DNA from: Escherichia coli | Lineage (GTDB): Bacteria > Pseudomonadota > Gammaproteobacteria > Enterobacterales > Enterobacteriaceae | Assembly (NCBI RefSeq): GCF_003018255.1 | Contig: NZ_CP027440.1 | Strand: one strand, 5' to 3' | DNA length: 64,000 bases | In this document: positions 1-64,000 of the stretch, in pieces | Numbering within the stretch: position 1 is the stretch's first letter | How the letters are laid out: the number at the start of each line of letters is the position of its first letter | Program-made: the position numbers and the translations under genes | Notes under the pieces: model-generated | What the model was told of the DNA's origin: nothing | Database searches by the model: none | What the model saw: only the letters and a program-made list of their open reading frames with translations

Positions 1-462
1 TTTATGCGCCACACCATCGATTCCACGCGCCAGTCCACTCGTAATTGTCACTCCACGCGTCGCCAGAGTTTCGCAAAATAATCGTCCCCATCGCTCGCCA
101 TACCATGAATGCGCCCGACTCCCCACTACGGCAAGCTGAAATGAATGCAGCGCGTGCAGTTCTCCTTCAACAAACAGTGCGCCGGGGTAATCTGTCGTCG
201 CAAGAAGTTGAGGAGGATAAAATTCGCTGTCCGCAGGAATTAAATGATGGTTGGGTTGCTCCAACCAAGAAAGTGAGCTTTCGATACTCTTTCGCGGAAA
301 TGAAAGAAAGCGTTGTGCCTGCCGCAATGTAAGCCCAGTTTGCTGCAATACAACCGCATCAATATTCGACTGTTTTGCCAGCCAGTGAGCTATACGGACC
401 ATATCATCGCCGTACAAGCTGCTGATGCTCATTAAACGCAGCCAAATTTCTGTATCGACCAT
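1..462 (-). CDS. dprA: DNA-protecting protein DprA/Smf, 5' portion (3' end lies beyond window start)
   Basis: Minus-strand ATG at 460-462 opens a frame reading MVDTEIWLRLMSISSLYGDDMVR... to the window edge; divergent from def. Absent from ORF track because it is truncated. Confidence 0.8.
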   Translation of the reverse strand, partial: MVDTEIWLRLMSISSLYGDDMVRIAHWLAKQSNIDAVVLQQTGLTLRQAQRFLSFPRKSIESSLSWLEQPNHHLIPADSEFYPPQLLATTDYPGALFVEGELHALHSFQLAVVGSRAHSWYGERWGRLFCETLATRGVTITSGLARGIDGVAHK

Positions 463-591
463 CCTTATCTCCCTGCCATAAGCAGCCTTAGCAATCTTTG
501 CGATTGGTCAGTGATGCTGTCAATCAGAGGGGGATTTGTCTAGAATAGAAGAAATAATCTTTCTAACTCCTGAACACATCTCTGGAGATTT

Positions 592-1101
592 ATGTCAGTT
601 TTGCAAGTGTTACATATTCCGGACGAGCGGCTTCGCAAAGTTGCTAAACCGGTAGAAGAAGTGAATGCAGAAATTCAGCGTATCGTCGATGATATGTTCG
701 AGACGATGTACGCAGAAGAAGGTATTGGCCTGGCGGCAACCCAGGTCGATATCCATCAACGTATCATTGTTATTGATGTTTCGGAAAACCGTGACGAACG
801 GCTGGTGTTAATCAATCCGGAGCTTTTAGAAAAAAGCGGCGAAACAGGCATTGAAGAAGGATGCCTGTCGATCCCTGAACAACGTGCTTTAGTGCCACGC
901 GCAGAGAAAGTTAAAATTCGCGCCCTGGACCGCGACGGTAAACCATTTGAACTGGAAGCAGAGGGTCTGTTAGCCATCTGTATTCAGCATGAGATGGATC
1001 ACTTGGTCGGCAAACTGTTTATGGATTATCTGTCACCGCTGAAACAACAACGTATTCGTCAGAAAGTTGAAAAACTGGATCGTCTGAAAGCCCGGGCTTA
1101 A
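592..1101 (+). CDS. def: Peptide deformylase
   Basis: ORF track 169 aa; [13 protein letters not shown] and QHEMDHL metal-site motifs. Confidence 0.97.
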
Positions 1102-1115
1102 GGATAAGAACTAAC

Positions 1116-2063
1116 GTGTCAGAATCACTACGTATTATTTTTGCGGGTACACCTGACTTTGCAGCGCGTCATCTCGACGCGCTGTTGTCTTCTGGTCATA
1201 ACGTCGTTGGCGTGTTCACCCAGCCAGACCGACCGGCAGGACGCGGTAAAAAACTGATGCCCAGCCCGGTTAAAGTTCTGGCTGAGGAAAAAGGTCTGCC
1301 CGTTTTTCAACCGGTTTCCCTGCGTCCACAAGAAAACCAGCAACTGGTCGCCGATCTACAGGCTGATGTTATGGTTGTCGTCGCCTATGGCTTAATTCTG
1401 CCTAAAGCAGTGCTGGAGATGCCGCGTCTTGGCTGTATCAACGTTCATGGTTCACTGCTGCCACGCTGGCGCGGTGCTGCACCAATCCAACGCTCACTAT
1501 GGGCGGGTGATGCAGAAACTGGTGTGACCATTATGCAAATGGATGTTGGTTTAGACACCGGAGACATGCTCTATAAGCTCTCCTGCCCGATTACTGCAGA
1601 AGATACCAGTGGTACGCTGTACGACAAGCTGGCAGAGCTTGGCCCACAAGGGCTTATCACCACGTTGAAACAATTGGCAGACGGCACGGCGAAACCAGAA
1701 GTTCAGGACGAAACTCTTGTCACTTACGCCGAGAAGTTGAGTAAAGAAGAAGCGCGTATTGACTGGTCACTTTCGGCAGCACAGCTTGAACGCTGCATTC
1801 GCGCTTTCAATCCATGGCCAATGAGCTGGCTGGAAATTGAAGGACAGCCGGTTAAAGTCTGGAAAGCATCGGTCATTGATACGGCAACCAACGCTGCACC
1901 AGGAACGATCCTTGAAGCCAACAAACAAGGCATTCAGGTTGCGACTGGTGATGGCATCCTGAACCTGCTCTCGTTACAACCTGCGGGTAAGAAAGCGATG
2001 AGCGCGCAAGACCTCCTGAACTCTCGTCGGGAATGGTTTGTTCCGGGCAACCGTCTGGTCTGA
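1116..2063 (+). CDS. fmt: Methionyl-tRNA formyltransferase
   Basis: ORF track 315 aa; GTG start 14 nt after def stop; formyltransferase motif [14 protein letters not shown]. Confidence 0.95.
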
Positions 2064-2108
2064 TAGTCCACTCTTCTAAGCCCGGTCTTGCCGGGCATTT
2101 TTATACTT

Positions 2109-3398
2109 ATGAAAAAACAACGTAATTTACGTAGCATGGCGGCCCAGGCCGTTGAACAAGTCGTCGAGCAAGGGCAATCATTAAGCAACATTCTGCCACC
2201 GCTCCAGCAAAAAGTTTCCGATAAAGACAAAGCACTTCTTCAAGAGTTGTGCTTTGGCGTACTGCGTACGCTTTCGCAGTTAAACTGGCTGATTAATAAG
2301 TTAATGGCCCGTCCGATGACCGGCAAACAGCGGACCGTGCATTACCTGATTATGGTTGGTTTGTATCAACTGCTTTATACCCGCATACCACCTCATGCTG
2401 CGCTGGCTGAAACGGTTGAAGGCGCTATCGCAATTAAGCGCCCGCAACTTAAAGGGTTGATAAACGGTGTATTACGCCAGTTCCAGCGTCAGCAAGAAGA
2501 GTTATTAGCCGAGTTTAATGCCAGTGATGCACGTTATCTGCATCCTTCCTGGTTGCTGAAGCGTCTGCAAAAAGCGTATCCAGAGCAGTGGCAATCCATC
2601 GTCGAAGCCAATAACCAGCGTCCGCCAATGTGGCTGCGCGTTAATCGTACGCATCATTCCCGCGACAGCTGGCTTGCATTGCTGGATGAAGCAGGAATGA
2701 AAGGTTTCCCGCCTGCGGATTACCCTGATGCTGTACGTCTGGAAACACCTGCACCTGTTCATGCGCTACCTGGTTTTGAAGACGGATGGGTTACCGTTCA
2801 GGATGCCTCAGCACAAGGTTGCATGACCTGGCTTGCGCCACAAAACGGTGAACACATTTTGGATCTTTGTGCCGCCCCCGGCGGTAAAACAACGCATATC
2901 CTTGAGGTGGCACCAGAAGCGCAGGTTGTTGCGGTTGATATTGACGAACAGCGCCTCTCTCGCGTTTACGACAATTTAAAACGCCTTGGTATGAAGGCAA
3001 CCGTGAAACAAGGTGATGGCCGCTACCCTTCCCAATGGTGTGGCGAGCAACAGTTTGATCGCATTTTATTAGATGCGCCTTGTTCAGCAACCGGTGTGAT
3101 TCGTCGCCATCCGGATATTAAATGGTTACGTCGCGATCGCGATATCCCGGAACTCGCGCAATTGCAGTCTGAAATTCTCGACGCCATTTGGCCGCATTTA
3201 AAATCCGGTGGAACCCTGGTCTATGCCACCTGTTCGGTGTTACCGGAAGAGAATAGCCTGCAGATTAAAGCCTTTTTGCAACGTACCGCTGATGCCGAAC
3301 TTTGCGAAACAGGAACACCAGAGCAACCGGGTAAACAAAATCTGCCTGGTGCCGAAGAGGGCGACGGCTTCTTTTACGCTAAGCTAATCAAAAAGTGA
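2109..3398 (+). CDS. rsmB: 16S rRNA m5C967 methyltransferase
   Basis: ORF track 2088..3398; start set to ATG 2109 (MKKQRNLRS...); SAM-MTase motifs [10 protein letters not shown] and DAPCSATG. Confidence 0.9.
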
Positions 3399-3419
3399 TG
3401 AGATAACGGGTCGCGACTG

Positions 3420-4796
3420 ATGAAAATTATCATTCTGGGTGCCGGCCAGGTTGGCGGCACACTGGCGGAAAACCTGGTTGGCGAGAACAACGATATTACT
3501 GTTGTCGATACCAACGGTGAGCGTCTGCGGACCTTGCAGGATAAATTTGACCTGCGAGTCGTGCAGGGGCATGGCTCTCATCCACGCGTATTGCGGGAGG
3601 CAGGTGCCGACGACGCCGATATGCTGGTTGCTGTAACTAGTTCAGATGAAACCAATATGGTTGCCTGCCAGGTAGCCTACTCACTTTTCAACACCCCTAA
3701 TCGCATCGCTCGTATCCGCTCACCAGACTACGTGCGCGATGCCGATAAACTATTTCATTCAGATGCTGTACCGATTGATCATCTGATCGCACCAGAGCAG
3801 TTGGTTATCGATAATATTTACCGACTGATTGAGTATCCCGGCGCATTGCAGGTGGTGAACTTCGCTGAGGGTAAAGTCAGCCTGGCTGTGGTTAAAGCCT
3901 ATTATGGCGGCCCGCTGATTGGTAATGCACTTTCGACCATGCGCGAACATATGCCCCATATCGATACTCGTGTGGCAGCAATTTTCCGCCACGATCGCCC
4001 CATTCGTCCGCAAGGTTCGACCATTGTTGAAGCTGGTGATGAAGTGTTCTTTATTGCCGCTTCACAGCATATCCGCGCGGTGATGAGTGAATTACAGCGA
4101 CTGGAAAAACCGTATAAGCGGATCATGCTGGTTGGCGGCGGTAATATCGGTGCAGGGCTGGCGCGTCGTCTGGAAAAAGATTACAGCGTTAAACTCATCG
4201 AACGTAATCAGCAGCGCGCTGCCGAACTGGCGGAAAAGTTGCAGAATACGATCGTCTTTTTTGGTGATGCGTCGGATCAAGAACTGCTGGCCGAAGAACA
4301 TATCGATCAAGTTGATCTGTTTATTGCTGTCACCAACGATGACGAAGCCAATATCATGTCCGCCATGCTTGCCAAACGTATGGGTGCGAAAAAGGTGATG
4401 GTATTGATCCAGCGTCGCGCTTATGTGGATCTGGTTCAGGGGAGCGTGATCGATATTGCGATTTCACCGCAACAAGCAACTATTTCTGCGTTGCTTAGCC
4501 ATGTGCGAAAAGCTGATATTGTTGGTGTTTCCTCACTGCGCCGCGGCGTAGCAGAAGCTATTGAAGCCGTTGCTCACGGTGATGAAAGCACCTCACGCGT
4601 TGTCGGCAGAGTCATTGATGAAATCAAGCTACCGCCAGGAACGATTATTGGAGCGGTGGTACGTGGAAACGACGTGATGATTGCCAATGACAATCTGCGC
4701 ATTGAGCAAGGCGATCACGTAATTATGTTCCTCACAGATAAAAAGTTTATTACCGACGTCGAAAGACTCTTCCAGCCAAGTCCTTTCTTCTTGTAA
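3420..4796 (+). CDS. trkA: Trk potassium uptake protein TrkA (NAD-binding)
   Basis: ORF track 458 aa; two Rossmann motifs ([15 protein letters not shown]). Confidence 0.95.
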
Positions 4797-4801
4797 TTAA
4801 T

Positions 4802-4835
4802 AAGGCGTCTAATGACGCCTTATTATTTCCCTTTG
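4802..4835 (+). terminator. Rho-independent terminator after trkA
   Basis: Hairpin aaggcgtc-taat-gacgcctt followed by T-rich tract directly after trkA stop. Confidence 0.6.
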
Positions 4836-4925
4836 ATTATCAGGGATTAATTAAATTCACTCCTGGCAGGAAAATAGCTTAACATTTGTTAGACTTATGA
4901 TTGTCGGCTTCATAGGGAGAATAAC

Positions 4926-5336
4926 ATGAGCATTATTAAAGAATTTCGCGAATTTGCGATGCGCGGGAACGTGGTGGATTTGGCGGTGGGTGTCATTATC
5001 GGTGCGGCATTCGGGAAGATTGTATCTTCACTGGTTGCCGATATCATTATGCCACCTCTGGGGTTATTAATTGGCGGGATCGATTTCAAACAGTTTGCTG
5101 TCACGCTACGCGATGCGCAGGGGGATATCCCTGCTGTTGTGATGCATTACGGTGTCTTCATTCAAAACGTCTTTGATTTTCTGATTGTAGCCTTTGCCAT
5201 CTTTATGGCGATTAAGCTAATCAACAAACTGAATCGGAAAAAAGAAGAACCAGCAGCCGCGCCTACACCAACTAAAGAAGAAGTATTACTGACAGAAATT
5301 CGTGATTTGCTGAAAGAGCAGAATAACCGCTCTTAA
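4926..5336 (+). CDS. mscL: Large-conductance mechanosensitive channel
   Basis: ORF track 136 aa; recognisable MscL sequence (two TM helices, charged C-terminal tail). Confidence 0.97.
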
Positions 5337-5551
5337 CAAGCGCCTGAAAGCAGAAGGCCAGTGGTAAAAAAGTGATTTACTTTCTTGCCACTGGCCTCCC
5401 AGTTCCCCCGATTGCCATGTTTTCCTTTTCGCATGTAACTGCCTTTCCCTTTCTTATTTCTCTCTACGCGCTGTCGGAATAAGGGATCATGTAGTAATGC
5501 TTCTATCGCATTATCCTTTATCTGCCCTTTAGTATGCTGATATCGGCTCAT
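5333..5551 (-). CDS. arfA: Alternative ribosome-rescue factor A (full-length 72-codon frame)
   Basis: ORF track 72 aa ([44 protein letters not shown]...); convergent with mscL with 4-nt 3' overlap. Confidence 0.9.
5356..5396 (-). other. Stable hairpin inside arfA coding region (RNase III / truncation site by established knowledge)
   Basis: Perfect 9-bp inverted repeat ggccagtgg ... ccactggcc read in sequence, covering about codons 52-65 of arfA. Confidence 0.7.
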
Positions 5552-5606
5552 AAAAACTCCAATTGGTTATTTAACGGCGCGAGTGTAATCCTGCCAGTGT
5601 AAAAAA

Positions 5607-6032
5607 TCAACAGCCACTCTTAACGCCACTCGCCCCTTGTTCAAGAGCTTCAAGAATCGAGCAATAAACACTGCTATGGGCGGTCCCACAACAGGCATCG
5701 TTAAGGCGTTGGAGGGAACGCTGCATACTCTGCAACTCGGCTATCCGTGCTTCGACTTCCTGCAATCTTTCCTGCACAATGCCTTTTGACTCCTGACAGG
5801 TATGGTGTTCAGGATCGATACGGATCGACAGCAACTCGCGGATCGACTCTAGACTGAAACCTAGTTGTCTGGCATGGCGGATAAATTTCAATCGCTGGAG
5901 ATCGCTTTCGGTATACAGGCGAAACCCACCTTCAGTACGCACTTCATGCTCCATCATCTGCTGTTTTTCGTAATAACGAATCGTGTCGGGTGTTACTTCC
6001 GCCATTTTTGCCAGCTCACCAATGCGATACAT
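5607..6032 (-). CDS. zntR: Zn(II)-responsive MerR-family regulator
   Basis: ORF track 141 aa; N-terminal MerR HTH, C-terminal Cys-rich metal site. Confidence 0.93.
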   Translation of the reverse strand: MYRIGELAKMAEVTPDTIRYYEKQQMMEHEVRTEGGFRLYTESDLQRLKFIRHARQLGFSLESIRELLSIRIDPEHHTCQESKGIVQERLQEVEARIAELQSMQRSLQRLNDACCGTAHSSVYCSILEALEQGASGVKSGC

Positions 6033-6042
6033 ACATACTCCA

Positions 6043-6411
6043 CTAGTTATCGTTGATTTTATTCAACAACTTGTCAGCATAATCGCCGCGTAAAAAATCG
6101 GTGCTCAGTCCAGCTTGTCGCAGCTTCAATTCCAGTAATGACAATCGACGGCTAACCTCTTGATATTGCGGATCATCGTGACGGATACCTCTCAGGATAT
6201 CCAGAAGCTGAATTGCTTCCCTCCGCTGCTCAAGTTCTGGCGGTAAGCAACCGGCATTCTTCAGCAAGCGATACCCCGCACGTAATTCCGGTGGCACATG
6301 AGAATCATCAGCCAGTATCAATGGTTCGCCGCTACCTGCCAGGTTATCAAACTCACCTTTCGCTTGCGCTTCTGCTATATGACGCTCTGCCCACTGGTCA
6401 AGTAACCACAT
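6043..6411 (-). CDS. yhdN: Uncharacterised protein YhdN (DUF1992-like)
   Basis: ORF track 122 aa; ends 10 nt upstream of zntR start, same strand. Confidence 0.85.
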   Translation of the reverse strand: MWLLDQWAERHIAEAQAKGEFDNLAGSGEPLILADDSHVPPELRAGYRLLKNAGCLPPELEQRREAIQLLDILRGIRHDDPQYQEVSRRLSLLELKLRQAGLSTDFLRGDYADKLLNKINDN

Positions 6412-6476
6412 ATATACTCCAGGGGATGAACAAAAAGAGTACAGCTATTGTAGATAAGTGGGGATGCTACGGGTAT

Positions 6477-6504
6477 AAAAAAACCCGCCGGGGCGGGTTT
6501 TTTT
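6477..6504 (-). terminator. Rho-independent terminator after rplQ (alpha operon end)
   Basis: A-run, GC hairpin cccgcc/ggcggg, T-run; palindromic so it reads as a terminator on both strands. Confidence 0.75.
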
Positions 6505-6517
6505 ACGTTGCTTCAGA

Positions 6518-6925
<408 letters not shown>

Positions 6926-6941
6926 TTAACCTGTGATCCGG

Positions 6942-7931
6942 TTACTCGTCAGCGATGCTTGCCGGTGGCCAGTTTTCCAGGCGCATGCCCAGAGACAGTC
7001 CACGGGAAGCCAGCACGTCTTTAATCTCAGTAAGAGATTTTTTACCAAGGTTAGGCGTTTTAAGGAGCTCAACCTCGGTACGCTGTACCAGATCACCGAT
7101 ATAGTGGATAGCTTCTGCTTTAAGGCAGTTAGCAGAGCGGACAGTCAATTCCAGATCGTCAACAGGGCGCAGCAGGATCGGATCGAACTCTGGTTTCTCT
7201 TCTTTCACTTCAGGCTGACGTACATCACGTAAGTCAACGAAAGCTTCCAGTTGTTCAGCCAGAATGGTTGCCGCACGACGAATCGCCTCTTCAGGATCGA
7301 TTGTGCCGTTGGTTTCCATTTCGATGACCAGCTTGTCCAGGTCGGTACGCTGTTCTACACGCGCTGCTTCAACATTGTAGGCAATACGCTCCACAGGGCT
7401 GTAGCATGCGTCGACCAGCAGACGGCCGATTGGGCGCTCATCTTCTTCCGAATGAATTCGGGTAGAAGCCGGCACATAACCACGACCGCGCTGAACTTTG
7501 ATACGCATGCTAATAGACGCGTTCTCATCGGTCAGGTGGCAGATCACGTGCTGCGGCTTGACGATTTCGACATCACCGTCGTGGGTGATATCGGCTGCAG
7601 TCACAGGGCCAATGCCAGATTTATTCAAGGTAAGAATAACTTCATCTTTGCCCTGAACTCTCACCGCCAGCCCTTTCAGGTTGAGCAGGATTTCCAGGAT
7701 ATCTTCCTGAACGCCTTCTTTGGTGCTGTACTCATGTAGTACACCATCAATCTCAACCTCGGTCACCGCGCAACCCGGCATCGATGAGAGCAGAATACGG
7801 CGCAGTGCGTTACCCAGAGTATGGCCAAAGCCACGCTCTAAAGGCTCAAGGGTCACCTTGGCGTGCGTCGAACTCACTTGCTCGATATCAACCAGGCGCG
7901 GTTTTAGAAACTCTGTCACAGAACCCTGCAT
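6942..7931 (-). CDS. rpoA: DNA-directed RNA polymerase alpha subunit
   Basis: ORF track 329 aa; recognisable RpoA sequence. Confidence 0.98.
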
Positions 7932-7956
7932 TGTGTCCTCTCTTTGGTACTAAGCT

Positions 7957-9003
<1,047 letters not shown>

Positions 9004-9016
9004 TCAATCACCCCGA

Positions 9017-9472
<456 letters not shown>

Positions 9473-9501
9473 AATCTAGCCAGCTCAACCCAACTTTGCA
9501 A
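9473..9501 (-). promoter_or_regulatory. Candidate sigma70 promoter for alpha operon
   Basis: Minus-strand TTGCAA - 17 nt - TAGATT read in the rpmJ-rpsM intergenic region. Confidence 0.5.
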
Positions 9502-9519
9502 GAAAAATATGCGAAAAAA

Positions 9520-10999
<1,480 letters not shown>

Positions 11000-11006
11000 C
11001 TGCTAC

Positions 11007-12140
<1,134 letters not shown>

Positions 12141-12145
12141 CTACC

Positions 12146-13453
<1,308 letters not shown>

Positions 13454-13480
13454 TTACTCCCGTGATTCAATTGGTGACAA

Positions 13481-13789
<309 letters not shown>

Positions 13790-13800
13790 GTAACCCTACC

Positions 13801-15156
<1,356 letters not shown>

Positions 15157-15189
15157 TAGAAAAAATAAACGGCTCATTTCTGAGCCGTT
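15157..15189 (-). terminator. Rho-independent terminator of S10 operon
   Basis: Hairpin aaacggctca-tttc-tgagccgttt followed on minus strand by a U-run, 27 nt after rpsQ stop. Confidence 0.8.
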
Positions 15190-15215
15190 TATTCGTATCG
15201 AGAGAGTGTACTGTA

Positions 15216-17144
<1,929 letters not shown>

Positions 17145-17149
17145 CTACC

Positions 17150-17431
<282 letters not shown>

Positions 17432-17444
17432 TTATCCTCTAAAA

Positions 17445-19840
<2,396 letters not shown>

Positions 19841-19860
19841 TCAATCGCTCAATGACCTGA

Positions 19861-20349
<489 letters not shown>

Positions 20350-20377
20350 ATTATACATACTTAACCACCGAACGCAA
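20350..20377 (-). promoter_or_regulatory. Candidate S10 operon sigma70 promoter
   Basis: Minus-strand TTGCGT - 16 nt - TATAAT read in sequence about 175 nt upstream of rpsJ. Confidence 0.65.
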
Positions 20378-20409
20378 GCGTATTGCTAGTAAAGTAAACA
20401 GCCTTCGGG

Positions 20410-20829
20410 TTATCTCTCAAGTTCGTTCAGCGCATTTTTGACACGCTCTCTTAAACCGGCTTTCTCGTCGCTTTCTTCTACAGTATTTTCTTCGTCTTCA
20501 GAAGAAGAGGGAGCATTCTCAACCGCGACGTCTGGGTCATCTTCCTCCTCGACGGATTCGACGACGGGGAGTGGCTGTTTTTTGAAGAAATAGTGTTGTG
20601 TTGATTGTTTAAAAGCGGGCGTTTCAGCCTCTACAGTGACTTCTGCTTTTACTATCCAAAGCGCCCATAGCTGCCTGGCATACCCACCAACCAACACCAT
20701 TCCTGCAAACCACAGGCAAATCAGCAATAAACAAATGACATATATTATGGTGCTGTGTTTTTGTCGGGAGAAGATACCAGGGTGACCTGTTTCTTTCTGC
20801 TCACGCGCGGCGATATAGAATTCAAACAT
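20410..20829 (-). CDS. gspB: Type II secretion accessory protein GspB
   Basis: ORF track 139 aa; single TM segment and acidic C-terminal region; immediately downstream of gspA. Confidence 0.85.
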   Translation of the reverse strand: MFEFYIAAREQKETGHPGIFSRQKHSTIIYVICLLLICLWFAGMVLVGGYARQLWALWIVKAEVTVEAETPAFKQSTQHYFFKKQPLPVVESVEEEDDPDVAVENAPSSSEDEENTVEESDEKAGLRERVKNALNELER

Positions 20830-20830
20830 G

Positions 20831-22300
20831 TCATTTCCCCTTCACTGTTGTTTCCGGGGAAATATTTGCTTCATCCCGATATAAGTAGGCACTCTCCCCT
20901 GCCACCTGCCAGAGATGTACTAACGTTGAAAAGCCAACAACACCGTCAGTTTTCAAGTGGTGGCTTTTTTGAAATTGCTTTATTTTTTCTACCAACAAGG
21001 GACGCCACTCTGCCGAAGGTTCTGTCGAAATATGCAATGCGCGGTTTAACATCGTTTCCAGCCAGAGAATCTCTTCCTCGCTGCTATCACGCGTAATGGT
21101 ACTCTCCCCTTCCGGCGACATTTTCCATAACAGAAGATAATCACCCGTCCATACCGACTCAAACCATTGATGTGTCAGCGTCCAGGTTTGCTGCCCTACG
21201 AGGACATCAACGGTAGCATCACCGACGCGAACGACCACAACAGGCAATTTTTTGTCCCCGACTTTAAGCGATGCGATCCAGGGCAAATTCTGATCTACCA
21301 ATGTTTGTAAAGAAGCATTCCCACTTTTACATGCCAGCCCCGCTCTTACTGCCTGATCGCACCAGGCCGAATCAGCTGGGACCTCGTACCCCCATACGCC
21401 GTATAACACGCTTAGCGCCTCACTATCGCGCATCACTACATGAGCAATATCCTTAGTCATATCTTGTTTAACTACTGGCGTTACGGGTACCAGCCACGCA
21501 GGAACGGGGAACGGATCTGTGAAAGAGGACAGCAGTAGCCAACCACAGGTAAGTGCGATAATGGTTCCACTCATCACCACGGCAAGCTGCATTTTCCGGG
21601 GGCGGTTATCACCTAATACGCGGTAAATCATTCGCCAATGTTTTGCAGTGAAAACGCTGGTCTGCTCGGCTTGCTGTAATAAGCTAATTGTTTCGCCGGC
21701 AAGCGCCAGCTTTCTGCGATCTCCCCGACATAATAAAGCTATCCGTTTCAGAACTCTGGCAGTTAAAAGGAGATCGGGCTGGTCAATATTCTGACCTTCA
21801 AGGATGCTTGCCTTAAGCTCGTGCTCCATCAGACGTCCTGTTGAGACAAGTTCAATGCCCTGTTTTTTAAAATCACGTTCGACTTTTCGATCGGGTCTGC
21901 CGATCAGCAAAAATTGACCGTCAGGAATAAGAGATATCGCGCGTTGGAGATCATCAAGTATGCGGCGGTGATTCAGGTGAGCATTTTCAATAATAATAAG
22001 AGGGCAGCGACTATCAGTTCGATGAAGCGCATGCAGTAATTGACCCGCCATCTCATCTCGCGTCCAGGCGCTGTCACGGCAGCCCTGTTCAGCCGCATTA
22101 TCGTCGGTAACGATCCATGCGGCCTTACCTTGCGAGGAAACAACGAGGCTTAAAGTAATCACACGGCGATGTTTATCTTTTTGTAGTTGCTGCGCCAGCC
22201 AGGTTTTTCCACTTCCAGCCTCACCCAACAAATAGCACAGACGCCAGGTCTGACGTTTCTCACGCAACCAGGAAAGAATAACTTCTCTTCTCGTAGACAT
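20831..22300 (-). CDS. gspA: Type II secretion accessory ATPase GspA
   Basis: ORF track 489 aa; Walker A GEAGSGKT near the N-terminus. Confidence 0.9.
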   Translation of the reverse strand: MSTRREVILSWLREKRQTWRLCYLLGEAGSGKTWLAQQLQKDKHRRVITLSLVVSSQGKAAWIVTDDNAAEQGCRDSAWTRDEMAGQLLHALHRTDSRCPLIIIENAHLNHRRILDDLQRAISLIPDGQFLLIGRPDRKVERDFKKQGIELVSTGRLMEHELKASILEGQNIDQPDLLLTARVLKRIALLCRGDRRKLALAGETISLLQQAEQTSVFTAKHWRMIYRVLGDNRPRKMQLAVVMSGTIIALTCGWLLLSSFTDPFPVPAWLVPVTPVVKQDMTKDIAHVVMRDSEALSVLYGVWGYEVPADSAWCDQAVRAGLACKSGNASLQTLVDQNLPWIASLKVGDKKLPVVVVRVGDATVDVLVGQQTWTLTHQWFESVWTGDYLLLWKMSPEGESTITRDSSEEEILWLETMLNRALHISTEPSAEWRPLLVEKIKQFQKSHHLKTDGVVGFSTLVHLWQVAGESAYLYRDEANISPETTVKGK

Positions 22301-22479
22301 AGAACTTCCTGTTTTAATTATTGATTATCCTTAATCATAAAAATAATGTATGCATTTATTAATTAAATACATATTACTAATATAAATAAATTTTGCTTGA
22401 TTCATGCAAGCGGCATTAATACTATTTATACTAACGTCAATATACAACCCACCCAATCTATTTTATTAGAACATACATC
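22301..22479. promoter_or_regulatory. AT-rich divergent gspA / gspC control region
   Basis: 179-bp intergenic region, by eye well over 75% A+T with A/T tracts; divergent gene starts on both sides. Confidence 0.6.
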
Positions 22480-23295
22480 GTGCCCACACTACGCTTCCCC
22501 TTCCATCTGGCGAATCATAATAAAGATGCTGCCATCAATATATTGATTATATTTATAAGCATAGGGTTGATTATTTTTAATGTGAATTATTTCCATACAA
22601 CTATAGTTAAAAATGGACAGATCATTAATCAACCAACAAACGCATTTCAGTCTGAGTTCAGCCTTGCCGCTTTATGGCGTAACGAAAATCATGCTGGGGT
22701 AAAAGATGCAAATCCCGTGGCAGTTAATCAGGAAACACCTAAGCTCTCTATAGCGCTTAATGGCATTGTACTCACATCGAATGATGAGACTTCTTTTGTC
22801 TTAATTAATGAGGGGAGCGAACAAAAGCGATACTCCCTCAACGAAGCCCTTGAGTCAGCGCCGGGAACGTTTATTAGAAAAATAAATAAAACCAGCGTTG
22901 TGTTTGAAACTCACGGGCATTACGAAAAAGTAACTCTCCATCCAGGGCTACCTGACATCATCAAGCAGCCTGATTCAGAAAGTCAAAATGTACTCGCTGA
23001 TTATATTATCGCCACGCCGATACGTGATGGAGAACAGATATACGGGCTTCGATTGAACCCTCGTAAGGGCCTCAATGCATTTACCACCAGCTTGCTACAA
23101 CCAGGGGATATCGCCCTCAGGATCAATAATCTTTCGCTGACCCACCCTGATGAGGTTTCACAGGCATTAAGTTTACTGCTAACTCAACAAAGTGCTCAGT
23201 TTACAATTCGTCGCAACGGCGTACCCCGCTTGATAAATGTTTCCGTCGCGGAACTTACAGGAATGAATGGACAGCGTCATGAAAGGACTCAATAA
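22480..23295 (+). CDS. gspC: Type II secretion protein GspC
   Basis: ORF track 271 aa; GTG start; N-terminal TM segment. Confidence 0.88.
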
Positions 23296-25231
23296 AATCA
23301 CCTGCTGCTTGCTGGCAGCACTACTCATGCCTTGTGCAGGGCACGCTGAGAACGAACAATACGGCGCTAACTTCAATAACGCCGATATCCGCCAGTTCGT
23401 GGAAATAGTGGGTCAGCATCTTGGCAAAACGATCCTGATCGACCCTTCGGTACAGGGAACCATTTCCGTACGCAGTAATGATACGTTTAGCCAACAGGAG
23501 TACTACCAGTTCTTTTTAAGTATTCTTGATCTTTACGGTTATTCCGTGATCACGCTGGACAATGGTTTTCTGAAAGTGGTGCGCTCAGCTAATGTAAAAA
23601 CATCGCCAGGGATGATTGCTGACAGTTCTCGTCCAGGCGTAGGTGATGAGTTGGTCACCCGAATCGTACCGCTTGAGAACGTTCCTGCTCGTGACCTGGC
23701 TCCCCTGCTCCGCCAGATGATGGATGCGGGTAGCGTCGGTAATGTTGTGCATTATGAACCCTCCAACGTTCTTATTCTGACCGGTCGTGCCTCCACCATT
23801 AATAAACTGATTGAAGTCATAAAGCGCGTTGATGTCATCGGCACAGAGAAGCAGCAAATTATTCATCTGGAATATGCGTCAGCGGAAGATCTCGCCGAAA
23901 TTTTGAATCAATTAATCAGCGAAAGCCACGGTAAAAGCCAGATGCCTGCCCTCCTTTCCGCGAAGATTGTGGCGGATAAGCGAACCAACTCTCTTATCAT
24001 CAGCGGGCCGGAAAAAGCACGCCAGCGCATCACTTCATTACTGAAAAGCCTTGATGTAGAAGAGAGCGAGGAAGGAAATACTCGGGTTTATTACCTGAAA
24101 TATGCTAAAGCCACGAATCTGGTGGAAGTGCTAACCGGTGTTTCCGAAAAGCTGAAAGATGAAAAAGGGAATGAGCGTAAGCCCTCCTCTTCTGGCGCGA
24201 TGGATAACGTCGCCATTACCGCCGATGAACAGACTAACTCTCTGGTCATTACCGCTGACCAGTCCGTCCAGGAAAAACTCGCCACGGTAATTGCGCGTCT
24301 GGACATTCGCCGTGCACAGGTGCTGGTTGAGGCAATCATCGTTGAAGTTCAGGATGGAAATGGACTTAACCTCGGCGTGCAATGGGCGAATAAAAACGTT
24401 GGAGCACAGCAATTTACCAATACCGGATTACCGATTTTTAACGCTGCGCAAGGTGTGGCTGATTATAAAAAGAATGGTGGGATCACCAGCGCGAATCCTG
24501 CCTGGGATATGTTTAGCGCCTACAATGGCATGGCCGCAGGCTTTTTCAATGGCGACTGGGGCGTATTGTTGACTGCGCTGGCCAGTAACAATAAAAATGA
24601 CATCCTCGCCACCCCGAGCATCGTAACGCTGGATAATAAACTCGCGTCCTTCAACGTTGGTCAGGATGTGCCGGTGCTATCTGGCTCTCAGACCACTTCT
24701 GGGGATAACGTCTTTAATACTGTCGAACGCAAAACGGTGGGCACAAAACTCAAAGTCACTCCGCAGGTCAATGAAGGCGACGCGGTACTGCTCGAAATAG
24801 AGCAGGAGGTTTCCAGCGTTGACTCTTCGTCTAATTCGACGCTCGGCCCGACATTTAACACCCGAACTATTCAAAATGCCGTGCTGGTCAAAACCGGTGA
24901 AACGGTGGTCCTGGGCGGATTGCTGGATGATTTTTCTAAAGAGCAAGTGTCAAAGGTTCCTCTGCTTGGCGATATTCCTTTAGTGGGGCAACTCTTCCGC
25001 TATACTTCGACCGAGCGCGCTAAACGCAACCTGATGGTATTTATCCGCCCAACGATTATCCGTGACGATGATGTTTATCGCTCACTGTCAAAAGAGAAAT
25101 ACACCCGCTACCGTCAGGAGCAACAACAGCGAATCGACGGGAAATCAAAAGCGCTGGTTGGCTCGGAAGATTTGCCGGTGCTGGATGAGAACACGTTCAA
25201 CAGCCATACCCCTGCGCCCTCGGCACGGTAA
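23279..25231 (+). CDS. gspD: Type II secretion outer-membrane secretin GspD
   Basis: ORF track 23267..25231; start placed at second in-frame ATG ([23 protein letters not shown], signal peptide), 650 aa; overlaps gspC 3' end. Confidence 0.9.
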
Positions 25232-25240
25232 GGCATTCTT

Positions 25241-26722
25241 ATGAGAATTCACTCACCGTACCCCGCCAGTTGGGCGCTGGCACAACGAATTGGTTATCTC
25301 TATTCAGAGGGCGAGATTATTTATCTCGCCGATACGCCATTCGAACGGTTACTCGATATTCAACGTCAGGTTGGCCAGTGCCAGACCATGACCAGCTTGT
25401 CACAGGCTGATTTTGAAGCCCGGCTGGAAGCGGTGTTCCATCAGAATACCGGTGAGTCGCAACAGATTGCGCAGGATATCGATCAATCCGTCGATCTTCT
25501 CTCGCTTTCGGAAGAGATGCCCGCAAATGAAGATCTCCTGAATGAAGATTCAGCGGCACCGGTTATCCGCTTGATCAATGCGATTTTGAGTGAGGCCATC
25601 AAAGAAACCGCCTCCGATATCCACATTGAAACCTATGAAAAAACAATGTCGATCCGTTTTCGCATCGACGGCGTTTTGCGGACAATTTTACAGCCAAACA
25701 AAAAACTGGCGGCACTGCTTATCTCCCGAATTAAGGTCATGGCTCGTCTTGATATCGCCGAAAAACGTATTCCACAGGATGGACGTATTAGTTTGCGTAT
25801 CGGGCGACGTAACATAGATGTCCGCGTATCCACACTGCCGTCCATCTATGGTGAACGCGCCGTGCTCCGTCTGCTGGATAAAAACAGCCTCCAGCTTTCA
25901 TTGAACAACCTGGGGATGACGGCAGCGGATAAACAGGATTTAGAAAATCTCATCCAGCTTCCACACGGTATTATCCTGGTGACCGGACCGACAGGCTCCG
26001 GTAAAAGCACCACGCTCTACGCCATCCTTTCGGCGCTGAATACTCCCGGCCGCAATATTCTGACGGTAGAAGATCCCGTGGAATATGAGCTGGAAGGCAT
26101 TGGGCAAACGCAGGTGAATACCCGTGTGGATATGTCTTTCGCTCGCGGCCTGCGCGCCATACTTCGCCAGGACCCGGATGTCGTCATGGTGGGGGAAATT
26201 CGTGATACAGAAACCGCGCAGATTGCGGTTCAGGCCTCGCTCACCGGCCATCTGGTACTCTCAACACTCCACACTAACAGTGCATCAGGCGCAGTGACCC
26301 GGCTCCGCGACATGGGCGTCGAATCATTCCTGCTTTCGTCTTCCCTGGCAGGGATTATCGCGCAACGTCTGGTTCGTCGCCTGTGTCCGCAATGCCGACA
26401 ATTCACGCCCGTATCACCCCAACAAGCGCAGATGTTTAAATATCATCAGCTCGCGGTGACAACAATTGGCACTCCCGTAGGCTGCCCTCATTGCCATCAA
26501 TCCGGCTATCAGGGGCGCATGGCGATCCACGAAATGATGGTGGTGACGCCGGAATTACGGGCCGCTATTCATGAAAATGTGGATGAACAAGCACTGGAGC
26601 GACTGGTCCGGCAACAACACAATGCCTTAATCAAAAATGGCCTGCAAAAAGTGATAAGCGGTGACACCTCCTGGGATGAGGTTATGCGCGTCGCCAGTGC
26701 CACGCTGGAGAACGAAGCATGA
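25241..26722 (+). CDS. gspE: Type II secretion ATPase GspE
   Basis: ORF track 493 aa; Walker [11 protein letters not shown]-terminal tetracysteine (CPQC...CPHC). Confidence 0.95.
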
Positions 26723-27915
26723 ATTATCGCTATCGCGCCATGACCCAGGATGGTCAAAAATTGCAGGGGATCATTGATGCTAACGATGAACGTCAGGCAC
26801 GACTGCGGCTGCGTGAAGAAGGGCTTTTCCTGCTGGATATTCGCCCCCAAAAAAGTTCGGGAGTAAAAACACGTCGCCCGAGGATCAGCCATAGTGAACT
26901 GACGCTTTTCACCCGGCAGTTGGCAACCTTAAGCGCAGCGGCATTACCTCTGGAAGAGAGCCTTGCCGTAATCGGTCAACAAAGCAGTAATAAACGACTG
27001 GCTGATGTGTTAAATCAGGTACGCAGCGCCATCCTTGAAGGGCATCCCCTTTCCGATGCGTTACAACATTTTCCCACGCTTTTCGATTCGCTCTACCGTA
27101 CCCTGGTTAAAGCGGGCGAAAAGAGCGGGCTGCTGGCCCCGGTGTTGGAAAAACTGGCTGATTACAATGAAAATCGGCAGAAAATCCGCAGCAAACTCAT
27201 TCAGTCGCTGATCTACCCCTGCATGCTGACTGCGGTGGCGATTGTGGTCGTGATTATTCTCCTCACTGCTGTCGTGCCCAAAATTACCGAACAGTTCGTG
27301 CATATGAAGCAGCAACTGCCGCTGAGTACACGCATTCTTTTAGGTCTGAGCGACACGTTGCAACATACCGGCCCGACATTACTAGCGACAGTGTTTATTG
27401 TCGCTGTAGGTTTCTGGCTCTGGTTAAAACGCGGCAATAACCGCCACCGTTTTCATGCCATGTTGCTGCGCGTTGCACTCATCGGCCCGCTGATTTGCGC
27501 CATTAACAGCGCACGCTATCTCCGCACTTTAAGTATTTTGCAATCCAGCGGCGTCCCTCTGCTGGATGGGATGAATTTGTCCACCGAAAGTCTCAGCAAC
27601 CTCGAAATCCGCCAGCGTCTGGCAAATGCGGCAGAAAACGTTCGGCAGGGTAACAGCATTCATCTTTCGCTGGAACAAACGGCAATCTTCCCGCCGATGA
27701 TGCTCTACATGGTGGCCTCTGGCGAAAAAAGCGGGCAGCTCGGCACGTTAATGGTCAGAGCAGCAGATAACCAGGAGACACTCCAACAAAATCGGATCGC
27801 CTTAACGCTCTCCATCTTCGAGCCAGCACTCATTATTACGATGGCACTGATCGTCCTGTTTATTGTCGTCTCGGTACTCCAACCTCTTCTTCAACTTAAC
27901 TCAATGATTAATTAA
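26719..27915 (+). CDS. gspF: Type II secretion inner-membrane platform protein GspF
   Basis: ORF track 398 aa; 4-nt overlap with gspE. Confidence 0.93.
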
Positions 27916-27924
27916 GGAAAGTAT

Positions 27925-28362
27925 ATGCGCGCAACGGATAAGCAACGCGGTTTTACATTACTGGAAATTATGGTGGTGATCGTCATCATTGGCGTACTTG
28001 CCAGCCTGGTGGTTCCCAACCTGATGGGCAATAAAGAAAAGGCGGATAAACAAAAAGCCGTCAGCGATATTGTGGCGCTGGAAAACGCCCTGGATATGTA
28101 CAAGCTCGACAATCATCGCTATCCAACCACAAATCAGGGACTTGAATCCTTAGTCGAAGCGCCGACACTGCCACCGCTGGCCGCAAACTATAACAAGGAA
28201 GGTTATATCAAGCGTCTGCCTGCCGATCCCTGGGGCAATGATTATGTCCTCGTTAATCCTGGTGAACATGGTGCATACGATCTGCTTTCAGCAGGGCCCG
28301 ATGGTGAAATGGGAACCGAGGACGACATCACCAACTGGGGTTTGAGCAAGAAGAAAAAGTAA
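27925..28362 (+). CDS. gspG: Major pseudopilin GspG
   Basis: ORF track 145 aa; prepilin leader with [12 protein letters not shown]. Confidence 0.95.
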   Translation: MRATDKQRGFTLLEIMVVIVIIGVLASLVVPNLMGNKEKADKQKAVSDIVALENALDMYKLDNHRYPTTNQGLESLVEAPTLPPLAANYNKEGYIKRLPADPWGNDYVLVNPGEHGAYDLLSAGPDGEMGTEDDITNWGLSKKKK

Positions 28363-28369
28363 GTCAGCG

Positions 28370-28879
28370 ATGAATCAGCAACGCGGGTTTACCCTGCTGG
28401 AGATGATGCTGGTGCTGGCGCTGGTCGCTATCACGGCAAGTGTGGTGCTCTTCACATATGGTCGGGAGGATGCCGCCAACACTCGTGCGCGCGAAACAGC
28501 GGCGCGGTTTACCGCTGCACTTGAATTAGCCATCGACAGCGCTACGCTCAGTGGTCAGCCTGTCGGTATCCATTTCTCTGATTCAGCATGGCGCATTATG
28601 GTACCGGGCAAAACACCATCAGCCTGGCGCTGGGTTCCATTACAAGAAGATGCCGCAGACGAGAGCAAAAATGACTGGGATGAAGAACTCTCAATTCATC
28701 TTCAGCCATTTAAACCTGATGACAGCAACCAACCGCAGGTGGTGATTCTGGCCGACGGACAAATCACGCCCTTCTCTTTGTTGATGGCTAACGCAGGGAC
28801 CGGTGAGCCGCTCCTGACGTTAGTCTGTTCAGGATCATGGCCCCTGGATCAAACGCTCGCCAGAGATACCCGCCCATGA
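28370..28879 (+). CDS. gspH: Minor pseudopilin GspH
   Basis: ORF track 169 aa; [10 protein letters not shown] prepilin motif. Confidence 0.92.
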
Positions 28880-29253
28880 ACAAACAATCAGGGATGACAC
28901 TGCTTGAAGTCTTACTGGCGATGAGTATTTTCGCCACTGTTGCGCTGGCTTTAATGAGCAGCATGCAAGGGCAACGAAATGCCATCGAGCGGATGCGTAA
29001 TGAGACGCTGGCGCTGTGGATCGCAGATAACCAGCTTAAGTCGCAAGATACATTCAACGATGAAAACACGTCCAGTTCAGGCAAAGAGATAATTAATGGC
29101 GAAGAGTGGAACTGGCGCAGCGATGTCCATTCAAGCAAAGACGGCACGCTTCTGGAACGCACCATAACGGTGACGTTACCCAACGGTCAGAAAACCGCTC
29201 TGACTCGTTATCAGAGCATCCATGATAGATCCGGGCAGGCGCAAGATGATTAA
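28876..29253 (+). CDS. gspI: Minor pseudopilin GspI
   Basis: ORF track 28837..29253; start set to ATG 28876 ([12 protein letters not shown]...), overlapping gspH stop as ATGA. Confidence 0.9.
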
Positions 29254-29833
29254 TCGCCAACAGGGTTTCACATTGCTGGAAGTCATGGCGGCACTGGCGA
29301 TCTTCTCAATGCTTGGCGTGCTGGCGTTTATGGTTTTTTCGCAAGCGTCTACGCTACATCAACGCTCACAGAAAGAAATCCAGCAGTTCAATCAACTGCA
29401 ACGCACCATCACCATTCTTGATAACGATCTCCTGCAACTGGTCGCTCGCCGAAATCGGAGTACGGATAAAATCATGGTGTTGGGTGAAGAGGCTATTTTT
29501 ACCACGCAAAGTCGCGATCCGCAGGCCCCGCTCAATGAAGCGCAAACCTTACAAACGGTTCACTGGTATCTGCGAAATCATACGCTTTACCGTGCTGTTC
29601 GTACTTCTGTGGATGGCAGGAAGGATCAACCTGCCCAGGCGATGCTGGAACATGTCGAGAGCTTTCTTCTGGAAAGTAACAGCGGGGAAAGCAAAGAACA
29701 TCCTCTCTCAGTCACGCTACATCTGAAGACTCAGCAATATGGGGCACTACAGCGTCGTTTTGCATTACCTGAGCAATTAGCAAGAGAAGAGTCGCCAGCC
29801 CAGACTCAGGCCGGGAATAATAACCATGAATAA
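29246..29833 (+). CDS. gspJ: Minor pseudopilin GspJ
   Basis: ORF track 29222..29833; start set to ATG 29246 ([13 protein letters not shown]...). Confidence 0.9.
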
Positions 29834-30809
29834 TGAACAACGCGGCGTCGCGCTGCTCATTGTATTGATGCTACTGGCGCTCATGGCTGCACTGGCAGCA
29901 GACATGACGAGCAGTTTTCACGGCCAGCTTCAGCGAACCCGCCAGGTAAACCATCATCTGCAACGGCAATATGATATTGAACTGGCGGAGAAACTTGCGC
30001 TTGCCAGCCTCACCCAGGACGTTAAAGATAACGACAGACAGACCACGTTGCAGCAGTACTGGGCACAGCCGCAACAGTTGCAGCTGGAAGATGGCAATAC
30101 AGTGAAGTGGCAGTTACGCGATGCCCAGCACTGTTTTAATCTCAATGCGTTAGCAAAAATCTCTGACGATCCGCTGGCTTCCCCCGATTTCCCCGCCCAG
30201 GTATTCAGTGCGCTGCTGATTAACGCCGGTATCGATCGCGGAAACACCGATGAGATCGTGCAATCAATTGCTGACTATATTGATGTCGATGACTCACCAC
30301 GCTTTCACGGCGCAGAAGATAACTTTTACCAAAGCCAGACGCCGCCCCGGCATAGTGCCAATCAGATGCTTTTTCTGACCGGCGAATTGCGTCAGATAAA
30401 AGGCATAACCGAAAACATCTATCAGCGGCTTATCCCGTATGTCTGCGTTCTCCCAACCACGGAACTTAGCATCAATCTTAATATGCTTACGGAGAACGAT
30501 ATTCCGCTCTTCAGAGCGTTATTCCTCAATAACATCACGGATGCTGACGCTCGGGTCTTATTACAAAAAAGGCCCAGGGAAGGCTGGCTAACCACGGATG
30601 CATTTCTTTACTGGGCGCAGCAGGATTTCTCCGGCGTGAAGCCTCTGGTAGCTCAGGTGAAAGGGCATCTCTTTCCCTATAGCCGCTATTTTACGCTGAG
30701 TACGGAAAGTATCAGCGACGAACAATCCCAGGGATGGCAAAGCCATATTTTCTTCAACCGTAAACAGCAGAGCGCCCAAATCTATCGGCGTACGCTGCAA
30801 CTCTACTAA
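29826..30809 (+). CDS. gspK: Minor pseudopilin GspK
   Basis: ORF track 327 aa. Confidence 0.9.
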   Translation: MNNEQRGVALLIVLMLLALMAALAADMTSSFHGQLQRTRQVNHHLQRQYDIELAEKLALASLTQDVKDNDRQTTLQQYWAQPQQLQLEDGNTVKWQLRDAQHCFNLNALAKISDDPLASPDFPAQVFSALLINAGIDRGNTDEIVQSIADYIDVDDSPRFHGAEDNFYQSQTPPRHSANQMLFLTGELRQIKGITENIYQRLIPYVCVLPTTELSINLNMLTENDIPLFRALFLNNITDADARVLLQKRPREGWLTTDAFLYWAQQDFSGVKPLVAQVKGHLFPYSRYFTLSTESISDEQSQGWQSHIFFNRKQQSAQIYRRTLQLY

Positions 30810-30820
30810 TCATAAGGATC

Positions 30821-31987
30821 GTGATGCCTGAATCGTTGATGGTCATACGTTCTTCCTCGACGCTGCGTAAGCATTGGGAATGGATGACGTTCTCCGCAGA
30901 TAGCGTATCTTCGGTACATACGCCCACGGACGATCTTCCGCTGGAGTCGCTGGCCGATCAGCCCGGTGCCGGAAATGTTCATCTTTTGATCCCACCAGAG
31001 GGCCTTTTATATCGTTCCCTCACGCTGCCCAACGCCAAATACAAACTCACCGCACAAACATTGCAATGGCTGGCAGAGGAGACGTTACCCGACAACACCC
31101 AGGACTGGCACTGGACGGTTGTCGATAAACAAAACGAAAGTGTCGAGGTGATAGGCATTCAGTCGGAGAAACTCAGTCGCTATCTTGAGCGTTTACATAC
31201 TGCCGGACTCAACGTGACGCGGGTTTTGCCAGATGGCTGCTATCTTCCCTGGGAAGTAGATAGCTGGACTCTGGTTAACCAGCAAACAAGCTGGCTTATT
31301 CGCAGTGCCGCACATGCCTTCAATGAACTGGATGAACACTGGTTACAGCATCTTGCTGCCCAGTTTCCGCCTGAGAATATGCGTTGTTATGGTGTGGCAC
31401 CTCACGGCGTTGCAGCGACCAATCCACTTATCCAGCATCCTGAAATACCATCACTGAGTTTGTATTCTGCCGATATTGCATTCCAGCGCTATGACATGCT
31501 GCATGGTGTTTTTCGTAAACAGAAAACTGTAAGCAAATCGGGAAAATGGCTCGCCCGCCTGGCAGTAAGCTGTCTCGTTCTCGCCATTCTTTCTTTTGTT
31601 GGCAGCCGGGGCATCGCGCTCTGGCAAACGCTTAAGATTGAAGATCAACTTCAGCATCAACAGCAAGAAACCTGGCAACGTTATTTCCCGCAGATCAAAC
31701 GCACCCACAACTTTCGTTTTTACTTTAAGCAGCAACTCGCTCAGCAATATCCTGAAGCTGTGCCGTTGCTCTATCATTTACAAACACTTCTGCTGGAACA
31801 CCCTGAACTGCAGTTAATGGAGGCGAACTATAGCCAGAAGCAAAAGTCGCTGACCTTAAAAATGAGTGCTAAGAGTGAAGCCAATATCGATCGTTTCTGT
31901 GAATTAACACAGTCCTGGCTTCCGATGCAAAAAACAGAAAAAGATCCGGTCAGTGGTGTATGGACAGTAAGGAGCTCAGGGAAATGA
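30821..31987 (+). CDS. gspL: Type II secretion inner-membrane protein GspL
   Basis: ORF track 388 aa; start could be the second ATG at 30824. Confidence 0.88.
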   Translation: MMPESLMVIRSSSTLRKHWEWMTFSADSVSSVHTPTDDLPLESLADQPGAGNVHLLIPPEGLLYRSLTLPNAKYKLTAQTLQWLAEETLPDNTQDWHWTVVDKQNESVEVIGIQSEKLSRYLERLHTAGLNVTRVLPDGCYLPWEVDSWTLVNQQTSWLIRSAAHAFNELDEHWLQHLAAQFPPENMRCYGVAPHGVAATNPLIQHPEIPSLSLYSADIAFQRYDMLHGVFRKQKTVSKSGKWLARLAVSCLVLAILSFVGSRGIALWQTLKIEDQLQHQQQETWQRYFPQIKRTHNFRFYFKQQLAQQYPEAVPLLYHLQTLLLEHPELQLMEANYSQKQKSLTLKMSAKSEANIDRFCELTQSWLPMQKTEKDPVSGVWTVRSSGK

Positions 31988-32445
31988 TTAAATCATGGTG
32001 GGCAGAAAAATCCACATCGGAAAAACAGCTCGTTGCGGCGCTGGCGGTTCTCTCGCTCGGCGTTTTTTGTTGGCTTGGGGTGATAAAACCGATAGATACC
32101 TACATTGCAGAGCATCAGTCCCACGCGCAAAAAATTAAGAAGGACATCAAATGGATGCAGGATCAAGCGAGCACCCATGGTTTACTCGGTCATCCTGCGC
32201 TTACGCAGCCCATCAAAAATATCCTTCTCGAGGAAGCAAAACGTGAGAATTTGGCTATCACGCTGGAAAACGGTCCGGACAATACTCTGACAATTCATCC
32301 TGTCACAGCTCCCCTCGAAAACGTCTCCCGCTGGCTCACTACGGCACAGATTACATACGGTATTGTTATTGAAGACCTTCAGTTTACTCTTGCCGGAAAC
32401 GAACAGATCACCCTCAAGCATTTGTCCTTCAGGGAGCAACCATAA
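31984..32445 (+). CDS. gspM: Type II secretion inner-membrane protein GspM
   Basis: ORF track 31960..32445; start set to ATG 31984 (MIKSWWAEKS...), overlapping gspL stop. Confidence 0.88.
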   Translation: MIKSWWAEKSTSEKQLVAALAVLSLGVFCWLGVIKPIDTYIAEHQSHAQKIKKDIKWMQDQASTHGLLGHPALTQPIKNILLEEAKRENLAITLENGPDNTLTIHPVTAPLENVSRWLTTAQITYGIVIEDLQFTLAGNEQITLKHLSFREQP

Positions 32446-33122
32446 TGACAATGCTACTGCCGCTCTTCATTCTGGTTGGTTTTATTGCAGGTTATTTTGT
32501 TAATGCCATGGCCTATCACCTCTCGCCGTTGGAGGATAAAACGGCGTTAACGTTTCGCCAGGTATTGGTTCATTTCAGGCAAAAAAAATATGCCTGGCAT
32601 GATACAGTGCCCCTGATACTTTGCGTTGCTGCTGCTATCGCCTGCGCCCTGGCACCTTTCACGCCCATCGTGACTGGCGCACTCTTTCTCTATTTCTGTT
32701 TCGCACTCACGCTCAGTGTTATTGATTTTCGCACTCAGCTCCTGCCCGACAAACTCACCTTACCGCTGCTCTGGCTTGGCTTGGTATTTAATGCGCAGTC
32801 TGGATTAATTGATTTACATGATGCGGTTTATGGCGCGGTAGCTGGCTATGGGGTGCTGTGGTGTGTTTACTGGGGCGTCTGGTTAGTTTGTCACAAAGAG
32901 GGATTGGGCTACGGTGATTTCAAGCTACTGGCCGCTGCAGGCGCGTGGTGTGGCTGGCAAACGTTGCCAATGATACTGCTAATTGCCTCACTGGGTGGCA
33001 TTGGTTACGCCATCGTTTCACAACTTCTGCAACGCCGGACTATAACCACTATCGCATTCGGCCCGTGGCTTGCGCTCGGCAGCATGATAAACCTGGGGTA
33101 TCTGGCCTGGATCTCGTATTAA
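32445..33122 (+). CDS. gspO: Prepilin peptidase / N-methyltransferase GspO
   Basis: ORF track 225 aa; polytopic membrane protein. Confidence 0.92.
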   Translation: MTMLLPLFILVGFIAGYFVNAMAYHLSPLEDKTALTFRQVLVHFRQKKYAWHDTVPLILCVAAAIACALAPFTPIVTGALFLYFCFALTLSVIDFRTQLLPDKLTLPLLWLGLVFNAQSGLIDLHDAVYGAVAGYGVLWCVYWGVWLVCHKEGLGYGDFKLLAAAGAWCGWQTLPMILLIASLGGIGYAIVSQLLQRRTITTIAFGPWLALGSMINLGYLAWISY

Positions 33123-33150
33123 CCGGGAGGGTTCTCCCTCCCGACACGGC

Positions 33151-33627
33151 TCAACTTTCTTCGCGGATCTGTGCTTGCAGATAATTTTGCAGGCCCATCT
33201 TCTGAATCAGATCAAGTTCCGTTTCCAGCCAGTCGATATGGCCTTCTTCATCACGCAAAATTTCTATCATCATATCGCGGCTGACGTAATCATGAACGCT
33301 ATCGGCATAACCAATTGCCTCACGCAAATTCTTCGCGCCATCCAGCTCAAGTGCCAGATCAGAACGCAGCATTTCCTCAACATCCTCACCAATGTTCAGT
33401 TTGCCCAGGTCCTGTAAATTTGGAAGACCTTCCAGAAAAAGAATGCGCTCAATATAACGATCGGCGTGTTTCATCTCATCAATGGATTCATGATACTCCA
33501 CATCATTGAGACGTTTGAGACCCCAGTTTTTAAACATCCGGGCATGGAGAAAGTACTGATTGATTGCGACAAGCTCATTTCCCAACAGTTTGTTGAGATA
33601 ATTTATAACCTTAGTATCACCTTTCAT
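33151..33627 (-). CDS. bfr: Bacterioferritin
   Basis: ORF track 158 aa; [37 protein letters not shown]... Confidence 0.97.
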
Positions 33628-33698
33628 TTTTTGACTCCTTCGCTTCCACTCTTTGAAGCGTAGAACGGCTTACGAGTAAGTCAAAAAACACACTCCGT

Positions 33699-33893
33699 TT
33701 ATGCGGACTCCTTAAACTCCGGCAACTGCATTAATTCATCCTCCATCACTTCACGCGCGGCCCGGACACATTTACCGCACTGATTGCCGACCGGAATAAA
33801 TTTTTTTAATTGCTGGAACGAGTGAGGGGAAAACTGGCGCACAGCCTGACGAATTTTTTTATCGCTGATACCATTACAAAGACAAACGTACAT
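33699..33893 (-). CDS. bfd: Bacterioferritin-associated [2Fe-2S] ferredoxin
   Basis: ORF track 64 aa; four Cys (C4, C6, C39, C42 pattern MYVCLCNG...CGKC). Confidence 0.93.
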   Translation of the reverse strand: MYVCLCNGISDKKIRQAVRQFSPHSFQQLKKFIPVGNQCGKCVRAAREVMEDELMQLPEFKESA

Positions 33894-33920
33894 AGAGACT
33901 CCCGTATACTTTCTTCAAAA

Positions 33921-33950
33921 ATAAATGAAAATAGTTCTTATTTCAATTAC
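33921..33950 (-). promoter_or_regulatory. Putative Fur-box-like A/T-rich site upstream of bfd
   Basis: Minus strand gtaattgaaataagaactattttcattt about 30-60 nt upstream of bfd start; resembles the A/T-rich hexamer-repeat Fur consensus. Eye match only. Confidence 0.3.
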
Positions 33951-34023
33951 GGAAAGACTCTTTTTTAAGCAAAGAATAGAAATATGAATAAAAATAATGG
34001 GCTACCAAAAGTAGCCCATTGAC

Positions 34024-34054
34024 AAAAAATGCGGCGATACCGGAAGGTATCGCC
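34024..34054 (-). terminator. Rho-independent terminator after chiA
   Basis: Hairpin ggcgatacc-ggaa-ggtatcgcc followed on minus strand by a 6-nt U-run, 8 nt after chiA stop. Confidence 0.7.
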
Positions 34055-34061
34055 AACACAT

Positions 34062-36764
34062 TTATTGCTTAGTAAACGGCGCGAAGATTTCGCTAAATGC
34101 GTACTTCGGTGCCTGTTCTTTAGTCAGGCCGTGGAATTCCGGAGACAGGTTAGTGCCGCCTGGCAGGTCGCGCGCGATTGACCAGATACCAACCATACCG
34201 AGATTACGCTTCTGCGCATCCTGCATGACCAGACGAGCATCAGAGAGATAGAACACCTCGCCCTGAACGTCGTTCACGCCAACCATCGGCGTGGTACCCA
34301 TCATAGCGTCAATTTCTGCATCGCTCTTATTGGGATGGAGGCCTTTCAATTGTGAATGCAGGTTGGCAATCGCAGACGTTGCACACTTACCGTGAATGTT
34401 CTGGCCTTCGGTATTTGCAGACTGACAAATCGCGTTACCGTAGTCCATTGTCATCACGTTCACACCCGCCAGCTCAACACCTTTCGCTTTGGCATCGCTC
34501 AGGACATTCATCCCTTCCGGCGTCAGGCCAGTCGGCAGAATTGGCAAGGTGTACCAGATAGCAATATCTTTGCCCTCTGACTTCCATTTATCCTGCACTT
34601 TCTTCACAGCAAGGTTACGACGTTCAATAGATGCCTGATCCGCAACCCAGGTGCCTTCGATATCGAAGTCCAGGACTCTGAGGTTCAGGTTATCAACGAT
34701 GTCATAATAATGCTGCATCAGATCGTCTACGTTCTTACAGGAAGCAGCCAGCGGAGCGTTGTTAGCACCACCGATAGACAGCATCACATCGCCGCCAGCT
34801 TCACGCAGAGCTTTGATTTTGCTGTACTGAGCGTAATTCTGCATACCGTAAGCGGTACCCCATGTCGGCAGACAGGTGTTCGCATCTTTACTCACCACAA
34901 ACGCCAGCGTGAAGTGGTTGACGTTATGATTCTTAGCCAGCGCAGCCAGATCCGGGATCGTATTCAGCGTAAAGTCAACATACGGTGCATAAACGTGTTT
35001 CGGCCACGCTTTCTTCGGCGTACCTACACGTTCTTTGGTTCCGGTCCAGTCAACAAAAACACGCCACGGGTTGCTGTCAGAAGGAGAAACTTTCTGCACT
35101 TTACTCTGAGAAATGTAGTTCGCACCGTTAAAGCGAATCAGCGTATCGCTGGCATAAAGCGTTTCTGGATTAAACTGCGGCGCATTATTCAGCTCTTCGT
35201 TGCTATAGCTCTGAGCCTTACCTAACGGCTTCCACGGGCGGCTATTGCTACCGGTGGCGTTTTGGTTCGCAACCAGAGCAGGGTTGTCGCTTTGCGTCCA
35301 GAACAGCGCTTCATAAGCCTGCCCATCAACAACAACGCGATCACCTTTCACGTACACGGTGGAAGCGGACCATGCTTTCGCCGGTTCGTATTTCTTCCAC
35401 GGGTTATCGCCGCCCGGGACAAAGCCCCATGCGTCTTGATCGACAGAGGTTTTATAATGTGCATCGTTATAATCTACGATGCTGTTCGCGCTGTACGCTT
35501 TGCTGGCCTGGAAACCATCCGCAACAATGACGCCGCCATTATCAATTTCACAGGTAGTTGGGTTACCGTACTGACTCATTTCCGCAGCGGTAGCTGTACG
35601 CACGAGACGCCATGGGTTATTGGAGTTTTCTGCACTAGTGCCACGTGGGCAATCTTCAGAACCAACCCACCAGGCATTCTGATAAACATTACCATTGAAG
35701 ATAACATGGTAAATTTCGCTACCTTCCTGGCCACTCCACGCCTGCAGTGAGTAATCGTTACTGCTATCCGCTGGTGTTGATGGCTCGTTATTATCCGGAG
35801 TAGGAGTAACTGGAGTTACCGGTGTTTCCGGAGTTGGATCAACCGGAGTCACAGCACCGCTATTATTATCCGGCTTAACGGAACAGGAACCCGGATTACC
35901 ATACTGGCTGATTTCTGTTGCCGTTGCCGCGCGAACATAACGCCATGGGTTGCTGGCATCGTTTTCTTTCGCATCGCCTGGGCAATTTGCCGCGCCTACC
36001 CACCAGGCGTTCTTATAAATGCCGCCGTTGTAGATAACGTACCATGTAGAAGAACCTTCCTGACCTTTCCAGGCTACGACAGCATAGTTGTCGTTTGACT
36101 TATCAGCTGGAGCTGGCTGAACATCAGGAGCCGGTTTAACGTCCGGTGCCGGTTTCACATCCGGCGCAGGCTGTGGTGCTGAAGTACAGGACTGTGGATT
36201 ACTGGTTTCTGAGATTTCCGTTGCCGTAGCGGCACGAACATAACGCCATGGGTTGCTGGCATCATTGCCTTTCGCATCACCCGGGCAGTTAGAAGAGGCT
36301 ACCCACCAGGCATTTTTATATACCGCACCATTAAAGACGACATACCAGGTCTGACCGCCCTGCTGTTTATTCCAGGCAACTACAGAAGAATTAGACGGAA
36401 CAGTGCCCTGTGCTGGTGTAGCCGAACCGCCATTAGCCGGCGTATTGGATGCAGGCGTATTTGAATTTGAAGAAGATGAGCTGCCGCTCTTTTCGCAGGA
36501 AAGTGTATTGCCAAACTGACTAATTTCAGCAGCTGTCGCGGTACGCTTTAAACGCCATGGGTTAGTTGCATCATTTGCTTTTGCTTTTCCCGGGCAATTT
36601 GTAGAAGAAACCCACCAGGCATTTTCATAAATTTTGCCATCGAAAATAACCTGATATTTATTACCACCTTGTTGGTTATTCCATACTTCCATTGCCAATG
36701 CTGGCAGAGCGGAACACACCAGCCCCATACCAATCATAGATTTAGTAAATATATTTAATTTCAT
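34062..36764 (-). CDS. chiA: Periplasmic/secreted endochitinase with four N-terminal chitin-binding-type modules
   Basis: ORF track 900 aa; signal peptide; four repeated ~65-aa W/C-rich modules (NAWWV...CPG...NPWR), Pro/Thr linkers, C-terminal catalytic domain. Confidence 0.92.
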   Translation of the reverse strand: MKLNIFTKSMIGMGLVCSALPALAMEVWNNQQGGNKYQVIFDGKIYENAWWVSSTNCPGKAKANDATNPWRLKRTATAAEISQFGNTLSCEKSGSSSSSNSNTPASNTPANGGSATPAQGTVPSNSSVVAWNKQQGGQTWYVVFNGAVYKNAWWVASSNCPGDAKGNDASNPWRYVRAATATEISETSNPQSCTSAPQPAPDVKPAPDVKPAPDVQPAPADKSNDNYAVVAWKGQEGSSTWYVIYNGGIYKNAWWVGAANCPGDAKENDASNPWRYVRAATATEISQYGNPGSCSVKPDNNSGAVTPVDPTPETPVTPVTPTPDNNEPSTPADSSNDYSLQAWSGQEGSEIYHVIFNGNVYQNAWWVGSEDCPRGTSAENSNNPWRLVRTATAAEMSQYGNPTTCEIDNGGVIVADGFQASKAYSANSIVDYNDAHYKTSVDQDAWGFVPGGDNPWKKYEPAKAWSASTVYVKGDRVVVDGQAYEALFWTQSDNPALVANQNATGSNSRPWKPLGKAQSYSNEELNNAPQFNPETLYASDTLIRFNGANYISQSKVQKVSPSDSNPWRVFVDWTGTKERVGTPKKAWPKHVYAPYVDFTLNTIPDLAALAKNHNVNHFTLAFVVSKDANTCLPTWGTAYGMQNYAQYSKIKALREAGGDVMLSIGGANNAPLAASCKNVDDLMQHYYDIVDNLNLRVLDFDIEGTWVADQASIERRNLAVKKVQDKWKSEGKDIAIWYTLPILPTGLTPEGMNVLSDAKAKGVELAGVNVMTMDYGNAICQSANTEGQNIHGKCATSAIANLHSQLKGLHPNKSDAEIDAMMGTTPMVGVNDVQGEVFYLSDARLVMQDAQKRNLGMVGIWSIARDLPGGTNLSPEFHGLTKEQAPKYAFSEIFAPFTKQ
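35549..36689 (-). repeat. Intragenic tandem module repeats in chiA (~310-bp period) plus PAPDVK x3 micro-repeat
   Basis: Near-identical DNA stretches, e.g. gcgaacataacgccatgggttgctggcatc at ~35925 and gcacgaacataacgccatgggttgctggcatc at ~36235; PAPDVKPAPDVKPAPDV encoded at ~36115-36170. Confidence 0.8.
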
Positions 36765-36995
36765 TATAATCCCTTGTGACGTAAAAACTGCAAAACAAAA
36801 GTCCTACGCAGGAATTATTTACGTTTTACGAGAACCCTTCAATATGAATTAAATTACGGCATTAAAAATAAGAAAAAAGCCTGACAAAAGAAGCATTTTA
36901 AAAACAGAAACATTCATATTTAAGATATTAAATTTAATTTATATTTTAAATATGAATAATTTATTCGTTCTGACAGTACGAATAAGATATGCAGT
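36765..36995 (-). promoter_or_regulatory. AT-rich chiA upstream/promoter region
   Basis: About 230 bp of very A+T-rich sequence with A/T tracts between tufA terminator and chiA start. Confidence 0.5.
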
Positions 36996-37005
36996 CAACA
37001 AATGC

Positions 37006-37031
37006 AAAAAGGGCGCCGAAGCGCCCTTTTT
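37006..37031 (-). terminator. Rho-independent terminator after tufA (str operon end)
   Basis: aaaaa-gggcgc-cgaa-gcgccc-ttttt, a perfect symmetric hairpin 25 nt after tufA stop. Confidence 0.85.
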
Positions 37032-37055
37032 AATTCGAAACTAATTAACGTGTAA

Positions 37056-38297
<1,242 letters not shown>

Positions 38298-38310
38298 TTA
38301 ACCCTTAGGC

Positions 38311-40437
<2,127 letters not shown>

Positions 40438-40521
40438 TTATCTTTTAGGCGTTCAATTTAAGTAGCCCAAAGCGGGCTGCTTACTGGAAGCGCCCGCCTG
40501 GTGACTAAAACTCCGAAGGGA

Positions 40522-41566
<1,045 letters not shown>

Positions 41567-41588
41567 GAAATATACAACGATCCCGCCA

Positions 41589-41876
41589 TCACCAGGCCAT
41601 CTGGCTGGAGTGCTTAACCGTAAGTCTGACGAAATCAGTATAGTCAATGAGAATGATATCGTTCGAAATTTGACCAGCCAAACCGCGGGCAATAAGGTCT
41701 TCGTTCAGGGCATAGACCTTAATGGGGGCATTACGCAGACTTTCAAGGTAGCGGTTACCGTCAACTGCGGCAGTTACACCATCTTGCAATAATAGCAGTT
41801 CGTCGCCCTCACTTAGCAGGCGCAGCAGCGCAGCAAAATCCGTCAGCCAGGGTGAACGATGTAATGTGTGCAGCAT
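41589..41876 (-). CDS. tusB: Sulfurtransferase complex subunit TusB
   Basis: ORF track 95 aa. Confidence 0.9.
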
Positions 41877-41883
41877 AAACGCC

Positions 41884-42242
41884 TCAAAACCTCAAAATAA
41901 CATCGTAGTTGGCGAGTTCGCGGCGTAAGGCATCTGCTTCGAGCGGCGTGGCTTCGACAACAAAGGGTGTCTGCGGATCTAACCCGCGTTCGCGCAGTGA
42001 AGCCGCACAAACCCAGCACTGTTCAATGTCGTACAGACCCAACAATTTAAAAGTGGCGATGTAATCACGCGCCAGCACTGCATCGGGCTTTTGTCCTGGC
42101 AGCAGCTGAAAAACGCCATCAGCAATAAAGAAGACGGCCAGATCGTCAGTTAATGCGGAAGTTGCCAGTAAAGCATCTAAACCTTCCCGACCAGCAGCTG
42201 TACCATGAGGCACAGTAGAAAAAACAAACGCAATTCGTTTCA

Positions 42243-42243
<1 letters not shown>
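41884..42243 (-). CDS. tusC: Sulfurtransferase complex subunit TusC
   Basis: ORF track 119 aa. Confidence 0.9.
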
Positions 42244-43351
<1,108 letters not shown>

Positions 43352-43476
43352 GAAAAAAAACACTCCTTTTCAGGAGCCTGTCGTTAACTTTTCAGGGCAG
43401 GCTCATTAATGATGCGGGTAACTAAATTAATACAGCGGAGGTTCCGCTTTCCAGCACTAATTATATCCGGCCTGTA

Positions 43477-43507
43477 ATAAAAAAACCGCCGCCTGGTCAG
43501 GCGGCGG
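43477..43507 (-). terminator. Rho-independent terminator after fkpA
   Basis: GC-rich hairpin ccgccgcctg/caggcggcgg followed on minus strand by a long U-run. Confidence 0.8.
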
Positions 43508-43517
43508 TTCTTAATGC

Positions 43518-44330
43518 TTATTTTTTAGCAGAATCTGCGGCTTTCGCATCAGCTTCCGGCTTTGCATCAGCCTTCGGCGCTGGTTTCACATCCAGCAGCT
43601 CTACGTCAAACACCAGGGTAGAATTCGGTGGGATCCCCGGAACACCCGCTTTGCCGTAAGCCAGTTCTGGTGGAATAACCAGTTTGATCTTACCGCCTTT
43701 CTTGATGTTCTTCAGACCTTCTGTCCAACCCGGAATAACACCGTCCAGACGGAAAGAGAGCGGTTCACCACGGGTGTAAGAGTTGTCGAACTCTTTACCG
43801 TCGATCAGCGTACCTTTGTAGTTCACGACAACAGTATCGCTGTCTTTCGGTGCTTCGCCTTTACCGGCTTCGACTACCTGATAAACCAGACCAGTTGAAG
43901 AGGTTTTCACACCTTTCTCTTTGGCAAATTTCTCGCGGTACTCTTTACCTTTCGCTTCGTTATCTGCCGCGTCTTTTTCCATCTTCGCCTGAGCAGAAGA
44001 CTTCACGCGAGCTTCGAATGCTTGCAGTGTCTGTTCGATCTCTTGGTCGGAGAGTTTGCTCTTATCAGCAAATGCATCCTGAACACCAGCGATCAGCTGA
44101 TCTTTATCCAGTTTGATGCCCAGTTTTTCTTGTTCTTTAAGAGAATTTTCCATGTAACGACCCAGCGAAGCACCCAGTGCATAAGCTGATTTCTGATCGT
44201 CATTTTTGAACGCTGCTTTGCTGTCAGCAGTTGTAGCAGGTTTTGCAGCTTCAGCAGCAAAAGTGATCGGTGCATGCAGGGCAACGGCCATTGTGGTCGC
44301 CAGCAGCGTTACTTTAAACAGTGATTTCAT
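43518..44330 (-). CDS. fkpA: Periplasmic FKBP-type peptidyl-prolyl isomerase FkpA
   Basis: ORF track 270 aa; signal peptide; C-terminal FKBP domain. Confidence 0.95.
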   Translation of the reverse strand: MKSLFKVTLLATTMAVALHAPITFAAEAAKPATTADSKAAFKNDDQKSAYALGASLGRYMENSLKEQEKLGIKLDKDQLIAGVQDAFADKSKLSDQEIEQTLQAFEARVKSSAQAKMEKDAADNEAKGKEYREKFAKEKGVKTSSTGLVYQVVEAGKGEAPKDSDTVVVNYKGTLIDGKEFDNSYTRGEPLSFRLDGVIPGWTEGLKNIKKGGKIKLVIPPELAYGKAGVPGIPPNSTLVFDVELLDVKPAPKADAKPEADAKAADSAKK

Positions 44331-44550
44331 CCATATCTCCAGGATCGGGGCATCTCACCCCAGGGTTAACTATTATCAGAAGGGTACTATAAAGCGTTGT
44401 CGAACAAATCTACATACAGACACGCCCTATTATCATCTATTTTCAGACTCTTTTTGTTTAAATTAGTTTCGATGACCGCGAAATGAGTGCTGTCTCGGGC
44501 AGCAAAGTTAAGTAGAATCCGCGGCGACCATTCGACAAAAGAGGTGAATC

Positions 44551-44769
44551 ATGCAGGATTTATCATTGGAAGCACGCCTGGCAGAGCTGGAGAGCCGACT
44601 GGCTTTTCAGGAAATCACCATTGAAGAACTGAACGTCACGGTGACCGCTCATGAAATGGAGATGGCGAAACTGCGCGATCATCTGCGTCTGCTGACCGAG
44701 AAGCTAAAAGCCAGCCAGCCGTCGAACATCGCGTCGCAGGCTGAAGAAACGCCACCGCCACATTATTGA
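44551..44769 (+). CDS. slyX: Protein SlyX
   Basis: ORF track 72 aa; coiled-coil-like sequence. Confidence 0.9.
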
Positions 44770-44775
44770 GGCGTA

Positions 44776-44802
44776 AAAAAAGCGGGGATTCCCCGCTTTT
44801 TT
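44776..44802. terminator. Bidirectional rho-independent terminator between slyX and slyD
   Basis: aaaaaaa-gcgggga-tt-ccccgc-tttttt; symmetric A-run / hairpin / T-run between convergent genes. Confidence 0.85.
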
Positions 44803-44817
44803 GTCACTTTTTCGGTA

Positions 44818-45408
44818 TTAGTGGCAACCGCAACCGCCGTTACCTTTACCGCCGCAGCAGCCTTCGCCACCGTGTTCATGACCGTGATCGTGGCCATGAC
44901 CACCGCAGCAACCGTCGTGGTCGTGATCGTGGTGATGATCGTGCGCACCGTGAACGTGGCCATGAGCCAGTTCTTCTTCAGTCGCTTCGCGAATCGCCAC
45001 AACTTCAACGTTGAATTTCAGGTTCTGACCGGCCAGCATGTGGTTACCATCAACCACGACGTGATCGTCTTCAACCGCAGTGATTTCAACCGGTACCGGA
45101 CCCTGGTCGGTTTCAGCCAGGAAACGCATACCAACCTGCAGTTCATCAACGCCCATAAATACGTCTTTAGGAACGCGTTGAACCAGGTTTTCGTCGTACT
45201 GACCGTAAGCGTCGTTCGCGCCAACAGCGACATCAAATTTGTCGCCAACTTCGTGACCTTCCAGCGCCGTTTCCAGGCCAGAGATCAGGGAACCGTGACC
45301 ATGCAGGTAGTCCAGCGGCGCACTCACCGGAGACTCATCAACCAACACACCGTCTTCTGTACGTACCTGATAGGCCAGGCTGACCACCAGGTCTTTTGCT
45401 ACTTTCAT
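44818..45408 (-). CDS. slyD: FKBP-type peptidyl-prolyl isomerase SlyD with His/Cys-rich metal-binding tail
   Basis: ORF track 196 aa; C-terminus HGHVHGAHDHHHDHDHDGCCGGHGHDHGHEHGGEGCCGGKGNGGCGCH. Confidence 0.96.
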   Translation of the reverse strand: MKVAKDLVVSLAYQVRTEDGVLVDESPVSAPLDYLHGHGSLISGLETALEGHEVGDKFDVAVGANDAYGQYDENLVQRVPKDVFMGVDELQVGMRFLAETDQGPVPVEITAVEDDHVVVDGNHMLAGQNLKFNVEVVAIREATEEELAHGHVHGAHDHHHDHDHDGCCGGHGHDHGHEHGGEGCCGGKGNGGCGCH

Positions 45409-45502
45409 GATATCTCCTGAGCATGGGAAGAATAGTGGCGCAGATTGTAGCGGAATTCTGCAGCCGTGTACTCACTAGCTTAAAAAAACTCGGCGCATAT
45501 CG

Positions 45503-45703
45503 CTAGTCCGGATGAAAAATCCCGATCACTTGCTCATCTTTGCGAACGTGATCGCGGGCTTCTTTGTCCGCTTCTCGCATCTGATGTCCGCACTTAACAC
45601 ATTCAACAATATCAATATTATTTTCGCGCCACATCGCCATTGAATCCTGCGCCTGACAGGCCGGGCATTTTGCCCCCGCAATAAAACGTTTTCGGATTGC
45701 CAT
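45503..45703 (-). CDS. yheV: Small zinc-ribbon-like protein YheV
   Basis: ORF track 66 aa; CPAC ... CVKCGH pattern. Confidence 0.85.
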   Translation of the reverse strand: MAIRKRFIAGAKCPACQAQDSMAMWRENNIDIVECVKCGHQMREADKEARDHVRKDEQVIGIFHPD

Positions 45704-45712
45704 CTTTACCCT

Positions 45713-47518
45713 CTACTCAAATTCATCCCAGCCGTCCAGCTGGCGTCGTTCTTGTTGCATTTCACGCTGGAAAATCTCTTCCAGTTCGCGTCGGGCTTCC
45801 CTGGCGCGAGAAATTTGTACGGTGTCGGCATGCATTGGGATGAGCTCCCGCAACATCCGCATATCCAGGCGGCGAAAATGCAGTTGCGCCCGCTGCGCCT
45901 GATGTGGATGCATGCCTAGCGTGACCAGCGTCTTGCGCCCCAGCTCTAACGCACTGGAGAATGTCTCACGAGAAAACTGCGTCACCCCTGCCTGTAATAA
46001 CTCATGCGCCTCCACACGTCCGCGCGCTCGCGCAAGAATATGTAAATGCGGAAAGTGCTGCTGGCATATTTCCACCAGTTTCATGGTGTCTTCCGGCTCA
46101 TTACAGGTAATGACGATAGACTCAGCGGCCTCTGCACCCGCAGAACGTAAAAGATCTACCTGCGTGGCGTCGCCGTAATAAACTTTGTAGCCATATTTGC
46201 GCATCAGGTTAACGGCACTGATATCCCGCTCCAGCACAGTAATGCGCATTTTATTTGCCATCAGCAAACGACCAATCACCTGACCAAAACGCCCGAAGCC
46301 CACGACAATGACCTGCGGTTTATCATCGTTGACCCACGGTTTTTCGTCTTCTTCTTCCGGTCCGTTAAACTGGCGGGATAGCCATTTATCCACCAGCTTC
46401 ATCAGCAACGGCGTGGTCATCATGGAAAGCGTCACCGTCACCAGCAACAGCGCCATCTGGTCGCCCTGGAATAAGCGTTGCGAAGAAGCGGTAGAAAAGA
46501 GCACAAAGGCAAACTCGCCGCCCTGACTCAACACGCCAGCAAACTGCATCCGCTCTGAGCTACGCACGCCATACAATCGCGCCAGCAGATACAGCACGAG
46601 AATTTTCACCGCCACCAGCACAACCACGCTTATCACTACCCACAACAGATGGGTATAAAGCACCCCGAGATTGAGCGACATGCCGACAGAGATAAAGAAC
46701 AAACCGAGCAGCAACCCCTTAAACGGATCGATAGCCGTTTCCAGTTCATGGCGATATTCACTTTCCGCCAGCAGCACGCCCGCAATAAACGTACCAAGCG
46801 CCATCGACAGCCCCAGCGCATCCATAAATAACGCGGAACCCAACACCAGCAGCAGAGTCGCGGCGGTGAACACTTCCCGCACGCCAGAAGCTGCAATAAA
46901 ACGGAATACCGGACGCAGTAAATAACGCCCGCCAATCAGCATGCCGACAAACGCCAGCACCTTCATGCCGATCTTCATCCAGTCGAAATGTTCGTCTGCC
47001 GACCCCGCCAACAACGGCACTAACGCCAGTGCCGGGATCACCGCCAGATCCTGAAACAGCAGTACCGAGAAACCTAACTGGCCGGATTCGCTGCGATTCA
47101 TCCCTTTATCACGCATCAGTTGCAACGCCATTGCAGTTGAAGACATCGCAAGGCCAATGCCACCGACCACCGCCGCCTGCCAGGCGAAATCCGTCAGCAT
47201 CAATAATCCCGCCAGCAACGCCGCGCTTAACAGCACCTGTGCCGCACCTACGCCAAAAATCGAACGCCGCAATTGCCAAAGCTTGGAGGGATTCAACTCC
47301 AGGCCGATGATAAACATCAGGAACACCACGCCGAGTTCCGAAAAGTGGAGGATCTCATCGACGTCGCTAATAAAACCCAGCCCCCACGGGCCAATTGCAA
47401 TCCCTGCCAGCAAATATCCCAACACAGCGCCAATACCCAGCCGCGATGCCAGCGGCACCGCAGCCACCGCCGCGAAGAGAAACAACACTCCTGCGAGTAA
47501 AAAATCGGAACCTTCCAT
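45713..47518 (-). CDS. kefB: Glutathione-regulated K+ efflux system protein KefB
   Basis: ORF track 601 aa; N-terminal polytopic membrane domain, C-terminal Rossmann (GFGRFGQ) domain. Confidence 0.95.
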
Positions 47519-48072
47519 CAGCGGCCTCCTGGAGACAGCGGATTTGCCAGCCAGTCACCGTAGGCTCTGGCGTGACTCGCCAGCTCCTGTGCGCTTTGCC
47601 GTCTCGCCCAGTAAATAATGATGGGACTCAACCAATGCATCCGGCACATGCCCGCCGCTAGTTCAAAGGGGCGCAGAACATCGCTCATCGGGTAGCGATT
47701 CAAGGCGTCATAACGGTAAGCACTTTCCGGCTCGCCGGTGGTAATCACGCTACGCCAGTACTTTCCCGCCAGTTGGTTTCCTCCCGGCCCGCTGGCAAAA
47801 CCACGGCTTAATACCCGGTCCAGCCACTCTTTCAGTAGCGCCGGGCAGCTATAGGTATAAAGAGGATGCTGAAAGACAATCACCTCGTGCTCGCGCAGTA
47901 ATGCCTGCTCACGGGGGATATCAATAAAAAAATCCGGATAGTGCGCATAAAGGTCGTGCACGGTAACATTGCTGAGCTGCGTGGCCGGTTTAAGCAGTAC
48001 CCGGTTTGCCACCGAGTCCTGAGATTCCGGATGGGCATACAGCAGCAAAACTTTCGCTGGCTGAGACATCAT
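47518..48072 (-). CDS. kefG: KefB ancillary protein KefG (flavodoxin-like)
   Basis: ORF track 184 aa; stop shares 1 nt with kefB start. Confidence 0.92.
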
Positions 48073-48199
48073 CCCCCTCCCGGTATGGTTTTTGTGTATA
48101 GTCGCTGTTTTGGGCTACCATTGCGCCCGGTGCGGCAGCTCGCCCATACATTACATTATCATAATGATAAGTTAACATAGTCTGAACATACGGCGCCTT

Positions 48200-50113
48200 A
48201 TGATTGTTTTCTCCTCGTTACAAATTCGTCGCGGCGTGCGCGTCCTGCTGGATAATGCCACCGCCACCATCAACCCCGGGCAGAAAGTCGGCCTGGTGGG
48301 TAAAAACGGCTGTGGTAAATCTACCCTGCTGGCATTGCTGAAAAATGAAATCAGCGCCGACGGCGGCAGCTACACCTTTCCGGGAAGCTGGCAACTGGCG
48401 TGGGTGAATCAGGAAACACCAGCGCTACCGCAAGCGGCGCTGGAATATGTCATTGACGGCGACCGTGAATATCGTCAACTGGAAGCGCAGCTACACGACG
48501 CCAACGAACGTAACGACGGGCACGCCATCGCCACTATTCATGGCAAGCTGGATGCTATCGACGCATGGAGTATTCGCTCCCGTGCCGCCAGCCTGCTGCA
48601 CGGCCTCGGTTTCAGCAATGAACAACTGGAGCGCCCGGTAAGTGATTTCTCCGGTGGCTGGCGTATGCGTCTTAACCTTGCCCAGGCGCTGATTTGCCGT
48701 TCAGACTTGCTGCTGCTCGATGAACCGACTAACCACCTCGATCTCGATGCCGTTATCTGGCTGGAAAAATGGCTGAAGAGCTATCAGGGCACGCTGATCC
48801 TGATCTCTCACGACCGCGACTTCCTCGATCCGATCGTTGATAAAATTATTCATATCGAACAACAAAGCATGTTCGAGTACACCGGCAACTACAGTTCGTT
48901 TGAAGTACAGCGCGCCACCCGTCTGGCGCAGCAACAAGCGATGTATGAAAGCCAGCAGGAACGCGTGGCGCATCTGCAAAGTTATATCGACCGTTTCCGT
49001 GCCAAAGCCACCAAAGCGAAGCAGGCCCAGAGCCGTATTAAGATGCTGGAGCGTATGGAGCTGATTGCCCCGGCGCACGTCGACAACCCGTTCCGCTTTA
49101 GCTTCCGCGCGCCGGAAAGCCTGCCTAATCCGTTATTAAAGATGGAAAAAGTCAGCGCAGGCTATGGTGATCGCATTATTCTCGACTCGATTAAACTGAA
49201 TCTGGTCCCCGGCTCGCGCATTGGTCTGCTAGGCCGTAACGGCGCGGGTAAATCGACATTAATCAAACTGTTAGCCGGCGAACTTGCGCCAGTCAGCGGT
49301 GAAATTGGTCTGGCGAAAGGGATCAAGCTCGGCTACTTCGCCCAGCATCAACTGGAATACCTGCGCGCCGACGAATCGCCTATTCAACATCTGGCACGTT
49401 TAGCGCCGCAGGAGCTGGAGCAAAAACTGCGTGACTACCTCGGCGGCTTTGGTTTCCAGGGCGATAAAGTAACCGAAGAAACACGCCGCTTCTCCGGTGG
49501 GGAAAAAGCCCGCCTGGTGCTGGCATTAATTGTCTGGCAGCGTCCGAATCTGCTGCTGCTCGACGAACCGACCAACCACCTTGACCTCGACATGCGTCAG
49601 GCACTCACCGAAGCATTAATCGAGTTCGAAGGTGCGCTGGTTGTCGTCTCGCACGACCGTCATTTGCTGCGTTCCACCACTGACGATCTCTACCTGGTTC
49701 ACGATCGTAAAGTCGAACCGTTCGACGGCGATCTGGAAGATTATCAACAGTGGTTGAGCGACGTACAAAAGCAGGAAAACCAGACCGACGAAGCGCCAAA
49801 AGAGAACGCGAACAGCGCCCAGGCACGTAAAGATCAGAAGCGTCGGGAAGCGGAGCTGCGTGCGCAAACCCAGCCACTGCGTAAAGAGATTGCCCGTCTG
49901 GAAAAAGAGATGGAGAAGCTGAACGCGCAACTGGCGCAGGCGGAAGAGAAACTCGGCGACAGCGAACTGTATGACCAGAGCCGTAAAGCGGAGTTGACCG
50001 CCTGCCTGCAACAGCAAGCCAGCGCCAAATCCGGCCTGGAAGAGTGCGAAATGGCGTGGCTGGAAGCCCAGGAGCAGCTTGAGCAGATGCTGCTGGAAGG
50101 GCAAAGCAACTGA
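48200..50113 (+). CDS. yheS: ABC-F family ATPase YheS (two ABC domains, no TM domain)
   Basis: ORF track 637 aa; two Walker A motifs (GKNGCGKST, GRNGAGKST), two LSGG signatures, C-terminal coiled-coil. Confidence 0.93.
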   Translation: MIVFSSLQIRRGVRVLLDNATATINPGQKVGLVGKNGCGKSTLLALLKNEISADGGSYTFPGSWQLAWVNQETPALPQAALEYVIDGDREYRQLEAQLHDANERNDGHAIATIHGKLDAIDAWSIRSRAASLLHGLGFSNEQLERPVSDFSGGWRMRLNLAQALICRSDLLLLDEPTNHLDLDAVIWLEKWLKSYQGTLILISHDRDFLDPIVDKIIHIEQQSMFEYTGNYSSFEVQRATRLAQQQAMYESQQERVAHLQSYIDRFRAKATKAKQAQSRIKMLERMELIAPAHVDNPFRFSFRAPESLPNPLLKMEKVSAGYGDRIILDSIKLNLVPGSRIGLLGRNGAGKSTLIKLLAGELAPVSGEIGLAKGIKLGYFAQHQLEYLRADESPIQHLARLAPQELEQKLRDYLGGFGFQGDKVTEETRRFSGGEKARLVLALIVWQRPNLLLLDEPTNHLDLDMRQALTEALIEFEGALVVVSHDRHLLRSTTDDLYLVHDRKVEPFDGDLEDYQQWLSDVQKQENQTDEAPKENANSAQARKDQKRREAELRAQTQPLRKEIARLEKEMEKLNAQLAQAEEKLGDSELYDQSRKAELTACLQQQASAKSGLEECEMAWLEAQEQLEQMLLEGQSN

Positions 50114-51135
50114 TGGCGCAGATAACGACGACCGATGCCAATGAATTCAGCAGCAGTGCTGAATTCACCCCTATGCGCGGCTTTAGCAATTGTCATCTAC
50201 AAACCATGCTGCCGCGTCTGTTTCGTCGCAAGGTGAAATTCACCCCGCACTGGCAGCGACTGGAGTTGCCCGACGGCGATTTTGTCGATCTCGCATGGAG
50301 TGAAGACCCTGCCCAGGCGAACCATAAACCGCGTTTAGTGGTGTTTCACGGGCTGGAGGGCAGCCTCAATAGCCCTTACGCCCACGGTCTGGTCGAGGCG
50401 GCGCAAAAACGCGGCTGGCTGGGCGTGGTGATGCATTTTCGCGGATGCAGCGGTGAACCAAACCGTATGCACCGCATTTACCATTCGGGCGAAACCGAAG
50501 ACGCCAGCTGGTTTTTACGCTGGCTGCAGCGCGAATTTGGACATGCGCCAACGGCTGCCGTCGGCTATTCGCTCGGCGGTAATATGCTCGCCTGTTTGCT
50601 GGCAAAAGAAGGTAATAACCTCCCGATTGATGCAGCGGTAATTGTCTCCGCGCCATTTATGCTGGAAGCCTGTAGTTATCATATGGAAAAGGGCTTTTCC
50701 CGCGTTTATCAGCGTTACTTGCTGAACCTGTTAAAAGCCAATGCCGCGCGCAAGCTGGCAGCCTACCCCGGAACACTGCCGATTAATCTCGCGCAGTTAA
50801 AATCGGTACGTCGCATCCGTGAATTTGACGATCTGATCACCGCCAGAATTCACGGCTACGCTGACGCTATCGACTATTATCGTCAGTGTAGCGCCATGCC
50901 GATGCTGAACCGGATCGCCAAACCGACGCTGATTATTCACGCCAAAGACGATCCGTTTATGGATCATCAGGTGATCCCGAAACCGGAAAGTCTCCCCCCG
51001 CAGGTGGAGTATCAACTGACTGAACATGGCGGTCATGTTGGCTTTATTGGCGGTACATTACTTCATCCGCAAATGTGGCTGGAGTCACGCATTCCTGACT
51101 GGTTAACAACGTATCTGGAGGCGAAATCATGTTGA
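50113..51135 (+). CDS. yheT: Alpha/beta-hydrolase-fold protein YheT
   Basis: ORF track 340 aa; nucleophile elbow GYSLGG. Confidence 0.88.
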
Positions 51136-51347
51136 TTCCGTGGCAAGACCTCTCCCCCGAAACGCTGGAAAATTTAATTGAAAGCTTTGTGTTACGTGAA
51201 GGCACCGATTATGGTGAACATGAGCGTACACTTGAACAGAAAGTCGCCGACGTCAAACGCCAGCTACAGTGCGGAGAAGCGGTGCTGGTATGGTCGGAGC
51301 TGCACGAAACGGTCAATATCATGCCGCGCGGTCAGTTTCGCGAATAA
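51129..51347 (+). CDS. yheU: Uncharacterised protein YheU
   Basis: ORF track 72 aa; 7-nt overlap with yheT. Confidence 0.8.
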
Positions 51348-51400
51348 CCTGCAACCGTCGGCGGACGAGATAATAATGATAGCTAAGTCATGGAGTTACT

Positions 51401-52270
51401 ATGTCTGCCAAACATCCGGTCATTGCGGTAACAGGATCCAGCGGCGCGGGGACCACCACCACCAGCCTCGCGTTTCGTAAAATATTCGCGCAGTTAAATC
51501 TGCATGCAGCCGAGGTGGAAGGCGATAGTTTTCACCGTTACACCCGCCCGGAAATGGACATGGCGATCCGCAAAGCGCGCGACGCCGGGCGGCATATCAG
51601 CTACTTCGGCCCCGAAGCGAACGACTTTGGCCTGCTGGAACAAACCTTCATTGAATATGGTCAGAGCGGCAAAGGGAAATCTCGCAAATATCTGCATACG
51701 TACGACGAAGCCGTACCGTGGAATCAGGTGCCGGGAACATTCACCCCATGGCAACCTTTACCGGAACCCACTGATGTACTGTTTTATGAAGGGCTACACG
51801 GCGGCGTAGTCACGCCACAGCATAACGTTGCGCAGCATGTGGACTTACTGGTCGGCGTGGTGCCTATCGTTAACCTTGAGTGGATTCAAAAACTGATCCG
51901 CGACACCAGCGAGCGCGGGCACTCACGAGAAGCCGTGATGGACTCGGTAGTGCGTTCAATGGAAGACTATATCAACTACATCACACCGCAGTTTTCCCGC
52001 ACCCATCTTAACTTCCAGCGCGTTCCCACCGTCGACACTTCAAACCCGTTCGCGGCAAAAGGTATCCCGTCGCTGGATGAAAGCTTTGTGGTGATCCATT
52101 TTCGTAATCTGGAAGGGATCGATTTCCCCTGGCTGCTGGCGATGTTGCAAGGCTCATTCATTTCCCACATCAATACGTTAGTGGTGCCCGGCGGCAAAAT
52201 GGGTCTGGCAATGGAATTAATTATGCTGCCGCTGGTGCAACGATTGATGGAAGGAAAGAAAATCGAGTAA
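51401..52270 (+). CDS. prkB: Phosphoribulokinase homologue
   Basis: ORF track 289 aa; P-loop-like GSSGAGTTT near the N-terminus. Confidence 0.9.
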   Translation: MSAKHPVIAVTGSSGAGTTTTSLAFRKIFAQLNLHAAEVEGDSFHRYTRPEMDMAIRKARDAGRHISYFGPEANDFGLLEQTFIEYGQSGKGKSRKYLHTYDEAVPWNQVPGTFTPWQPLPEPTDVLFYEGLHGGVVTPQHNVAQHVDLLVGVVPIVNLEWIQKLIRDTSERGHSREAVMDSVVRSMEDYINYITPQFSRTHLNFQRVPTVDTSNPFAAKGIPSLDESFVVIHFRNLEGIDFPWLLAMLQGSFISHINTLVVPGGKMGLAMELIMLPLVQRLMEGKKIE

Positions 52271-52282
52271 CTTTGCTATTAC

Positions 52283-52304
52283 GCCGGATAAAATACTATC
52301 CGGC
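52283..52304. terminator. Inverted repeat between convergent prkB and yhfA (likely bidirectional terminator)
   Basis: gccggata-aaatac-tatccggc read in sequence. Confidence 0.5.
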
Positions 52305-52324
52305 TTCACAACGGGATAGTTAAA

Positions 52325-52729
52325 TCACGCGGCAACCACTTCATATGAGTGAGTAATATTCACCGCTTTTTCCAGCATCAACGCCACTGAACAATATTTC
52401 TCCGCAGAGAGATCAACCGCACGCGCAACCGCTGCGTCTTTCAGGTCGCGACCGGTGACGATAAAATGCAGATTAATGTGCGTAAACAGGCGTGGTGCCT
52501 CTTCGCGGCGTTCAGAGGTCAATTTTACTTCACAATCGACCACATCCTGACGCCCTTTTTGCAGAATAGAAACCACATCGATGGCACTGCAACCACCCGC
52601 CGCCATCAACACCATTTCCATCGGACTTGGTGCTTTATCGCCTGAGTTGCCGTCCATTAAAATCTGGTGACCAGAGGCGGATTCGCCCAGAAAAGTTAAC
52701 CCTTCGACCCACTTCACTCGCGCTTGCAT
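52325..52729 (-). CDS. yhfA: OsmC-family protein YhfA
   Basis: ORF track 134 aa. Confidence 0.88.
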   Translation of the reverse strand: MQARVKWVEGLTFLGESASGHQILMDGNSGDKAPSPMEMVLMAAGGCSAIDVVSILQKGRQDVVDCEVKLTSERREEAPRLFTHINLHFIVTGRDLKDAAVARAVDLSAEKYCSVALMLEKAVNITHSYEVVAA

Positions 52730-53030
52730 TTTTGCTACTCCACTGCGTCAATTTTCCTGACAGAGTACGCGTACTAACCAAATCGCGCAACGGAAGGCGA
52801 CCTGGGTCATGCTGAAGCGAGACACCAGGAGACACAAAGCGAAAGCTATGCTAAAACAGTCAGGATGCTACAGTAATACATTGATGTACTGCATGTATGC
52901 AAAGGACGTCACATTACCGTGCAGTACAGTTGATAGCCCCTTCCCAGGTAGCGGGAAGCATATTTCGGCAATCCAGAGACAGCGGCGTTATCTGGCTCTG
53001 GAGAAAGCTTATAACAGAGGATAACCGCGC

Positions 53031-53663
53031 ATGGTGCTTGGCAAACCGCAAACAGACCCGACTCTCGAATGGTTCTTGTCTCATTGCCACATTCATAAGT
53101 ACCCATCCAAGAGCACGCTTATTCACCAGGGTGAAAAAGCGGAAACGCTGTACTACATCGTTAAAGGCTCTGTGGCAGTGCTGATCAAAGACGAAGAGGG
53201 TAAAGAAATGATCCTCTCCTATCTGAATCAGGGTGATTTTATTGGCGAACTGGGCCTGTTTGAAGAGGGCCAGGAACGTAGCGCATGGGTACGTGCGAAA
53301 ACCGCCTGTGAAGTGGCTGAAATTTCGTACAAAAAATTTCGCCAATTGATTCAGGTAAACCCGGACATTCTGATGCGTCTGTCTGCACAGATGGCGCGTC
53401 GTCTGCAAGTCACTTCAGAGAAAGTGGGCAACCTGGCGTTCCTCGACGTGACGGGCCGCATTGCACAGACTCTGCTGAATCTGGCAAAACAACCGGATGC
53501 TATGACTCACCCGGACGGTATGCAAATCAAAATTACCCGTCAGGAAATCGGTCAGATTGTCGGCTGTTCTCGTGAAACAGTGGGGCGCATTCTGAAGATG
53601 CTGGAAGATCAGAACCTGATCTCCGCACACGGTAAAACCATCGTCGTTTACGGCACTCGTTAA
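53031..53663 (+). CDS. crp: cAMP receptor protein
   Basis: ORF track 210 aa; unmistakable CRP sequence with C-terminal HTH ([20 protein letters not shown]). Confidence 0.99.
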
Positions 53664-53674
53664 TCCTGTCAGAG

Positions 53675-53707
53675 TGGCGCGTTACTGAGTAGCGCGCCAT
53701 TTTGTTT
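53675..53707 (+). terminator. Rho-independent terminator after crp
   Basis: Hairpin tggcgcg-ttactgagta-gcgcgcca followed by ttttgttt. Confidence 0.8.
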
Positions 53708-53713
53708 CCCCCG

Positions 53714-55804
53714 ATGTGGCGCAGACTGATTTATCACCCCGATATCAACTATGCACTTCGACAAACGCTGGTGCTATGTTTGCCCGTGGCCGTTGGGTTA
53801 ATGCTTGGCGAATTACGATTCGGCCTGCTCTTCTCCCTCGTTCCTGCCTGTTGCAATATTGCGGGCCTTGATACGCCTCATAAACGTTTTTTCAAACGCT
53901 TAATCATTGGTGCGTCGCTGTTTGCCACCTGTAGCTTGCTGACACAGCTACTACTGGCAAAAGATGTTCCTCTGCCCTTTTTGCTGACCGGATTAACGCT
54001 GGTACTTGGCGTCACTGCTGAGCTGGGGCCATTGCACGCAAAATTGCTTCCCGCATCGCTGCTCGCCGCCATTTTTACCCTCAGTCTGGCGGGATACATG
54101 CCGGTCTGGGAACCGTTGCTCATCTATGCGCTGGGCACTTTGTGGTACGGATTGTTTAACTGGTTTTGGTTCTGGATCTGGCGCGAACAACCGCTACGCG
54201 AGTCACTAAGTCTGCTGTACCGTGAACTGGCAGATTACTGTGAAGCCAAATACAGCCTGCTTACCCAGCACACCGACCCTGAAAAAGCGCTGCCGCCGCT
54301 GCTGGTGCGCCAGCAAAAAGCGGTCGATTTAATTACCCAGTGCTATCAGCAAATGCATATGCTTTCCGCGCAAAATAATACCGATTACAAGCGGATGCTG
54401 CGTATTTTCCAGGAGGCGCTGGATTTGCAGGAACATATTTCGGTCAGTTTGCATCAGCCGGAAGAGGTGCAAAAGCTGGTCGAGCGTAGCCATGCGGAAG
54501 AAGTTATCCGCTGGAATGCGCAAACCGTCGCCGCTCGCCTGCGCGTGCTGGCTGATGACATTCTTTACCATCGCCTGCCAACGCGTTTTACGATGGAAAA
54601 GCAAATTGGCGCACTGGAAAAAATCGCCCGCCAACACCCGGATAATCCGGTTGGGCAATTCTGCTACTGGCATTTCAGCCGCATTGCCCGCGTGCTGCGC
54701 ACCCAAAAACCGCTCTATGCCCGTGACTTACTGGCCGATAAACAGCGGCGAATGCCGTTACTTCCGGCGCTGAAAAGTTATCTGTCACTAAAGTCTCCGG
54801 CGCTACGCAATGCCGGACGACTCAGTGTGATGTTAAGCGTTGCCAGCCTGATGGGCACCGCACTGCATCTGCCGAAGTCGTACTGGATCCTGATGACGGT
54901 ATTGCTGGTGACGCAAAATGGCTATGGCGCAACCCGTCTGAGGATTGTGAATCGCTCCGTGGGAACCGTGGTCGGGTTAATCATTGCGGGCGTGGCGCTG
55001 CACTTTAAAATTCCCGAAGGTTACACCCTGACCTTGATGCTGATTACCACCCTCGCCAGCTACCTGATATTGCGCAAAAACTACGGCTGGGCGACGGTCG
55101 GTTTTACCATTACCGCAGTGTATACCCTGCAACTGTTGTGGCTGAACGGTGAGCAGTACATCCTTCCACGTCTTATCGATACCATTATTGGTTGTTTAAT
55201 TGCTTTCGGCGGTACTGTCTGGCTGTGGCCGCAGTGGCAGAGCGGGTTATTGCGTAAGAACGCCCATGACGCTTTAGAAGCCTATCAGGACGCGATTCGC
55301 TTGATTCTGAGCGAGGACCCGCAACCAACGCCACTGGCCTGGCAGCGAATGCGGGTGAATCAGGCGCATAACACTCTGTATAACTCATTGAATCAGGCGA
55401 TGCAGGAACCGGCATTCAACAGCCATTATCTGGCAGATATGAAACTGTGGGTAACGCACAGTCAGTTTATAGTTGAACATATCAATGCCATGACCACGCT
55501 GGCACGGGAACACCGGGCATTGCCACCTGAACTGGCGCAAGAATATTTACAGTCTTGTGAAATCGCCATTCAGCGTTGTCAGCAGCGACTGGAGTATGAC
55601 GAACCGGGTAGTTCTGGCGATGCCAATATCATGGATGCGCCGGAGATGCAGCCGCACGAAGGCGCGGCAGGTACGCTGGAGCAGCATTTACAGCGGGTTA
55701 TTGGTCATCTGAACACCATGCACACCATTTCGTCGATGGCATGGCGTCAGCGACCGCATCACGGGATTTGGCTGAGTCGCAAGTTGCGGGATTCGAAGGC
55801 GTAA
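53714..55804 (+). CDS. yhfK: Large inner-membrane protein YhfK (FUSC-like)
   Basis: ORF track 53702..55804 starts at a TTG inside the crp terminator T-run; ATG 53714 (MWRRLIYHP...) preferred. Confidence 0.85.
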   Translation: MWRRLIYHPDINYALRQTLVLCLPVAVGLMLGELRFGLLFSLVPACCNIAGLDTPHKRFFKRLIIGASLFATCSLLTQLLLAKDVPLPFLLTGLTLVLGVTAELGPLHAKLLPASLLAAIFTLSLAGYMPVWEPLLIYALGTLWYGLFNWFWFWIWREQPLRESLSLLYRELADYCEAKYSLLTQHTDPEKALPPLLVRQQKAVDLITQCYQQMHMLSAQNNTDYKRMLRIFQEALDLQEHISVSLHQPEEVQKLVERSHAEEVIRWNAQTVAARLRVLADDILYHRLPTRFTMEKQIGALEKIARQHPDNPVGQFCYWHFSRIARVLRTQKPLYARDLLADKQRRMPLLPALKSYLSLKSPALRNAGRLSVMLSVASLMGTALHLPKSYWILMTVLLVTQNGYGATRLRIVNRSVGTVVGLIIAGVALHFKIPEGYTLTLMLITTLASYLILRKNYGWATVGFTITAVYTLQLLWLNGEQYILPRLIDTIIGCLIAFGGTVWLWPQWQSGLLRKNAHDALEAYQDAIRLILSEDPQPTPLAWQRMRVNQAHNTLYNSLNQAMQEPAFNSHYLADMKLWVTHSQFIVEHINAMTTLAREHRALPPELAQEYLQSCEIAIQRCQQRLEYDEPGSSGDANIMDAPEMQPHEGAAGTLEQHLQRVIGHLNTMHTISSMAWRQRPHHGIWLSRKLRDSKA

Positions 55805-55817
55805 TGCAGGCTAAACC

Positions 55818-55847
55818 ATCGGATACAGCGTTCACGCCGCATCCGAC
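55818..55847. repeat. REP (repetitive extragenic palindromic) element
   Basis: Reverse complement gtcggatgcggcgtgaacgctgtatccgat is a close match to the REP consensus GCCGGATGCGGCGTGAACGCCTTATCCGGC; lies between convergent yhfK and argD. Confidence 0.75.
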
Positions 55848-55866
55848 ATCTTTGGCCTGATGCGTC

Positions 55867-57105
<1,239 letters not shown>

Positions 57106-57175
57106 TTACGCATAAACCAATGTGAAATTATAATCACAAAATATGCATAAAAAATCACTTAATAGCAATCAGAAA

Positions 57176-57739
57176 TCAGCGATGCAGGAAATTAGCCAGC
57201 AGTTGATGTCCTTGTTCGCTGAGAATACTTTCTGGATGGAACTGCACGCCTTCCAGATCCCACTGGCGATGGCGAATCCCCATAATCTCGCGGGTTTCGC
57301 TCCAGGCCGTCACTTCAAAGCACGCTGGTAATGAGTCAGGTTCCACCACCAGCGAATGGTAGCGTGTCACGGTAAGTGGATTTGCCAGCCCCCGAAATAC
57401 GCCCACACCGTTATGTATAATCGGCGAGGTTTTGCCGTGCATGACCTTTGCGGCGCGCACAACTTTGCCGCCAAATGCCTGCGCCATTGCCTGATGACCG
57501 AGGCAGACGCCAAGAATCGGCAAGCACCCGGCATAGTTGCGAATAACGTCAAGGGAGATCCCGGCTTCATCTGGCGTACAGGGTCCGGGTGAGATGACAA
57601 TTTTTTGTGGTTTAAGGGCGTCGATATCCGCCAGCGTCAACGCATCGTTGCGCTTAACCAGCACATCCGCCCCCAGTTCACAAAAGTACTGGTAGAGGTT
57701 CCAGGTAAAAGAATCGTAGTTATCAATAAGCAGGATCAT
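57176..57739 (-). CDS. pabA: Aminodeoxychorismate synthase glutamine amidotransferase subunit
   Basis: ORF track 187 aa; class-I GATase with catalytic Cys in GVCLGHQ. Confidence 0.95.
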
Positions 57740-57770
57740 GGCGGCTCCGGTACGAAAGAACCGCGCTATT

Positions 57771-58373
57771 TTACTCAGATTCCCCGGCTTCGCTTACCAC
57801 TTTGCTAAATATCATCTGCAGCGCGGTGAGATCCCCCATTGCCCCACTCTGATTTGCCTGATTCCAGGCCTCTTTTTCGATACCCTGCCAGCTCAGTTGG
57901 TAGCCCGCATGAATCGCCAGCTGCTCGAAGAAGATCCGCTGTGCCAGTCCGCTTCCCACACGGAAGGGATGCAGCACGTTGATTTCACAATAGTAATGCG
58001 CCAGCCGCTCGACGAACTTCGCTTTCTCCAGGCCAACCAGATAACCTTCTTCCTCCAGATCCTGCATCAGGGCATTGCCCTCTTTTTCGATATAAGCAAA
58101 GTGGCAGAACGGCGTATCACCCTGATAAATATCAACTTCACGCAGTTGCCCCGCCCAGTCGAAAATATCCTGATACAGCTGGCGATGGATAGTGCGCAAA
58201 TGCGGTAAACCGCGCACCAGCGGACCAAGCTCAATGGTCGCAGCACGTAGCGCCGTCATTTCGTAAGCGGCCTGTTCCAGCCGCTGTTGCTGGCGGATGT
58301 TCAGCCGGTTACGCATGATATCAAGGCCAGGATAAAGATACGGATCGCGCCCTTCGCCGAATTTATCGCTCAT
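57771..58373 (-). CDS. fic: Fic-domain protein
   Basis: ORF track 200 aa; FIC motif region reads [12 protein letters not shown]. Confidence 0.93.
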
Positions 58374-58530
58374 AGTGCCTCCTCAGCTCTTCAAGGCGCG
58401 CTAAAGCCTCTGCGGCAGTAAGAGTGACTAAAGGCATCTCGACGCCTTCAAGACGGCGACTGGCCTGGAAATTACGATTACGCTGAAGCTCCCAGAGACG
58501 GGACTTTTGCTTATCGGTGAGTTTCTTCAC
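58363..58530 (-). CDS. yhfG: Small protein YhfG (putative Fic-inhibitory antitoxin-like partner)
   Basis: 55-codon minus ORF below track cut-off, read by hand ([55 protein letters not shown]); GTG start with GGGAGG SD 7 nt upstream; stop overlaps fic start. Confidence 0.8.
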
Positions 58531-58634
58531 TTGATGCCTCCCTGAACGTGTCCATTTGCCACAAGTATAAGCGGCAAATCCGGGTTACGCCGGGAGAGCA
58601 GAAGCGCGGGCAAGATTGCCCGCGCGAGAAATCA

Positions 58635-59216
<582 letters not shown>

Positions 59217-59477
59217 TTAACAAACAGAGCAGAAAAAAAGCAAGTGAAGAGATTCTAAATAGCCTTCAAGAACAAGGCCATCCCTTTACCTAATTTTACG
59301 TATCTGAAATATATGTAACCTGACGATCACTTTTTATTCTGTGATCAAAATCACCTCTTAAAATGCAATTTAGCAACCGATTGCAATAAAACATTTAATC
59401 AGATCACAAAATCACCTAAAATCGCCCGCTCGCGGCATAGCCCGCTATGCCATTTTATTTTTGAACGCAGGCCAATC

Positions 59478-60659
59478 ATGACTAACAGCAATCGCATCAA
59501 GCTCACATGGATTAGCTTTCTCTCCTACGCACTGACTGGTGCGTTGGTTATTGTCACCGGGATGGTGATGGGAAATATCGCCGATTATTTCAATCTGCCT
59601 GTTTCCAGTATGAGTAACACCTTCACCTTCCTCAACGCCGGCATTTTAATCTCTATCTTCCTCAACGCCTGGCTGATGGAAATCGTCCCGTTGAAAACGC
59701 AGTTACGTTTTGGCTTTCTCCTGATGGTGCTGGCGGTTGCCGGTTTGATGTTCAGCCACAGCCTGGCGCTGTTCTCGGCGGCGATGTTCATTCTCGGAGT
59801 GGTCAGCGGCATCACCATGTCGATTGGTACATTCCTGATAACACAAATGTATGAAGGGCGTCAGCGCGGTTCCCGCCTGTTATTTACCGACTCCTTCTTC
59901 AGTATGGCCGGGATGATTTTCCCAATGATCGCCGCGTTTCTACTGGCGCGCAGCATTGAGTGGTACTGGGTTTATGCCTGCATCGGGTTGGTGTATGTCG
60001 CTATTTTTATTCTGACCTTCGGCTGTGAGTTCCCGGCGCTGGGCAAACATGCGCCAAAAACGGATGCTCCGGTAGAGAAAGAAAAGTGGGGGATCGGCGT
60101 GCTGTTTCTCTCCATTGCGGCACTGTGCTACATCCTCGGTCAGTTAGGTTTTATCTCCTGGGTGCCGGAGTATGCCAAAGGCCTGGGCATGAGCCTGAAC
60201 GACGCGGGCACGCTGGTGAGTAACTTCTGGATGTCATATATGGTCGGCATGTGGGCGTTCAGCTTTATTCTTCGCTTCTTTGATTTGCAACGTATTCTGA
60301 CCGTACTGGCTGGTCTGGCTGCGATTCTGATGTACGTCTTTAACACCGGAACACCAGCACATATGGCGTGGTCAATTCTCGCTCTGGGCTTCTTCTCCAG
60401 CGCGATCTATACCACCATCATCACCCTGGGTTCACAGCAAACCAAAGTACCGTCGCCAAAACTGGTTAACTTTGTCCTGACCTGCGGGACCATCGGTACT
60501 ATGTTGACCTTTGTGGTTACCGGCCCGATTGTTGAACATAGCGGTCCGCAGGCGGCACTGCTTACAGCAAACGGTCTGTACGCTGTCGTCTTTGTGATGT
60601 GCTTCCTGTTAGGTTTCGTCAGCCGTCACCGTCAGCATAACACCCTGACCTCTCATTAA
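59478..60659 (+). CDS. tsgA: MFS-type transporter TsgA
   Basis: ORF track 393 aa; 12-TM hydrophobic profile. Confidence 0.9.
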
Positions 60660-60848
60660 TTGCTCATGCCGGGCGGCGCTATCGTCGTCCGGCCTTTTCC
60701 TCTCTTACCCTGCTACGTGCATCTATTTCTATAAACCCGTTCAATTTGTCTGTTTTTTGCACAAACATGAAATGTCAGACAATTCCGTGACTTAAGAAAA
60801 TTTATACAAATCAGCAATATACCCCTTAAGGAGTATATAAAGGTGAAT

Positions 60849-60862
60849 TTGATTTACATCAA
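60849..60862 (+). promoter_or_regulatory. FNR-binding site of the nirB promoter
   Basis: Perfect TTGAT-TTAC-ATCAA palindrome read in sequence about 60 nt upstream of nirB ATG. Confidence 0.85.
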
Positions 60863-60920
60863 TAAGCGGGGTTGCTGAATCGTTAAGGTAGGCGGTAATA
60901 GAAAAGAAATCGAGGCAAAA

Positions 60921-63464
60921 ATGAGCAAAGTCAGACTCGCAATTATCGGTAACGGTATGGTCGGCCATCGCTTTATCGAAGATCTTCTTGATAAATCTGA
61001 TGCGGCCAACTTTGATATTACCGTTTTCTGTGAAGAACCGCGCATCGCTTATGACCGCGTACACCTCTCGTCTTACTTCTCTCACCACACCGCCGAAGAG
61101 CTGTCGCTGGTGCGCGAAGGCTTCTACGAGAAACACGGCATCAAAGTTCTGGTCGGCGAACGCGCTATCACCATCAACCGTCAGGAGAAGGTGATTCACT
61201 CCAGCGCCGGGCGCACCGTTTTTTATGACAAGCTGATCATGGCGACCGGTTCCTACCCGTGGATCCCGCCAATCAAAGGTTCTGATACTCAGGACTGCTT
61301 TGTCTATCGCACCATTGAAGACCTCAACGCCATTGAATCCTGCGCCCGTCGCAGCAAACGCGGTGCCGTTGTTGGTGGCGGCCTGTTAGGTCTGGAAGCC
61401 GCTGGCGCGCTGAAAAACTTAGGTATTGAAACCCACGTTATCGAATTTGCCCCTATGCTGATGGCGGAACAGCTTGATCAGATGGGTGGCGAGCAGCTGC
61501 GTCGCAAAATCGAAAGTATGGGCGTGCGCGTTCACACCAGCAAAAACACCCTTGAGATTGTGCAGGAAGGTGTCGAAGCGCGTAAAACCATGCGTTTTGC
61601 CGACGGCAGCGAACTGGAAGTCGACTTTATCGTCTTCTCTACCGGTATCCGTCCGCGCGATAAGCTGGCAACCCAGTGTGGTCTGGACGTTGCTCCGCGT
61701 GGGGGTATCGTCATAAATGATTCCTGCCAGACTTCCGATCCGGATATCTACGCCATCGGTGAATGCGCAAGCTGGAACAACCGTGTATTTGGTCTGGTAG
61801 CACCAGGCTACAAAATGGCGCAGGTCGCCGTTGACCATATTCTTGGTAGCGAAAACGCCTTTGAAGGTGCAGACCTTAGCGCCAAGCTGAAACTGCTGGG
61901 CGTAGACGTAGGCGGTATTGGTGATGCGCACGGTCGCACGCCTGGCGCACGTAGCTACGTTTACCTCGACGAAAGCAAAGAGATCTACAAACGCCTGATT
62001 GTCAGCGAAGACAACAAAACCCTGCTCGGTGCGGTACTGGTGGGCGATACCAGCGACTACGGCAACCTGCTGCAACTGGTGCTGAACGCTATCGAACTGC
62101 CGGAAAACCCGGATTCTCTGATTCTGCCGGCGCACTCAGGTAGCGGTAAGCCGTCTATCGGTGTTGATAAACTGCCGGACAGCGCGCAAATCTGCTCCTG
62201 CTTCGACGTCACCAAAGGCGATCTGATTGCAGCTATCAACAAAGGCTGCCACACCGTTGCGGCGCTGAAAGCTGAAACCAAAGCGGGTACTGGCTGCGGT
62301 GGCTGTATCCCGCTGGTCACTCAGGTACTGAACGCGGAACTGGCGAAACAGGGCATCGAAGTTAACAACAACCTGTGCGAACACTTTGCTTATTCGCGTC
62401 AGGAACTGTTCCATTTGATCCGCGTTGAAGGCATTAAAACCTTCGAAGAACTGCTGGCGAAACACGGCAAAGGCTACGGTTGTGAAGTTTGTAAACCGAC
62501 CGTCGGTTCGCTGCTGGCCTCCTGCTGGAACGAATACATTCTGAAGCCGGAACATACTCCGCTGCAGGATTCAAACGACAACTTCCTCGCTAACATCCAG
62601 AAAGACGGCACCTACTCGGTGATCCCGCGTTCTCCGGGCGGTGAAATCACCCCGGAAGGGCTGATGGCAGTAGGTCGTATCGCGCGTGAATTTAATCTCT
62701 ACACCAAAATCACCGGCTCTCAGCGCCTGGCGATGTTTGGCGCACAGAAAGACGATCTGCCGGAAATCTGGCGTCAGCTGATTGAAGCCGGCTTCGAAAC
62801 CGGTCATGCCTATGCGAAAGCACTGCGTATGGCGAAAACCTGCGTGGGTAGCACCTGGTGCCGCTACGGCGTTGGCGACAGCGTCGGCCTCGGCGTGGAA
62901 CTGGAAAACCGCTACAAAGGCATCCGTACGCCGCACAAAATGAAGTTCGGTGTCTCTGGCTGTACCCGTGAATGTTCAGAAGCTCAGGGTAAAGACGTGG
63001 GTATCATCGCCACCGAAAAAGGCTGGAACCTGTATGTTTGCGGTAACGGCGGCATGAAACCGCGTCATGCGAATCTGTTGGCAGCGGATATCGATCGCGA
63101 AACGCTGATCAAATATCTCGACCGCTTCATGATGTTCTACATCCGTACCGCCGACAAACTGACGCGTACCGCGCCGTGGTTAGAAAACCTCGAAGGTGGC
63201 ATCGATTACCTGAAAGCGGTGATCATTGACGACAAACTGGGGCTGAACGCACATCTGGAAGAAGAGATGGCGCGCCTGCGTGAAGCGGTAGTGTGTGAGT
63301 GGACTGAAACGGTCAATACCCCGTCTGCGCAGACTCGCTTCAAACACTTCATCAACAGCGATAAGCGTGACCCGAACGTGCAGATGGTGCCAGAGCGCGA
63401 ACAGCACCGTCCGGCAACGCCGTATGAACGTATCCCGGTAACTCTGGTGGAGGACAACGCATGA
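60921..63464 (+). CDS. nirB: NADH-dependent nitrite reductase large subunit
   Basis: ORF track 847 aa; N-terminal FAD/NAD Rossmann motifs, Cys clusters for Fe-S/siroheme. Confidence 0.98.
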   Translation: MSKVRLAIIGNGMVGHRFIEDLLDKSDAANFDITVFCEEPRIAYDRVHLSSYFSHHTAEELSLVREGFYEKHGIKVLVGERAITINRQEKVIHSSAGRTVFYDKLIMATGSYPWIPPIKGSDTQDCFVYRTIEDLNAIESCARRSKRGAVVGGGLLGLEAAGALKNLGIETHVIEFAPMLMAEQLDQMGGEQLRRKIESMGVRVHTSKNTLEIVQEGVEARKTMRFADGSELEVDFIVFSTGIRPRDKLATQCGLDVAPRGGIVINDSCQTSDPDIYAIGECASWNNRVFGLVAPGYKMAQVAVDHILGSENAFEGADLSAKLKLLGVDVGGIGDAHGRTPGARSYVYLDESKEIYKRLIVSEDNKTLLGAVLVGDTSDYGNLLQLVLNAIELPENPDSLILPAHSGSGKPSIGVDKLPDSAQICSCFDVTKGDLIAAINKGCHTVAALKAETKAGTGCGGCIPLVTQVLNAELAKQGIEVNNNLCEHFAYSRQELFHLIRVEGIKTFEELLAKHGKGYGCEVCKPTVGSLLASCWNEYILKPEHTPLQDSNDNFLANIQKDGTYSVIPRSPGGEITPEGLMAVGRIAREFNLYTKITGSQRLAMFGAQKDDLPEIWRQLIEAGFETGHAYAKALRMAKTCVGSTWCRYGVGDSVGLGVELENRYKGIRTPHKMKFGVSGCTRECSEAQGKDVGIIATEKGWNLYVCGNGGMKPRHANLLAADIDRETLIKYLDRFMMFYIRTADKLTRTAPWLENLEGGIDYLKAVIIDDKLGLNAHLEEEMARLREAVVCEWTETVNTPSAQTRFKHFINSDKRDPNVQMVPEREQHRPATPYERIPVTLVEDNA

Positions 63465-63787
63465 GCCAGTGGAAAGACATCTGCAAAATCGATGACATCC
63501 TGCCTGAAACCGGCGTCTGCGCGCTGTTAGGTGACGAACAAGTAGCAATTTTCCGCCCGTATCACAGCGATCAGGTGTTTGCGATCAGCAACATCGATCC
63601 GTTCTTCGAGTCCAGCGTGCTGTCACGCGGGCTGATTGCGGAACACCAGGGCGAGCTGTGGGTCGCCAGCCCGCTGAAAAAACAGCGTTTTCGCTTAAGT
63701 GATGGCTTGTGCATGGAAGACGAACAGTTTTCCGTCAAACATTACGAAGCACGAGTGAAAGACGGCGTGGTGCAGCTGCGCGGTTAA
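63461..63787 (+). CDS. nirD: Nitrite reductase small subunit
   Basis: ORF track 108 aa; 4-nt overlap with nirB. Confidence 0.96.
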   Translation: MSQWKDICKIDDILPETGVCALLGDEQVAIFRPYHSDQVFAISNIDPFFESSVLSRGLIAEHQGELWVASPLKKQRFRLSDGLCMEDEQFSVKHYEARVKDGVVQLRG

Positions 63788-63796
63788 TGTTTTAAC

Positions 63797-63821
63797 GGGA
63801 GGCGCAATGCCTCCCCTTTTT
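63797..63821 (+). terminator. Intra-operon terminator-like hairpin between nirD and nirC
   Basis: gggaggc-gcaat-gcctccc followed by ctttttg, 10 nt after nirD stop. Confidence 0.6.
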
Positions 63822-63912
63822 GCATGGTCCTGTAATGACCTTCGGTATATTGCAGGACATTTTTTAAACTTTTTGTTTTATTTTTTTGTTTTTATTTTTT
63901 AAAGGATAATCA

Positions 63913-64000
63913 AATGTTTACAGACACTATTAATAAGTGTGCGGCTAACGCTGCGCGCATTGCACGCCTGTCGGCAAATAACCCGCTCGGCTTTTGGGTC
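63913..64000 (+). CDS. nirC: Nitrite transporter NirC, 5' end only (continues past window end)
   Basis: ATG at 63913 opens MFTDTINKCAANAARIARLSANNPLGFWV... to the window edge; preceded by AAGGA SD. Confidence 0.8.

Follow-up and report, generated by a model that had tools for sequence, protein, structure and literature searches.

The perfect inverted repeat inside the arfA reading frame of this Escherichia coli strain is, with a probability that we put at roughly 93%, the core of the E. coli arfA autoregulatory hairpin, a reading that includes Rho-dependent termination of the convergent mscL transcript and its trimming, as we infer them for the opposite strand. Both the arfA hairpin and its second role at the mscL 3' end are real, were rightly interpreted in an earlier note made from the sequence, and are already published, being partly included in the K-12 reference annotation. 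Beyond Morra et al. 2023, we add only comparative and strand-polarity statistics. Three small refinements are that selection acts on the arfA strand, that the mscL end is probably Rho-dependent and trimmed, and that it depends on the strain whether the 9-bp stem is perfect. Our own computations cover the structure as well as its conservation, its polarity between the strands, and its lack of dependence on mscL; what is said about cleavage sites, control by tmRNA, the position of the 3' end, sensitivity to bicyclomycin, and the antisense effect comes from published experiments. Nothing among the evidence gathered contradicts the arfA part of this reading.

The mscL-arfA locus and its hairpin

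The window analyzed here is a stretch of 64,000 nt from E. coli (assembly GCF_003018255.1, contig NZ_CP027440.1), and all positions are given in window numbering. The relevant features are as follows.

3420-4796, + strand: trkA (ORF list)
4926-5336, + strand: mscL coding sequence, convergent with arfA (ORF list; Pfam MscL, E = 2.6e-47)
5333-5551, - strand: nominal arfA ORF, 72 codons plus the stop codon (ORF list; Pfam ArfA, PF03889; annotated as arfA in 5,425 E. coli genomes)
5607-6032, - strand: zntR (ORF list; Pfam match to a MerR-family regulator)
beyond zntR in the gene order: yhdN, rplQ, and rpoA
5356-5364: left arm of the perfect 9-bp repeat (ggccagtgg on the plus strand; sequence)
5388-5396: right arm of the perfect 9-bp repeat (ccactggcc on the plus strand; sequence)
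5351-5401, - strand: arfA regulatory hairpin, with a lower stem of 14 bp and an upper stem of 8 bp, separated by a C/A mismatch (5387/5365), and a 5-nt loop at 5374-5378 (folding and inverted repeat)
5387-5551, - strand: expressed part of arfA as a non-stop mRNA, codons 1-55, ending at the RNase III site 5387|5386
5333-5386, - strand: arfA-derived sRNA yrdG, 54 nt, antisense to the mscL 3' UTR; the cut at 5363|5362 yields pieces of ~24 and ~30 nt
5337-5400, + strand: mscL 3' UTR, +1 to +64 (Term-seq end; legend of Fig. 2A in Morra et al. 2023; plus-strand fold of -30.6 kcal/mol)
5398-5480, + strand: C-rich, G-poor tract, where Rho probably loads and terminates mscL read-through (composition and published Rho region)

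The 72-codon frame that the earlier note had assigned to arfA was confirmed, as its product matches Pfam PF03889 over residues 4-45 (E = 2.5e-25; 88.1 bits against a cutoff of 25.5) and PDB ArfA chains at E = 1e-46. The mscL and arfA ORFs overlap by 4 nt (TTAA, 5333-5336). This overlap comprises both stop codons and one base of the last mscL sense codon rather than the last codons of arfA, as the earlier note had it. In total, 721 bases around the hairpin are 100% identical to E. coli strain 104, and this region was found in 5,425 of 5,426 complete E. coli genomes, where the annotation is always mscL / arfA / zntR. The alignment to K-12 MG1655 has a constant offset of 3,433,098 (window position 5336 is 3438434) and shows 22 single-base differences in 901 bases, one of which (window position 5357) is located inside the hairpin.

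Several other elements were observed in the window. Just past the trkA stop codon, in the trkA-mscL spacer, a perfect hairpin of 10-12 bp (4798-4825, plus strand) is followed by TTTCCCTTTG; the scan scored it as terminator-like, it is probably the trkA intrinsic terminator, and a plus-strand promoter-like match overlaps it. A 10-nt inverted repeat with 90% complementarity and a 41-nt spacer (5576-5585 / 5627-5636) spans the zntR stop codon and reaches into the spacer between zntR and arfA, in which we presume the arfA promoter to be located; this repeat may be due to chance. The sole Rfam family above its gathering score in the window is Alpha_RBS, the alpha operon ribosome binding site, at 9341-9452 on the minus strand (102.7 bits); its presence is expected in the alpha ribosomal protein operon, upstream of rpsM.

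The perfect 9-bp repeat occurs exactly where the earlier note had placed it and corresponds to arfA nt 156-196. Its location was given correctly as approximately codons 52-65, although the actual span is codons 52-66. The 9-bp core is separated from the mscL stop by 19 nt, in agreement with the claim that the two lie within 20 nt of each other. However, a hairpin with a 9-bp stem describes only the core of the structure. A repeat finder extended the arms to 19 nt (5355-5373 / 5379-5397; 89% complementarity, 5-nt loop), and RNA folding of the arfA strand yielded a helix of ~22 bp that spans 5351-5401, i.e., arfA nt 151-201 or codons 51-67, with the stop codon following at nt 217-219. The stem-loop is therefore placed 3' of the functional domain and 5' of the stop codon, within the arfA ORF.

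On the arfA strand, the minimum free energy was -39.7 kcal/mol for 91 nt (z = -4.9), and the complementary hairpin on the mscL strand reached -30.6 kcal/mol over 5353-5398 (z = -4.4); in both cases, none of 200 shuffled sequences folded as well. When 51-nt sliding folds were ranked on both strands across the whole 64-kb window, the arfA-strand hairpin was first among 42,634, and its plus-strand version was within the top four. Perfect inverted repeats of at least 9 bp numbered 18 in the window, with 5.8 expected. The bare 9-bp repeat is only mildly unusual, and the weight is carried by the extended helix and its conservation.

The 19-nt arm has no further copy within the window, and the idea that it belongs to a repeat element was therefore rejected. 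Rfam searches of 4700-6200 (by E-value) and of the whole window (at the gathering threshold) assigned the hairpin to no family; all that appeared were microRNA-like matches below the threshold, attributable to chance.

The arfA (yhdL) of published work on E. coli K-12 (Garza-Sanchez 2011, Chadani 2011, Schaub 2012) is the same gene with the same context (trkA-mscL-arfA-zntR) and the same hairpin. A single helix base differs, namely MG1655 position 3438455 (window position 5357), which is A in K-12 and G in the present strain. On the arfA strand, the K-12 allele gives a G·U pair, and on the mscL strand it leaves A mismatched with C, whereas a G-C pair is found here, so that the 9-bp core is perfect and the helix is stronger by 2.7 kcal/mol on the arfA strand and by 7.2 kcal/mol on the mscL strand. 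Given this difference from K-12, the 'perfect' 9-bp stem is strain-specific, and the natural pair of alleles at 5357 could be used to separate the functions of the two strands.

Truncation of the arfA message and control by tmRNA

According to reviews that cite Chadani 2011, Garza-Sanchez 2011, and Schaub 2012, the arfA stem-loop either serves as an RNase III cleavage site or brings about premature termination, and both routes lead to a non-stop arfA mRNA whose product is tagged by tmRNA; the same reviews describe full-length ArfA as unstable owing to its hydrophobic tail. Mutations in the stem are reported, in the published accounts available, to alter arfA mRNA levels as well as those of the ArfA protein. 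In addition, a transcriptome-wide map of RNase III cleavage detected the arfA sites anew, with 2-nt overhangs. The RefSeq annotation of K-12 contains a 54-nt ncRNA, yrdG, described as an 'arfA-derived small regulatory RNA', at 3438431-3438484 (window 5333-5386). The statement that this hairpin is where the arfA mRNA is truncated by RNase III or termination, that ArfA is made from a non-stop message, and that it is itself under tmRNA control is thus borne out by the reviews, by the RNase III map, and by the yrdG annotation.

These data made it possible to assign the cleavage sites in window numbering. Since the 5' end of yrdG is at 3438484 (window 5386), the first RNase III cut maps to 5387|5386, right at the end of codon 55. 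Morra et al. 2023 (PMC10070815) describe two arfA sRNA pieces, nt 166-189 and nt 190 to the stop codon, and the second cut, arfA nt 189|190 in that work, corresponds to window 5363|5362. Cleavage at both sites would leave a 2-nt 3' overhang across the helix, and the predicted helix geometry (~22 bp with the implied 2-nt 3' overhangs) is consistent with RNase III cleavage. Besides chains of 72 residues, the solved ArfA-ribosome structures include constructs or models of 45-61 residues.

Mapping of 3' ends on both strands had been proposed as a check of the earlier note, and published Term-seq supplies it in part: a plus-strand end was found at window 5400, and no arfA-strand 3' end is listed in the tables of Adams et al. 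The truncation site is therefore neither confirmed nor contradicted by those data; low abundance of the arfA mRNA is a likely cause of the missing end.

Our preferred account of these findings is the following sequence of events. The arfA transcript would fold into the ~22-bp helix within its own coding region, and RNase III would cut it twice, at 5387|5386 in one arm and at 5363|5362 in the other; where this does not happen, RNA polymerase would terminate just past the helix. The arfA mRNA would then end at codon 55 with no stop codon, and ribosomes would stall at this end, where tmRNA-SmpB, as long as it has spare capacity, would tag the ArfA peptide for degradation. Once trans-translation is saturated, an untagged ArfA of 55 residues would be released, recruit RF2, and rescue stalled ribosomes, so that codons 56-72 of the nominal ORF would essentially never be used. 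The 54-nt fragment released by RNase III, yrdG, would pair with the mscL 3' UTR and lower the level of mscL mRNA.

As such, the arfA hairpin is a textbook case in which a gene, by having its own message cut short, senses the load on the main ribosome-rescue system, and the backup factor is made only upon overload. A similar arrangement is known for brfA of Bacillus subtilis, where a Rho-independent terminator inside the ORF precedes the stop codon. Like ArfA, BrfA is a release-factor-dependent rescue factor produced from an mRNA truncated within its own ORF and therefore repressed by trans-translation. It differs from ArfA in that its protein family is unrelated, its mRNA is truncated solely through intrinsic termination, no RNase III step being known, and it has no convergent mscL.

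The 3' end of the mscL transcript

In Morra et al. 2023 (PMC10070815), the mscL 3' UTR extends from +1 to +64, a length attributed there to Ju 2019, and contains a predicted stem-loop that RNase III cleaves in vitro. That study further reports that RNase III cleaves both the mscL and the arfA RNAs in vitro, that expression of the arfA hairpin region as an sRNA lowers mscL mRNA, and, citing Kawano et al. 2005, that a 49-nt sRNA originates from the mscL 3' UTR. The coordinates of yrdG and of the mscL 3' UTR in that system correspond one-to-one to 5333-5386 and 5337-5400 of the window, with the stem-loop present on both strands, and no difference between the two systems was found. As published, the overlap of arfA and mscL links translation stress to the expression of an osmotic-stress channel.

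In the Term-seq tables of Adams et al., where the sequence given for a 3' end covers 50 nt upstream and 10 nt downstream of it, MG1655 3438498 appears as a 3' end of the plus strand for each of the three growth conditions. This position is window 5400, i.e., +64 from the mscL stop and 3 nt beyond the hairpin arms. The proposal that the hairpin also serves as the mscL 3'-end structure is thus upheld both by this end and by the UTR of Morra et al. 2023.

Adams et al. also list a bicyclomycin-sensitive plus-strand Rho region at 3438536 (window 5438; Rho score 5.8, p = 3e-28), whose position is imprecise since 800-nt windows were used, as well as a weaker minus-strand Rho region at 3438487 (score 2.5). 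In untreated cells, downstream reads amount to ~30% of upstream reads (73 vs 245), which reflects read-through and/or other antisense transcription. Past the hairpin, the plus strand of 5398-5480 (83 nt) contains 33.7% C and 14.5% G, placing it in the top 1.1% of windows for excess of C over G. This tract is C-rich and G-poor because it is antisense to the Lys-, Gly-, and Arg-rich codons of arfA, and the composition holds in all 80 related species that we compared (see below).

The mscL-strand tail after the hairpin is CUCCCAGUUCCCCC (also given as CTCCCAGTTCCCCC), with ~3 T in 12 nt here and 2-5 across the 80 species, as compared with ~7 here and 5-8 across species on the arfA strand. For mscL on the plus strand, the stem of an intrinsic terminator is therefore present and the U-tract is absent. 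Given the lack of a U-tract and the bicyclomycin-sensitive region, a 3'-end stabilizer acting after Rho termination is likelier than an intrinsic terminator. Transcription of mscL would run past the hairpin into the C-rich antisense-arfA tract, where Rho would terminate it, and 3' exonucleases would then trim the transcript back to the hairpin. Judged from these genome-wide tables, the mscL end would probably result from Rho-dependent termination and trimming rather than from intrinsic termination.

It is unlikely, in our assessment, that the hairpin is instead a true bidirectional intrinsic terminator, which would stop RNA polymerase arriving from both mscL and arfA with no involvement of Rho, possibly helped by head-on collisions. 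Such a terminator would explain why the plus-strand 3' end follows the arms at a distance of 3 nt, and it would account for the moderately U-rich tail on the arfA strand, which recurs across species; clear U-runs follow the arfA hairpin in distant species, and Ju 2019, which deals with bidirectional terminators and is the source of the UTR length in Morra et al. 2023, may itself class the site in this way. However, the T-poor tail on the mscL strand does not fit, a consensus terminator scan called the hairpin on neither strand (the call closest to it being a weak minus-strand stem of 5 bp, 5342-5328), plus-strand reads downstream rise upon bicyclomycin treatment, and G·U wobbles weaken the mscL-strand helix (see below). 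Intrinsic termination is accordingly plausible in the arfA direction only.

Rho-dependent termination followed by trimming, which we prefer for mscL, resembles the Rho-dependent ends trimmed back to a protective hairpin for which Adams et al. cite Dar and Sorek 2018. The shared features are a stable hairpin with no U-tract at the 3' end, C-rich and G-poor sequence downstream, and bicyclomycin-sensitive read-through; for mscL, the putative assignment to this class is drawn from genome-wide tables. More tentatively, the locus may be a two-strand device in which the antisense of the ArfA codons serves as the Rho-loading site that ends mscL transcription and the hairpin only protects the trimmed mscL 3' end, a possibility about which we remain rather doubtful. 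If it were true, changes in arfA transcription or RNase III activity could tune both the termination and the stability of mscL, in addition to what the sRNA is already published to do.

The mscL 3' end at 5400 is 68 nt into arfA, so that the pair qualifies as convergent genes with overlapping transcripts, and mscL-arfA is present in the ExcludonFinder list of gene pairs. Like the convergent-gene excludons and overlapping bidirectional 3' ends of E. coli, it has a transcript overlap (~68 nt) on which RNase III acts. Unlike them, the mscL/arfA overlap is located inside the coding region of one partner and doubles as a self-truncation signal.

Conservation and strand polarity of the helix

With the aim of comparing the hairpin among Enterobacteriaceae, 80 loci (one genome per species) were compared and arfA nt 130-230 aligned. 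Among these species, the nominal arfA ORF is 68 to 93 codons long and overlaps mscL by 0 to 65 nt, and the position of the hairpin is fixed; the stop position is unconserved, as would be expected if the stop codon is not used. Identity at third codon positions was 0.945 in the helix arms vs 0.625 in the functional N-terminal domain, and past codon 67 identity drops to 0.3-0.6 at all codon positions. Judged from the varying ORF end and this drop, the codons 3' of the hairpin appear to be dispensable or unconstrained.

Paired cells made up 91.8% across the 80 species vs 43-64% when partners were slid by 1-3 columns. The apical pair covaries (CG in 45 species, UA in 30, and UG in 5, with none unpaired). 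The lower 14-bp stem is almost invariant, including synonymous positions, with no compensatory swaps and only changes from G-C to G·U; within Enterobacteriaceae, it therefore provides evidence of conservation only and none of covariation. This invariance hints at a sequence-specific need beyond pairing, which might be, e.g., the selection of the RNase III site.

The two strands differ in how well they tolerate the observed changes. Read as arfA-strand RNA, the 22 core pairs contain 247 G·U vs 12 A·C cells, and at least 20 of the 22 form on the arfA strand in every species, as compared with 16-19 on the mscL strand. These wobble and pair counts indicate that the helix is selected as arfA-strand RNA.

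This polarity bears on a further alternative, namely that the hairpin exists mainly for mscL, as a 3' stabilizer or terminator, with arfA merely overlapping it and its conservation reflecting the needs of mscL. The mscL gene is adjacent to and convergent with arfA in 80 of 80 loci, the hairpin core is 7-22 nt (mode 20) from the mscL stop, and the mscL 3' end maps to the hairpin, all as this alternative would have it. We nevertheless consider it very improbable: the wobble counts favor the arfA strand, an A·C mismatch in the mscL-strand helix is tolerated in K-12, published stem mutations shift arfA mRNA and ArfA protein levels, and the hairpin occurs at the same position inside the ORF in distant loci that lack an mscL neighbor. 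That the repeat is a mere by-product of coding constraint (on the EASGK and FFTTG residues) or a chance palindrome is scarcely credible. Residues E52-K56 and F61-G65 are indeed conserved in the protein alignment and the window does hold 18 perfect 9-bp inverted repeats, yet the third positions of the arms are near-invariant, residues 56-72 are beyond the RNase III cut, the end of the ORF drifts, the fold outperforms every shuffle and every other local fold in the window, and compensatory changes are present.

The reading as an arfA hairpin was further examined in ten distant ArfA genes, which were located by searching protein-cluster representatives and looking up the contigs. All 10 carry a hairpin within the 3' part of the ORF, as determined by scanning and direct folding (by direct folding for L083 and L091). 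No mscL gene was called adjacent to arfA in 6 of the 10 (L086, L087, L088, L090, L091, and L093), and since the hairpin is kept in these loci, it is independent of mscL. In several distant loci, the arfA hairpin is followed by a U-run, resembling an intrinsic terminator, and one distant relative shows a compensatory change (CCAAUGG/CCAUUGG) in the lower stem that is invariant within Enterobacteriaceae.

Two further observations concern individual groups of loci. In two Salmonella enterica subspecies (L017 and L025), 14 nt between the hairpin and the mscL stop are deleted (arfA nt ~200-215), so that no more than 9 nt separate the hairpin core from the mscL stop codon and the nominal arfA ORF grows to 89 codons; in these loci, the base of the hairpin would probably be unwound by a ribosome that terminates on mscL. 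Among the distant homologues, a W-E-(A/S) motif, encoded by UGGGAG(GC/UC)C, recurs at the 5' foot of the hairpin in L083, L085, L087, L088, and L093, whose stems otherwise differ, and this recurrence could reflect a constraint at either the protein or the RNA level.

What the first reader, a model, noticed from the sequence alone, without database searches (positions are those of the whole stretch)
6043..6411. yhdN, an uncharacterised ORF co-oriented immediately upstream of zntR
yhdN ends 10 nt before the zntR start with no intervening terminator, which suggests co-transcription of an unknown-function protein with the zinc-responsive regulator.
Basis: inference. Interest (0 to 1): 0.15.

Follow-up and report, generated by a model that had tools for sequence, protein, structure and literature searches.

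The report
Known heat-shock operon yhdN-zntR
The small gene yhdN does sit 10 bases upstream of the zinc regulator gene zntR in this E. coli sequence and is almost certainly transcribed with it, but this yhdN-zntR operon, driven by the heat-shock sigma factor, is already in the databases and literature, so the finding is correct but ordinary.

Summary
On the minus strand, yhdN (6043-6411, 122 aa) ends with TAG. Ten bases later (6033-6042, tGGAGtatgt, which holds a ribosome-binding site) zntR starts at 6032. No terminator-like hairpin lies between them.

The window is core E. coli chromosome, with the gene order rplQ-terminator-yhdN-zntR-arfA and mscL convergent.

The co-transcription idea is supported. 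In 72 of 79 Enterobacterales loci zntR directly follows yhdN. In 71 of these the gap runs from -8 to +18 nt, most often 2 nt or a 1-nt overlap. The zntR ribosome-binding site is often the last two yhdN codons (GAGGAG). Synonymous sites inside yhdN show no conserved embedded element.

It is not new. Papers list yhdN-zntR as one transcription unit of the sigma-32 (RpoH) regulon, with yhdN/zntR co-expression of 0.93. The transcript continues into arfA.

YhdN is a DUF1992/DJC28_CD protein with no J domain. It is predicted to be all-helical and has no solved structural relative. A 2025 paper reports a heat-shock growth defect in a yhdN deletion mutant.

Outside Enterobacterales, yhdN homologues are not next to MerR-type regulators, so a zinc-specific role for YhdN is unsupported.

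Interest is low and the finding is already known.

The parts
6518..6901 (-). rplQ (ribosomal protein L17), last gene of the alpha operon, upstream neighbour of yhdN
   Evidence: ORF list. RefSeq annotation of identical DNA.
6475..6506 (-). Intrinsic terminator after rplQ (A7-CCCGCC-CCGG-GGCGGG-U7). It insulates yhdN from the alpha operon.
   Evidence: RNA fold -18.4 kcal/mol, z -3.71, 0 of 200 shuffles as good. It is conserved in all 73 aligned orthologous intergenic regions. The consensus scan did not report it.
6456..6463 (-). CCCCACTT, a sigma-32 -10-like element (consensus CCCCATNT), 44 nt upstream of the yhdN ATG. It is the candidate core of the published PyhdN promoter.
   Evidence: Motif search. 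CCCCAYNT sits at the same offset in 17 of 73 orthologous regions, against a shuffle mean of 1.3 and maximum of 5. Consensus as quoted in PMC6687850. Sigma-32 ChIP signals at yhdN are in the literature. No convincing -35 is present: the rplQ terminator T-run lies at that position.
6447..6452 (-). TACAAT hexamer (within TCTACAAT), conserved at a fixed offset. Its role is unassigned: it could be the start-site region of the sigma-32 promoter or a second -10 element.
   Evidence: Present in 35 of 73 orthologous intergenic regions at the same position.
6417..6420 (-). Shine-Dalgarno GGAG of yhdN, 5 nt before the ATG
   Evidence: Sequence.
6043..6411 (-). yhdN coding sequence (122 aa plus TAG stop); DUF1992 / DJC28_CD protein
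   Evidence: 1552 homologue clusters at E<=1e-3. Amino-acid conservation with saturated synonymous sites. AlphaFold model with pLDDT 90, six helices.
6033..6042 (-). 10-nt yhdN-zntR junction, tGGAGtatgt, carrying the zntR Shine-Dalgarno (GGAG at 6038-6041)
   Evidence: Sequence. Identical in MG1655. The junction is 18 nt or less, or overlapping, in 71 of 72 orthologous loci.
5607..6032 (-). zntR, the Zn(II)-responsive MerR-family activator (141 aa)
   Evidence: Pfam MerR_1 and MerR-DNA-bind. NCBIfam ZntR equivalogs: 247 bits against a cut-off of 143, and 206 against 168.
5333..5551 (-). arfA, the alternative ribosome-rescue factor, 55 nt downstream of zntR. It is the third cistron of the transcript according to the literature.
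   Evidence: Pfam ArfA, E 2.5e-25. A zntR-arfA polycistronic mRNA was shown experimentally in PMC10107115.
5351..5401 (-). Stable hairpin inside the arfA ORF, described in the literature as the intrinsic terminator within arfA. It is the likely 3' end of the yhdN-zntR-arfA transcript.
   Evidence: RNA fold -39.7 kcal/mol, z -4.90, 0 of 200 shuffles as good. [quoted passage not shown] 4b of PMC10107115.

Best explanation
yhdN and zntR are the first two cistrons of one known operon in the E. coli chromosome.

- **Start of transcription.** Transcription starts in the 106-nt spacer between the rplQ terminator and yhdN, at the published sigma-32 (RpoH) promoter PyhdN. Its sequence trace here is a CCCCACTT -10-like element at 6456-6463.
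- **Path of the transcript.** RNA polymerase reads through yhdN and across the 10-nt junction, which holds only the zntR ribosome-binding site, into zntR. According to published work it continues into arfA and ends at the hairpin inside arfA.
- **Translation of zntR.** zntR is translated from its own Shine-Dalgarno placed at the very end of yhdN. In E. coli this lies in the 10-nt gap. In most relatives it lies inside the last yhdN codons with overlapping or 2-nt-spaced stop and start codons, so translation is probably coupled.
- **Consequence.** The amount of ZntR follows the heat-shock and protein-damage response rather than zinc. Zinc acts on the ZntR protein.
- **YhdN itself.** It is a small all-helical DUF1992/DJC28_CD protein without a J domain. 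It most likely works in the heat-shock and proteostasis response, not in zinc handling.

Shown here: the anatomy, the lack of a terminator, the conserved tight junction, the family memberships and the lineage-restricted linkage. Taken from the literature: sigma-32 dependence, the single transcription unit, co-expression and read-through into arfA. Inferred: translational coupling and YhdN's role.
For: - **Anatomy.** The genes share a strand, with a 10-nt gap holding GGAG 5 nt before the ATG.
- **No terminator.** There is no terminator-like site in or after yhdN on the minus strand and no sigma-70-like site on that strand. The junction RNA is unstructured. A strong terminator lies only upstream of yhdN, after rplQ.
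- **Core locus.** 5422 of 5426 complete E. coli genomes carry the locus.
- **Comparative data.** Of 79 Enterobacterales loci, 72 have zntR directly after yhdN. Gaps were 2 nt (28 loci), a 1-nt overlap (17), 10 nt (12), 0 nt (4), 3 nt (3), 4 nt (2), 6 nt (1), 18 nt (2) and an 8-nt overlap (2), plus one 354-nt outlier from a disrupted yhdN.
- **Embedded ribosome-binding site.** yhdN codon 121 is GAG in 36 of 37 loci where the residue is Glu, because it forms the zntR Shine-Dalgarno. All other synonymous sites vary freely, so no conserved embedded element such as an internal promoter is visible.
- **Promoter region.** CCCCAYNT occurs at a fixed offset in 17 of 73 orthologous intergenic regions, against 1.3 expected.
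- **Literature.** yhdN-zntR appears in the RpoH regulon list (PMC2710865). yhdN is a previously reported sigma-32 ChIP target with a confirmed signal (PMC2996942). The RNAP-bound region at this locus carries only a SigH peak (PMC3923258 supplement). EcoCyc lists a single transcription unit, the Spearman correlation is 0.93, heat induction was seen, and a yhdN deletion shows a heat-shock growth defect (PMC12356324). The locus map shows PyhdN and ParfA, and a zntR-arfA polycistronic mRNA was shown by northern blot (PMC10107115). yhdN and zntR rise together in stress arrays.
Against: - I saw no transcript data directly. The junction-spanning RNA is taken from database and literature statements.
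- The sigma-32 promoter is imperfect in sequence. The -10 matches 6 of the 7 specified bases, and there is no recognisable TTGAAA -35 (at most 3 of 6).
- The CCCC motif is absent in Klebsiella and Raoultella and in families beyond Enterobacteriaceae, whereas the neighbouring TACAAT is better conserved.
- The promoter and terminator scan has limited sensitivity. It missed both the obvious rplQ terminator and the published arfA promoter inside zntR. Its silence inside yhdN is therefore weak evidence.
- ChIP-chip resolution (about 350 bp) cannot exclude a second start site inside yhdN.
Confidence: 0.9

Rival explanations
1. zntR is expressed mainly from its own promoter inside the yhdN coding sequence, and the close spacing is only compact gene packing.
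For: - Internal promoters exist in this very locus: the arfA promoter lies inside zntR (PMC10107115).
- The consensus scan is too insensitive to rule one out.
- ZntR must be present without heat shock, which needs some basal transcription.
Against: - No sigma-70-like site lies on the minus strand of 5200-6950 at the scan threshold.
- Synonymous sites of yhdN are saturated across 76 orthologues, with no conserved stretch except the zntR Shine-Dalgarno.
- Only a SigH peak is listed for the RNAP region, with no SigD or SigS peak.
- yhdN/zntR expression correlation is 0.93 and the genes form a single annotated transcription unit.
- The published locus map shows no zntR promoter.
Confidence: 0.08
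2. yhdN-zntR is a distal extension of the ribosomal alpha operon (rpsM-rpsK-rpsD-rpoA-rplQ), transcribed by read-through of the rplQ terminator rather than from its own promoter.
For: The genes share the orientation of rplQ, with only 106 nt between them, and this gene order is conserved in most Enterobacterales.
Against: - A strong, universally conserved intrinsic terminator follows rplQ.
- yhdN behaves as a heat-shock gene, not as a ribosomal-protein gene.
- Sigma-32 ChIP signals lie at the intergenic region.
- In Providencia, yhdN sits elsewhere on its own.
Confidence: 0.05
3. The linkage reflects a shared function: YhdN is a partner or modulator of ZntR in zinc homeostasis.
For: - Adjacency and probable translational coupling are conserved in 72 of 79 Enterobacterales loci.
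- A database protein-interaction score is highest with ZntR, as reported in PMC12356324. That score probably derives from neighbourhood and co-expression.
Against: - Five Enterobacterales loci keep yhdN-arfA without zntR.
- In the two Providencia species sampled, yhdN stands alone in another context.
- None of five distinct informative contexts from more distant homologues has a MerR-type neighbour. Their neighbours are an SDR, DUF4404/HIT, His_Phos_1/DSBA, DUF4126/FKBP_C and unannotated ORFs.
- YhdN has no metal-binding motif among its invariant residues: G19, L24, G28, R44, L50 and P57.
- The published deletion phenotype concerns heat shock.
Confidence: 0.07

Closest known systems
yhdN-zntR transcription unit of E. 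coli K-12 (b3293-b3292), sigma-32 (RpoH) regulon, as listed in EcoCyc and RegulonDB and cited in PMC2710865 and PMC12356324
   Same: It is the same locus. The gene order and the 10-nt junction are identical, and the compared stretch is 97-99% identical to MG1655.
   Different: Nothing of substance. There are a few strain-level substitutions, one of them just upstream of the CCCC motif (GCAT here, GTAT in MG1655).
yhdN-zntR-arfA locus and RUTEX regulation (PMC10107115)
   Same: The window holds the whole published arrangement: PyhdN region, yhdN, zntR, a 55-nt spacer without a terminator, and arfA with its internal hairpin.
   Different: The published transcript model extends into arfA and makes ZntR levels depend on trans-translation and PNPase.
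Pfam PF09350 DJC28_CD (DUF1992), the conserved C-terminal domain of eukaryotic DNAJC28
   Same: YhdN residues 7-74 match the full 70-position profile (E 6.6e-24, 84 bits against a cut-off of 27).
Classical sigma-32 heat-shock promoters (-10 consensus CCCCATNT as quoted in PMC6687850; -35 CTTGAAA from my own knowledge of Nonaka et al. 2006, which I could not open)
   Same: A C-rich -10 element, CCCCACTT, lies 44 nt upstream of the start codon and is conserved at a fixed position in close relatives.
   Different: There is no recognisable -35. The T-run of the rplQ terminator occupies that position.

Membership tests
Polycistronic operon (yhdN-zntR as one transcription unit) | Same strand and short intergenic distance | tested here: met
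   Both genes are on the minus strand with a 10-nt gap.
Polycistronic operon (yhdN-zntR as one transcription unit) | No transcription terminator between the genes | tested here: met
   There is no terminator-like site. The junction fold has z -1.33 and no U-tract.
Polycistronic operon (yhdN-zntR as one transcription unit) | No independent promoter for the downstream gene | tested here: inconclusive
   There is no sigma-70-like hit on the minus strand and no conserved synonymous-site stretch in yhdN. However, the scan is insensitive: it missed the known arfA promoter.
Polycistronic operon (yhdN-zntR as one transcription unit) | Adjacency conserved across species | tested here: met
   72 of 79 Enterobacterales loci keep the adjacency, and 71 of those have a gap of 18 nt or less.
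Polycistronic operon (yhdN-zntR as one transcription unit) | A transcript that spans the junction | not testable with these tools
   Literature only: EcoCyc transcription unit and correlation 0.93, operon list, locus map.
Sigma-32 (RpoH) regulon promoter | -10 element CCCCATNT | tested here: met
   CCCCACTT at 6456-6463 matches 6 of the 7 specified bases. CCCCAYNT occurs at the same offset in 17 of 73 orthologous regions, against 1.3 in shuffles.
Sigma-32 (RpoH) regulon promoter | -35 element (C)TTGAAA, 13-17 bp upstream | tested here: not met
   The best candidates are TTTTTTA or TTTTATA in the terminator T-run, matching 3-4 of 7 bases.
Sigma-32 (RpoH) regulon promoter | Sigma-32 occupancy and heat induction in vivo | not testable with these tools
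   Literature only: ChIP-chip signal 1.3 at yhdN, SigH_337 as the only sigma peak, heat induction.
Pfam PF09350 DJC28_CD / DUF1992 | Profile match above the curated gathering score | tested here: met
   84.3 bits against 27, covering profile positions 1-70 of 70. NCBIfam PRK10203 equivalog: 227 bits against 155.
J-domain (DnaJ/Hsp40) protein | J domain (PF00226) with an HPD motif | tested here: not met
   The Pfam scan at E<=0.01 returns only PF09350. The 122-aa sequence contains no HPD tripeptide.
ZntR (MerR-family Zn(II) sensor) for the downstream gene | Equivalog-level profile match | tested here: met
   PRK09514: 247 bits against 143. TIGR02043: 206 bits against 168.
RNA thermometer (SD-sequestering hairpin in the 5' UTR of a heat-shock gene) | Conserved or covarying helix that pairs with the Shine-Dalgarno | tested here: not met
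   An 8-bp helix is the MFE in E. coli, but z is only -0.54. RNAalifold predicts no consensus pairs. 62.5% of cells are paired against 63.5% in shuffles, with no covariation.

The most novel reading that the evidence does not exclude
The promoter region may hold more than the annotated sigma-32 promoter. The TACAAT hexamer (within TCTACAAT) and the U-rich leader (GTAyTCTTTTTGTTCAT) are better conserved across Enterobacteriaceae than the sigma-32 CCCC motif. A second, sigma-70- or sigma-S-type start site, or a leader-binding regulator, could therefore supply basal and stationary-phase expression of yhdN-zntR-arfA.

Separately, yhdN-arfA adjacency persists in five Enterobacterales species sampled here that lack zntR at this site. 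YhdN could therefore be a J-domain-less proteostasis factor linked to ribosome rescue rather than to zinc.
Probability: 0.15. Interest if true: 0.3.

Novelty: already known. Interest (0 to 1): 0.08.

Why it matters
It matters little as a discovery. The operon, its heat-shock control and its continuation into arfA are already published.

It explains why the amount of the zinc sensor ZntR follows protein-damage stress and ribosome-rescue status rather than zinc. It also marks YhdN as one of the few heat-shock regulon proteins whose biochemical activity is still unknown.

- The yhdN-zntR junction is tightly conserved, often overlapping, across Enterobacterales.
- The zntR ribosome-binding site is commonly encoded by the last YhdN codons.
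- The linkage to zntR is confined to this order, which argues against a zinc-specific role for YhdN.

Tried and rejected
1. **RNA thermometer in the yhdN leader.** An 8-bp hairpin pairing UGUACUCU with the Shine-Dalgarno region is the MFE in E. coli. It is no better than shuffles, has no consensus structure and shows no covariation or excess pairing. Rejected.
3. **Rfam scan of 5200-6950.** Only sub-threshold hits appeared, all caused by the rplQ terminator.
4. **Public start-site and operon tables.** The Conway 2014 supplement is not held. Thomason 2015 and Nonaka 2006 are not held. The SMRT-Cappable-seq supplements had no hit. Only the Cho 2014 ChIP-chip table was informative.
5. **Sigma-32 -35 element.** None is convincing.
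6. **DNAJC28 literature.** There is no mechanistic characterisation that could be transferred to YhdN.
7. **Zinc partnership of YhdN.** Genomic context outside Enterobacterales gives it no support.

Full report
**What is in the sequence.**
- The window is E. coli chromosome. A 1.4-kb stretch around the finding occurs in 5425 of 5426 complete E. coli genomes (5422 with at least 80% coverage) and is 100% identical to several strains. RefSeq annotates it as mscL, arfA, zntR, yhdN and rplQ.
- On the minus strand the order is as follows:
  - rplQ (6518-6901)
  - a strong intrinsic terminator (6475-6506; -18.4 kcal/mol, z -3.7)
  - a spacer
  - yhdN (6043-6411, 122 aa)
  - a 10-nt gap (6033-6042, tGGAGtatgt)
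  - zntR (5607-6032)
  - a 55-nt spacer
  - arfA (5333-5551), which carries a very stable internal hairpin (5351-5401; -39.7 kcal/mol, z -4.9)
- mscL converges on arfA from the plus strand.
The scan found no terminator-like site between the two genes. The junction RNA folds no better than shuffled sequence and has no U-tract. MG1655 has the same junction base for base.

**Identity of the genes.**
- YhdN matches Pfam PF09350 (DJC28_CD, formerly DUF1992) over the full profile (E 6.6e-24). It also matches the NCBIfam equivalog PRK10203.
- No J domain is detected, so the label 'DnaJ family domain-containing protein' in some records overstates what is present.
- The downstream gene meets both ZntR equivalog models.
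- yhdN is a real gene under protein-level selection. A full-database HMMER search finds 1552 clusters of homologues. Across 76 Enterobacterales orthologues the amino acids are conserved while synonymous positions are saturated.
- An AlphaFold model built on 43 diverse homologues is confident (pLDDT 90) and consists of six helices.
- The invariant positions (G19, L24, G28, R44, L50, P57, plus the LKNAG-x-PPE motif) contain no obvious metal ligands.

**Is it an operon?** I fetched 80 loci from one-genome-per-species Enterobacterales assemblies and mapped the neighbours.
- In 72 of 79 usable loci, zntR follows yhdN directly on the same strand.
- The gap was 2 nt in 28 loci, a 1-nt overlap (TGATG or TAATG) in 17, 10 nt in 12, 0 nt in 4, and never more than 18 nt. 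The one exception is a locus where yhdN carries a premature stop.
- In most genera the last two YhdN codons are GAGGAG, which is the zntR ribosome-binding site. Codon 121 is GAG 36 times and GAA once, whereas every other synonymous site varies freely.
- This pattern is the signature of a co-transcribed and probably translationally coupled pair. It also shows that no other conserved DNA element, such as an internal promoter, is embedded in yhdN.
- This is not proof. The promoter scan is insensitive: it missed both the rplQ terminator and the published arfA promoter inside zntR.

**What the literature already says.**
- yhdN-zntR appears as one operon in the RpoH regulon list used by Brynildsen and Liao in 2009 (PMC2710865).
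- yhdN is among the sigma-32 targets reported by ChIP-chip and other methods, and it was re-detected by Waldminghaus and Skarstad (PMC2996942).
- In the sigma-factor ChIP-chip atlas of Cho et al. (PMC3923258 supplement), the RNA-polymerase-bound region 3437407-3437757 carries a SigH peak (3437245-3437614) and no SigD or SigS peak. After converting from the older genome version with my own estimate of about +1976 bp, that peak runs from inside yhdN to about 80 bp upstream of its start codon.
- A 2025 paper (PMC12356324) states that yhdN is RpoH-regulated and that yhdN and zntR share an EcoCyc transcription unit. It reports an expression correlation of 0.93, induction by heat and in stationary phase, and slower recovery of a yhdN deletion mutant from a 50 C shock.
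- Onodera et al. (PMC10107115) draw the locus with PyhdN and ParfA as promoters and a terminator inside arfA. They show a zntR-arfA polycistronic mRNA whose degradation by PNPase after trans-translation lowers ZntR.
- Stress microarrays list yhdN and zntR together.

**The promoter region.**
- The only sigma-32-like element between the terminator and yhdN is CCCCACTT at 6456-6463, 44 nt before the ATG. The consensus CCCCATNT is quoted in PMC6687850.
- CCCCAYNT sits at exactly the same offset in 17 of 73 aligned orthologous spacers, against 1.3 expected from shuffles.
- There is no acceptable -35. The T-run of the rplQ terminator lies at that position.
- The adjacent TACAAT (6447-6452) and the U-rich leader are conserved more widely (35 of 73 loci), including in Klebsiella and Raoultella, which lack the CCCC box. 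I cannot say whether this is the start-site region of the sigma-32 promoter or a second -10 element.
- I tested whether the leader forms a heat-labile hairpin over the ribosome-binding site. The hairpin exists in E. coli, but it is not better than chance and is not conserved.

**Does the linkage say anything about YhdN's function?** Probably not about zinc.
- Five Enterobacterales loci have yhdN followed directly by arfA with no zntR: Pantoea allii, P. eucrina, Lonsdalea, Sodalis and Chimaeribacter.
- In the two Providencia species sampled, yhdN stands alone between an AbgT-type transporter and an AraC-type regulator.
- In five distinct informative contexts from more distant homologues there is no MerR-type neighbour. 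The neighbours are an SDR, DUF4404/HIT, His_Phos_1/DSBA, DUF4126 with an FKBP-type isomerase, or unannotated ORFs. Two further contigs were too short to judge.
- The association with zntR is therefore a gene order specific to this order of bacteria.
- The best reading is that YhdN is a heat-shock and proteostasis protein of unknown biochemistry, and that ZntR (and ArfA) expression has been placed under the same stress promoter.

**Verdict.** Interest is low.

Noticed in passing
window 5351-5401 (minus strand), inside arfA 5333-5551: A very stable hairpin lies inside the arfA ORF (-39.7 kcal/mol, z -4.9). It corresponds to the terminator within the arfA ORF drawn in PMC10107115. MG1655 annotation also lists an 'arfA-derived small regulatory RNA' (yrdG) over the arfA 3' end. 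mscL (plus strand, ends 5336) and arfA overlap convergently by 4 nt.
   Followed up: partly
window 6447-6452 and 6421-6445 (minus strand): TACAAT (within TCTACAAT) and the U-rich yhdN leader GTACTCTTTTTGTTCAT are conserved at fixed positions in about half of the Enterobacterales spacers. That is more widely than the sigma-32-like CCCC box. Their role is unassigned. An SD-sequestering thermometer hairpin was tested and not supported.
   Followed up: partly
window 6475-6506: The rplQ terminator is a perfect A7/U7-flanked palindrome, so it looks bidirectional. It is conserved in all 73 aligned loci, yet the consensus terminator scan did not report it on either strand. This is a caveat for negative results from that scan.
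   Followed up: yes
L062, L065, L066, L067, L079 (Pantoea allii, Lonsdalea britannica, Sodalis sp., Chimaeribacter californicus, Pantoea eucrina): In these Enterobacterales, yhdN is followed directly by arfA (87-180 nt spacer) with no zntR between them. Either zntR was lost there or it was inserted in the other lineages. I did not check whether zntR lies elsewhere in those genomes.
   Followed up: no
L005 around 3367-3387 and L003 around 2400-2412: Divergent Escherichia lineages replace the E. coli junction TAGtggagtatgtATG with TGA(ga)n aatttATG. One has an expanded GA repeat that gives an 18-nt gap, so the junction contains a short variable dinucleotide repeat in those lineages.
   Followed up: no
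L072 (232-bp contig labelled Alkalicoccobacillus porphyridii): A 232-bp, low-coverage contig in a Bacillales assembly encodes a fragment 97% identical to E. coli YhdN. This is almost certainly E. coli contamination of that assembly.
   Followed up: no
L041 (Pseudocitrobacter faecalis) around 2213-2587: The yhdN reading frame from the expected start hits a premature stop after a few codons, while the rest of the gene is still recognisable. This is a possible pseudogene, a sequencing error or a mis-set start.
   Followed up: no

Follow-up and report, generated by a model that had tools for sequence, protein, structure and literature searches.

What is a block of secretion, iron-storage and chitinase genes doing between the S10 operon and tufA, two pillars of the translation machinery, and how did it come to lie there? 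We examined this question in a stretch of 64,000 nucleotides from Escherichia coli (GCF_003018255.1 NZ_CP027440.1), hereafter the window. The first part of the answer is ordinary and already published: the block is the known E. coli T2SS-alpha/ChiA locus, comprising a type II secretion system (T2SS) and an exported chitinase, which is normally silenced. The less familiar point concerns its history, in that E. coli has two alternative versions of the whole interval, iron-storage genes included, both of them very old, and the window carries one of the two.

The genes follow each other in the order rpsJ, gspB-gspA, gspC-D-E-F-G-H-I-J-K-L-M-O, bfr-bfd, chiA, tufA, with all ORFs of the block intact (Table 1). 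In a 100%-identical record (NZ_AP027254.1) RefSeq names these genes gspB, gspA, gspC-M, gspO, bfr, bfd, chiA and tuf, and the NCBIfam and Pfam models are consistent with these names. An initial sequence-only reading had described a T2SS in two divergent units, a bacterioferritin pair and a large modular chitinase, spanning 16.9 kb and representing known biology and not a new system; ORF positions, annotation and domain models bear out this description in gene content, order, strands, coordinates and extent (16,884 bp from the tufA stop at 37056 to the rpsJ start at 20172), the core set of the secretion system being complete. Strain JNE120442 matches the window with 100% identity and K-12 with 97.7%.

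Table 1. Features of the rpsJ-tufA interval, with positions counted from the first letter of the window
Feature	Position	Strand	Basis
rpsJ (S10), first gene of S10 operon; left flank, outside cassette	19861..20172	-	NF001861 170.6 bits; RefSeq; long- and short-haplotype copies 100% identical
S10 leader and putative S10 promoter	20173..20377	-	promoter read from sequence: -10 TATAAT 20350-20355, 16-nt spacer, -35 TTGCGT 20372-20377
exchangeable cassette, 16,647 bp	20357..37003	.	delimited against short haplotype (1,532 bp in O55:H7 DEC5B)
gspB	20410..20829	-	NF007250 286.9 bits, cutoff 180; RefSeq
gspA (AAA_22 ATPase, GspA C39-like and peptidoglycan-binding domains)	20831..22300	-	Pfam PF13401, PF21327, PF01471; RefSeq
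divergent gspA/gspC promoter region, 179 bp, 23.5% GC	22301..22479	.	GC scan; most AT-rich of 17 window gaps
gspC	22480..23295	+	TIGR01713 291.1 bits, cutoff 101.6
gspD, secretin (RefSeq start; longest ORF from 23267)	23279..25231	+	TIGR02517 649.2 bits, cutoff 351.35, full length; RefSeq
gspE, ATPase (cytoplasmic)	25241..26722	+	TIGR02533 656.4 bits, cutoff 630.25
gspF, inner-membrane platform	26719..27915	+	TIGR02120 547.9 bits, cutoff 424
gspG, major pseudopilin	27925..28362	+	TIGR01710 184.1 bits, cutoff 88.9
gspH, minor pseudopilin	28370..28879	+	TIGR01708 168.5 bits, cutoff 80
gspI, minor pseudopilin; locally hypervariable, 90.9% to K-12	28876..29253	+	TIGR01707 131.7 bits, above cutoff
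gspJ, minor pseudopilin; locally hypervariable, 92.4% to K-12	29246..29833	+	TIGR01711 63.5 bits; RefSeq GspJ
gspK, minor pseudopilin	29826..30809	+	NF037980 252.8 bits, cutoff 130
gspL	30824..31987	+	TIGR01709 149.7 bits, cutoff 65
gspM	31984..32445	+	Pfam T2SSM E=5.7e-37
gspO, prepilin peptidase, 225 aa, A24 family	32445..33122	+	Pfam Peptidase_A24 E=2.4e-30; RefSeq
bfr, bacterioferritin, long-haplotype allele	33151..33627	-	TIGR00754 279.8 bits
bfd, bacterioferritin-associated ferredoxin, long-haplotype allele	33699..33893	-	RefSeq (identical record)
bfd upstream region and two terminator-like hairpins after chiA (34055-34032, 34020-33996), 33.3% GC	33894..34061	-	terminator scan, gap GC
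chiA, 900 aa	34062..36764	-	Pfam GH18 and CBM_5_12; solved chitinase domain matches
chiA promoter region, 26.0% GC across 36765-36995	36765..37003	-	GC scan; literature on K-12
tufA intrinsic terminator hairpin	37005..37032	-	strongest terminator-like site in scan; long/short homology resumes there
tufA (EF-Tu); right flank, outside cassette	37056..38240	-	TIGR00485 792.8 bits; RefSeq

The T2SS core, GspC-M together with GspO, was detected in its entirety with curated models (NCBIfam/Pfam). GspJ lies 1.3 bits under the TIGR01711 cutoff of 64.85 and carries both the prepilin domain TIGR02532 and the RefSeq name GspJ, while a 48-nt repeat found by repeat scan in gspG, gspH and gspJ corresponds to the shared prepilin N-terminal motif. 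The pilotin GspS and GspN are accessory T2SS parts that are not universal. Neither was found among the block ORFs of at least 80 aa, all of which are assigned otherwise, so that the designation 'complete' applies to the core set only. The putative substrate, ChiA, combines a Sec-type signal peptide (N-terminus MKLNIFTKSMIGMGLVCSALPALA, judged by eye), four N-terminal repeats of ~105 aa sharing an NAWWV...CPG motif and visible as DNA repeats at 35577-36701, CBM5/12 modules (Pfam CBM_5_12, E=1.5e-7) and a C-terminal GH18 domain. The latter is recognised by Pfam PF00704 over residues 612-808 (E=1e-9) and by solved chitinase domains over residues ~587-898 (9buf, E=1.9e-46; 2dsk, E=6.6e-38), and retains the DxDxE acid motif as DFDIE (...LDFDIEG...). 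For Bfd, the Fer2_BFD domain is precomputed for the short-form orthologue.

Compositionally the block is ordinary, with 49.1% GC overall against 50.2% and 52.1% in the flanks. In codon adaptation (CAI) the gsp genes score low, at 0.34-0.49 where ordinary genes of the right flank have a median of ~0.54, and chiA does not, and hence the comparison of windowed GC and codon usage proposed at the outset sets apart only the gsp genes by their CAI and not the block as a whole. The distinct signal resides in the spacers. Against a window mean of 50.6% GC and a first percentile of 33.8% for 200-bp windows, the gspA-gspC and chiA promoter regions rank with the most AT-rich DNA of the whole window, and of its 17 non-coding gaps measuring 100 bp or more the gspA-gspC spacer has the highest AT content. 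Of the three transcription-unit boundaries that had been called markedly AT-rich these two stand, whereas the rpsJ-gspB spacer (20173-20409), which contains the S10 promoter and leader, has 45.6% GC, lower than the window mean by roughly one standard deviation. A further AT-rich patch, missing from that first description, lies at 33801-33950 between chiA and bfd (31.5-34.5% GC).

AT-rich promoter regions of this kind are what is found at H-NS-silenced loci, and the assignment of the gsp operon as H-NS-silenced, with ChiA as its substrate, matches the K-12 literature (PMC5797941, PMC11390585, PMC3032704), in which H-NS repression and Gsp-dependent secretion of ChiA are both described (also PMC3707838); Francetic et al. 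2000 is the source that the first three of these papers cite for both points, and we rely on it as cited there. In K-12 the 179-bp gspA-gspC intergenic region binds SlyA and the chiA promoter region is H-NS-silenced (PMC5797941). By analogy with K-12, transcription of gspAB, gspC-O and chiA would begin in the two extremely AT-rich regions and remain silenced by H-NS in laboratory culture, a silencing that SlyA-type factors might counter. Once produced, ChiA would enter the periplasm by virtue of its Sec signal peptide and would then be moved across the outer membrane by the Gsp machine, likely built from the GspD secretin, the GspE ATPase, a GspC/F/L/M platform and a GspG-K pseudopilus matured by GspO, with GspA and GspB forming a peptidoglycan-binding inner-membrane pair that probably aids secretin assembly.

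The organisation of the interval across the species provides the key to its history. Among 5,426 complete E. coli genomes the long form is present in 2,953 (54%), and 2,252 (41.5%) carry instead a short form of 1.5 kb containing an orphan prepilin peptidase, bfr and bfd. The split is clean, intermediate bfr-bfd identity being found in only seven genomes; in addition, ~200 genomes combine long-type bfr-bfd with less than 80% of the block, and the long-form variants seen include IS or ars insertions and a split gspD. Breakpoints between the two forms, determined by blastn and junction alignment, fall at 20356/20357, inside the S10 promoter spacer, and at 37003/37004, at the tufA terminator. Identity is 99.8% up to the first and 98% from the second, and between them only bfr-bfd aligns (77%). 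The divergence of these two genes is striking: taken together they are ~78% identical between haplotypes (bfr 79% in nucleotides and 90% in amino acids, bfd 76.7% in nucleotides) with a saturated dS of ~1.7 (1.72 for bfr), while the flanks exceed 99% and dS in rpsJ, rplC, tufA and fusA is 0.00-0.03. The notion of bfr-bfd as an independent passenger or as resident genes does not survive this comparison. What is inherited as a unit is the whole interval from the S10 promoter to the tufA terminator, bfr-bfd included, of which two deeply diverged alleles exist in E. coli, one of 16.6 kb and one of 1.5 kb. The earlier statement that close relatives carry only bfd-bfr here is accordingly incomplete, since 41.5% of the complete E. 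coli genomes are themselves without the block and have an orphan peptidase beside bfr-bfd.

Nor are more distant relatives limited to bfd-bfr. When, as the sequence-only reading had suggested, the interval was compared across Enterobacterales, 13 of the 80 loci from other species had a gsp operon in the same slot, 18 to 29 an orphan peptidase only and 32 nothing. Between bfd and tufA a GH18 chitinase was present at 7 of the 12 loci with gsp and at none of the 47 without it; the chitinases beside bfd are of two unrelated types. This co-occurrence suggests that the substrate link between ChiA and Gsp extends beyond E. coli. We constructed neighbour-joining trees from 660 nt of bfd+bfr and 1,260 nt of fusA, in which synonymous sites are saturated. 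In the former, Citrobacter is the partner of the short allele at 97% bootstrap and the metagenome-assembled genome (MAG) UBA5654 that of the long allele at 97-100%, and no bootstrap replicate (0%) joins the two E. coli alleles as sisters; a larger clade uniting all chitinase-plus-gsp cassettes receives only 44-47%. The tree of fusA, a gene ~1 kb away in which the E. coli haplotypes share 99.4% identity, recovers them as a monophyletic group in every replicate (100%).

Taken jointly, these observations are in all probability best explained by a T2SS-alpha locus with its substrate gene that takes part in an interval-wide exchange of two alleles. Replacement probably proceeded by homologous recombination in the near-invariant flanking translation genes with no mobile element, and the long form most likely derives from another Enterobacteriaceae lineage, acquired before the lineages of this strain and K-12 split. 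The view that any acquisition must be old is supported by dS between window and K-12 within the block (0.01-0.12), which equals that of ordinary flanking genes. The nearest relative of the long cassette outside E. coli is too distant to point to a donor (bfr 82% in nucleotides, GspD 84% in amino acids), and because the 80 loci were sampled without E. albertii, E. fergusonii, Salmonella and the cryptic Escherichia clades, the direction of replacement is one that we infer.

The opposite direction, with the long gsp-chiA cassette original in Escherichia and the short form imported from a Citrobacter-like relative by recombination in the flanks, is the most serious alternative, although we regard it as distinctly the less probable. 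The grouping of the short bfd-bfr allele with Citrobacter would fit, as would the deep diversity of both haplotypes within the species (97.1-97.7% identity among long forms, 96.7-97.1% among short forms), which means that neither is obviously recent. Yet the ~85% nucleotide identity of the short allele to Citrobacter is what vertical descent predicts (fusA 91.7%, bfr dS 1.1), whereas none of the sampled genera holds a close relative of the long allele, which falls among the cassettes of Yokenella, Trabulsiella, Enterobacter, Kosakonia and Chimaeribacter, a position where Escherichia would not be expected. It is a good deal less likely still that both haplotypes predate the species as a trans-species polymorphism, neither being imported and both kept by balancing or niche-dependent selection on the secretion system. 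The intermediate frequencies and within-species diversity of the two forms, the association of the block with mastitis isolates and mammary-gland fitness (PMC11390585) and with lineage-wide gene avoidance patterns (PMC8715431), and a similar split by cassette type in Kosakonia and Enterobacter all speak for such maintenance. However, bfr dS between haplotypes exceeds that between E. coli and Citrobacter, and consequently the polymorphism would have to predate the genus and outlast many speciations with the flanks fully homogenised; the phylogroup distribution (A long, B1 short; PMC3032704) also fits a few recombination events.

A further question is whether the cassette still serves a function. 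The window and K-12 form one collinear alignment of 49.9 kb with 98.3% identity, in which orthology and synteny of gspAB, gspC-O, bfr, bfd and chiA between rpsJ and tufA are confirmed by alignment and RefSeq annotation, a K-12 derivative included, and the block genes are each 97-99% identical, with gspI and gspJ lower. All 17 ORFs are intact and of K-12 length except ChiA (900 versus 897 aa), and dN/dS ranges from 0.03 to 0.6 and is mostly below 0.2. The gspA-gspC and bfd-chiA spacers are each 99.4% identical, exceeding the adjacent coding DNA, and the chiA-tufA spacer at 97.25% is no higher than chiA. Intact ORFs and low dN/dS indicate that the function of the block is maintained. That the locus is instead a cryptic relic without present function, its silence reflecting ongoing pseudogenisation, is very improbable: silence in laboratory K-12 (PMC5797941), the low gsp CAI and the incomplete or interrupted blocks of some genomes could be read in this way, but the intact reading frames under constraint and the conserved promoter spacers argue against it, as do the transcripts detected in vivo in uropathogenic E. 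coli (UPEC; PMC4128348) and the reduced adherence of mastitis strains on deletion of chiA (PMC11390585). Least credible of all is the reading published for strain W and phylogroup B1 (PMC3032704), by which the block is ancestral, bfr-bfd are resident and the short form arose by a gspO-rpsJ deletion, for although a truncated peptidase gene still adjoins bfr in the short form and Enterobacteriaceae RIT693 does resemble a true deletion derivative (a 158-aa remnant 54% identical to the window GspO and grouping with it), this candidate is contradicted by the breakpoints, by the bfr-bfd divergence between flanks differing by less than 1%, by the clean split, by a short-form peptidase that is 41% identical to the window GspO and belongs to its own orphan-peptidase clade with Citrobacter, Silvania, Kluyvera and Pluralibacter, and by the lack of chiA, which lies across bfr-bfd and cannot be removed by a single gspO-rpsJ deletion.

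The closest known system is T2SS-alpha of K-12 (gspAB, gspC-O, chiA/yheB; Francetic and Pugsley 1996 and Francetic et al. 2000, as cited in PMC5797941, PMC3032704 and PMC3707838), which has the same genes, order, strands and spacer lengths. The window differs only as an allelic variant, in the length of ChiA and in gspI/gspJ, which are 91-92% identical against ~98% elsewhere. In other genera, gsp operons occupy the bfr-rpsJ slot in Citrobacter braakii, C. amalonaticus, Enterobacter sichuanensis, Yokenella, Trabulsiella, Chimaeribacter, Rahnella and MAG UBA5654. They share with the window their position and orientation beside bfr and the gene order, read from gspO back as far as gspD or gspC in 10-kb flanks that do not take in the gspAB side, and in many of them a GH18 chitinase fills the bfd-tufA slot. 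Their proteins, however, are divergent (GspE 62-79%, GspD 64-84%, GspL 26-53% and GspO 39-55% identical), and two of these loci have an unrelated ChiD-like GH18 enzyme and no ChiA orthologue. Aeromonas ExeAB and Vibrio EpsAB constitute a secretin-assembly pair. A pair of this type is mentioned in PMC10841016, and the window GspA, with its AAA-type ATPase and peptidoglycan-binding domains, resembles ExeA-like proteins and has a small GspB partner, such that GspAB may stand in for the absent pilotin. E. coli T2SS-beta (yghJ/sslE-pppA-yghG-gspC-M) is likewise a strain-variable T2SS (PMC3707838, PMC3032704), but it occupies another locus, exports LT and SslE, and has a secretin of the Vibrio type, the pilotin YghG/AspS for that secretin and a peptidase of its own, PppA; it is absent from the 64-kb window. 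With classical genomic and pathogenicity islands the block has in common its strain variability, its AT-rich promoters silenced by H-NS and its association with pathogenic isolates (PMC11390585). Unlike them it has no integrase or transposase (ORFs of at least 80 aa, each accounted for, and RefSeq annotation), as the initial reading had rightly stated, no tRNA gene in a tRNA scan, no IS, no match to an Rfam family and no convincing direct or inverted flanking repeats of the att kind, matches at the boundaries being at chance level, and its GC content is genome-like. By integrase, tRNA/att, repeats and composition it is therefore not a mobile genomic island, and whereas such islands alternate with an empty site, the alternative to this block is another allele of the same interval.

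The interval between rpsJ and tufA is occupied in this chromosome by a block of 16.6 kb (the long form), and an ORF map of 19000-39000 bore out the gene order proposed from the sequence alone (table). When 20100-37100 was compared by megablast with 5,426 complete genomes of E. coli, strain JNE120442 matched at 100% and K-12 derivatives at 97.7%, and the gene names in the RefSeq annotation of the 100%-identical record are exactly those of the ORF map. GspB, C, D, E, F, G, H, I, K and L, Bfr, EF-Tu and S10 all scored above the cutoffs of curated NCBIfam models, GspJ reached 63.5 bits against an NCBIfam cutoff of 64.85, and GspM and GspO matched Pfam T2SSM and Peptidase_A24, respectively. No pilotin or GspN gene was found in the block.

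Features of the window and of compared loci (L-numbers), with positions in the sequence named
Feature	Sequence	Position	Strand	Basis or remark
rpsJ	window	19861-20172	minus	ORF map; NCBIfam S10
gspB	window	20410-20829	minus	ORF map; NCBIfam
gspA	window	20831-22300	minus	ORF map; Pfam AAA_22, GspA_C39-like, PG_binding_1
gspC to gspO, twelve genes	window	22480-33122	plus	ORF map; NCBIfam/Pfam
bfr	window	33151-33627	minus	ORF map; NCBIfam
bfd	window	33699-33893	minus	ORF map; RefSeq names of identical record
chiA	window	34062-36764	minus	ORF map; Pfam GH18 + CBM_5_12
tufA	window	37056-38240	minus	ORF map; NCBIfam EF-Tu
orphan peptidase gene	L002, E. coli O55:H7 short haplotype	2952-3419		equivalents in L011, L013, L017, L018, L026, L034, L038 and others
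large ChiD-like GH18 gene	L004, Yokenella regensburgei	516-3182		FDGLDVDWE motif; no significant BLASTP similarity to window ChiA
large ChiD-like GH18 gene	L077, Rahnella perminowiae	18-2336		bfd-tufA slot beside gsp operon
truncated long form	L091, GCA_001260975.1	1-5342		IS21-family element and arsR, arsB, arsC replace all beyond truncated gspA
split gspD	L087, GCA_052286795.1	938-2894		ORFs of 89 aa and 582 aa

In E. coli this block is one of two alternative occupants of the interval. At least 80% of it is present in 2,953 of the 5,426 complete genomes (54%), and in about 2,256 genomes the megablast matches, of 80-90% identity, cover just 4-7% of the query. In O55:H7 DEC5B the order is rpsJ, a gene for a 155-aa prepilin peptidase, bfr, bfd and tuf, and a search of the same genomes with this 1,532-bp interval identified the short form in 2,252 (41.5%) and a bfr-bfd match alone, at about 78%, in a further 3,155, with just 7 intermediate between the forms. 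These seven, H41 (NZ_CP148423.1) among them, have 80-95% identity to the short cassette and could hold a hybrid or a third allele of bfr-bfd. The junctions are precise: the two forms are 99.8% identical up to window position 20356 and 98% identical from 37004 on, and between these points bfr-bfd alone can be aligned, at 77%. On the left the forms part within the putative S10 promoter, of which the -10 element TATAAT (20350-20355) is common to both, the 16-nt spacer differs and the -35 element TTGCGT (20372-20377) survives as an island in the alignment. On the right the break coincides with the hairpin of the tufA terminator (37005-37032), at its first base.

The lack of the system in strains such as W has been read as 'a gspO-rpsJ deletion' (PMC3032704). 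The short form cannot have originated in this way, since bfr has a saturated dS of 1.72 between the forms, with a dN of 0.093 and 90% identity of the protein, as against dS values of 0.000-0.027 for rpsJ, rplC, tufA and fusA; for bfd, dS lies beyond computation. The bfr-bfd difference is one of deep divergence under purifying selection and not of fast evolution, which leaves no room for the published deletion. Strains without the system are not deletion mutants of the K-12 arrangement; their whole interval is a separate allele of great age. A related question is raised by a mastitis pan-genome association, in which bfr and bfd were accessory, with the same strain proportions as gsp/chiA, 0.812 vs 0.375 (PMC11390585). 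These two genes would appear accessory because alleles of 78% identity are split by clustering and then tag the gsp/chiA haplotype, and the fitness link reported for them is probably an artefact of linkage rather than a matter of iron biology.

The short-form peptidase is 41% identical to GspO, is without its first ~72 residues and keeps both active-site motifs (LLPD and GxGD). In many Enterobacteriaceae the stretch from bfr to rpsJ holds a predicted orphan A24 prepilin peptidase gene, N-terminally short and encoding 155-194 aa; these genes too keep both catalytic Asp motifs and are annotated in RefSeq as intact coding sequences. The orphan enzymes from E. coli, Citrobacter, Silvania, Kluyvera, Pluralibacter and others belong together in a separate, fast-evolving clade, with 50-60% identity among genera and ~35% to any full-length GspO, so that the short form, too, is old. 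An origin of the short-form peptidase as a remnant of a Citrobacter-type gsp operon can be rejected, its identity to those GspO proteins being likewise ~35%. A locus from Enterobacteriaceae bacterium RIT693 (L008, 999-1439) encodes a 158-aa peptidase remnant, 54% identical to window GspO and grouping with it, and its bfr groups with gsp-bearing cassettes; this locus may genuinely derive from a long-type cassette by deletion. The remnant ends at nearly the same point of the peptidase as does the unrelated orphan clade.

Outside E. coli the interval was compared in 80 Enterobacterales loci, one genome per species, obtained by a Bfr-anchored scan and typed by tblastn with the window proteins; an exact-RpsJ lookup gave E. 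coli-type contexts alone. The earlier statement that close relatives carry only bfd-bfr agrees with 32 loci that are empty on the bfr-rpsJ side (e.g. Xenorhabdus, Photorhabdus, Proteus, Providencia, Pantoea, Erwinia and Serratia), but not with the 13 that hold a gsp operon there, nor with the 18 that hold a peptidase gene only, or 29 if 11 more with a peptidase gene on a contig ending before rpsJ are counted; six further loci could not be classed on this side. Salmonella LT2 presumably has the short arrangement with the peptidase gene. The gsp operons are those of Citrobacter braakii, C. amalonaticus S646, Enterobacter sichuanensis, Yokenella, two Trabulsiella, two Chimaeribacter, three Rahnella, the metagenome-assembled genome (MAG) UBA5654 and an E. 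coli-like MAG, and in other genera they are very divergent from that of the window (GspE 62-79% and GspL 26-53% identical).

On the opposite, bfd-tufA side, a ChiA-like gene is found in E. sichuanensis, both Trabulsiella, UBA5654, the E. coli-like MAG and Kosakonia oryziphila, and a ChiD-like GH18 chitinase unrelated to ChiA in Yokenella and Rahnella perminowiae (Pfam GH18 E=9e-76 in the latter). Two loci from other Rahnella species (L072, L073) have gsp and no chitinase in this slot. A chitinase lies beside bfd in 7 of 12 gsp loci and in none of the 47 loci without a gsp operon that show the bfd-tufA side (Fisher p=2.3e-6, uncorrected for phylogeny); counting genera once, the figures are 5/8 vs 0/35 (p=5.8e-5, again uncorrected for phylogeny). 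The association supports, by comparison and independently of K-12 genetics, a secretion-plus-substrate module in which chitinases would be the cognate cargo of this gsp operon family. In Providencia (L041, L050) the ~1.4-kb tufA-bfd gap holds a gene for an SDR-family oxidoreductase, so that in Morganellaceae the slot hosts unrelated cargo.

The histories of cassette and flank are discordant. Neighbour joining on bfd+bfr (660 nt, 300 bootstraps) places the short allele of E. coli with five species of Citrobacter (97% bootstrap, 76% on codon positions 1+2) and the window allele with UBA5654 (97-100%), and the two E. coli alleles are sisters in 0% of bootstraps; Kosakonia and Enterobacter are split by cassette type too (0% monophyly). 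In fusA, of which the 3' 1,260 nt were compared across these loci, the two haplotypes of E. coli share 99.4% identity and form a clade in 100% of bootstraps, and UBA5654, at 91.9% identity to E. coli, is no closer than Citrobacter (91.7%). In Chimaeribacter (L005, L045; Yersiniaceae by name) bfd-bfr is ~80% identical to Enterobacter-type cassettes and 69-70% to Serratia/Rahnella, which suggests that the cassette may have crossed family boundaries as well, but the clade of all chitinase-plus-gsp cassettes and Chimaeribacter was recovered with weak bootstrap support (44-47%).

We infer that homologous recombination in the flanks, which hardly vary, brought about the replacement and that the long form probably came into Escherichia from a different lineage of Enterobacteriaceae, a direction proposed on the 80 loci sampled, which do not include E. 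albertii, E. fergusonii, Salmonella or the cryptic clades. In the broader reading that we propose, the Enterobacterales rpsJ-tufA interval would be a recombination 'swap slot': with translation genes that are nearly invariant on either side, it would let genera exchange entire cassettes by homologous recombination without a mobile element, and such a cassette can comprise a gsp operon together with the chitinase that it secretes and bfd-bfr alleles of its own. Taken jointly with two pre-genus cassettes in E. coli (at 54% and 41.5%), an erroneous 'deletion' in the literature and, as a side effect, the mis-scoring of bfr and bfd as accessory in pan-genome studies, this proposal has in our estimation an even chance of being correct. 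The interval would then be a clean example of large accessory modules moving via recombination in ultra-conserved flanks. Whole-interval allelic replacement was not found described in the literature searched; it refines the evolutionary picture modestly and does not amount to a new type of system, and the practical value of these results is modest too.

Composition says little on foreign origin, because both the GC content of the block (49.1%, similar to its surroundings) and its GC3 are ordinary. The sequence-only reading had described all three transcription-unit boundaries as AT-rich, which holds for two only: the gspA-gspC spacer (22301-22479, 179 bp) has 23.5% GC and the region upstream of chiA 26%, against a window mean of 50.6%, but the rpsJ-gspB spacer has 45.6%. 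The window has 17 non-coding gaps of 100 bp or more, and of these the gspA-gspC spacer is the most AT-rich and the bfd-chiA spacer the second. The proposed comparison of codon adaptation, made with the window's ribosomal and elongation-factor genes as reference set and genuine right-flank genes only as comparison (0.45-0.72, median ~0.54), gave low values for the fourteen gsp genes (0.34-0.49, median ~0.44) but not for chiA (0.62) or bfr (0.52). The expected absence of mobility genes was confirmed, with no integrase or transposase ORF; the tRNA scan found no tRNA in the block, and no Rfam family, the S10 leader model included, passed gathering thresholds in 19000-38500. A repeat search found no boundary repeats; the sole pair that touches both edges, of 20 nt (20224-20243 / 36690-36709) and with a 75-85% match to a third copy, is taken as chance. 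A sigma-70 consensus scan, which gave 18 sites vs 20.2 expected from shuffled sequence and missed the S10 promoter, is not used as evidence.

Between the window and K-12 the block is 97-99% identical (dS 0.01-0.12, with gspI/gspJ as outliers), much like the ordinary flanks (dS 0.01-0.19), and therefore the long form predates the split of these two lineages. All 17 ORFs have the same length as in K-12 except ChiA, which is three codons longer (900 vs 897 aa), and dN/dS is mostly <0.2, with a maximum of 0.6 in gspC, where dS is tiny. Purifying selection on the block is weaker than on its housekeeping neighbours, if clearly present. Within 28876-29833, the minor-pseudopilin genes gspI and gspJ are 90.9% and 92.4% identical to K-12 (dS 0.26 and 0.29), the adjoining gsp genes being 97-99% identical (dS 0.03-0.12). 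A small patch acquired by recombination from a long-type allele of greater divergence would fit this pattern, as would a locally hypervariable pseudopilus tip. The gspA-gspC and bfd-chiA (33894-34061) spacers are 99.4% identical to K-12 and the adjoining coding DNA 97-98%, which suggests a constraint on silencing and regulatory DNA; the chiA-tufA spacer (97.25%) is not better conserved than its coding neighbours. About 200 genomes have long-type bfr-bfd but <80% of the block. Disrupted copies include H17 (NZ_CP101010.1), with a deletion from gspB to the 5' part of gspD, and H14, with IS insertions in the long cassette; in H30 (O111:H8) an IS91 adjoins the short cassette.

ChiA itself begins with a predicted Sec-type signal peptide followed by four diverged repeats of ~105 aa, and its C-terminal domain, which has the DFDIE acid motif, can be aligned with the catalytic domains of solved chitinases (9buf, E=1.9e-46). 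The 5' part of chiA (35577-36701) contains four diverged tandem modules, each ~180 nt and 303-333 nt apart, which encode the N-terminal repeat domains (motif NAWWV...CPG...NPWR) with Ser/Pro/Thr-rich linkers; one such module matched Yersinia entomophaga Chi2 (chain 6ogd_C).

The initial verdict of known biology was right, as the gsp/ChiA locus had already been described (PMC5797941, PMC3707838): apart from two factual slips it correctly recognised a known system, and in itself it adds nothing to the knowledge of T2SS-alpha and ChiA. The K-12 gsp locus is 'cryptic' and repressed by H-NS, ChiA is the substrate of its secretion system and chiA is likewise H-NS-silenced, and the 179-bp gspA-gspC spacer is bound by SlyA, gspC-F transcripts being raised (PMC5797941). 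In E. coli pan-genomes gsp and chiA constitute a lineage-associated accessory module (PMC8715431); the genes are expressed in vivo in uropathogenic isolates (PMC4128348) and enriched in mastitis isolates, adherence being lowered by chiA deletion (PMC11390585). The name T2SS-alpha sets this system apart from T2SS-beta, the substrates of which are LT and SslE, in contrast to ChiA for T2SS-alpha (PMC3707838).

Follow-up and report, generated by a model that had tools for sequence, protein, structure and literature searches.

Results

Organization of the gspA/gspC locus

In the 64-kb stretch of Escherichia coli DNA analysed here, hereafter called the window, the genes gspA and gspC diverge from one shared spacer. 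The gspA coding sequence (20831-22300, minus strand) is the first gene of the gspAB operon and encodes a 489-residue ExeA-family ATPase with a peptidoglycan-binding domain; its homologs carry the Pfam domains PF13401, PF21327 and PF01471. The gspC coding sequence (22480-23295, plus strand) opens the gspC-O operon, and both genes are present in the open reading frame list as well as in the RefSeq annotation. The gspA ATG at 22300 and the gspC GTG at 22480 flank a spacer of exactly 179 bp (22301-22479), as given by the RefSeq annotation of a 100%-identical genome, that of strain 104 (NZ_CP029164.1). The initial annotation, made from the sequence alone, had placed the spacer and both start codons at these very positions. 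Further genes of this chromosomal type II secretion system (T2SS-alpha) extend on either side, with gspB and the S10 ribosomal operon to the left and gspD to gspO to the right. The spacer, a control region to which no strand is assigned, has been published as bound by H-NS and is identical in extent to the fragment used for SlyA EMSA.

The same arrangement is observed for E. coli K-12, in which the gspAB/gspC-O region occupies the same locus, between the S10 ribosomal operon and bfr/chiA, with the same genes and the same 179-bp length. The strain of the window is not a K-12 strain. Over 601 bp around the spacer it is 100% identical to strain 104 (chicken) and 98.5% identical to K-12-type genomes, including MG1655. 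Within the spacer itself a single base differs, at 22353 (C here, T in K-12-type genomes), and this position falls between the -35 and -10 elements of the candidate gspA promoter. Since the spacer differs from that of K-12 by this one base, published K-12 work can be applied to the window; judging from the sequence, K-12 regulation should hold in this strain as well, and nothing suggests that it is regulated differently.

The two start regions are organized differently. A Shine-Dalgarno sequence, AGGAAG (22305-22310, minus strand), can be read 4 nt upstream of the gspA ATG, and the block to which it belongs, CTTCCTGT, is kept in the closest Escherichia ortholog (L010, see below) and is found as CATCCTGT in the enterobacterial ortholog L011. 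The gspC gene, on the other hand, starts with GTG (ATG in the ortholog L014) and has no recognisable Shine-Dalgarno sequence in the segment 22459-22482, and yet the context of its start, ATA..TC(G/A)TG, is kept across five lineages in the ortholog alignment. This combination of a GTG start lacking a Shine-Dalgarno sequence and a conserved context suggests that translation of gspC, which opens its operon, is initiated weakly or in an unusual manner.

An AT-rich patch extends from the spacer into gspC

A and T make up 76.5% of the spacer, compared with 49.4% of the 64-kb window, and a mere 0.08% of the windows of 179 bp reach this level; the value estimated by eye in the initial annotation, above 75%, is in line with this calculation. 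Such a composition, with A+T far above the average over at least 100 bp, is that of H-NS-type targets. A still higher value, 80% A+T, is obtained for the 80 bp that separate the two candidate -10 elements. The TA-rich runs described previously are also apparent, since the spacer contains 29 TpA steps, at a frequency of 0.163 compared with 0.045 in the window (3.6-fold), about what is expected from the spacer composition alone (0.146). As for the A-tracts claimed in the same description, one A5 and three T4 runs do exist, but they are few, short and unphased.

The AT-richness does not stop at the limits of the spacer. The patch covers approximately 22223-22640, that is, about 420 bp with 68.9% A+T, and its downstream part corresponds to the first 160 nt or so of gspC (22480-22640, plus strand; 67.5% A+T). 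This 5' part of gspC continues the patch and could represent a downstream extension of the H-NS-bound tract. The remaining gsp DNA has an ordinary composition, with 51% A+T for gspA and 49.4% for gspD-gspO. Thus, the AT-richness is a local patch of about 420 bp and not an AT-rich island.

Within the 64 kb, three loci in all exceed 70% A+T, and a single locus other than the spacer is more AT-rich than it, with a peak of 78.2% upstream of chiA. This peak, the most AT-rich 179-bp window of the 64 kb, starts at 36812 in the chiA-tufA spacer (36765-37055; AT-rich region 36721-37080). The adjacent chiA gene (34062-36764, minus strand) encodes the endochitinase that is secreted by the gsp system; chiA has been described as another H-NS-silenced gene, and published SELEX data list an RpoS peak for the chiA/tufA spacer. 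The third AT-rich peak (33847-34033, 72%) overlaps bfd at its 5' end as well as the chiA-bfd spacer (33894-34061, 66.7% A+T).

The spacer has average predicted curvature

The initial annotation regarded the spacer as typical of curved DNA and proposed a curvature prediction as a check. We therefore calculated wedge-model trajectories with the Bolshoy-Trifonov and the AA-wedge dinucleotide angles. Control sequences behaved properly, the ratio of end-to-end distance to contour length being about 0.3 for phased A-tracts and 0.98-1.0 for unphased A-tracts and poly(AT). The ratio obtained for the spacer was 0.948 with the Bolshoy-Trifonov angles and 0.975 with the AA wedge, compared with window means of 0.948 and 0.954. 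Indeed, 39% and 71% of the 179-bp windows, respectively, are at least as curved as the spacer, and shuffling the spacer sequence gives, on average, a more curved path (0.920) than that of the spacer itself. There is also no excess of AA/TT power at 10-11 bp in the spacer, 96.6% of the shuffles having at least as much. Neither A-tracts phased at about 10.5 bp nor a strongly bent predicted axis is therefore present, and the claim of curvature is not supported, as both models give average curvature only.

Recognition of the spacer as intrinsically curved DNA, through phased A-tracts whose shape and not whose composition would recruit the silencer, had some appeal: H-NS is classically reported to prefer curved DNA, according to PMC2094087, and the spacer does have its A5 run and three T4 runs. 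However, with ratios close to the window means while the controls worked, with shuffles more curved than the spacer and with no 10-11 bp periodicity, this explanation appears improbable. Since predicted curvature is average and phasing absent, recruitment of nucleoid proteins would here proceed via composition, through the narrow minor groove and TpA flexibility, rather than via a static bend.

Much stronger curvature is predicted elsewhere in the window. With the wedge model, the most curved 179-bp windows of the 64 kb are found at approximately 46200-46420, 12940-13160 and 41780-42000, with ratios of 0.74-0.77, and all of them are far more curved than the gsp spacer.

The spacer is conserved beyond the flanking coding sequences

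Of 5426 complete E. coli genomes, 3141 (58%) were found to contain the gspA-gspC junction. A more sensitive BLAST search found no diverged copies of the junction in the remaining E. coli genomes, so about 42% of these genomes are without this part of the T2SS-alpha. Among the 3132 genomes carrying the spacer, it is at least 99% identical in 2958; the corresponding counts are 78 genomes for a gspA segment and 3044 for a gspC segment, but these identity bands reflect the haplotype of the window strain and are uninformative about the constraint on the spacer relative to that on the genes. In a five-strain alignment, a sample too small to carry weight, 1.1% of the columns vary in the spacer and about 3.5% in the flanking genes.

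Two E. coli loci are disrupted by mobile elements or truncated. In strain TL012 (NZ_CP123951.1, 3232-3986 of the retrieved locus L007), an IS1A has taken the place of the entire spacer, together with the 5' half of gspA and approximately the first 60 nt of gspC, which makes this strain a natural deletion of the control region. In the urine isolate E12 (NZ_CM143885.1, 2680-3601 of locus L005), gspD is cut short, with a gene for an ISEcp1-family transposase immediately downstream.

To go beyond E. coli, orthologs were collected by a GspA protein search followed by contig look-ups, which gave four independent loci with the arrangement rpsJ-gspB-gspA followed, across the spacer, by gspC-gspD-gspE. 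The closest of them, L010, has a GspA 75% identical to that of the window, and its protein cluster carries the names of Escherichia ruysiae and of cryptic-clade Escherichia. Two further enterobacterial loci, L011 and L014, have GspA proteins of 45% and 43% identity, and the pair L012 and L013 (42%) belongs to a cluster including a member named Superficieibacter. As called, the ortholog spacers are 154-365 bp long and 63-72% A+T, in loci of 44-55% A+T, and they rank in the top 1-3% of same-size windows of each locus for A+T content; when bounded by the conserved gspC start codon, they measure 143-180 bp. The scan of species-representative genomes with GspA retrieved only two loci, neither of which was retained as an ortholog. 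One (NZ_JAUFQN010000012.1, labelled Flavobacterium paronense CECT 8460) has an E. coli-like gspA and spacer with many single-base indels, and the other (NZ_VLXZ01000212.1, labelled Alkalicoccobacillus porphyridii P16) is a 273-bp fragment of E. coli gspA and spacer sequence; both look like E. coli contamination in unrelated assemblies.

The position of gsp beside rpsJ, in the S10 operon, is kept in L011, L012/L013 and L014, at only 41-45% GspA identity. In this position, an operon that is silent and flanked by AT-rich DNA adjoins one of the most strongly transcribed parts of the chromosome.

Comparison with L010 revealed that the whole spacer (87% identity) is better conserved than the gspA coding sequence (77%) or the 5' part of gspC (73%). 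Moreover, the identity is not uniform, with 89% in the gspA-proximal part and 91% in the gspC-proximal part against 76% in the central part (22347-22386). Since the third codon positions of gspA are only 61% identical between the same two loci, the spacer is, on the evidence of this alignment, under purifying selection.

These data bear on the possibility that the patch is a compositional scar, left by a recent horizontal acquisition of gsp and devoid of any specific regulatory role. The promoter-island study associates the gspA/gspC region with genes predicted to be foreign (PMC3661553), and the limited distribution of the junction among E. coli genomes could be taken in the same sense. Against this, the remainder of the cluster is host-like in composition and the patch covers only some 420 bp; the rpsJ-adjacent arrangement, found again at 41-45% GspA identity and including the Superficieibacter-type locus, argues for an old, vertically inherited location; and the spacer evolves more slowly than synonymous-like sites. 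We thus consider a scar very unlikely.

Candidate promoters face away from each other across the spacer

A pair of -35 and -10 hexamers with suitable spacing can be located in each direction. For gspAB, the candidate sigma-70 promoter TTAATA-17-TATGAT (22334-22362, minus strand) matches 9 of the 12 consensus positions, with an expected start at about 22327. For gspC-O, the candidate core TTGATT-17-TACTAT (22397-22425, plus strand) matches 8 of 12, just below the threshold of the scan, with an expected start at about 22430-22434; an overlapping alternative, TTGCTT-18-TAATAC (22393-22422, plus strand), was also located. The two candidate -10 elements (22334-22339 for gspA, 22420-22425 for gspC) are approximately 80 bp apart. 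Both pairs have a spacing within 16-18 bp and both are weak. Since promoter-like matches in a consensus scan are no commoner in the spacer than in its dinucleotide shuffles (3 versus 2.6), consensus matching by itself proves little, and it is the comparative evidence that carries weight.

In this regard, the block T.ATA.TATT containing the gspC -10 (22417-22426) is invariant in all five spacers of the alignment, across lineages whose GspA proteins are 41-75% identical, and a TTG lies upstream of it at promoter distance in the same five-way alignment. The gspA -10 is identical only in the Escherichia ortholog L010. The assignment of the candidate gspC promoter is thereby well supported by comparison. 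Furthermore, in Shimada et al. 2014 (PMC3946193), the genomic SELEX table for the RpoD holoenzyme gives the same two hexamer pairs for gspAB and gspC, and places sigma-70 promoters on both sides of the spacer, with 'HNS' marked within it. In papers on sigma-54 and on minor sigma factors, the peaks are located inside gspA or gspC or elsewhere, and none within the spacer. Our literature search found no mapped transcription starts for gspA or gspC. The initial annotation had found no convincing -35/-10 pair in either direction; this view is superseded by the 17-bp-spaced pairs, their presence in the SELEX table and the invariance of the gspC -10 among orthologs.

H-NS and SlyA bind the K-12 spacer

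Silencing of the locus has long been attributed to H-NS. An abstract by Francetic and colleagues from the year 2000 reportedly describes the divergent transcription of the two gsp operons as silenced by this protein.

Several later sources are in agreement. PMC5797941, with reference to Francetic et al. 2000, describes gspC-O as 'a cryptic ... H-NS-repressed transcription unit' and flags gspCDEF as H-NS-bound in the Kahramanoglou and Oshima ChIP sets. Silencing of gspAB and gspC-O by H-NS (Francetic et al. 2000) is likewise cited in PMC5797941, PMC2649431 and PMC6302416, and two further papers restate that loss of hns derepresses the K-12 T2SS, with ensuing secretion of chitinase. In the work of Panyukov and Ozoline (PMC3661553), gspA(-)/gspC(+) is one of 78 H-NS-bound 'promoter islands', these being defined by a density of 8 or more PlatProm-predicted start points per 100 bp, maintained over 300 bp or more. 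The corresponding island, 3453428_392, spans 392 bp from the gspA start into gspC (PMC3661553), an extent that matches the AT-rich patch at 22223-22640. Finally, an IPOD-HR preprint shows the spacer as the only prominent peak of non-RNA-polymerase (residual) occupancy in its neighbourhood. The suggestion that this divergent control region is silencer DNA bound by nucleoid proteins is thus borne out by the published K-12 data, namely ChIP, the 'HNS' mark of the SELEX table, IPOD-HR and derepression in hns mutants.

To locate potential binding sites, an H-NS position weight matrix was built from Table 1 of PMC2094087. Two hits of the spacer, 22315-22324 and 22383-22392, belong to the top 0.1% of the window. 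However, 2 hits to this motif (tCGATAAATT) compare with a shuffle mean of 1.47, and 43% of composition-matched shuffles have at least 2. The best H-NS-motif match of the neighbourhood is located inside gspC, where the palindrome TCAATATATTGA (22535-22546, both strands) scores 9.03 on both strands, again in the top 0.1% of the window, and is one mismatch away from the proV high-affinity H-NS site TCGATATATT. All these hits, including the palindrome, are possible nucleation points only. The sequence thus seems to favour an affinity for H-NS through composition rather than a demonstrable nucleation site.

SlyA also binds to this region. Its apparent Kd for the 179-bp gspA-gspC fragment in EMSA is about 50-100 nM, and its over-production increases gspCDEF expression 2.4-fold (PMC5797941). 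The EMSA primers TC59 and TC60 of that study map to 22301-22323 and 22454-22479, that is, to the two ends of the spacer. The site proposed in its table, TTATATTAGTAA (22374-22385, minus strand), is of the TTAN6TAA type and lies 79 bp upstream of gspA. Since spacer conservation is lowest around this site (76% identity to L010 in that segment) and the site itself is not kept in L010, its exact position is uncertain.

One could argue that the AT-richness of the spacer is merely the ordinary composition of intergenic DNA carrying promoters, and that gsp is weakly constitutive with no dedicated silencing. Intergenic promoter DNA is generally AT-rich, the hexamers are weak (8-9 of 12) and the H-NS-motif hits do not exceed the compositional expectation, all of which is compatible with such an explanation. 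Nevertheless, 76.5% A+T is extreme even among the intergenic regions of the 64-kb window, in which only three loci exceed 70%, and the published ChIP, IPOD-HR and expression data tie the spacer to H-NS, so that the absence of dedicated silencing seems highly unlikely. It is hardly credible that gsp is controlled by a small RNA, a structured leader or a small protein specified by the spacer. Mechanical ORF prediction does give one frame of 41 aa on the minus strand (22331-22456) and another of 49 aa on the plus strand (22397-22546), and a hairpin-like inverted repeat, GCTTGATTCATGCAAGC (22395-22411), can be found. However, Rfam gave only a chance-level microRNA match (E = 0.31, 21.7 bits versus a gathering score of 74), folding of the predicted leaders does not exceed that of shuffled sequences (z = -0.90 and +1.08), a change of CAAGC to CAACC disrupts the repeat in the E. 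ruysiae-type ortholog, and both ORFs begin with TTG in 76% A+T DNA.

Both of these elements were also discarded as features in their own right. The ORFs were dismissed as chance occurrences, and the inverted repeat was rejected as a terminator because it overlaps the -35 element, has no T-run and is not conserved in L010.

Discussion

The spacer between gspA and gspC is the known H-NS-silenced control region shared by gspAB and gspC-O of the T2SS-alpha, very probably with two weak sigma-70 promoters arranged back to back and with SlyA relieving the silencing in part. The basis of this reading is twofold. The position of the region, its composition, its candidate promoters and the constraint acting on it come from the present analysis, whereas H-NS dependence, in vivo occupancy and SlyA binding were established by others in K-12.

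The following sequence of events can be proposed. The AT-rich, TpA-rich tract, together with its continuation over about 160 nt of gspC, would be bound by H-NS, with StpA as a likely partner. H-NS would then polymerise over 22223-22640, thus covering both promoters and the gspC start. The resulting nucleoprotein filament or bridge could occlude RNA polymerase from both promoters or trap it there, and, as a consequence of such an occlusion, the secretion genes would remain silent in ordinary culture. SlyA, a counter-silencer of the MarR family bound in the central part of the spacer, may loosen this silencing to some extent. Three parts of this scheme are inferred: that silencing works by occlusion or bridging, that the gspC 5' patch contributes to it, and the precise positions at which transcription starts.

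The locus can be compared with better characterized targets of H-NS. The proU (proV) system, in which H-NS acts via regulatory elements both upstream and downstream, appears similar at the sequence level, as its AT-rich tract also spans the promoter and runs into the first gene, and its high-affinity site has a near match in the gspC palindrome. Unlike in proU, two divergent promoters share the tract at gsp, and to our knowledge the gsp locus is under no osmotic control. The hlyE (clyA) and fimB genes are counter-silenced by SlyA, and gsp resembles them in that SlyA binds it in vitro, with a proposed TTAN6TAA-type site at 22374-22385. On the other hand, the effect of SlyA on gsp is modest and the proposed site is in the least conserved part of the spacer. 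We know of no physiological signal inducing gsp. A second type II cluster of E. coli, the T2SS-beta of enterotoxigenic strains (yghJ-pppA-yghG-gspC-M), differs from the T2SS-alpha by its locus, genes and promoter architecture, and it, too, is reported to be H-NS-repressed (Yang et al. 2007).

Silencing through composition alone would not require a slowly evolving spacer or an invariant gspC core. The conserved blocks, among them the segment from the -10 to the GTG (22427-22479), might thus contain a binding site for a dedicated regulator able to switch on the T2SS-alpha and chiA under some natural condition, and the gspC palindrome could act as a downstream silencer element of the proU kind. 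We put this forward tentatively, as a conjecture that is rather doubtful at present.

The silencing of both gsp operons has been known since 2000 and has been repeatedly confirmed at the genome-wide level, so the present analysis brings no new biology in this respect. Its additions are minor, namely a predicted curvature no more than average, a deeply conserved gspC -10, the constraint on the spacer and the extent of the patch into gspC. The H-NS-silenced control region explains how laboratory E. coli can possess a complete type II machine and yet not secrete through it: a short AT-rich spacer keeps both gsp operons off.

Follow-up and report, generated by a model that had tools for sequence, protein, structure and literature searches.

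The chiA gene of Escherichia coli carries repeated segments in its coding sequence, and these raise the question of whether recombination or slippage acts on them and makes the number of modules and the length of linkers in the encoded protein differ between strains. We have studied this gene within a window of 64,000 nucleotides from contig NZ_CP027440.1. An initial annotation of the window had described four consecutive modules rich in tryptophan and cysteine, near-identical direct repeats of ~310 bp and an 18-bp triple repeat encoding PAPDVK, and had suggested that the copy number of modules and linkers may vary between strains. Such variation is indeed found in RefSeq complete E. coli genomes. 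We consider it highly probable (about 0.85) that the repeats form a carbohydrate-binding array at the N terminus of ChiA, the secreted GH18 chitinase/lysozyme, and that this array comprises four diverged tandem modules with a history of duplication and occasional slippage or crossover.

The gene lies in the syntenic order fusA-tufA-chiA-bfd-bfr-gspO, with tufA and bfd flanking it, which marks it as the chiA orthologue. Over 1301 bp it matches the annotated chiA of strains 104 and GPEC996 of E. coli with 100% identity, and its DNA identity to K-12 chiA is 96.2%; it is thus the same gene at the same locus, with 96-100% DNA identity, as that encoding the known E. coli ChiA (YheB), an H-NS-silenced GH18 endochitinase/lysozyme. 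The promoter of chiA is repressed by H-NS and activated by BglJ-RcsB (PMC3950696), and the same source credits the K-12 protein with chitinase/lysozyme activity and with secretion through the Gsp type II system (Francetic et al., 2000, via PMC3950696). The encoded protein has a signal peptide and four 66-aa modules with the three linkers that join them; it also contains other CBM5/12-like segments and a catalytic domain of the GH18 family. Module 1 begins immediately past the signal peptide, and the single module recognized by Pfam is located downstream of the four N-terminal ones.

36765-37004, minus strand: chiA upstream region, AT-rich (~34% GC), with one promoter-like site at 36842-36814
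34062-36764, minus strand: chiA coding sequence, 900 aa, from the list of open reading frames and the annotated chiA of identical or near-identical E. coli genomes
36693-36764, minus strand: signal peptide, aa 1-24 (MKLNIFTKSMIGMGLVCSALPALA), read from the translation, with a presumed cleavage site
35274-35375, minus strand: canonical CBM5/12 module, aa 464-497, from Pfam CBM_5_12 and sequence matches to 2d49 and 6z40
34341-34931, minus strand: GH18 catalytic core, aa 612-808, from Pfam Glyco_hydro_18 (PF00704) and the LDFDIEG motif

Assignment of the catalytic domain is based on a match to PF00704 at E = 2.4e-10, above the family cut-off, on the presence of the DxDxE motif as LDFDIEG in the translation, and on matches to GH18 chitinases in the PDB at E = 1.9e-46, of which 9buf and 2dsk cover aa 587-898. 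Antisense open reading frames in the region (35262-35750 and others) are mirror frames of a coding region of the highly expressed type; they are without any support and were set aside.

The description of four consecutive modules was borne out, each being 66 aa long with four to five tryptophans and two cysteines. Their positions, and those of the exact runs that they share, are as follows.

36495-36692, minus strand: module 1 (M1), aa 25-90, 66 aa
36186-36383, minus strand: module 2 (M2), aa 128-193, 66 aa
35883-36080, minus strand: module 3 (M3), aa 229-294, 66 aa
35550-35747, minus strand: module 4 (M4), aa 340-405, 66 aa, CBD4 of the literature
36610-36625, minus strand: 16-nt run AAAATGCCTGGTGGGT (..NAWWV), M1 copy, crossover interval of the M1/M2 fusion
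36301-36316, minus strand: 16-nt NAWWV run, M2 copy, common to M1
36235-36263, minus strand: 29-nt exact run, M2 copy, common to M3
35932-35960, minus strand: 29-nt exact run, M3 copy, encoding DASNPWRYV, the longest exact M2-M3 run and the crossover interval of the M2/M3 fusion

The direct repeats proposed in the initial annotation are real, but they are neither near-identical nor 310 bp in length: the repeated unit is the 198-bp module, the modules recur with periods of 309, 303 and 333 bp, and their DNA is 60-72% identical. The most similar pair is M2-M3 (72% DNA, 74% aa); over the whole 303-bp period its identity is 57%, with the linker part at 30%, which is the random level, and the linkers between the modules are mutually unrelated. 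A self dot-plot of 35500-36800 does give the off-diagonal signal that was anticipated, at an offset of 303 rather than ~310: 20 of the 40 shared 12-mers fall at offset 303, where 200 shuffles gave 0.015 on average and one at most. The segments 35911-35990 and 36221-36300, which had been paired at an offset of 310, are out of register and only 19% identical, whereas the same 80 nt at offset 303 are 85% identical and include the 29-nt exact run.

The four N-terminal modules give no match to Pfam CBM_5_12 (PF02839) even at E <= 10, only aa 464-497 of ChiA being matched, and searches of the modules and the protein with NCBIfam and Pfam (E <= 10) returned no family for the N-terminal modules; structure prediction and a fold search were therefore needed. 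A protein search with the whole N-terminal array gave fragments only, because the low-complexity linkers swamped the word index, and it was abandoned. The predicted structure of the module has a CBM5/12-like beta core, in keeping with the small beta domain bearing aromatic residues at its surface that characterizes this fold, two conserved cysteines, which would pair in a disulfide (C33-C66), and a C-terminal helix. The ChiA modules differ from CBM5/12 (chitin-binding type 3, with its relative CBM73) in ~20 additional residues, which make up the helix, and in the conserved cysteine pair. They form a narrow family, which in a set of 1.84 billion proteins amounts to 49 clusters at 50% identity, and the module is found at about residues 25-90 in almost every homologous protein.

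A profile of 38 modules searched against the PDB matches the N-terminal domain of Yersinia entomophaga Chi2 over its whole length (6ogd_C residues 24-89) at E = 1e-24, and the corresponding single-protein search gives E = 8.7e-13. Chi2 (PDB 6ogd, 9c4k and 9cbc) is a subunit of the YenTc ABC toxin and resembles ChiA both in homology across the full module and in the N-terminal position of this domain in a GH18 chitinase; its domain differs in lacking both cysteines and in being present as a single copy, where E. coli ChiA has four. The compact mixed alpha/beta fold described for the Chi2 N-terminal domain (PMC12705794) agrees with our model of the module. Docking to the TcA chitinase-binding domain has been described for Yersinia only (PMC12705794), and the homology of the ChiA module to this protein-docking domain raises the possibility, which we rate as improbable, that the array might bind proteins, and not glycans alone. 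PMC11486038 attributes the binding of CHI3L1 and mucin to ChiA as a whole and to its CBD polymorphisms; individual N-terminal modules may bind chitin or other glycans.

Variation in length is present in all three linkers, the features of which are listed here.

36384-36494, minus strand: linker L1-2, 37 aa, Ser/Thr/Pro/Asn-rich
36081-36185, minus strand: linker L2-3, 35 aa, holding the PAPDVK repeat
36117-36170, minus strand: three imperfect 18-bp units, PAPDVK PAPDVK PAPDVQ, from the unit sequences and TRF
35748-35882, minus strand: linker L3-4, 45 aa here, Thr/Pro-rich; 42, 45 or 50 aa among strains
35803-35835, minus strand: 9-bp tandem array of 3.7 copies with TPV/TPE units in L3-4, from TRF and alignments; site of the 9-bp difference from K-12

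The triple repeat of PAPDVK is correct as a description of the three encoded units, yet at the nucleotide level these are identical at only 12-14 of 18 positions pairwise, with differences that are synonymous except for the K-to-Q codon; TRF reports 36120-36164, period 18, 2.5 copies and 81% matches. A census of ~3,120 RefSeq complete E. coli genomes carrying L2-3 shows three units in ~3,074, two units in 29 and four units in 17, with a 6-bp deletion in one; variants of PAPDVK length are thus rare (at most 1.5%). In the two-unit allele it is precisely unit 2 that is missing, flanked by two AAACCGGC repeats, and its carriers are mostly ~5 Mb genomes from dogs, humans or poultry. Four-unit alleles have two structures, U1-U2-U2-U3 in MB51 and a differently phased duplication of the cq9 type, which implies at least two independent duplication events. 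Polymorphism is greatest not in the linker with PAPDVK but in L3-4, the TPV/TPE linker, which is 42 aa long in ~1,907 genomes and 45 aa in ~1,166. In TBU0218 an exact tandem duplication of 24 bp brings it to 50 aa. The window allele, at 900 aa, is longer than that of K-12, at 897 aa, by a single additional 9-bp TPV unit in this linker. Linker L1-2 is 42 aa in ~25 genomes through a 15-bp insertion (TPASNAPASNTP), and 37 aa otherwise.

Module number also varies. Three-module alleles were found in six of about 3,100 complete E. coli genomes (~0.2%), the remaining ~99.8% having four modules. These alleles are of three kinds, each an in-frame fusion of adjacent modules by a single crossover within the longest exact run that they share (16-29 nt). 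The M1/M2 fusion within AAAATGCCTGGTGGGT (16 nt), the commonest module deletion in complete genomes, is carried by four (20KM2222, EC0430, MS 85-1 and 600055); the M2/M3 fusion within GATGCCAGCAACCCATGGCGTTATGTTCG (20-29 nt) by one, ETEC1746; and the M3/M4 fusion within AAGAACGCCTGGTGGGT (17 nt) by one, B771. The fusion in ETEC1746 falls inside the very stretch that the initial annotation had indicated. Relative to K-12, the predicted change in chiA length is -309 bp in 20KM2222, -303 bp in ETEC1746 and -324 bp in B771; among the linker alleles it is +18 bp in both cq9 and MB51, +24 bp in TBU0218 and -9 bp in 95-3322, the last combining -18 bp in PAPDVK with +9 bp in L3-4. An invariant chiA length had been named there as the observation that would speak against copy-number variation; chiA lengths differ among complete E. 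coli genomes.

Further M2/M3 hybrids occur in a collection of 15 billion proteins, on window-like, LF82-like, K-12-like and Shigella dysenteriae backgrounds; that of P0094 has a distinct crossover, at NAWWV. In S. dysenteriae sequences the M2/M3 fusion was seen on 142 contigs, and chiA is additionally truncated by a frameshift. This collection includes three-module variants but none of the K-12, window, WP_000773136.1 and B771 proteins; it yields no relative allele frequencies, nor are its many 799-aa entries evidence that such alleles are common. A search of complete E. coli genomes with a synthetic M3-to-M2 junction found no five-module allele; its top two matches were an IS-disrupted gene (MB53) and the M3/M4 deletion of B771. 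In the census, linkers L2-3 and L3-4 were never present as two copies in one genome. Linker L1-2 was located at 3,156 places in 3,151 records, and so occurs twice in a few; one of these (H457) is a half-length match under 'hypothetical protein'.

These sequence comparisons support the view that the repeats would act as substrates for recombination or slippage and hence give rise to copy-number variation. In the model that we favor, tandem duplication would have created the four-module array. With the identity matrix against three-module and one-module relatives as a guide to the order of duplication, M2 and M3 appear to be the youngest pair, because relatives carry either one module, which is M4-like, or three, which are like M1, M2/3 and M4. 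The DNA repeats would then reflect duplication together with purifying selection on NAWWV and DASNPWRYV, leaving exact runs of 16-29 nt some 300 bp apart. Such short runs would serve as occasional points of misalignment or unequal crossover, with the precise in-frame loss of one module-plus-linker period, while the imperfect linker units (18, 9, 15 and 24 bp) would occasionally be gained or lost singly by slipped-strand mispairing.

The molecular pathway is probably replication slippage or short-homology recombination that is largely RecA-independent. Work by Lovett and colleagues reportedly shows that E. coli efficiently undergoes deletion between short, close direct repeats, for the most part without RecA. 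A length of 29 nt is near the classical minimum for RecBCD/RecA recombination, and at the M2/M3 run either a RecA-dependent crossover or slippage is possible. That only deletions are seen, with no reciprocal five-module duplications, agrees with intramolecular slippage or with longer arrays being selected against, and leaves unequal sister-chromatid exchange unsupported. We assume that most chiA length variants are nearly neutral. The same junction is found on different haplotypes, as with M2/M3 on several backgrounds and with M1/M2 in 600055, which differs from the other three carriers by 19-20 SNPs in 5.2 kb; this may reflect a single old event that recombination has since spread, and not repeated occurrence.

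Ongoing gene conversion could instead keep M2 and M3 similar, in which case the 29-nt run would be a recent conversion tract. The identity of the two modules is very uneven, rising from 57-63% over the first 50 nt to 90-97% near module nt 111-140; all nine codons of the run are identical, compared with 59% of the codons for identical residues across the whole module; and the run differs between strains, being only 20 nt in K-12-type alleles. However, the identical tract encodes the most conserved peptide of the family (NPWR..R.AT.E), so constraint explains much of this pattern; the eight matching synonymous sites have a chance of ~1% by a rough estimate, which is suggestive rather than decisive; and synonymous differences occur on both sides of the run, with no longer tracts seen. 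We therefore regard concerted evolution of this kind as doubtful. Far less credible still is the proposal that the repeats are a by-product of protein conservation without genetic consequence and that the length variants are artefacts of assembly or annotation, with repeats collapsed. Many three-module sequences in the protein collection do come from short-read or Logan assemblies, on contigs of ~41 kb, and that collection is skewed by the absence of the exact four-module K-12 and window proteins. Yet the variants are found in RefSeq 'complete genome' assemblies made by independent laboratories from different hosts and countries; the identical stretches shared by the modules do not exceed 29 nt, in our judgement too short to be collapsed by standard assemblers; the junctions are all in-frame and inside a shared exact run; and alleles recur, the M1/M2 fusion in four genomes, the two-unit PAPDVK allele in 29 and the four-unit alleles in 17.

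The locus might also be a hypervariable contingency locus, in which frequent copy-number change is selected to tune the binding of ChiA to host glycans, CHI3L1 or mucin, in the manner of surface adhesins with repeats. All observed indels are in-frame and lie in a domain array that PMC11486038 links to host binding; several origins are independent, as the two four-unit PAPDVK structures and at least four module crossovers attest; and some variants mark whole lineages, such as the two-unit allele in its 29 genomes and the M2/M3 fusion in S. dysenteriae. This reading is nevertheless very improbable: 98.5% of genomes have three PAPDVK units and ~99.8% four modules; units matching at 12-14 of 18 positions and modules at 60-72% stand in direct contrast to the perfect repeats that such loci typically have; the carriers of each allele are essentially identical in sequence, which fits inheritance better than frequent switching; and the frameshift truncation in S. 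dysenteriae points to decay, not tuning. ChiA does resemble other bacterial surface and secreted proteins with in-frame repeat polymorphism, in that whole units are gained or lost in frame with ends in short shared sequence. It differs from them in that its repeats are old and diverged, and for this reason length events are rare and the locus is not hypervariable. Occasional slippage or crossover in an old, diverged tandem array is thus the reading that we retain.

ChiA is a studied colonization factor of adherent-invasive E. coli (AIEC), with its role in host binding linked to its 'chitin-binding domains'. In ChiA of AIEC LF82 seven such domains (CBD1-7) have been described, and M4 of the window corresponds to CBD4, in which PMC11486038 places the 'pathogenic' substitutions that distinguish LF82 from K-12, at positions 362, 370, 378 and 388. 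At these positions the window allele has Q362, E370, A378 and V388; it therefore shares three of the four residues of the LF82 pattern (Q362, E370 and V388), and A378 is as in K-12. PMC11486038 and PMC6393329 report ChiA variants as amino-acid substitutions, with no mention of linker-length or module-number variation found in them, and a full-text literature search found no E. coli paper on either.

The feature is real but ordinary and reveals no new system or mechanism; ChiA and its binding domains have already been described, and the length polymorphism is a minor addition to this knowledge. It matters for the interpretation of studies of 'ChiA polymorphism' that score substitutions only, and the variation in domain number (three or four) and in all three linker lengths is of practical relevance to allele typing and to the design of PCR and amplicon assays. 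We think it improbable that module number and linker length are under lineage-specific selection that tunes avidity or reach for CHI3L1, mucin or chitin; if this were true, the three-module alleles and the two- and four-unit alleles would differ in function in ways that bear on gut colonization and on AIEC/ExPEC virulence. As it stands, chiA provides a clean natural case of in-frame deletions between diverged tandem repeats, with ends in the longest shared nucleotide runs.

The repeats lie wholly within chiA, and a 1301-bp stretch that covers them matches the chiA annotated as "bifunctional chitinase/lysozyme" in E. coli strains 104 and GPEC996 at 100% identity, and that of K-12 at 96.2%; the gene order around it in related genomes is fusA-tuf-chiA-bfd-bfr-gspO. 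ChiA is an endochitinase that is repressed by H-NS and activated by BglJ-RcsB (PMC3950696). Pfam matches only CBM_5_12 (residues 464-497) and a GH18 domain (residues 612-808) in the protein, residues 587-898 are matched by solved GH18 chitinase structures, and the four modules, M1-M4, fall into no recognised family in Pfam or NCBIfam. Each module has 66 residues, 25 positions of which are invariant across all four (including NAWWV, CP, NPWR and the final Cys), and they are joined by Pro/Thr/Ser-rich linkers (L1-2, L2-3 and L3-4) of 37, 35 and 45 residues. The features are as follows:

34062-36764, minus strand: chiA open reading frame, 900 residues, opening with a 24-residue signal peptide that precedes M1
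36495-36692, minus strand: M1, residues 25-90
36186-36383, minus strand: M2, residues 128-193
36117-36170, minus strand: three PAPDVK units, in L2-3
35883-36080, minus strand: M3, residues 229-294
35803-35835, minus strand: 9-bp tandem array (TRF) in L3-4, absent from the initial annotation
35550-35747, minus strand: M4, residues 340-405
36765-37004: chiA upstream region, AT-rich, about 34% GC
36912-36931 and 36938-36957: 20-nt inverted repeat in that region, 90% complementary
37005-37032, minus strand: strong GC-rich hairpin and T-run (GGGCGC-TTCG-GCGCCC), directly 3' of tufA

The module repeats are far beyond chance, since 40 12-mers are shared within 35500-36800 and shuffled controls (n=200) gave a mean of 0.015 and a maximum of 1. 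A repeat search recovers four copies at spacings of 333, 303 and 309 bp. The initial annotation had described these as near-identical repeats of about 310 bp, which is overstated: the modules are 60-72% identical in DNA, the linkers fail to align (30%), and the full 303-bp period reaches 57%. The closest pair, M2 and M3, is 72% identical in DNA and 74% in protein, and no exact run in the array exceeds 29 nt (35932-35960 and 36235-36263). The 80-nt likeness reported between M2 and M3 holds at an offset of 303 (85% identity) but not at 310, where the proposed pairing gives 19%; in the same way, shared 12-mers do lie off the diagonal of a self-comparison, but at offset 303 (20 of the 40).

The PAPDVK triple repeat in L2-3 is real, and TRF reports period 18 at 36120-36164, but its units are imperfect and match pairwise at only 12-14 of 18 positions, with all differences synonymous except a K-to-Q codon. 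The chiA region is present in 3,162 of the 5,426 complete E. coli genomes searched in RefSeq. A 191-bp query across the PAPDVK linker returned 3,121 records, and the 46 below 95% identity were resolved exactly by synthetic two-unit and four-unit queries into 29 genomes with two units (a 173-bp match in one piece) and 17 with four (a 209-bp match). In the two-unit allele the second unit is exactly missing, between two AAACCGGC repeats. Strain MB51 has the structure U1-U2-U2-U3 (U1, U2 and U3 being the three 18-bp units in order), and the four-unit allele of the cq9 type is a duplication in a different phase; with two structures, four units must have arisen independently at least twice. This linker has lost 6 bp in strain N3. 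In about 1,907 genomes, K-12 among them, L3-4 is 42 residues long and spans 186 bp; in about 1,166, among them the window's, it is 45, and in TBU0218 an exact tandem duplication of 24 bp brings it to 50. A 15-bp insertion lengthens L1-2 in about 25 genomes.

Complete E. coli genomes also hold three kinds of three-module allele: an M1/M2 fusion (309 bp deleted, 794 residues; 20KM2222, EC0430, MS 85-1 and 600055), an M2/M3 fusion (303 bp, 796 residues; ETEC1746) and an M3/M4 fusion (324 bp, 789 residues; B771). When each hybrid module was scored per position against both parents, every one showed a single clean switch inside the parents' longest common exact run, within 16 nt for M1/M2 (AAAATGCCTGGTGGGT), 20-29 nt for M2/M3 (GATGCCAGCAACCCATGGCGTTATGTTCG) and 17 nt for M3/M4 (AAGAACGCCTGGTGGGT). 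Within the M1/M2 group of four, three genomes are no more than one SNP apart over 5.2 kb and the fourth differs at 19-20 sites, so this allele is either old or recurrent. A synthetic reciprocal-junction query found no five-module allele in complete E. coli genomes, in which neither L2-3 nor L3-4 was ever seen twice in one genome.

Further M2/M3 hybrids occur in a large protein collection, in window-like (entry P0064), LF82-like (P0087, P0107, P0110) and K-12-like (P0093) backgrounds; P0094 has its crossover at NAWWV instead, and P0133, from Shigella dysenteriae, is seen on 142 contigs and is also frameshift-truncated. Many three-module variants there are singleton clusters at 99% identity, whereas neither the K-12 ChiA (WP_000773156.1) nor that of the window is present in exact form, and two three-module proteins from RefSeq are missing as well; lacking the exact common four-module proteins, the collection is skewed for ChiA and we draw no frequencies from it. 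Two three-module entries carry in-frame duplications within the hybrid module, NPWRPWRYV in P0113 (+3 residues) and RAATATATEIS in P0079 (+2), which suggests micro-slippage in the conserved core as well as the linkers. In some carriers chiA is inactivated: in MB53 by two ISVsa5 insertions, in NCTC11023 by IS1A-associated loss of the N-terminus, and in ES2 and MB51 by frameshifts; Shigella dysenteriae ChiA sequences are truncated at 701 residues.

The existence, structures and frequencies of the variant alleles are matters of observation. ChiA length is not invariant, and the suggestion that copy number may differ between strains is supported by linkers of two, three or four PAPDVK units, by the other linker lengths and by the three-module alleles. 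That the variants are assembly artefacts is unlikely, given their presence in many independent complete genomes and their precise, in-frame junctions; nor are the repeats likely to form a contingency locus, for the copies are not exact and the standard numbers are kept in over 98% of genomes. From what is generally known of repeat instability in E. coli, we infer that the events arose by replication slippage or short-homology recombination.

When 1.84 billion representative proteins were searched with a profile built from the four modules, no more than 49 relatives (clusters) came back, nearly all with one module, at residues 25-90 directly after the signal peptide; the Citrobacter rodentium and Enterobacter ChiA homologues have one. 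Three are present in Superficieibacter and in a metagenomic relative, equivalent to M1, M2/M3 and M4 of E. coli, which argues that M2 and M3 are the youngest duplicates; the M2/M3 fusions in effect undo this duplication. By sequence comparison the module is homologous to the N-terminal domain of Chi2 from Yersinia entomophaga (E = 1e-24; PDB 6ogd_C residues 24-89); the Chi2 domain lacks both cysteines that ChiA modules conserve. In the YenTc toxin this domain docks the chitinase onto YenA1 via beta-strand pairing (PMC12705794); it serves there for protein docking, and glycan binding is not among its described roles. Compared with window 34065-36764, the UniRef entry CHI11_METAN (P0011, 'Endochitinase 11, Metarhizium anisopliae') matches residues 354-868 of E. 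coli ChiA at 87% identity. Its K-12-type residues and short blocks resembling frameshift errors suggest that it is in fact E. coli chiA, entered under a fungal name.

In adherent-invasive E. coli, according to two reports (PMC11486038, PMC6393329), ChiA binds CHI3L1 and mucin, and a "pathogenic" allele is defined by substitutions in "chitin-binding domain 4" (362, 370, 378, 388) and domain 7 (548). Domain 4 is M4, and the window has Q362, E370, A378 and V388. A term search of both papers turned up nothing on variation in length or module number, and a full-text literature search gave no paper on the subject for E. coli. Upstream of chiA, the AT-rich region and inverted repeat fit the reported H-NS silencing of the promoter (PMC3950696); the one sigma-70-like site (36842-36814) is weak and no more than chance would give. 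The hairpin is likely the tufA terminator, and looks palindromic enough to act bidirectionally.

Neither the gene, nor its domains, nor polymorphism of this type is new in kind. The repeats are best explained as the trace of old tandem duplications of one binding module, in which selection on conserved motifs has kept short stretches of identity between copies some 300 bp from each other; together with the short imperfect linker units, these stretches would act as rare sites of misalignment, at which one unit may be lost or gained in frame.

What the first reader, a model, noticed from the sequence alone, without database searches (positions are those of the whole stretch)
36765..36995. AT-rich region upstream of chiA adjacent to the tufA terminator
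About 230 bp of A/T-rich sequence (many runs such as aaatttaatttatattttaaatatgaataatttatt) sit between the strong tufA terminator hairpin (37006-37031) and the chiA start. Read-through from the highly expressed str operon would otherwise drive chiA, so this region is probably both an insulator and a silenced promoter.
Basis: inference. Interest (0 to 1): 0.25.

Follow-up and report, generated by a model that had tools for sequence, protein, structure and literature searches.

The report
Silenced chiA promoter after tufA terminator
The A/T-rich stretch is the already characterised, H-NS-silenced promoter region of the E. coli chitinase gene chiA, sitting just behind the ordinary hairpin terminator that ends the highly expressed tufA operon, so it is real but not new.

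Summary
Window 36765-36995 is 26% G+C against 50.6% for the window, and it overlaps the most A/T-rich 231-bp stretch in all 64 kb. It lies between a textbook intrinsic terminator (37005-37032, minus strand) and the chiA start codon (36764).

The window is E. coli. This spacer is the published chiA promoter region. The transcription start mapped in K-12 corresponds to window 36807. A sigma-70-like promoter found by an independent scan sits exactly in front of it: TTGAAG, 17 nt, AATAAT. Published work reports that H-NS represses the promoter, that an hns stpA mutant derepresses it, and that BglJ-RcsB activates it.

Comparative data add context:
- 58% of 5,426 complete E. coli genomes carry this chiA spacer.
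- 42% have bfd directly after the same terminator, as do Yersinia, Tatumella and Pluralibacter.
- Homology breaks 2 nt after the terminator's T-tract.

So the A/T-rich promoter arrived with an accessory insertion, and the terminator predates it.

"Silenced promoter" is supported. "Insulator" applies to the terminator, not demonstrably to the A/T-rich DNA. Two A/U-rich palindromes downstream of the terminator remain unexplained. Verdict: already known, low interest.

The parts
37056..38240 (-). tufA (EF-Tu), last gene of the str operon (rpsL-rpsG-fusA-tufA)
   Evidence: RefSeq annotation of the 100%-identical strain 104; ORF list
37038..37058 (-). Small A/U-rich hairpin that includes the tufA stop codon. 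It lies in the ~52 nt shared by both haplotypes.
   Evidence: RNA fold; conserved in the chiA-less strain
37005..37032 (-). Intrinsic terminator of tufA and the str operon. The stem is AAAAAGGGCGC / GCGCCCUUUUU with a UUCG loop, followed by a U5 tract. It is a perfect palindrome with A5/T5 flanks, so it is potentially bidirectional.
   Evidence: Terminator scan; inverted repeat I8; -18.3 kcal/mol, z -5.1; the same hairpin lies between tuf and bfd in Yersinia, Tatumella and Pluralibacter
37003..37004 (.). Junction of the presence/absence polymorphism. Identity with chiA-less E. coli ends 2 nt after the terminator T-tract.
   Evidence: Alignment; blastn shows 99.5% identity on the tufA side and no homology beyond window 37004; 3148 chiA-type against 2255 bfd-type genomes
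36953..36993 (-). Palindrome/hairpin 2 (TTATTCGTACTG-T-CAGAACGAATAA), centred about -166 from the chiA start site. Function unknown.
   Evidence: Inverted repeat I2; -8.3 kcal/mol, z -2.65
36900..36958 (-). Palindrome/hairpin 3, made only of A/U pairs, followed by GUUUCUGUUUUU. It is centred about -128 from the chiA start site. It forms an uninterrupted 18-bp stem in the commonest of the seven alleles compared and carries one stem-breaking SNP in this window. Function unknown.
   Evidence: Inverted repeat I1; -11.5 kcal/mol, z -3.7 in this window; -15.2 kcal/mol, z -6.3 in that common allele; variation without compensatory change
36864..36904 (.). Run of A/T tracts (A5, A6, A4, T4A5) at -57 to -97 from the start site. 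This is typical of curved, H-NS-preferred upstream DNA.
   Evidence: Tract list. Curvature and H-NS binding are inferred, not computed.
36837..36842 (-). chiA promoter -35 hexamer, TTGAAG
   Evidence: Promoter scan; invariant in 7 alleles
36814..36819 (-). chiA promoter -10 hexamer, AATAAT (17-nt spacer)
   Evidence: Promoter scan; it lies 6 nt upstream of the mapped start site; an RpoS-holoenzyme SELEX peak lies 12 bp from the start site
36807..36807 (-). chiA transcription start (G), transferred from K-12
   Evidence: Published start at NC_000913.2 position 3467918, by primer extension and 5'-RACE. The .2-to-.3 coordinate offset of 1978 was recalled from memory and checked against the recalled ~130-nt bgl leader, giving 131 nt. 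chiA ATG is at 3469853 in version .3, which puts the start 43 nt upstream. There are no indels against the window.
36765..36806 (-). chiA 5' UTR (43 nt counting the start site), with Shine-Dalgarno AAGGG at 36771-36775
   Evidence: Sequence; weak, non-significant fold
34062..36764 (-). chiA, a bifunctional chitinase/lysozyme (900 aa here, 897 aa in K-12)
   Evidence: RefSeq annotation; Pfam GH18 and CBM_5_12

Best explanation
The A/T-rich DNA is the regulatory region of chiA. It holds a sigma-70-type promoter (-35 TTGAAG at 36842-36837, -10 AATAAT at 36819-36814, start site at 36807) embedded in about 200 bp of 26% G+C DNA. The nucleoid protein H-NS (with StpA) coats this DNA and keeps the promoter off under laboratory conditions. 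Removing H-NS, or supplying the BglJ-RcsB activator, switches it on.

The whole segment (A/T-rich promoter plus chiA) belongs to an accessory block inserted immediately downstream of the pre-existing tufA intrinsic terminator. That terminator, not the A/T-rich DNA, separates chiA from the heavily transcribed str operon.

Basis for each step:
- Shown here: composition, promoter elements, terminator structure, the insertion junction and population frequency.
- Taken from the literature: start site, H-NS repression, BglJ-RcsB activation.
- Inferred: that H-NS occupies exactly this A/T-rich stretch, and that terminator read-through is negligible.
For: Composition extreme for the window.

Promoter. 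The only promoter-like site in 36300-37500 lies on the chiA strand, and its -10 ends 7 nt before the published start site.

Literature. [quoted passage not shown] The 5'-RACE product is very weak without BglJ. An intergenic-fragment lacZ fusion is activated by BglJ-RcsB. chiA is described as 'another H-NS silenced gene' in PMC5797941. An RpoS-holoenzyme SELEX peak at 3467930 lies in the chiA/tufA spacer.

Conservation. Core promoter and 5' UTR from -47 to the ATG are invariant in 7 alleles apart from one C/T site in the UTR. Variation is concentrated upstream of -47.

Accessory nature. 3148-3149 of 5426 genomes have the chiA spacer and 2255 have bfd directly after the terminator. The break is 2 nt after the T-tract. 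The tuf-terminator-bfd order is seen in Yersinia, Tatumella and Pluralibacter and reported for Salmonella.

Terminator quality. Up to 12 stem pairs (a 6-pair G+C core extended by A-U pairs), UUCG loop, U5 tract, -18.3 kcal/mol, z -5.1.
Against: No site within 2 mismatches of the high-affinity H-NS motif TCGATAAATT occurs in the region.

I could not read the primary Francetic papers. No H-NS ChIP table was available. H-NS occupancy of these exact bases therefore rests on secondary citations.

Read-through at the tufA terminator was not quantified. The Term-seq tables I could read list no 3' end at the terminator at all, so they say nothing either way.

All experiments are in K-12. This window is an avian isolate with 6 SNPs (97.5% identity) in the 240-bp spacer downstream of the terminator, plus 2 more in the tufA 3' UTR/terminator flank.
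Confidence: 0.85

Rival explanations
1. The A/T-rich region is itself an active insulator. The two A/U-rich hairpins after the main terminator (36993-36953, and 36958-36911 followed by GUUUCUGUUUUU) would act as back-up terminators. In addition, or instead, a bridged H-NS filament would stall polymerases that escape the tufA terminator. This is compatible with the best explanation as an added layer.
For: Hairpin 3 is an uninterrupted 18-bp stem in the commonest of the seven alleles compared (-15.2 kcal/mol, z -6.3; 0 of 200 shuffles fold as well) and is followed by a U-rich tract. The 120 nt after the terminator fold better than shuffles (z -2.95). The upstream gene is among the most heavily transcribed, and tandem terminators after such genes are an established pattern (rrnB T1-T2; general knowledge).
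Against: The stems contain only A-U pairs and fail the terminator scan's requirement of at least 3 G-C pairs. The window and K-12 alleles each carry a stem-breaking SNP with no compensating change. The chiA-less haplotype and the outgroups manage with the single terminator about 85-125 bp before bfd. The read-through RNA is C-poor (12.5% C), so Rho-dependent back-up is not favoured.
Confidence: 0.2
2. The palindromes at about -128 and -166 are operator sites for a dimeric transcription factor that controls chiA. This could be an unidentified chitin- or envelope-responsive regulator, or the unmapped BglJ-RcsB site.
For: A long uninterrupted A/T-only inverted repeat (18-bp stem in the fold, 12-nt loop) and an 11-of-12 palindrome with mixed composition are more than an A/T-rich background readily gives. 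The octamer ATTCATAT occurs three times, once abutting the -35. No BglJ-RcsB box could be located at chiA by its investigators.
Against: Mutating predicted motifs about 150 bp upstream of the chiA start did not affect BglJ-RcsB activation. The inverted repeats are long for an operator. SNPs in natural alleles fall inside them. No candidate regulator was identified.
Confidence: 0.12
3. The A/T richness is a functionless by-product of ordinary intergenic composition or insertion scars, and chiA is silent simply because its promoter is weak.
For: The promoter matches only 9 of 12 consensus positions. Promoter-like sites are not enriched over shuffles (1 found against 1.9 expected).
Against: This is the most A/T-rich stretch in 64 kb. 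chiA is strongly derepressed without H-NS/StpA. The spacer is 95-100% conserved, mostly without indels, across about 3150 genomes.
Confidence: 0.03

Closest known systems
chiA (yheB) promoter of E. coli K-12, negatively controlled by H-NS (Francetic, Badaut, Rimsky and Pugsley 2000, Mol Microbiol 35:1506; re-examined by Salscheider et al. 2014, PMC3950696)
   Same: It is the same locus. From -47 to the ATG the sequence is identical to K-12, including the -35, -10, start site, 5' UTR and Shine-Dalgarno. It has the same flanking genes and the same terminator.
   Different: This avian strain has 8 SNPs relative to K-12 across the whole tufA-chiA spacer, all more than 50 nt upstream of the -35, and three extra codons in chiA. 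No experiment has been done in this strain.
Other H-NS-silenced 'cryptic' E. coli loci: bgl, gspC-O/gspAB, hlyE, leuO
   Same: A/T-rich upstream DNA, accessory or horizontally acquired context, silence in the laboratory, and derepression by loss of H-NS or by antagonists such as BglJ-RcsB, SlyA and LeuO. The gspA/C spacer in this same window is even more A/T-rich.
   Different: bgl is also silenced through a downstream element and is classically activated by IS insertion. For chiA only upstream/promoter control is documented. One natural IS1 insertion in the chiA promoter spacer was seen here, but its effect is unknown.
Canonical Rho-independent (intrinsic) terminators, here the tufA/str operon terminator
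   Same: G+C-rich stem, stable UUCG tetraloop, 3' U-tract and complementary 5' A-tract.
   Different: Nothing unusual. The 22-mer core is so generic that it recurs in more than 120 unrelated genomes.
tufB terminator/secE promoter overlap ('operon concatenation', Brandis et al. 2019, PMC6735719)
   Same: It concerns how the end of a highly transcribed tuf operon affects the next promoter. The same paper notes that bfd-bfr-hopD were inserted between str and S10 in Salmonella.
   Different: In that case the terminator overlaps the next promoter, and polymerase load on the terminator is proposed to lower initiation at it. Here the chiA promoter lies about 200 bp beyond the terminator, with no overlap.

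Membership tests
H-NS-silenced (xenogeneically silenced) promoter | DNA markedly more A/T-rich than the host genome | tested here: met
   26% against 50.6% G+C; the lowest 231-bp window in 64 kb; TpA steps 2.6 times the average
H-NS-silenced (xenogeneically silenced) promoter | Accessory or horizontally acquired context | tested here: met
   Present in 58% of complete E. coli genomes and absent in 42%. Sharp junction at the terminator. Outgroups have tuf-terminator-bfd.
H-NS-silenced (xenogeneically silenced) promoter | Derepression when hns (and stpA) are removed | not testable with these tools
   Literature only: qRT-PCR in a K-12 hns stpA mutant (PMC3950696), and Francetic 2000 as cited
H-NS-silenced (xenogeneically silenced) promoter | Physical H-NS occupancy of the region | not testable with these tools
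   The primary paper and ChIP tables were not available
H-NS-silenced (xenogeneically silenced) promoter | High-affinity nucleation motif TCGATAAATT (an auxiliary feature, not strictly defining; motif recalled from Lang et al. 2007) | tested here: not met
   No match within 2 mismatches in 36701-37060
Sigma-70-type promoter | -35 and -10 hexamers with a 16-18 nt spacer, correctly placed before a mapped start site | tested here: met
   TTGAAG-17-AATAAT (9 of 12). The published start site maps 7 nt after the last base of the -10.
Rho-independent terminator (37005-37032) | G+C-rich stem-loop immediately followed by a U-tract | tested here: met
Rho-independent terminator (37005-37032) | Efficient termination in vivo | not testable with these tools
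   No usable 3'-end or read-through data found. Low wild-type chiA mRNA is indirect support.
Back-up intrinsic terminator (hairpin 36958-36911 plus U-rich tract) | G+C-containing stem followed by a U-tract | tested here: not met
   The stem is entirely A-U and was not reported by the scan, although the fold is significant
Any curated RNA family (Rfam 15) | Covariance-model match | tested here: not met
   No match at E <= 1 in 33000-41000

The most novel reading that the evidence does not exclude
The two palindromes just downstream of the tufA terminator came in with the chiA insertion. One is an uninterrupted 18-bp A/U-only stem followed by a U-rich tract in the commonest of the seven alleles compared. 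They might form a dedicated second insulation layer, either as A/U-only back-up terminators or as a nucleation/bridging structure for H-NS, that lets a silenced foreign gene sit directly behind one of the most heavily transcribed operons in the cell.
Probability: 0.12. Interest if true: 0.35.

Novelty: already known. Interest (0 to 1): 0.1.

Why it matters
The finding adds little. It re-identifies a textbook arrangement: an intrinsic terminator ending the str operon, followed by the published H-NS-repressed chiA promoter.

The useful addition is evolutionary context. The A/T-rich promoter and chiA form an insertion whose boundary lies 2 nt after the terminator's T-tract, and it is present in only about 58% of complete E. 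coli genomes. The locus therefore shows how foreign genes can be parked next to a very active operon, using an existing terminator together with H-NS silencing.

ChiA has been linked to secretion by the cryptic type II system encoded in this same window, so strain-to-strain differences in this control region could affect when it is made.

Tried and rejected
1. Rfam scan of 33000-41000 at E <= 1 found nothing.

2. The H-NS high-affinity motif TCGATAAATT has no match within 2 mismatches in the region.

3. I scanned 100,044 species genomes with the terminator 22-mer to see what follows tufA in other genera. Only four loci (Yersinia aldovae, Tatumella, Pluralibacter and L089) were informative after a tblastn filter.

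4. The primary papers (Francetic 2000, EMBO J and Mol Microbiol) are not held. H-NS ChIP-seq supplements are not held.

5. The Term-seq supplement of Adams et al. 2021 lists no 3' end between bfr and tufA-internal positions in the text held. It could be used neither for nor against read-through.

6. Literature searches for Rho/bicyclomycin effects on chiA and for 'tufA terminator' strength gave nothing specific.

7. Small ORFs in the spacer (22-37 aa) have no support. K-12 annotates nothing between chiA and tufA. I rejected them as chance ORFs.

8. By eye I considered CRP, LexA, Fur and NagC/Mlc sites in the palindromes. None fits consensus half-sites and spacing as I recall them. This was not a formal test.

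9. One fold call used wrong coordinates and was repeated.

Full report
**What is there**

The window is Escherichia coli. The 601 bases around the finding are 100% identical to strain 104, a chicken isolate, and match 5,425 of 5,426 complete E. coli genomes at least in part. RefSeq annotation of that strain places everything on the minus strand, in this order: rpsL, rpsG, fusA (38311-40425), tufA (37056-38240), a 291-bp spacer, chiA (34062-36764), bfd, bfr, and then the gsp type II secretion genes. ChiA carries GH18 and CBM_5_12 domains.

**Checking the observation**

The stretch 36765-36995 is 26.0% G+C, against 50.6% for the window. Only 0.09% of all 231-bp windows are as A/T-rich, and all of those overlap this locus. 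The 64-kb minimum, 22.5%, is at 36732-36962.

Among the 25 annotated spacers of at least 60 bp, tufA/chiA ranks third lowest even with its G+C-rich terminator included. The lowest is gspC/gspA.

The arms are 37006-37016 and 37021-37031, perfectly complementary around a UUCG loop, with an A5 tract before and a U5 tract after. It folds at -18.3 kcal/mol, z = -5.1.

**What the region is**

The spacer is the known chiA promoter region.

- Salscheider et al. (PMC3950696) state that the chiA transcription start, 'previously mapped' by Francetic et al. 2000 at NC_000913 position 3467918, was confirmed by 5'-RACE.
- I converted that coordinate. The paper uses genome version .2. The offset to version .3 is 1978, a figure I recalled from memory. 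I checked it with the bgl start site given in the same paper, which then falls 131 nt before bglG, matching the leader length of about 130 nt as I recall it.
- chiA begins at 3469853 in version .3, so the start site is 43 nt upstream of the ATG.
- K-12 and the window have no indels there, which gives window 36807, a G on the minus strand.

Independently, the only promoter-like site that the consensus scan found in 36300-37500 is on the minus strand: TTGAAG (36842-36837), a 17-nt spacer, then AATAAT (36819-36814). It ends 7 nt before that G. A genomic-SELEX peak for RpoS holoenzyme at 3467930, 12 bp from the start site, is listed in the chiA/tufA spacer (PMC5493296).

**How it works**

The literature describes chiA as an H-NS-silenced gene (PMC5797941; PMC3950696).

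- In K-12 the chiA 5'-RACE product is 'very weak' without an activator.
- A lacZ fusion to the intergenic fragment is activated by BglJ-RcsB.
- chiA mRNA in an hns stpA mutant reaches the level seen with constitutive BglJ.

The sequence fits this account: extreme A/T content, TpA enrichment, and a series of A/T tracts at -57 to -97. There is no close match to the TCGATAAATT nucleation motif. I could not obtain the primary H-NS binding data, so H-NS occupancy of exactly these bases is inferred.

**Insulation**

The element that separates chiA from the str operon is the intrinsic terminator, and it is older than chiA.

- In 2,255 complete E. coli genomes (42%) the same terminator is followed directly by bfd. 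In 3,148-3,149 genomes (58%) it is followed by the A/T-rich spacer and chiA.
- The two haplotypes are 99.5% identical on the tufA side and lose all similarity 2 nt after the terminator's T-tract.
- Yersinia aldovae, Tatumella morbirosei and Pluralibacter gergoviae have tuf, the same hairpin, then bfd. Brandis et al. report bfd-bfr-hopD between str and S10 in Salmonella.

So the A/T-rich promoter came in with chiA as an accessory insertion behind a pre-existing terminator. RNA read through from tufA would be U-rich and C-poor (12.5% C), which makes it a poor Rho substrate. The low wild-type expression of chiA next to one of the most transcribed genes implies that read-through is small, but I found no direct measurement.

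**Unexplained detail**

Immediately after the terminator lie two palindromes.

- The first is 36993-36953: 11 of 12 positions palindromic around one base, -8.3 kcal/mol as RNA.
- The second is 36958-36911, made only of A/U pairs and followed by GUUUCUGUUUUU.

In five of the seven alleles compared the second palindrome forms an uninterrupted 18-bp stem (-15.2 kcal/mol, z = -6.3). The window and K-12 alleles each carry one stem-breaking SNP with no compensation.

They could be weak back-up terminators, protein-binding sites or H-NS-related structures. The investigators of BglJ-RcsB found that mutating motifs about 150 bp upstream did not affect activation. I rate each special role as unlikely but not excluded.

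**Conservation**

Across about 3,150 genomes the 240-bp spacer is 95-100% identical, mostly without indels. In seven alleles spanning that range, everything from -47 to the ATG is invariant except one C/T site in the 5' UTR. Variation sits upstream of that.

**Comparison with what is known, and verdict**

This is the same locus as the published K-12 chiA promoter. It belongs with other H-NS-silenced cryptic loci (bgl, gsp, hlyE, leuO) and sits beside a canonical intrinsic terminator.

- The membership features I could test are met: A/T richness, accessory context, promoter geometry and terminator structure.
- The experimental features (H-NS binding, derepression) rest on the literature.
- No Rfam family matches, and K-12 annotates nothing else in the spacer.

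The finding is real and correctly read in its main point, but it is already known. Interest is low.

Noticed in passing
window 20173-37004 (from the tufA terminator towards rpsJ); compare L002:4300-6000: The whole block between the str and S10 operons exists as two very different haplotypes in E. coli. One is gspAB, gspC-O, bfr, bfd and chiA (this window; 58% of complete genomes). The other is a short version with a prepilin-peptidase gene, bfr and bfd (42%). bfr-bfd are only 77% identical at the DNA level between the two, while the adjacent tufA is 99.5% identical. This suggests replacement by a segment from another lineage, anchored on the conserved ribosomal operons.
   Followed up: partly
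window 36827-36835 (L126:2572-3339): E. coli strain B27, from a housefly, has an IS1 element inserted between the -35 and -10 of the chiA promoter, with a 9-bp target duplication corresponding to window 36827-36835. This recalls IS insertions at the H-NS-silenced bgl promoter. Its effect on chiA is unknown.
   Followed up: partly
window 22301-22479: The divergent gspC/gspA spacer is the most A/T-rich intergenic region in the window (23.5% G+C). It is the published H-NS-repressed, SlyA-activated promoter region of the cryptic type II secretion system, which is thought to export ChiA.
   Followed up: no
window 36900-36993: Two palindromes lie just after the tufA terminator. One is an uninterrupted 18-bp A/T-only stem plus a T-rich tract in five of the seven alleles compared, and is degraded by single SNPs in this window and in K-12. 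The octamer ATTCATAT occurs three times, once abutting the -35.
   Followed up: partly
window 37005-37032: The tufA terminator is a perfect palindrome with A5 and T5 flanks, so it could also stop plus-strand (antisense) transcription coming out of the A/T-rich region towards tufA. Its 22-nt core recurs in more than 120 unrelated bacterial genomes, so it is a generic, convergently arising hairpin.
   Followed up: partly
window 33894-34061: The chiA-bfd spacer (33% G+C) holds two hairpins after the chiA stop codon (gggctac...gtagccc and ggcgatacc...ggtatcgcc). It also holds an A/T-rich bfd promoter region with a sequence resembling a Fur box (aaatgaaaatagttcttatttcaat).
   Followed up: no
window 57092-57176: The pabA/argD spacer is also very A/T-rich (28% G+C over 85 bp). 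I did not examine it.
   Followed up: no
L003 (NZ_CP043195, K-12-derived strain PG20180062 from mouse gut): In this strain tufA is interrupted by an aph(3')-IIIa kanamycin-resistance gene and a hypothetical gene, leaving a tuf fragment next to the terminator. It looks like an engineered construct rather than natural variation.
   Followed up: no

Follow-up and report, generated by a model that had tools for sequence, protein, structure and literature searches.

In the window, by which we mean the whole 64,000-nt stretch of Escherichia coli DNA analyzed here, the gene for ribosomal protein S7 (rpsG) ends at a TAA codon, and the reading frame then stays open for a further 22 codons before it meets a TGA. 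The laboratory strain K-12 has a sense codon in place of this TAA. Two questions arise at the locus: which of the two alleles is the original one, and whether the open codons behind the stop are coding sequence or spacer. We consider it almost certain that the TAA is the ancestral, efficient stop of rpsG, that the 156-residue S7 is the normal protein, that the open codons are non-coding spacer, and that the TTA of K-12 is derived. The finding is correct and already known, and it holds nothing new on S7.

Two alleles at the end of rpsG

The following genes and signals of the str operon frame the stop codon.

38311 to 40425, minus strand: fusA, elongation factor G, 704 aa (open reading frame list; annotation at matches).
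40426 to 40521, minus strand: rpsG-fusA intercistronic spacer, which is the fusA leader, 96 nt, in the str operon mRNA (sequence; alignment of 65 Enterobacterales spacers).
40431 to 40435, minus strand: Shine-Dalgarno sequence of fusA, GAGGA (sequence; invariant in the 65-sequence alignment).
40453 to 40521, minus strand: in-frame stretch behind the rpsG stop, 22 sense codons and a TGA at 40455-40453 (translation).
40522 to 40524, minus strand: rpsG stop TAA, in a UAAU context; 40523 is the site of the K-12 T (TTA, Leu157) (pairwise alignment with K-12; allele-specific seeds).
40522 to 40992, minus strand: rpsG coding sequence, the 156-aa ribosomal protein uS7 plus TAA (open reading frame list and translation; rpsG annotation at the match in 5,425 E. 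coli genomes).
41089 to 41463, minus strand: rpsL (S12), the upstream str operon gene (sequence, open reading frame list, K-12 annotation).
41538 to 41566, minus strand: promoter-like TTGACA-17-TAAAAT upstream of rpsL (consensus scan, 11/12 matches).

The sequence and its translation place the rpsG start codon, ATG, at 40992, followed by 156 sense codons that end in ...AFAHYRW. An earlier note on this DNA had described a 156-aa S7 with a TAA at 40522-40524 after HYRW, and all of these coordinates and residues are right. It had further counted a 23-codon extension up to the TGA at 40453-40455, which is accurate if the converted stop is added to the 22 sense codons, K-12 thereby gaining 23 residues, and it had equated the extension region with the fusA 5′ UTR, placing the fusA start at 40425; the stretch does belong to the rpsG-fusA intercistronic spacer. 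The fusA ATG (40425-40423) lies 27 nt past the in-frame TGA and 96 nt past the rpsG TAA. Farther upstream, the match to the promoter consensus at 41538-41566 probably marks the str promoter.

Aligned with K-12 MG1655 (NZ_CP010443, NC_000913.3), the window shows a single difference in the 146 nt around the stop, the K-12 allele having TTA for TAA at 40523. The MG1655 gene is 540 nt long and has 179 codons, the additional ones encoding Leu157 and 22 further residues, and the DNA for this tail and for its TGA is also present in the window. One base therefore separates the K-12 allele (b3341), in which the TTA leaves the tail translated, from the window allele, in which the TAA leaves it untranslated. 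The alignment and the translation of MG1655 bear out what the earlier note had given, namely, a TTA and a 179-aa S7 in K-12; the possibility that the K-12 reference also carries TAA was looked at, and MG1655 has TTA. Compared with the wild-type 156-residue E. coli uS7 in ribosome structures, which has the same ...AFAHYRW end and stop, no difference was detected.

The 251-nt region around the stop was found at ≥99% identity in 5,425 of 5,426 complete E. coli genomes and was 100% identical in 36 of 40 evenly sampled ones. One of these 5,425 genomes carries the rpsG-fusA locus on a plasmid-labelled record. Allele-specific queries assigned TAA to 5,076 of the 5,426 genomes and TTA, with a 55-mer, to 348, which together make 5,424 of the 5,425 genomes holding the locus. 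The TAA query was a 55-mer with a 1-nt insertion and is still allele specific, since any seed must be a 28-mer that ends in ...GGTA or ...GGTAA. The earlier statement that many other strains have the short form stands and can be made stronger: with 5,076 TAA genomes against 348 with TTA, the short form is that of essentially all non-K-12 E. coli.

All 60 of 60 evenly sampled TTA genomes measure 4.46 to 4.74 Mb and look, by name and source, like K-12 laboratory derivatives, transconjugant recipients, or O16:H48 strains; the assignment to the K-12 lineage was made by name, size, and source within this sample (n = 60) and not by phylogeny. Examples are MG1655, W3110-type strains, DH1, DH5alpha, DH10B-type strains, BW25113, MC4100, AB1157, HB101, J53, and TG1; the O16:H48 strains in the sample are mouse-passaged. 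A probe of the same kind detected the K-12 Thr246 allele of release factor 2 (prfB, ACG; MG1655 codon 246, L123:2045-2047) in 341 complete genomes, compared to 348 for the rpsG TTA, and the nearly equal counts fit both as markers of one lineage. The slight mismatch perhaps results from hybrids such as HB101 or from repaired strains.

The closest 25-kb matches of the window are natural isolates from pigs, poultry, and humans at 99.9% identity, and only 84 records reach 99%. Together with the TAA, these matches agree with the earlier description of the window as non-K-12-like at this locus. They also bear on whether the A at 40523 could be a sequencing or assembly error concealing a true TTA form. 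Such an error is a general possibility and has no other point in its favor, whereas TAA is the majority allele of the species (5,076/5,426 complete genomes) and the flanking 25 kb matches natural isolates, not K-12, at 99.9% identity. Because so many genomes share the A and 36/40 sampled genomes are identical to the window over 251 nt, we regard an error as very unlikely, with a probability close to nil.

The polarity of the change was read from other species, using the last 18 nt of rpsG to scan one genome per species. In total, 120 loci were retrieved, two of which were chance matches outside rpsG; in every rpsG locus among them, the stop comes directly after HYRW and is almost always TAA. 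Since every other-species rpsG locus retrieved stops at this point, the sequence comparison indicates that TAA is ancestral and that the TTA of K-12 is derived. The window, then, carries the short ancestral rpsG allele, not the K-12 long allele.

The opposite polarity, in which the TAA of the window would be a derived nonsense truncation of an ancestral long S7 and K-12 would be the original, draws on the standing of K-12 as the reference strain, with its 179-codon gene in NC_000913 and in most structure entries: about 350 PDB entries have S7 chains of 179 or 178 aa, and at least 44 have chains of 156 aa. It is contradicted by the uniform stop after HYRW in other species, by the excess of TAA genomes in E. 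coli and the K-12 ancestry of the TTA genomes sampled, and by papers that call the K-12 allele the mutation (PMC9997739, PMC5691611), and it has practically no chance of being correct. With TAA as the ancestral state, a single A-to-T change in the K-12 laboratory lineage turned TAA into TTA, and as a result ribosomes in K-12 run 23 codons on, to the UGA 27 nt before the fusA start.

The open frame behind the stop

The 22 open codons make up the first two-thirds of a 96-nt non-coding spacer and happen to lack an in-frame stop. Chance suffices for a frame of this length. A run of 22 or more open codons arose in 31% of the shuffles of the 96-nt spacer (P of about 0.31), and among the 56 open reading frames of at least 150 aa in the window, 41% are likewise followed by 22 or more open codons past their own stop. 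The 22-codon open frame is therefore no more than expected by chance.

Nor is the frame kept in relatives, where it spans anything from 0 to over 130 codons. It closes after 0 codons in a Klebsiella sp., Cedecea, and a Citrobacter sp., after 5 in Pantoea, 9 in Morganella, and 12 in an Enterobacter metagenome-assembled genome; it stays open for 16 to 23 codons in Photorhabdus and Xenorhabdus, for 22 in Escherichia and some Citrobacter, for 27 in Kluyvera, Klebsiella oxytoca, and Leclercia, and for 67 to 68 in Lelliottia and Kosakonia. No excess of variation at third codon positions was found among 32 Enterobacteriaceae spacers, the values by position being 0.146, 0.129, and 0.109. With lengths from 0 to more than 130 codons and no codon-position pattern, conserved coding in the downstream frame was not found. 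In the window the segment at 40453-40521 does not code for protein; only in K-12 does translation run through it, giving the 23-residue tail of S7.

In one relative the frame never closes within the spacer. Salmonella enterica subsp. arizonae (L039:10893-11003) has no stop from the rpsG TAA to the fusA ATG, and the two genes, 99 nt apart, are in frame. Any read-through of the S7 stop in this subspecies would result in an S7-EF-G fusion.

Among the termination contexts of E. coli, UAAU is known as the strongest. The TAAT at the rpsG stop hardly varies, if at all, among 65 distinct Enterobacterales sequences, and a leaky stop context was accordingly not found. This conservation speaks against programmed read-through, by which wild-type strains would make a minor long S7 isoform across the TAA and the 22-codon frame would be kept for that purpose. 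The openness of the frame would fit such a scheme, as would a stable hairpin that begins 17 nt past the stop, and read-through peptides of rpsG have been published, although for the TGA of K-12 and not for the TAA codon (PMC11126739). The frame, however, is as open as chance predicts, is shut after 0 to 12 codons in the Klebsiella sp., Cedecea, Pantoea, Morganella, and the Enterobacter genome, differs greatly in length in other relatives, and varies without a codon-position pattern, while the changes in the stem of the hairpin are compensatory at the RNA level (see below) and a deleterious effect of the long S7 has been reported for K-12 (PMC5691611). Considering these points, programmed read-through has only a very slim chance of being correct, and normal termination at the TAA is retained here. 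The UAAU stop context and the non-conserved downstream frame give no motive at this locus for the search for S7 read-through peptides that had been proposed.

The long S7 of K-12

The sequence, the allele counts, the polarity, and the non-coding nature of the spacer were observed in this analysis; the phenotype of the K-12 allele is taken from published work. MG1655, W3110, and EMG2 carry the rpsG mutation with its C-terminal extension of S7, and the extension, together with the weak RF2 of K-12 (Thr246), has been tied to poor UGA termination and SsrA tagging of S7 (PMC9997739, citing Schaub & Hayes 2011 and others). The K-12 tail is described as deleterious, with SsrA (tmRNA) tagging and faster degradation of S7 (PMC9997739, PMC5691611). 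In laboratory evolution it is repeatedly lost by new stop or frameshift mutations, MG1655 lines having gained rpsG L157* (TTA to TGA) or a 1-bp deletion again and again (PMC5691611). At the TGA that ends the K-12 gene, read-through peptides have been recorded (PMC11126739).

The two annotations of MG1655 differ at this gene. In NC_000913, rpsG is annotated as the 179-codon b3341; in NZ_CP010443.1 (L001:1059-1526), the NCBI automatic annotation calls it a pseudogene that is "incomplete; missing C-terminus" and ends it at codon 156. The K-12 allele accounts for both quirks, a 179-codon S7 in the reference and an essential rpsG flagged as a truncated pseudogene elsewhere. As a marker, the single base at 40523 cleanly tells laboratory strains derived from K-12 (TTA) apart from every other E. 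coli (TAA), and the reference strain K-12 is the carrier of a defective ribosomal-protein allele.

A conserved hairpin in the rpsG-fusA spacer

A modest side lead, and the sole aspect of the locus that might be worth pursuing, is the spacer hairpin and how it relates to fusA expression. Four features are involved.

40463 to 40507, minus strand: GC-rich hairpin with a core stem of 40498-40489 / 40481-40471 (minimum free energy folds; covariation).
40466, minus strand: equivalent of the MG1655 Term-seq 3′ end 3473555(-), GCCCGCUUUGG^G, just 3′ of the core stem (PMC7815308).
40448 to 40455, minus strand: conserved box UGAACGCC, candidate 3′ arm of a long-range helix, overlapping the TGA that ends the K-12 long form (alignment).
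40539 to 40546, minus strand: GGCGUUCG in rpsG codons 149-152 (Lys-Ala-Phe-Ala), candidate 5′ arm of the helix (fold; complementarity).

Single-sequence folds place a GC-rich hairpin at the same position in 65/65 distinct Enterobacterales spacers, about 10 to 25 nt upstream of a GAACG(C/U)C box. The stems are clade specific: GCGGGC/GCCCGC in Enterobacteriaceae, CCAGCGGG/CCCGCUGG in Pantoea, CUGGGUGGC/GCCACCCAG in Photorhabdus, GGGUAGC/GCUACCC in Xenorhabdus, Morganella, Moellerella, and Providencia, and GGACAGC/GCUGUCC in Proteus. In an independent MAFFT alignment of 32 Enterobacteriaceae sequences, 98.4% of the cells of the core stem are paired, and 4 of the 10 pairs show compensatory changes. 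A covariance model was built from these 32 in-register sequences, and 47 sequences, including those of Pantoea and Photorhabdus, were aligned with it; 97.9% of the cells are then paired, with 8/10 pairs compensatory and slid-partner controls at 32 to 64%, in an alignment that was fitted to the model's structure and so leans towards that structure by construction. Xenorhabdus and the Morganellaceae did not reach an E value of 0.01 or lower with the model, and their hairpins are those of the single-sequence folds. RNAalifold returned no hairpin from a plain MAFFT alignment of all 65 spacers because the clades are not aligned in register. The spacer hairpin is an RNA structure kept by compensatory changes across Enterobacterales.

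The hairpin shares the GC-rich stem-loop of intrinsic terminators and lacks their U-tract. Directly after the stem, UUU is followed by GGGCUAC, and Morganella and Pantoea are without any U-run; given this lack, a terminator scan did not call the hairpin as a canonical terminator. There was no Rfam match in 36500-42500 at an E value of up to 1, and the known S7-binding rpsL-rpsG spacer likewise had none at that threshold. A published description of structure in the rpsG-fusA spacer was not found in a search that stopped short of the older str-operon papers and of Schaub & Hayes 2011.

Published Term-seq data nevertheless place an RNA end at the hairpin. In MG1655, a strong 3′ end at 3473555(-), within ...GCAGCCCGCUUUGG^G and 41 nt upstream of fusA, has a read count of 106444 and is scored as not Rho-dependent (PMC7815308; Adams et al. 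2021, supplementary files 1 and 3). Converted through the K-12 alignment, it corresponds to 40466, on the 3′ flank of the hairpin. The end was measured in K-12, where the region is translated, and the data do not separate termination from exonuclease trimming. The same set contains a second 3′ end, scored as Rho-dependent, at MG1655 3474080 (window 40991, minus strand), at the rpsG start codon (PMC7815308). This second end falls where the rpsL-rpsG spacer, the target of S7 autoregulation, finishes.

The GAACG.C box downstream of the hairpin is itself invariant or nearly so in the 65 Enterobacterales sequences. In the window the box UGAACGCC is the exact complement of GGCGUUCG within rpsG, and the helix formed by the two is present in the 171-nt minimum free energy fold (z = -2.8). 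In 61 of 64 sequences, GGCGUUCG and YGAACGYC form a helix of 8 bp, and pairing survives in every common variant of the box; only 41 of the 64 give the helix a mean pair probability of at least 0.5. Two-sided covariation is impossible for this helix because the 5′ arm is invariant coding sequence, and the predicted pairing of GGCGUUCG with UGAACGCC is suggestive only. The Lys codon in the 5′ arm is AAG in all Enterobacterales loci retrieved; in the loci of Vibrio and Alteromonadales, from which the box is missing, it is AAA.

Another pairing, in which the conserved UCCCUUCGG behind the stop would act as an anti-Shine-Dalgarno sequence on the fusA Shine-Dalgarno (CGAGG) and couple translation, is not supported. 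Its duplex energies are no better than those of composition-matched shuffles (mean z of -0.45), and the pairing is absent from Pantoea, Morganella, and the Klebsiella sp./Cedecea group.

Similar stem-loops are known between other cistrons. Like the REP-type stabilizer hairpins of malE-malF and weak internal attenuators, the element is a stable GC-rich intercistronic stem-loop, in this case a covarying one, and the RNA 3′ end reported for K-12 a few nucleotides past the stem, strong and scored as Rho-independent, recalls stem-loops that make or guard 3′ ends within operons. Unlike those stabilizers and attenuators, it has no U-tract, is not a REP element, and is without an Rfam match at an E value of up to 1. 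A regulatory site is also known in the same operon, the S7 autoregulatory site in the rpsL-rpsG spacer (Saito and Nomura; Fu et al. 2013, PMC3616713), and translation of the downstream cistron is reported to be coupled to that of the upstream cistron (PMC10931766). The rpsL-rpsG spacer (40993-41088) and the rpsG-fusA spacer (40426-40521), both on the minus strand, are each exactly 96 nt long. The S7 site nonetheless lies in the other spacer; by eye the two have no obvious sequence similarity, and S7 binding to the rpsG-fusA spacer is without a report in the literature searched.

The hairpin may generate or shield RNA 3′ ends at the boundary between the S12/S7 and EF-G portions of the operon, acting as a weak attenuator or, more likely in view of the missing U-tract, as a block to 3′-to-5′ exonucleases. 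A tentative and somewhat doubtful extension of this proposal is that the spacer as a whole is a conserved structured RNA, comprising the covarying hairpin, the GAACGYC box, and possibly the long-range helix, that sets the proportion between, or the stability of, the portions of the str mRNA that encode ribosomal proteins and EF-G. In wild-type strains, translation ends 17 nt before the hairpin, which would therefore be free to fold; in K-12, ribosomes translate straight through it. If the extended proposal is true, K-12, the basis of what is known about str-operon regulation, may not show the behavior of the element in wild-type E. coli.
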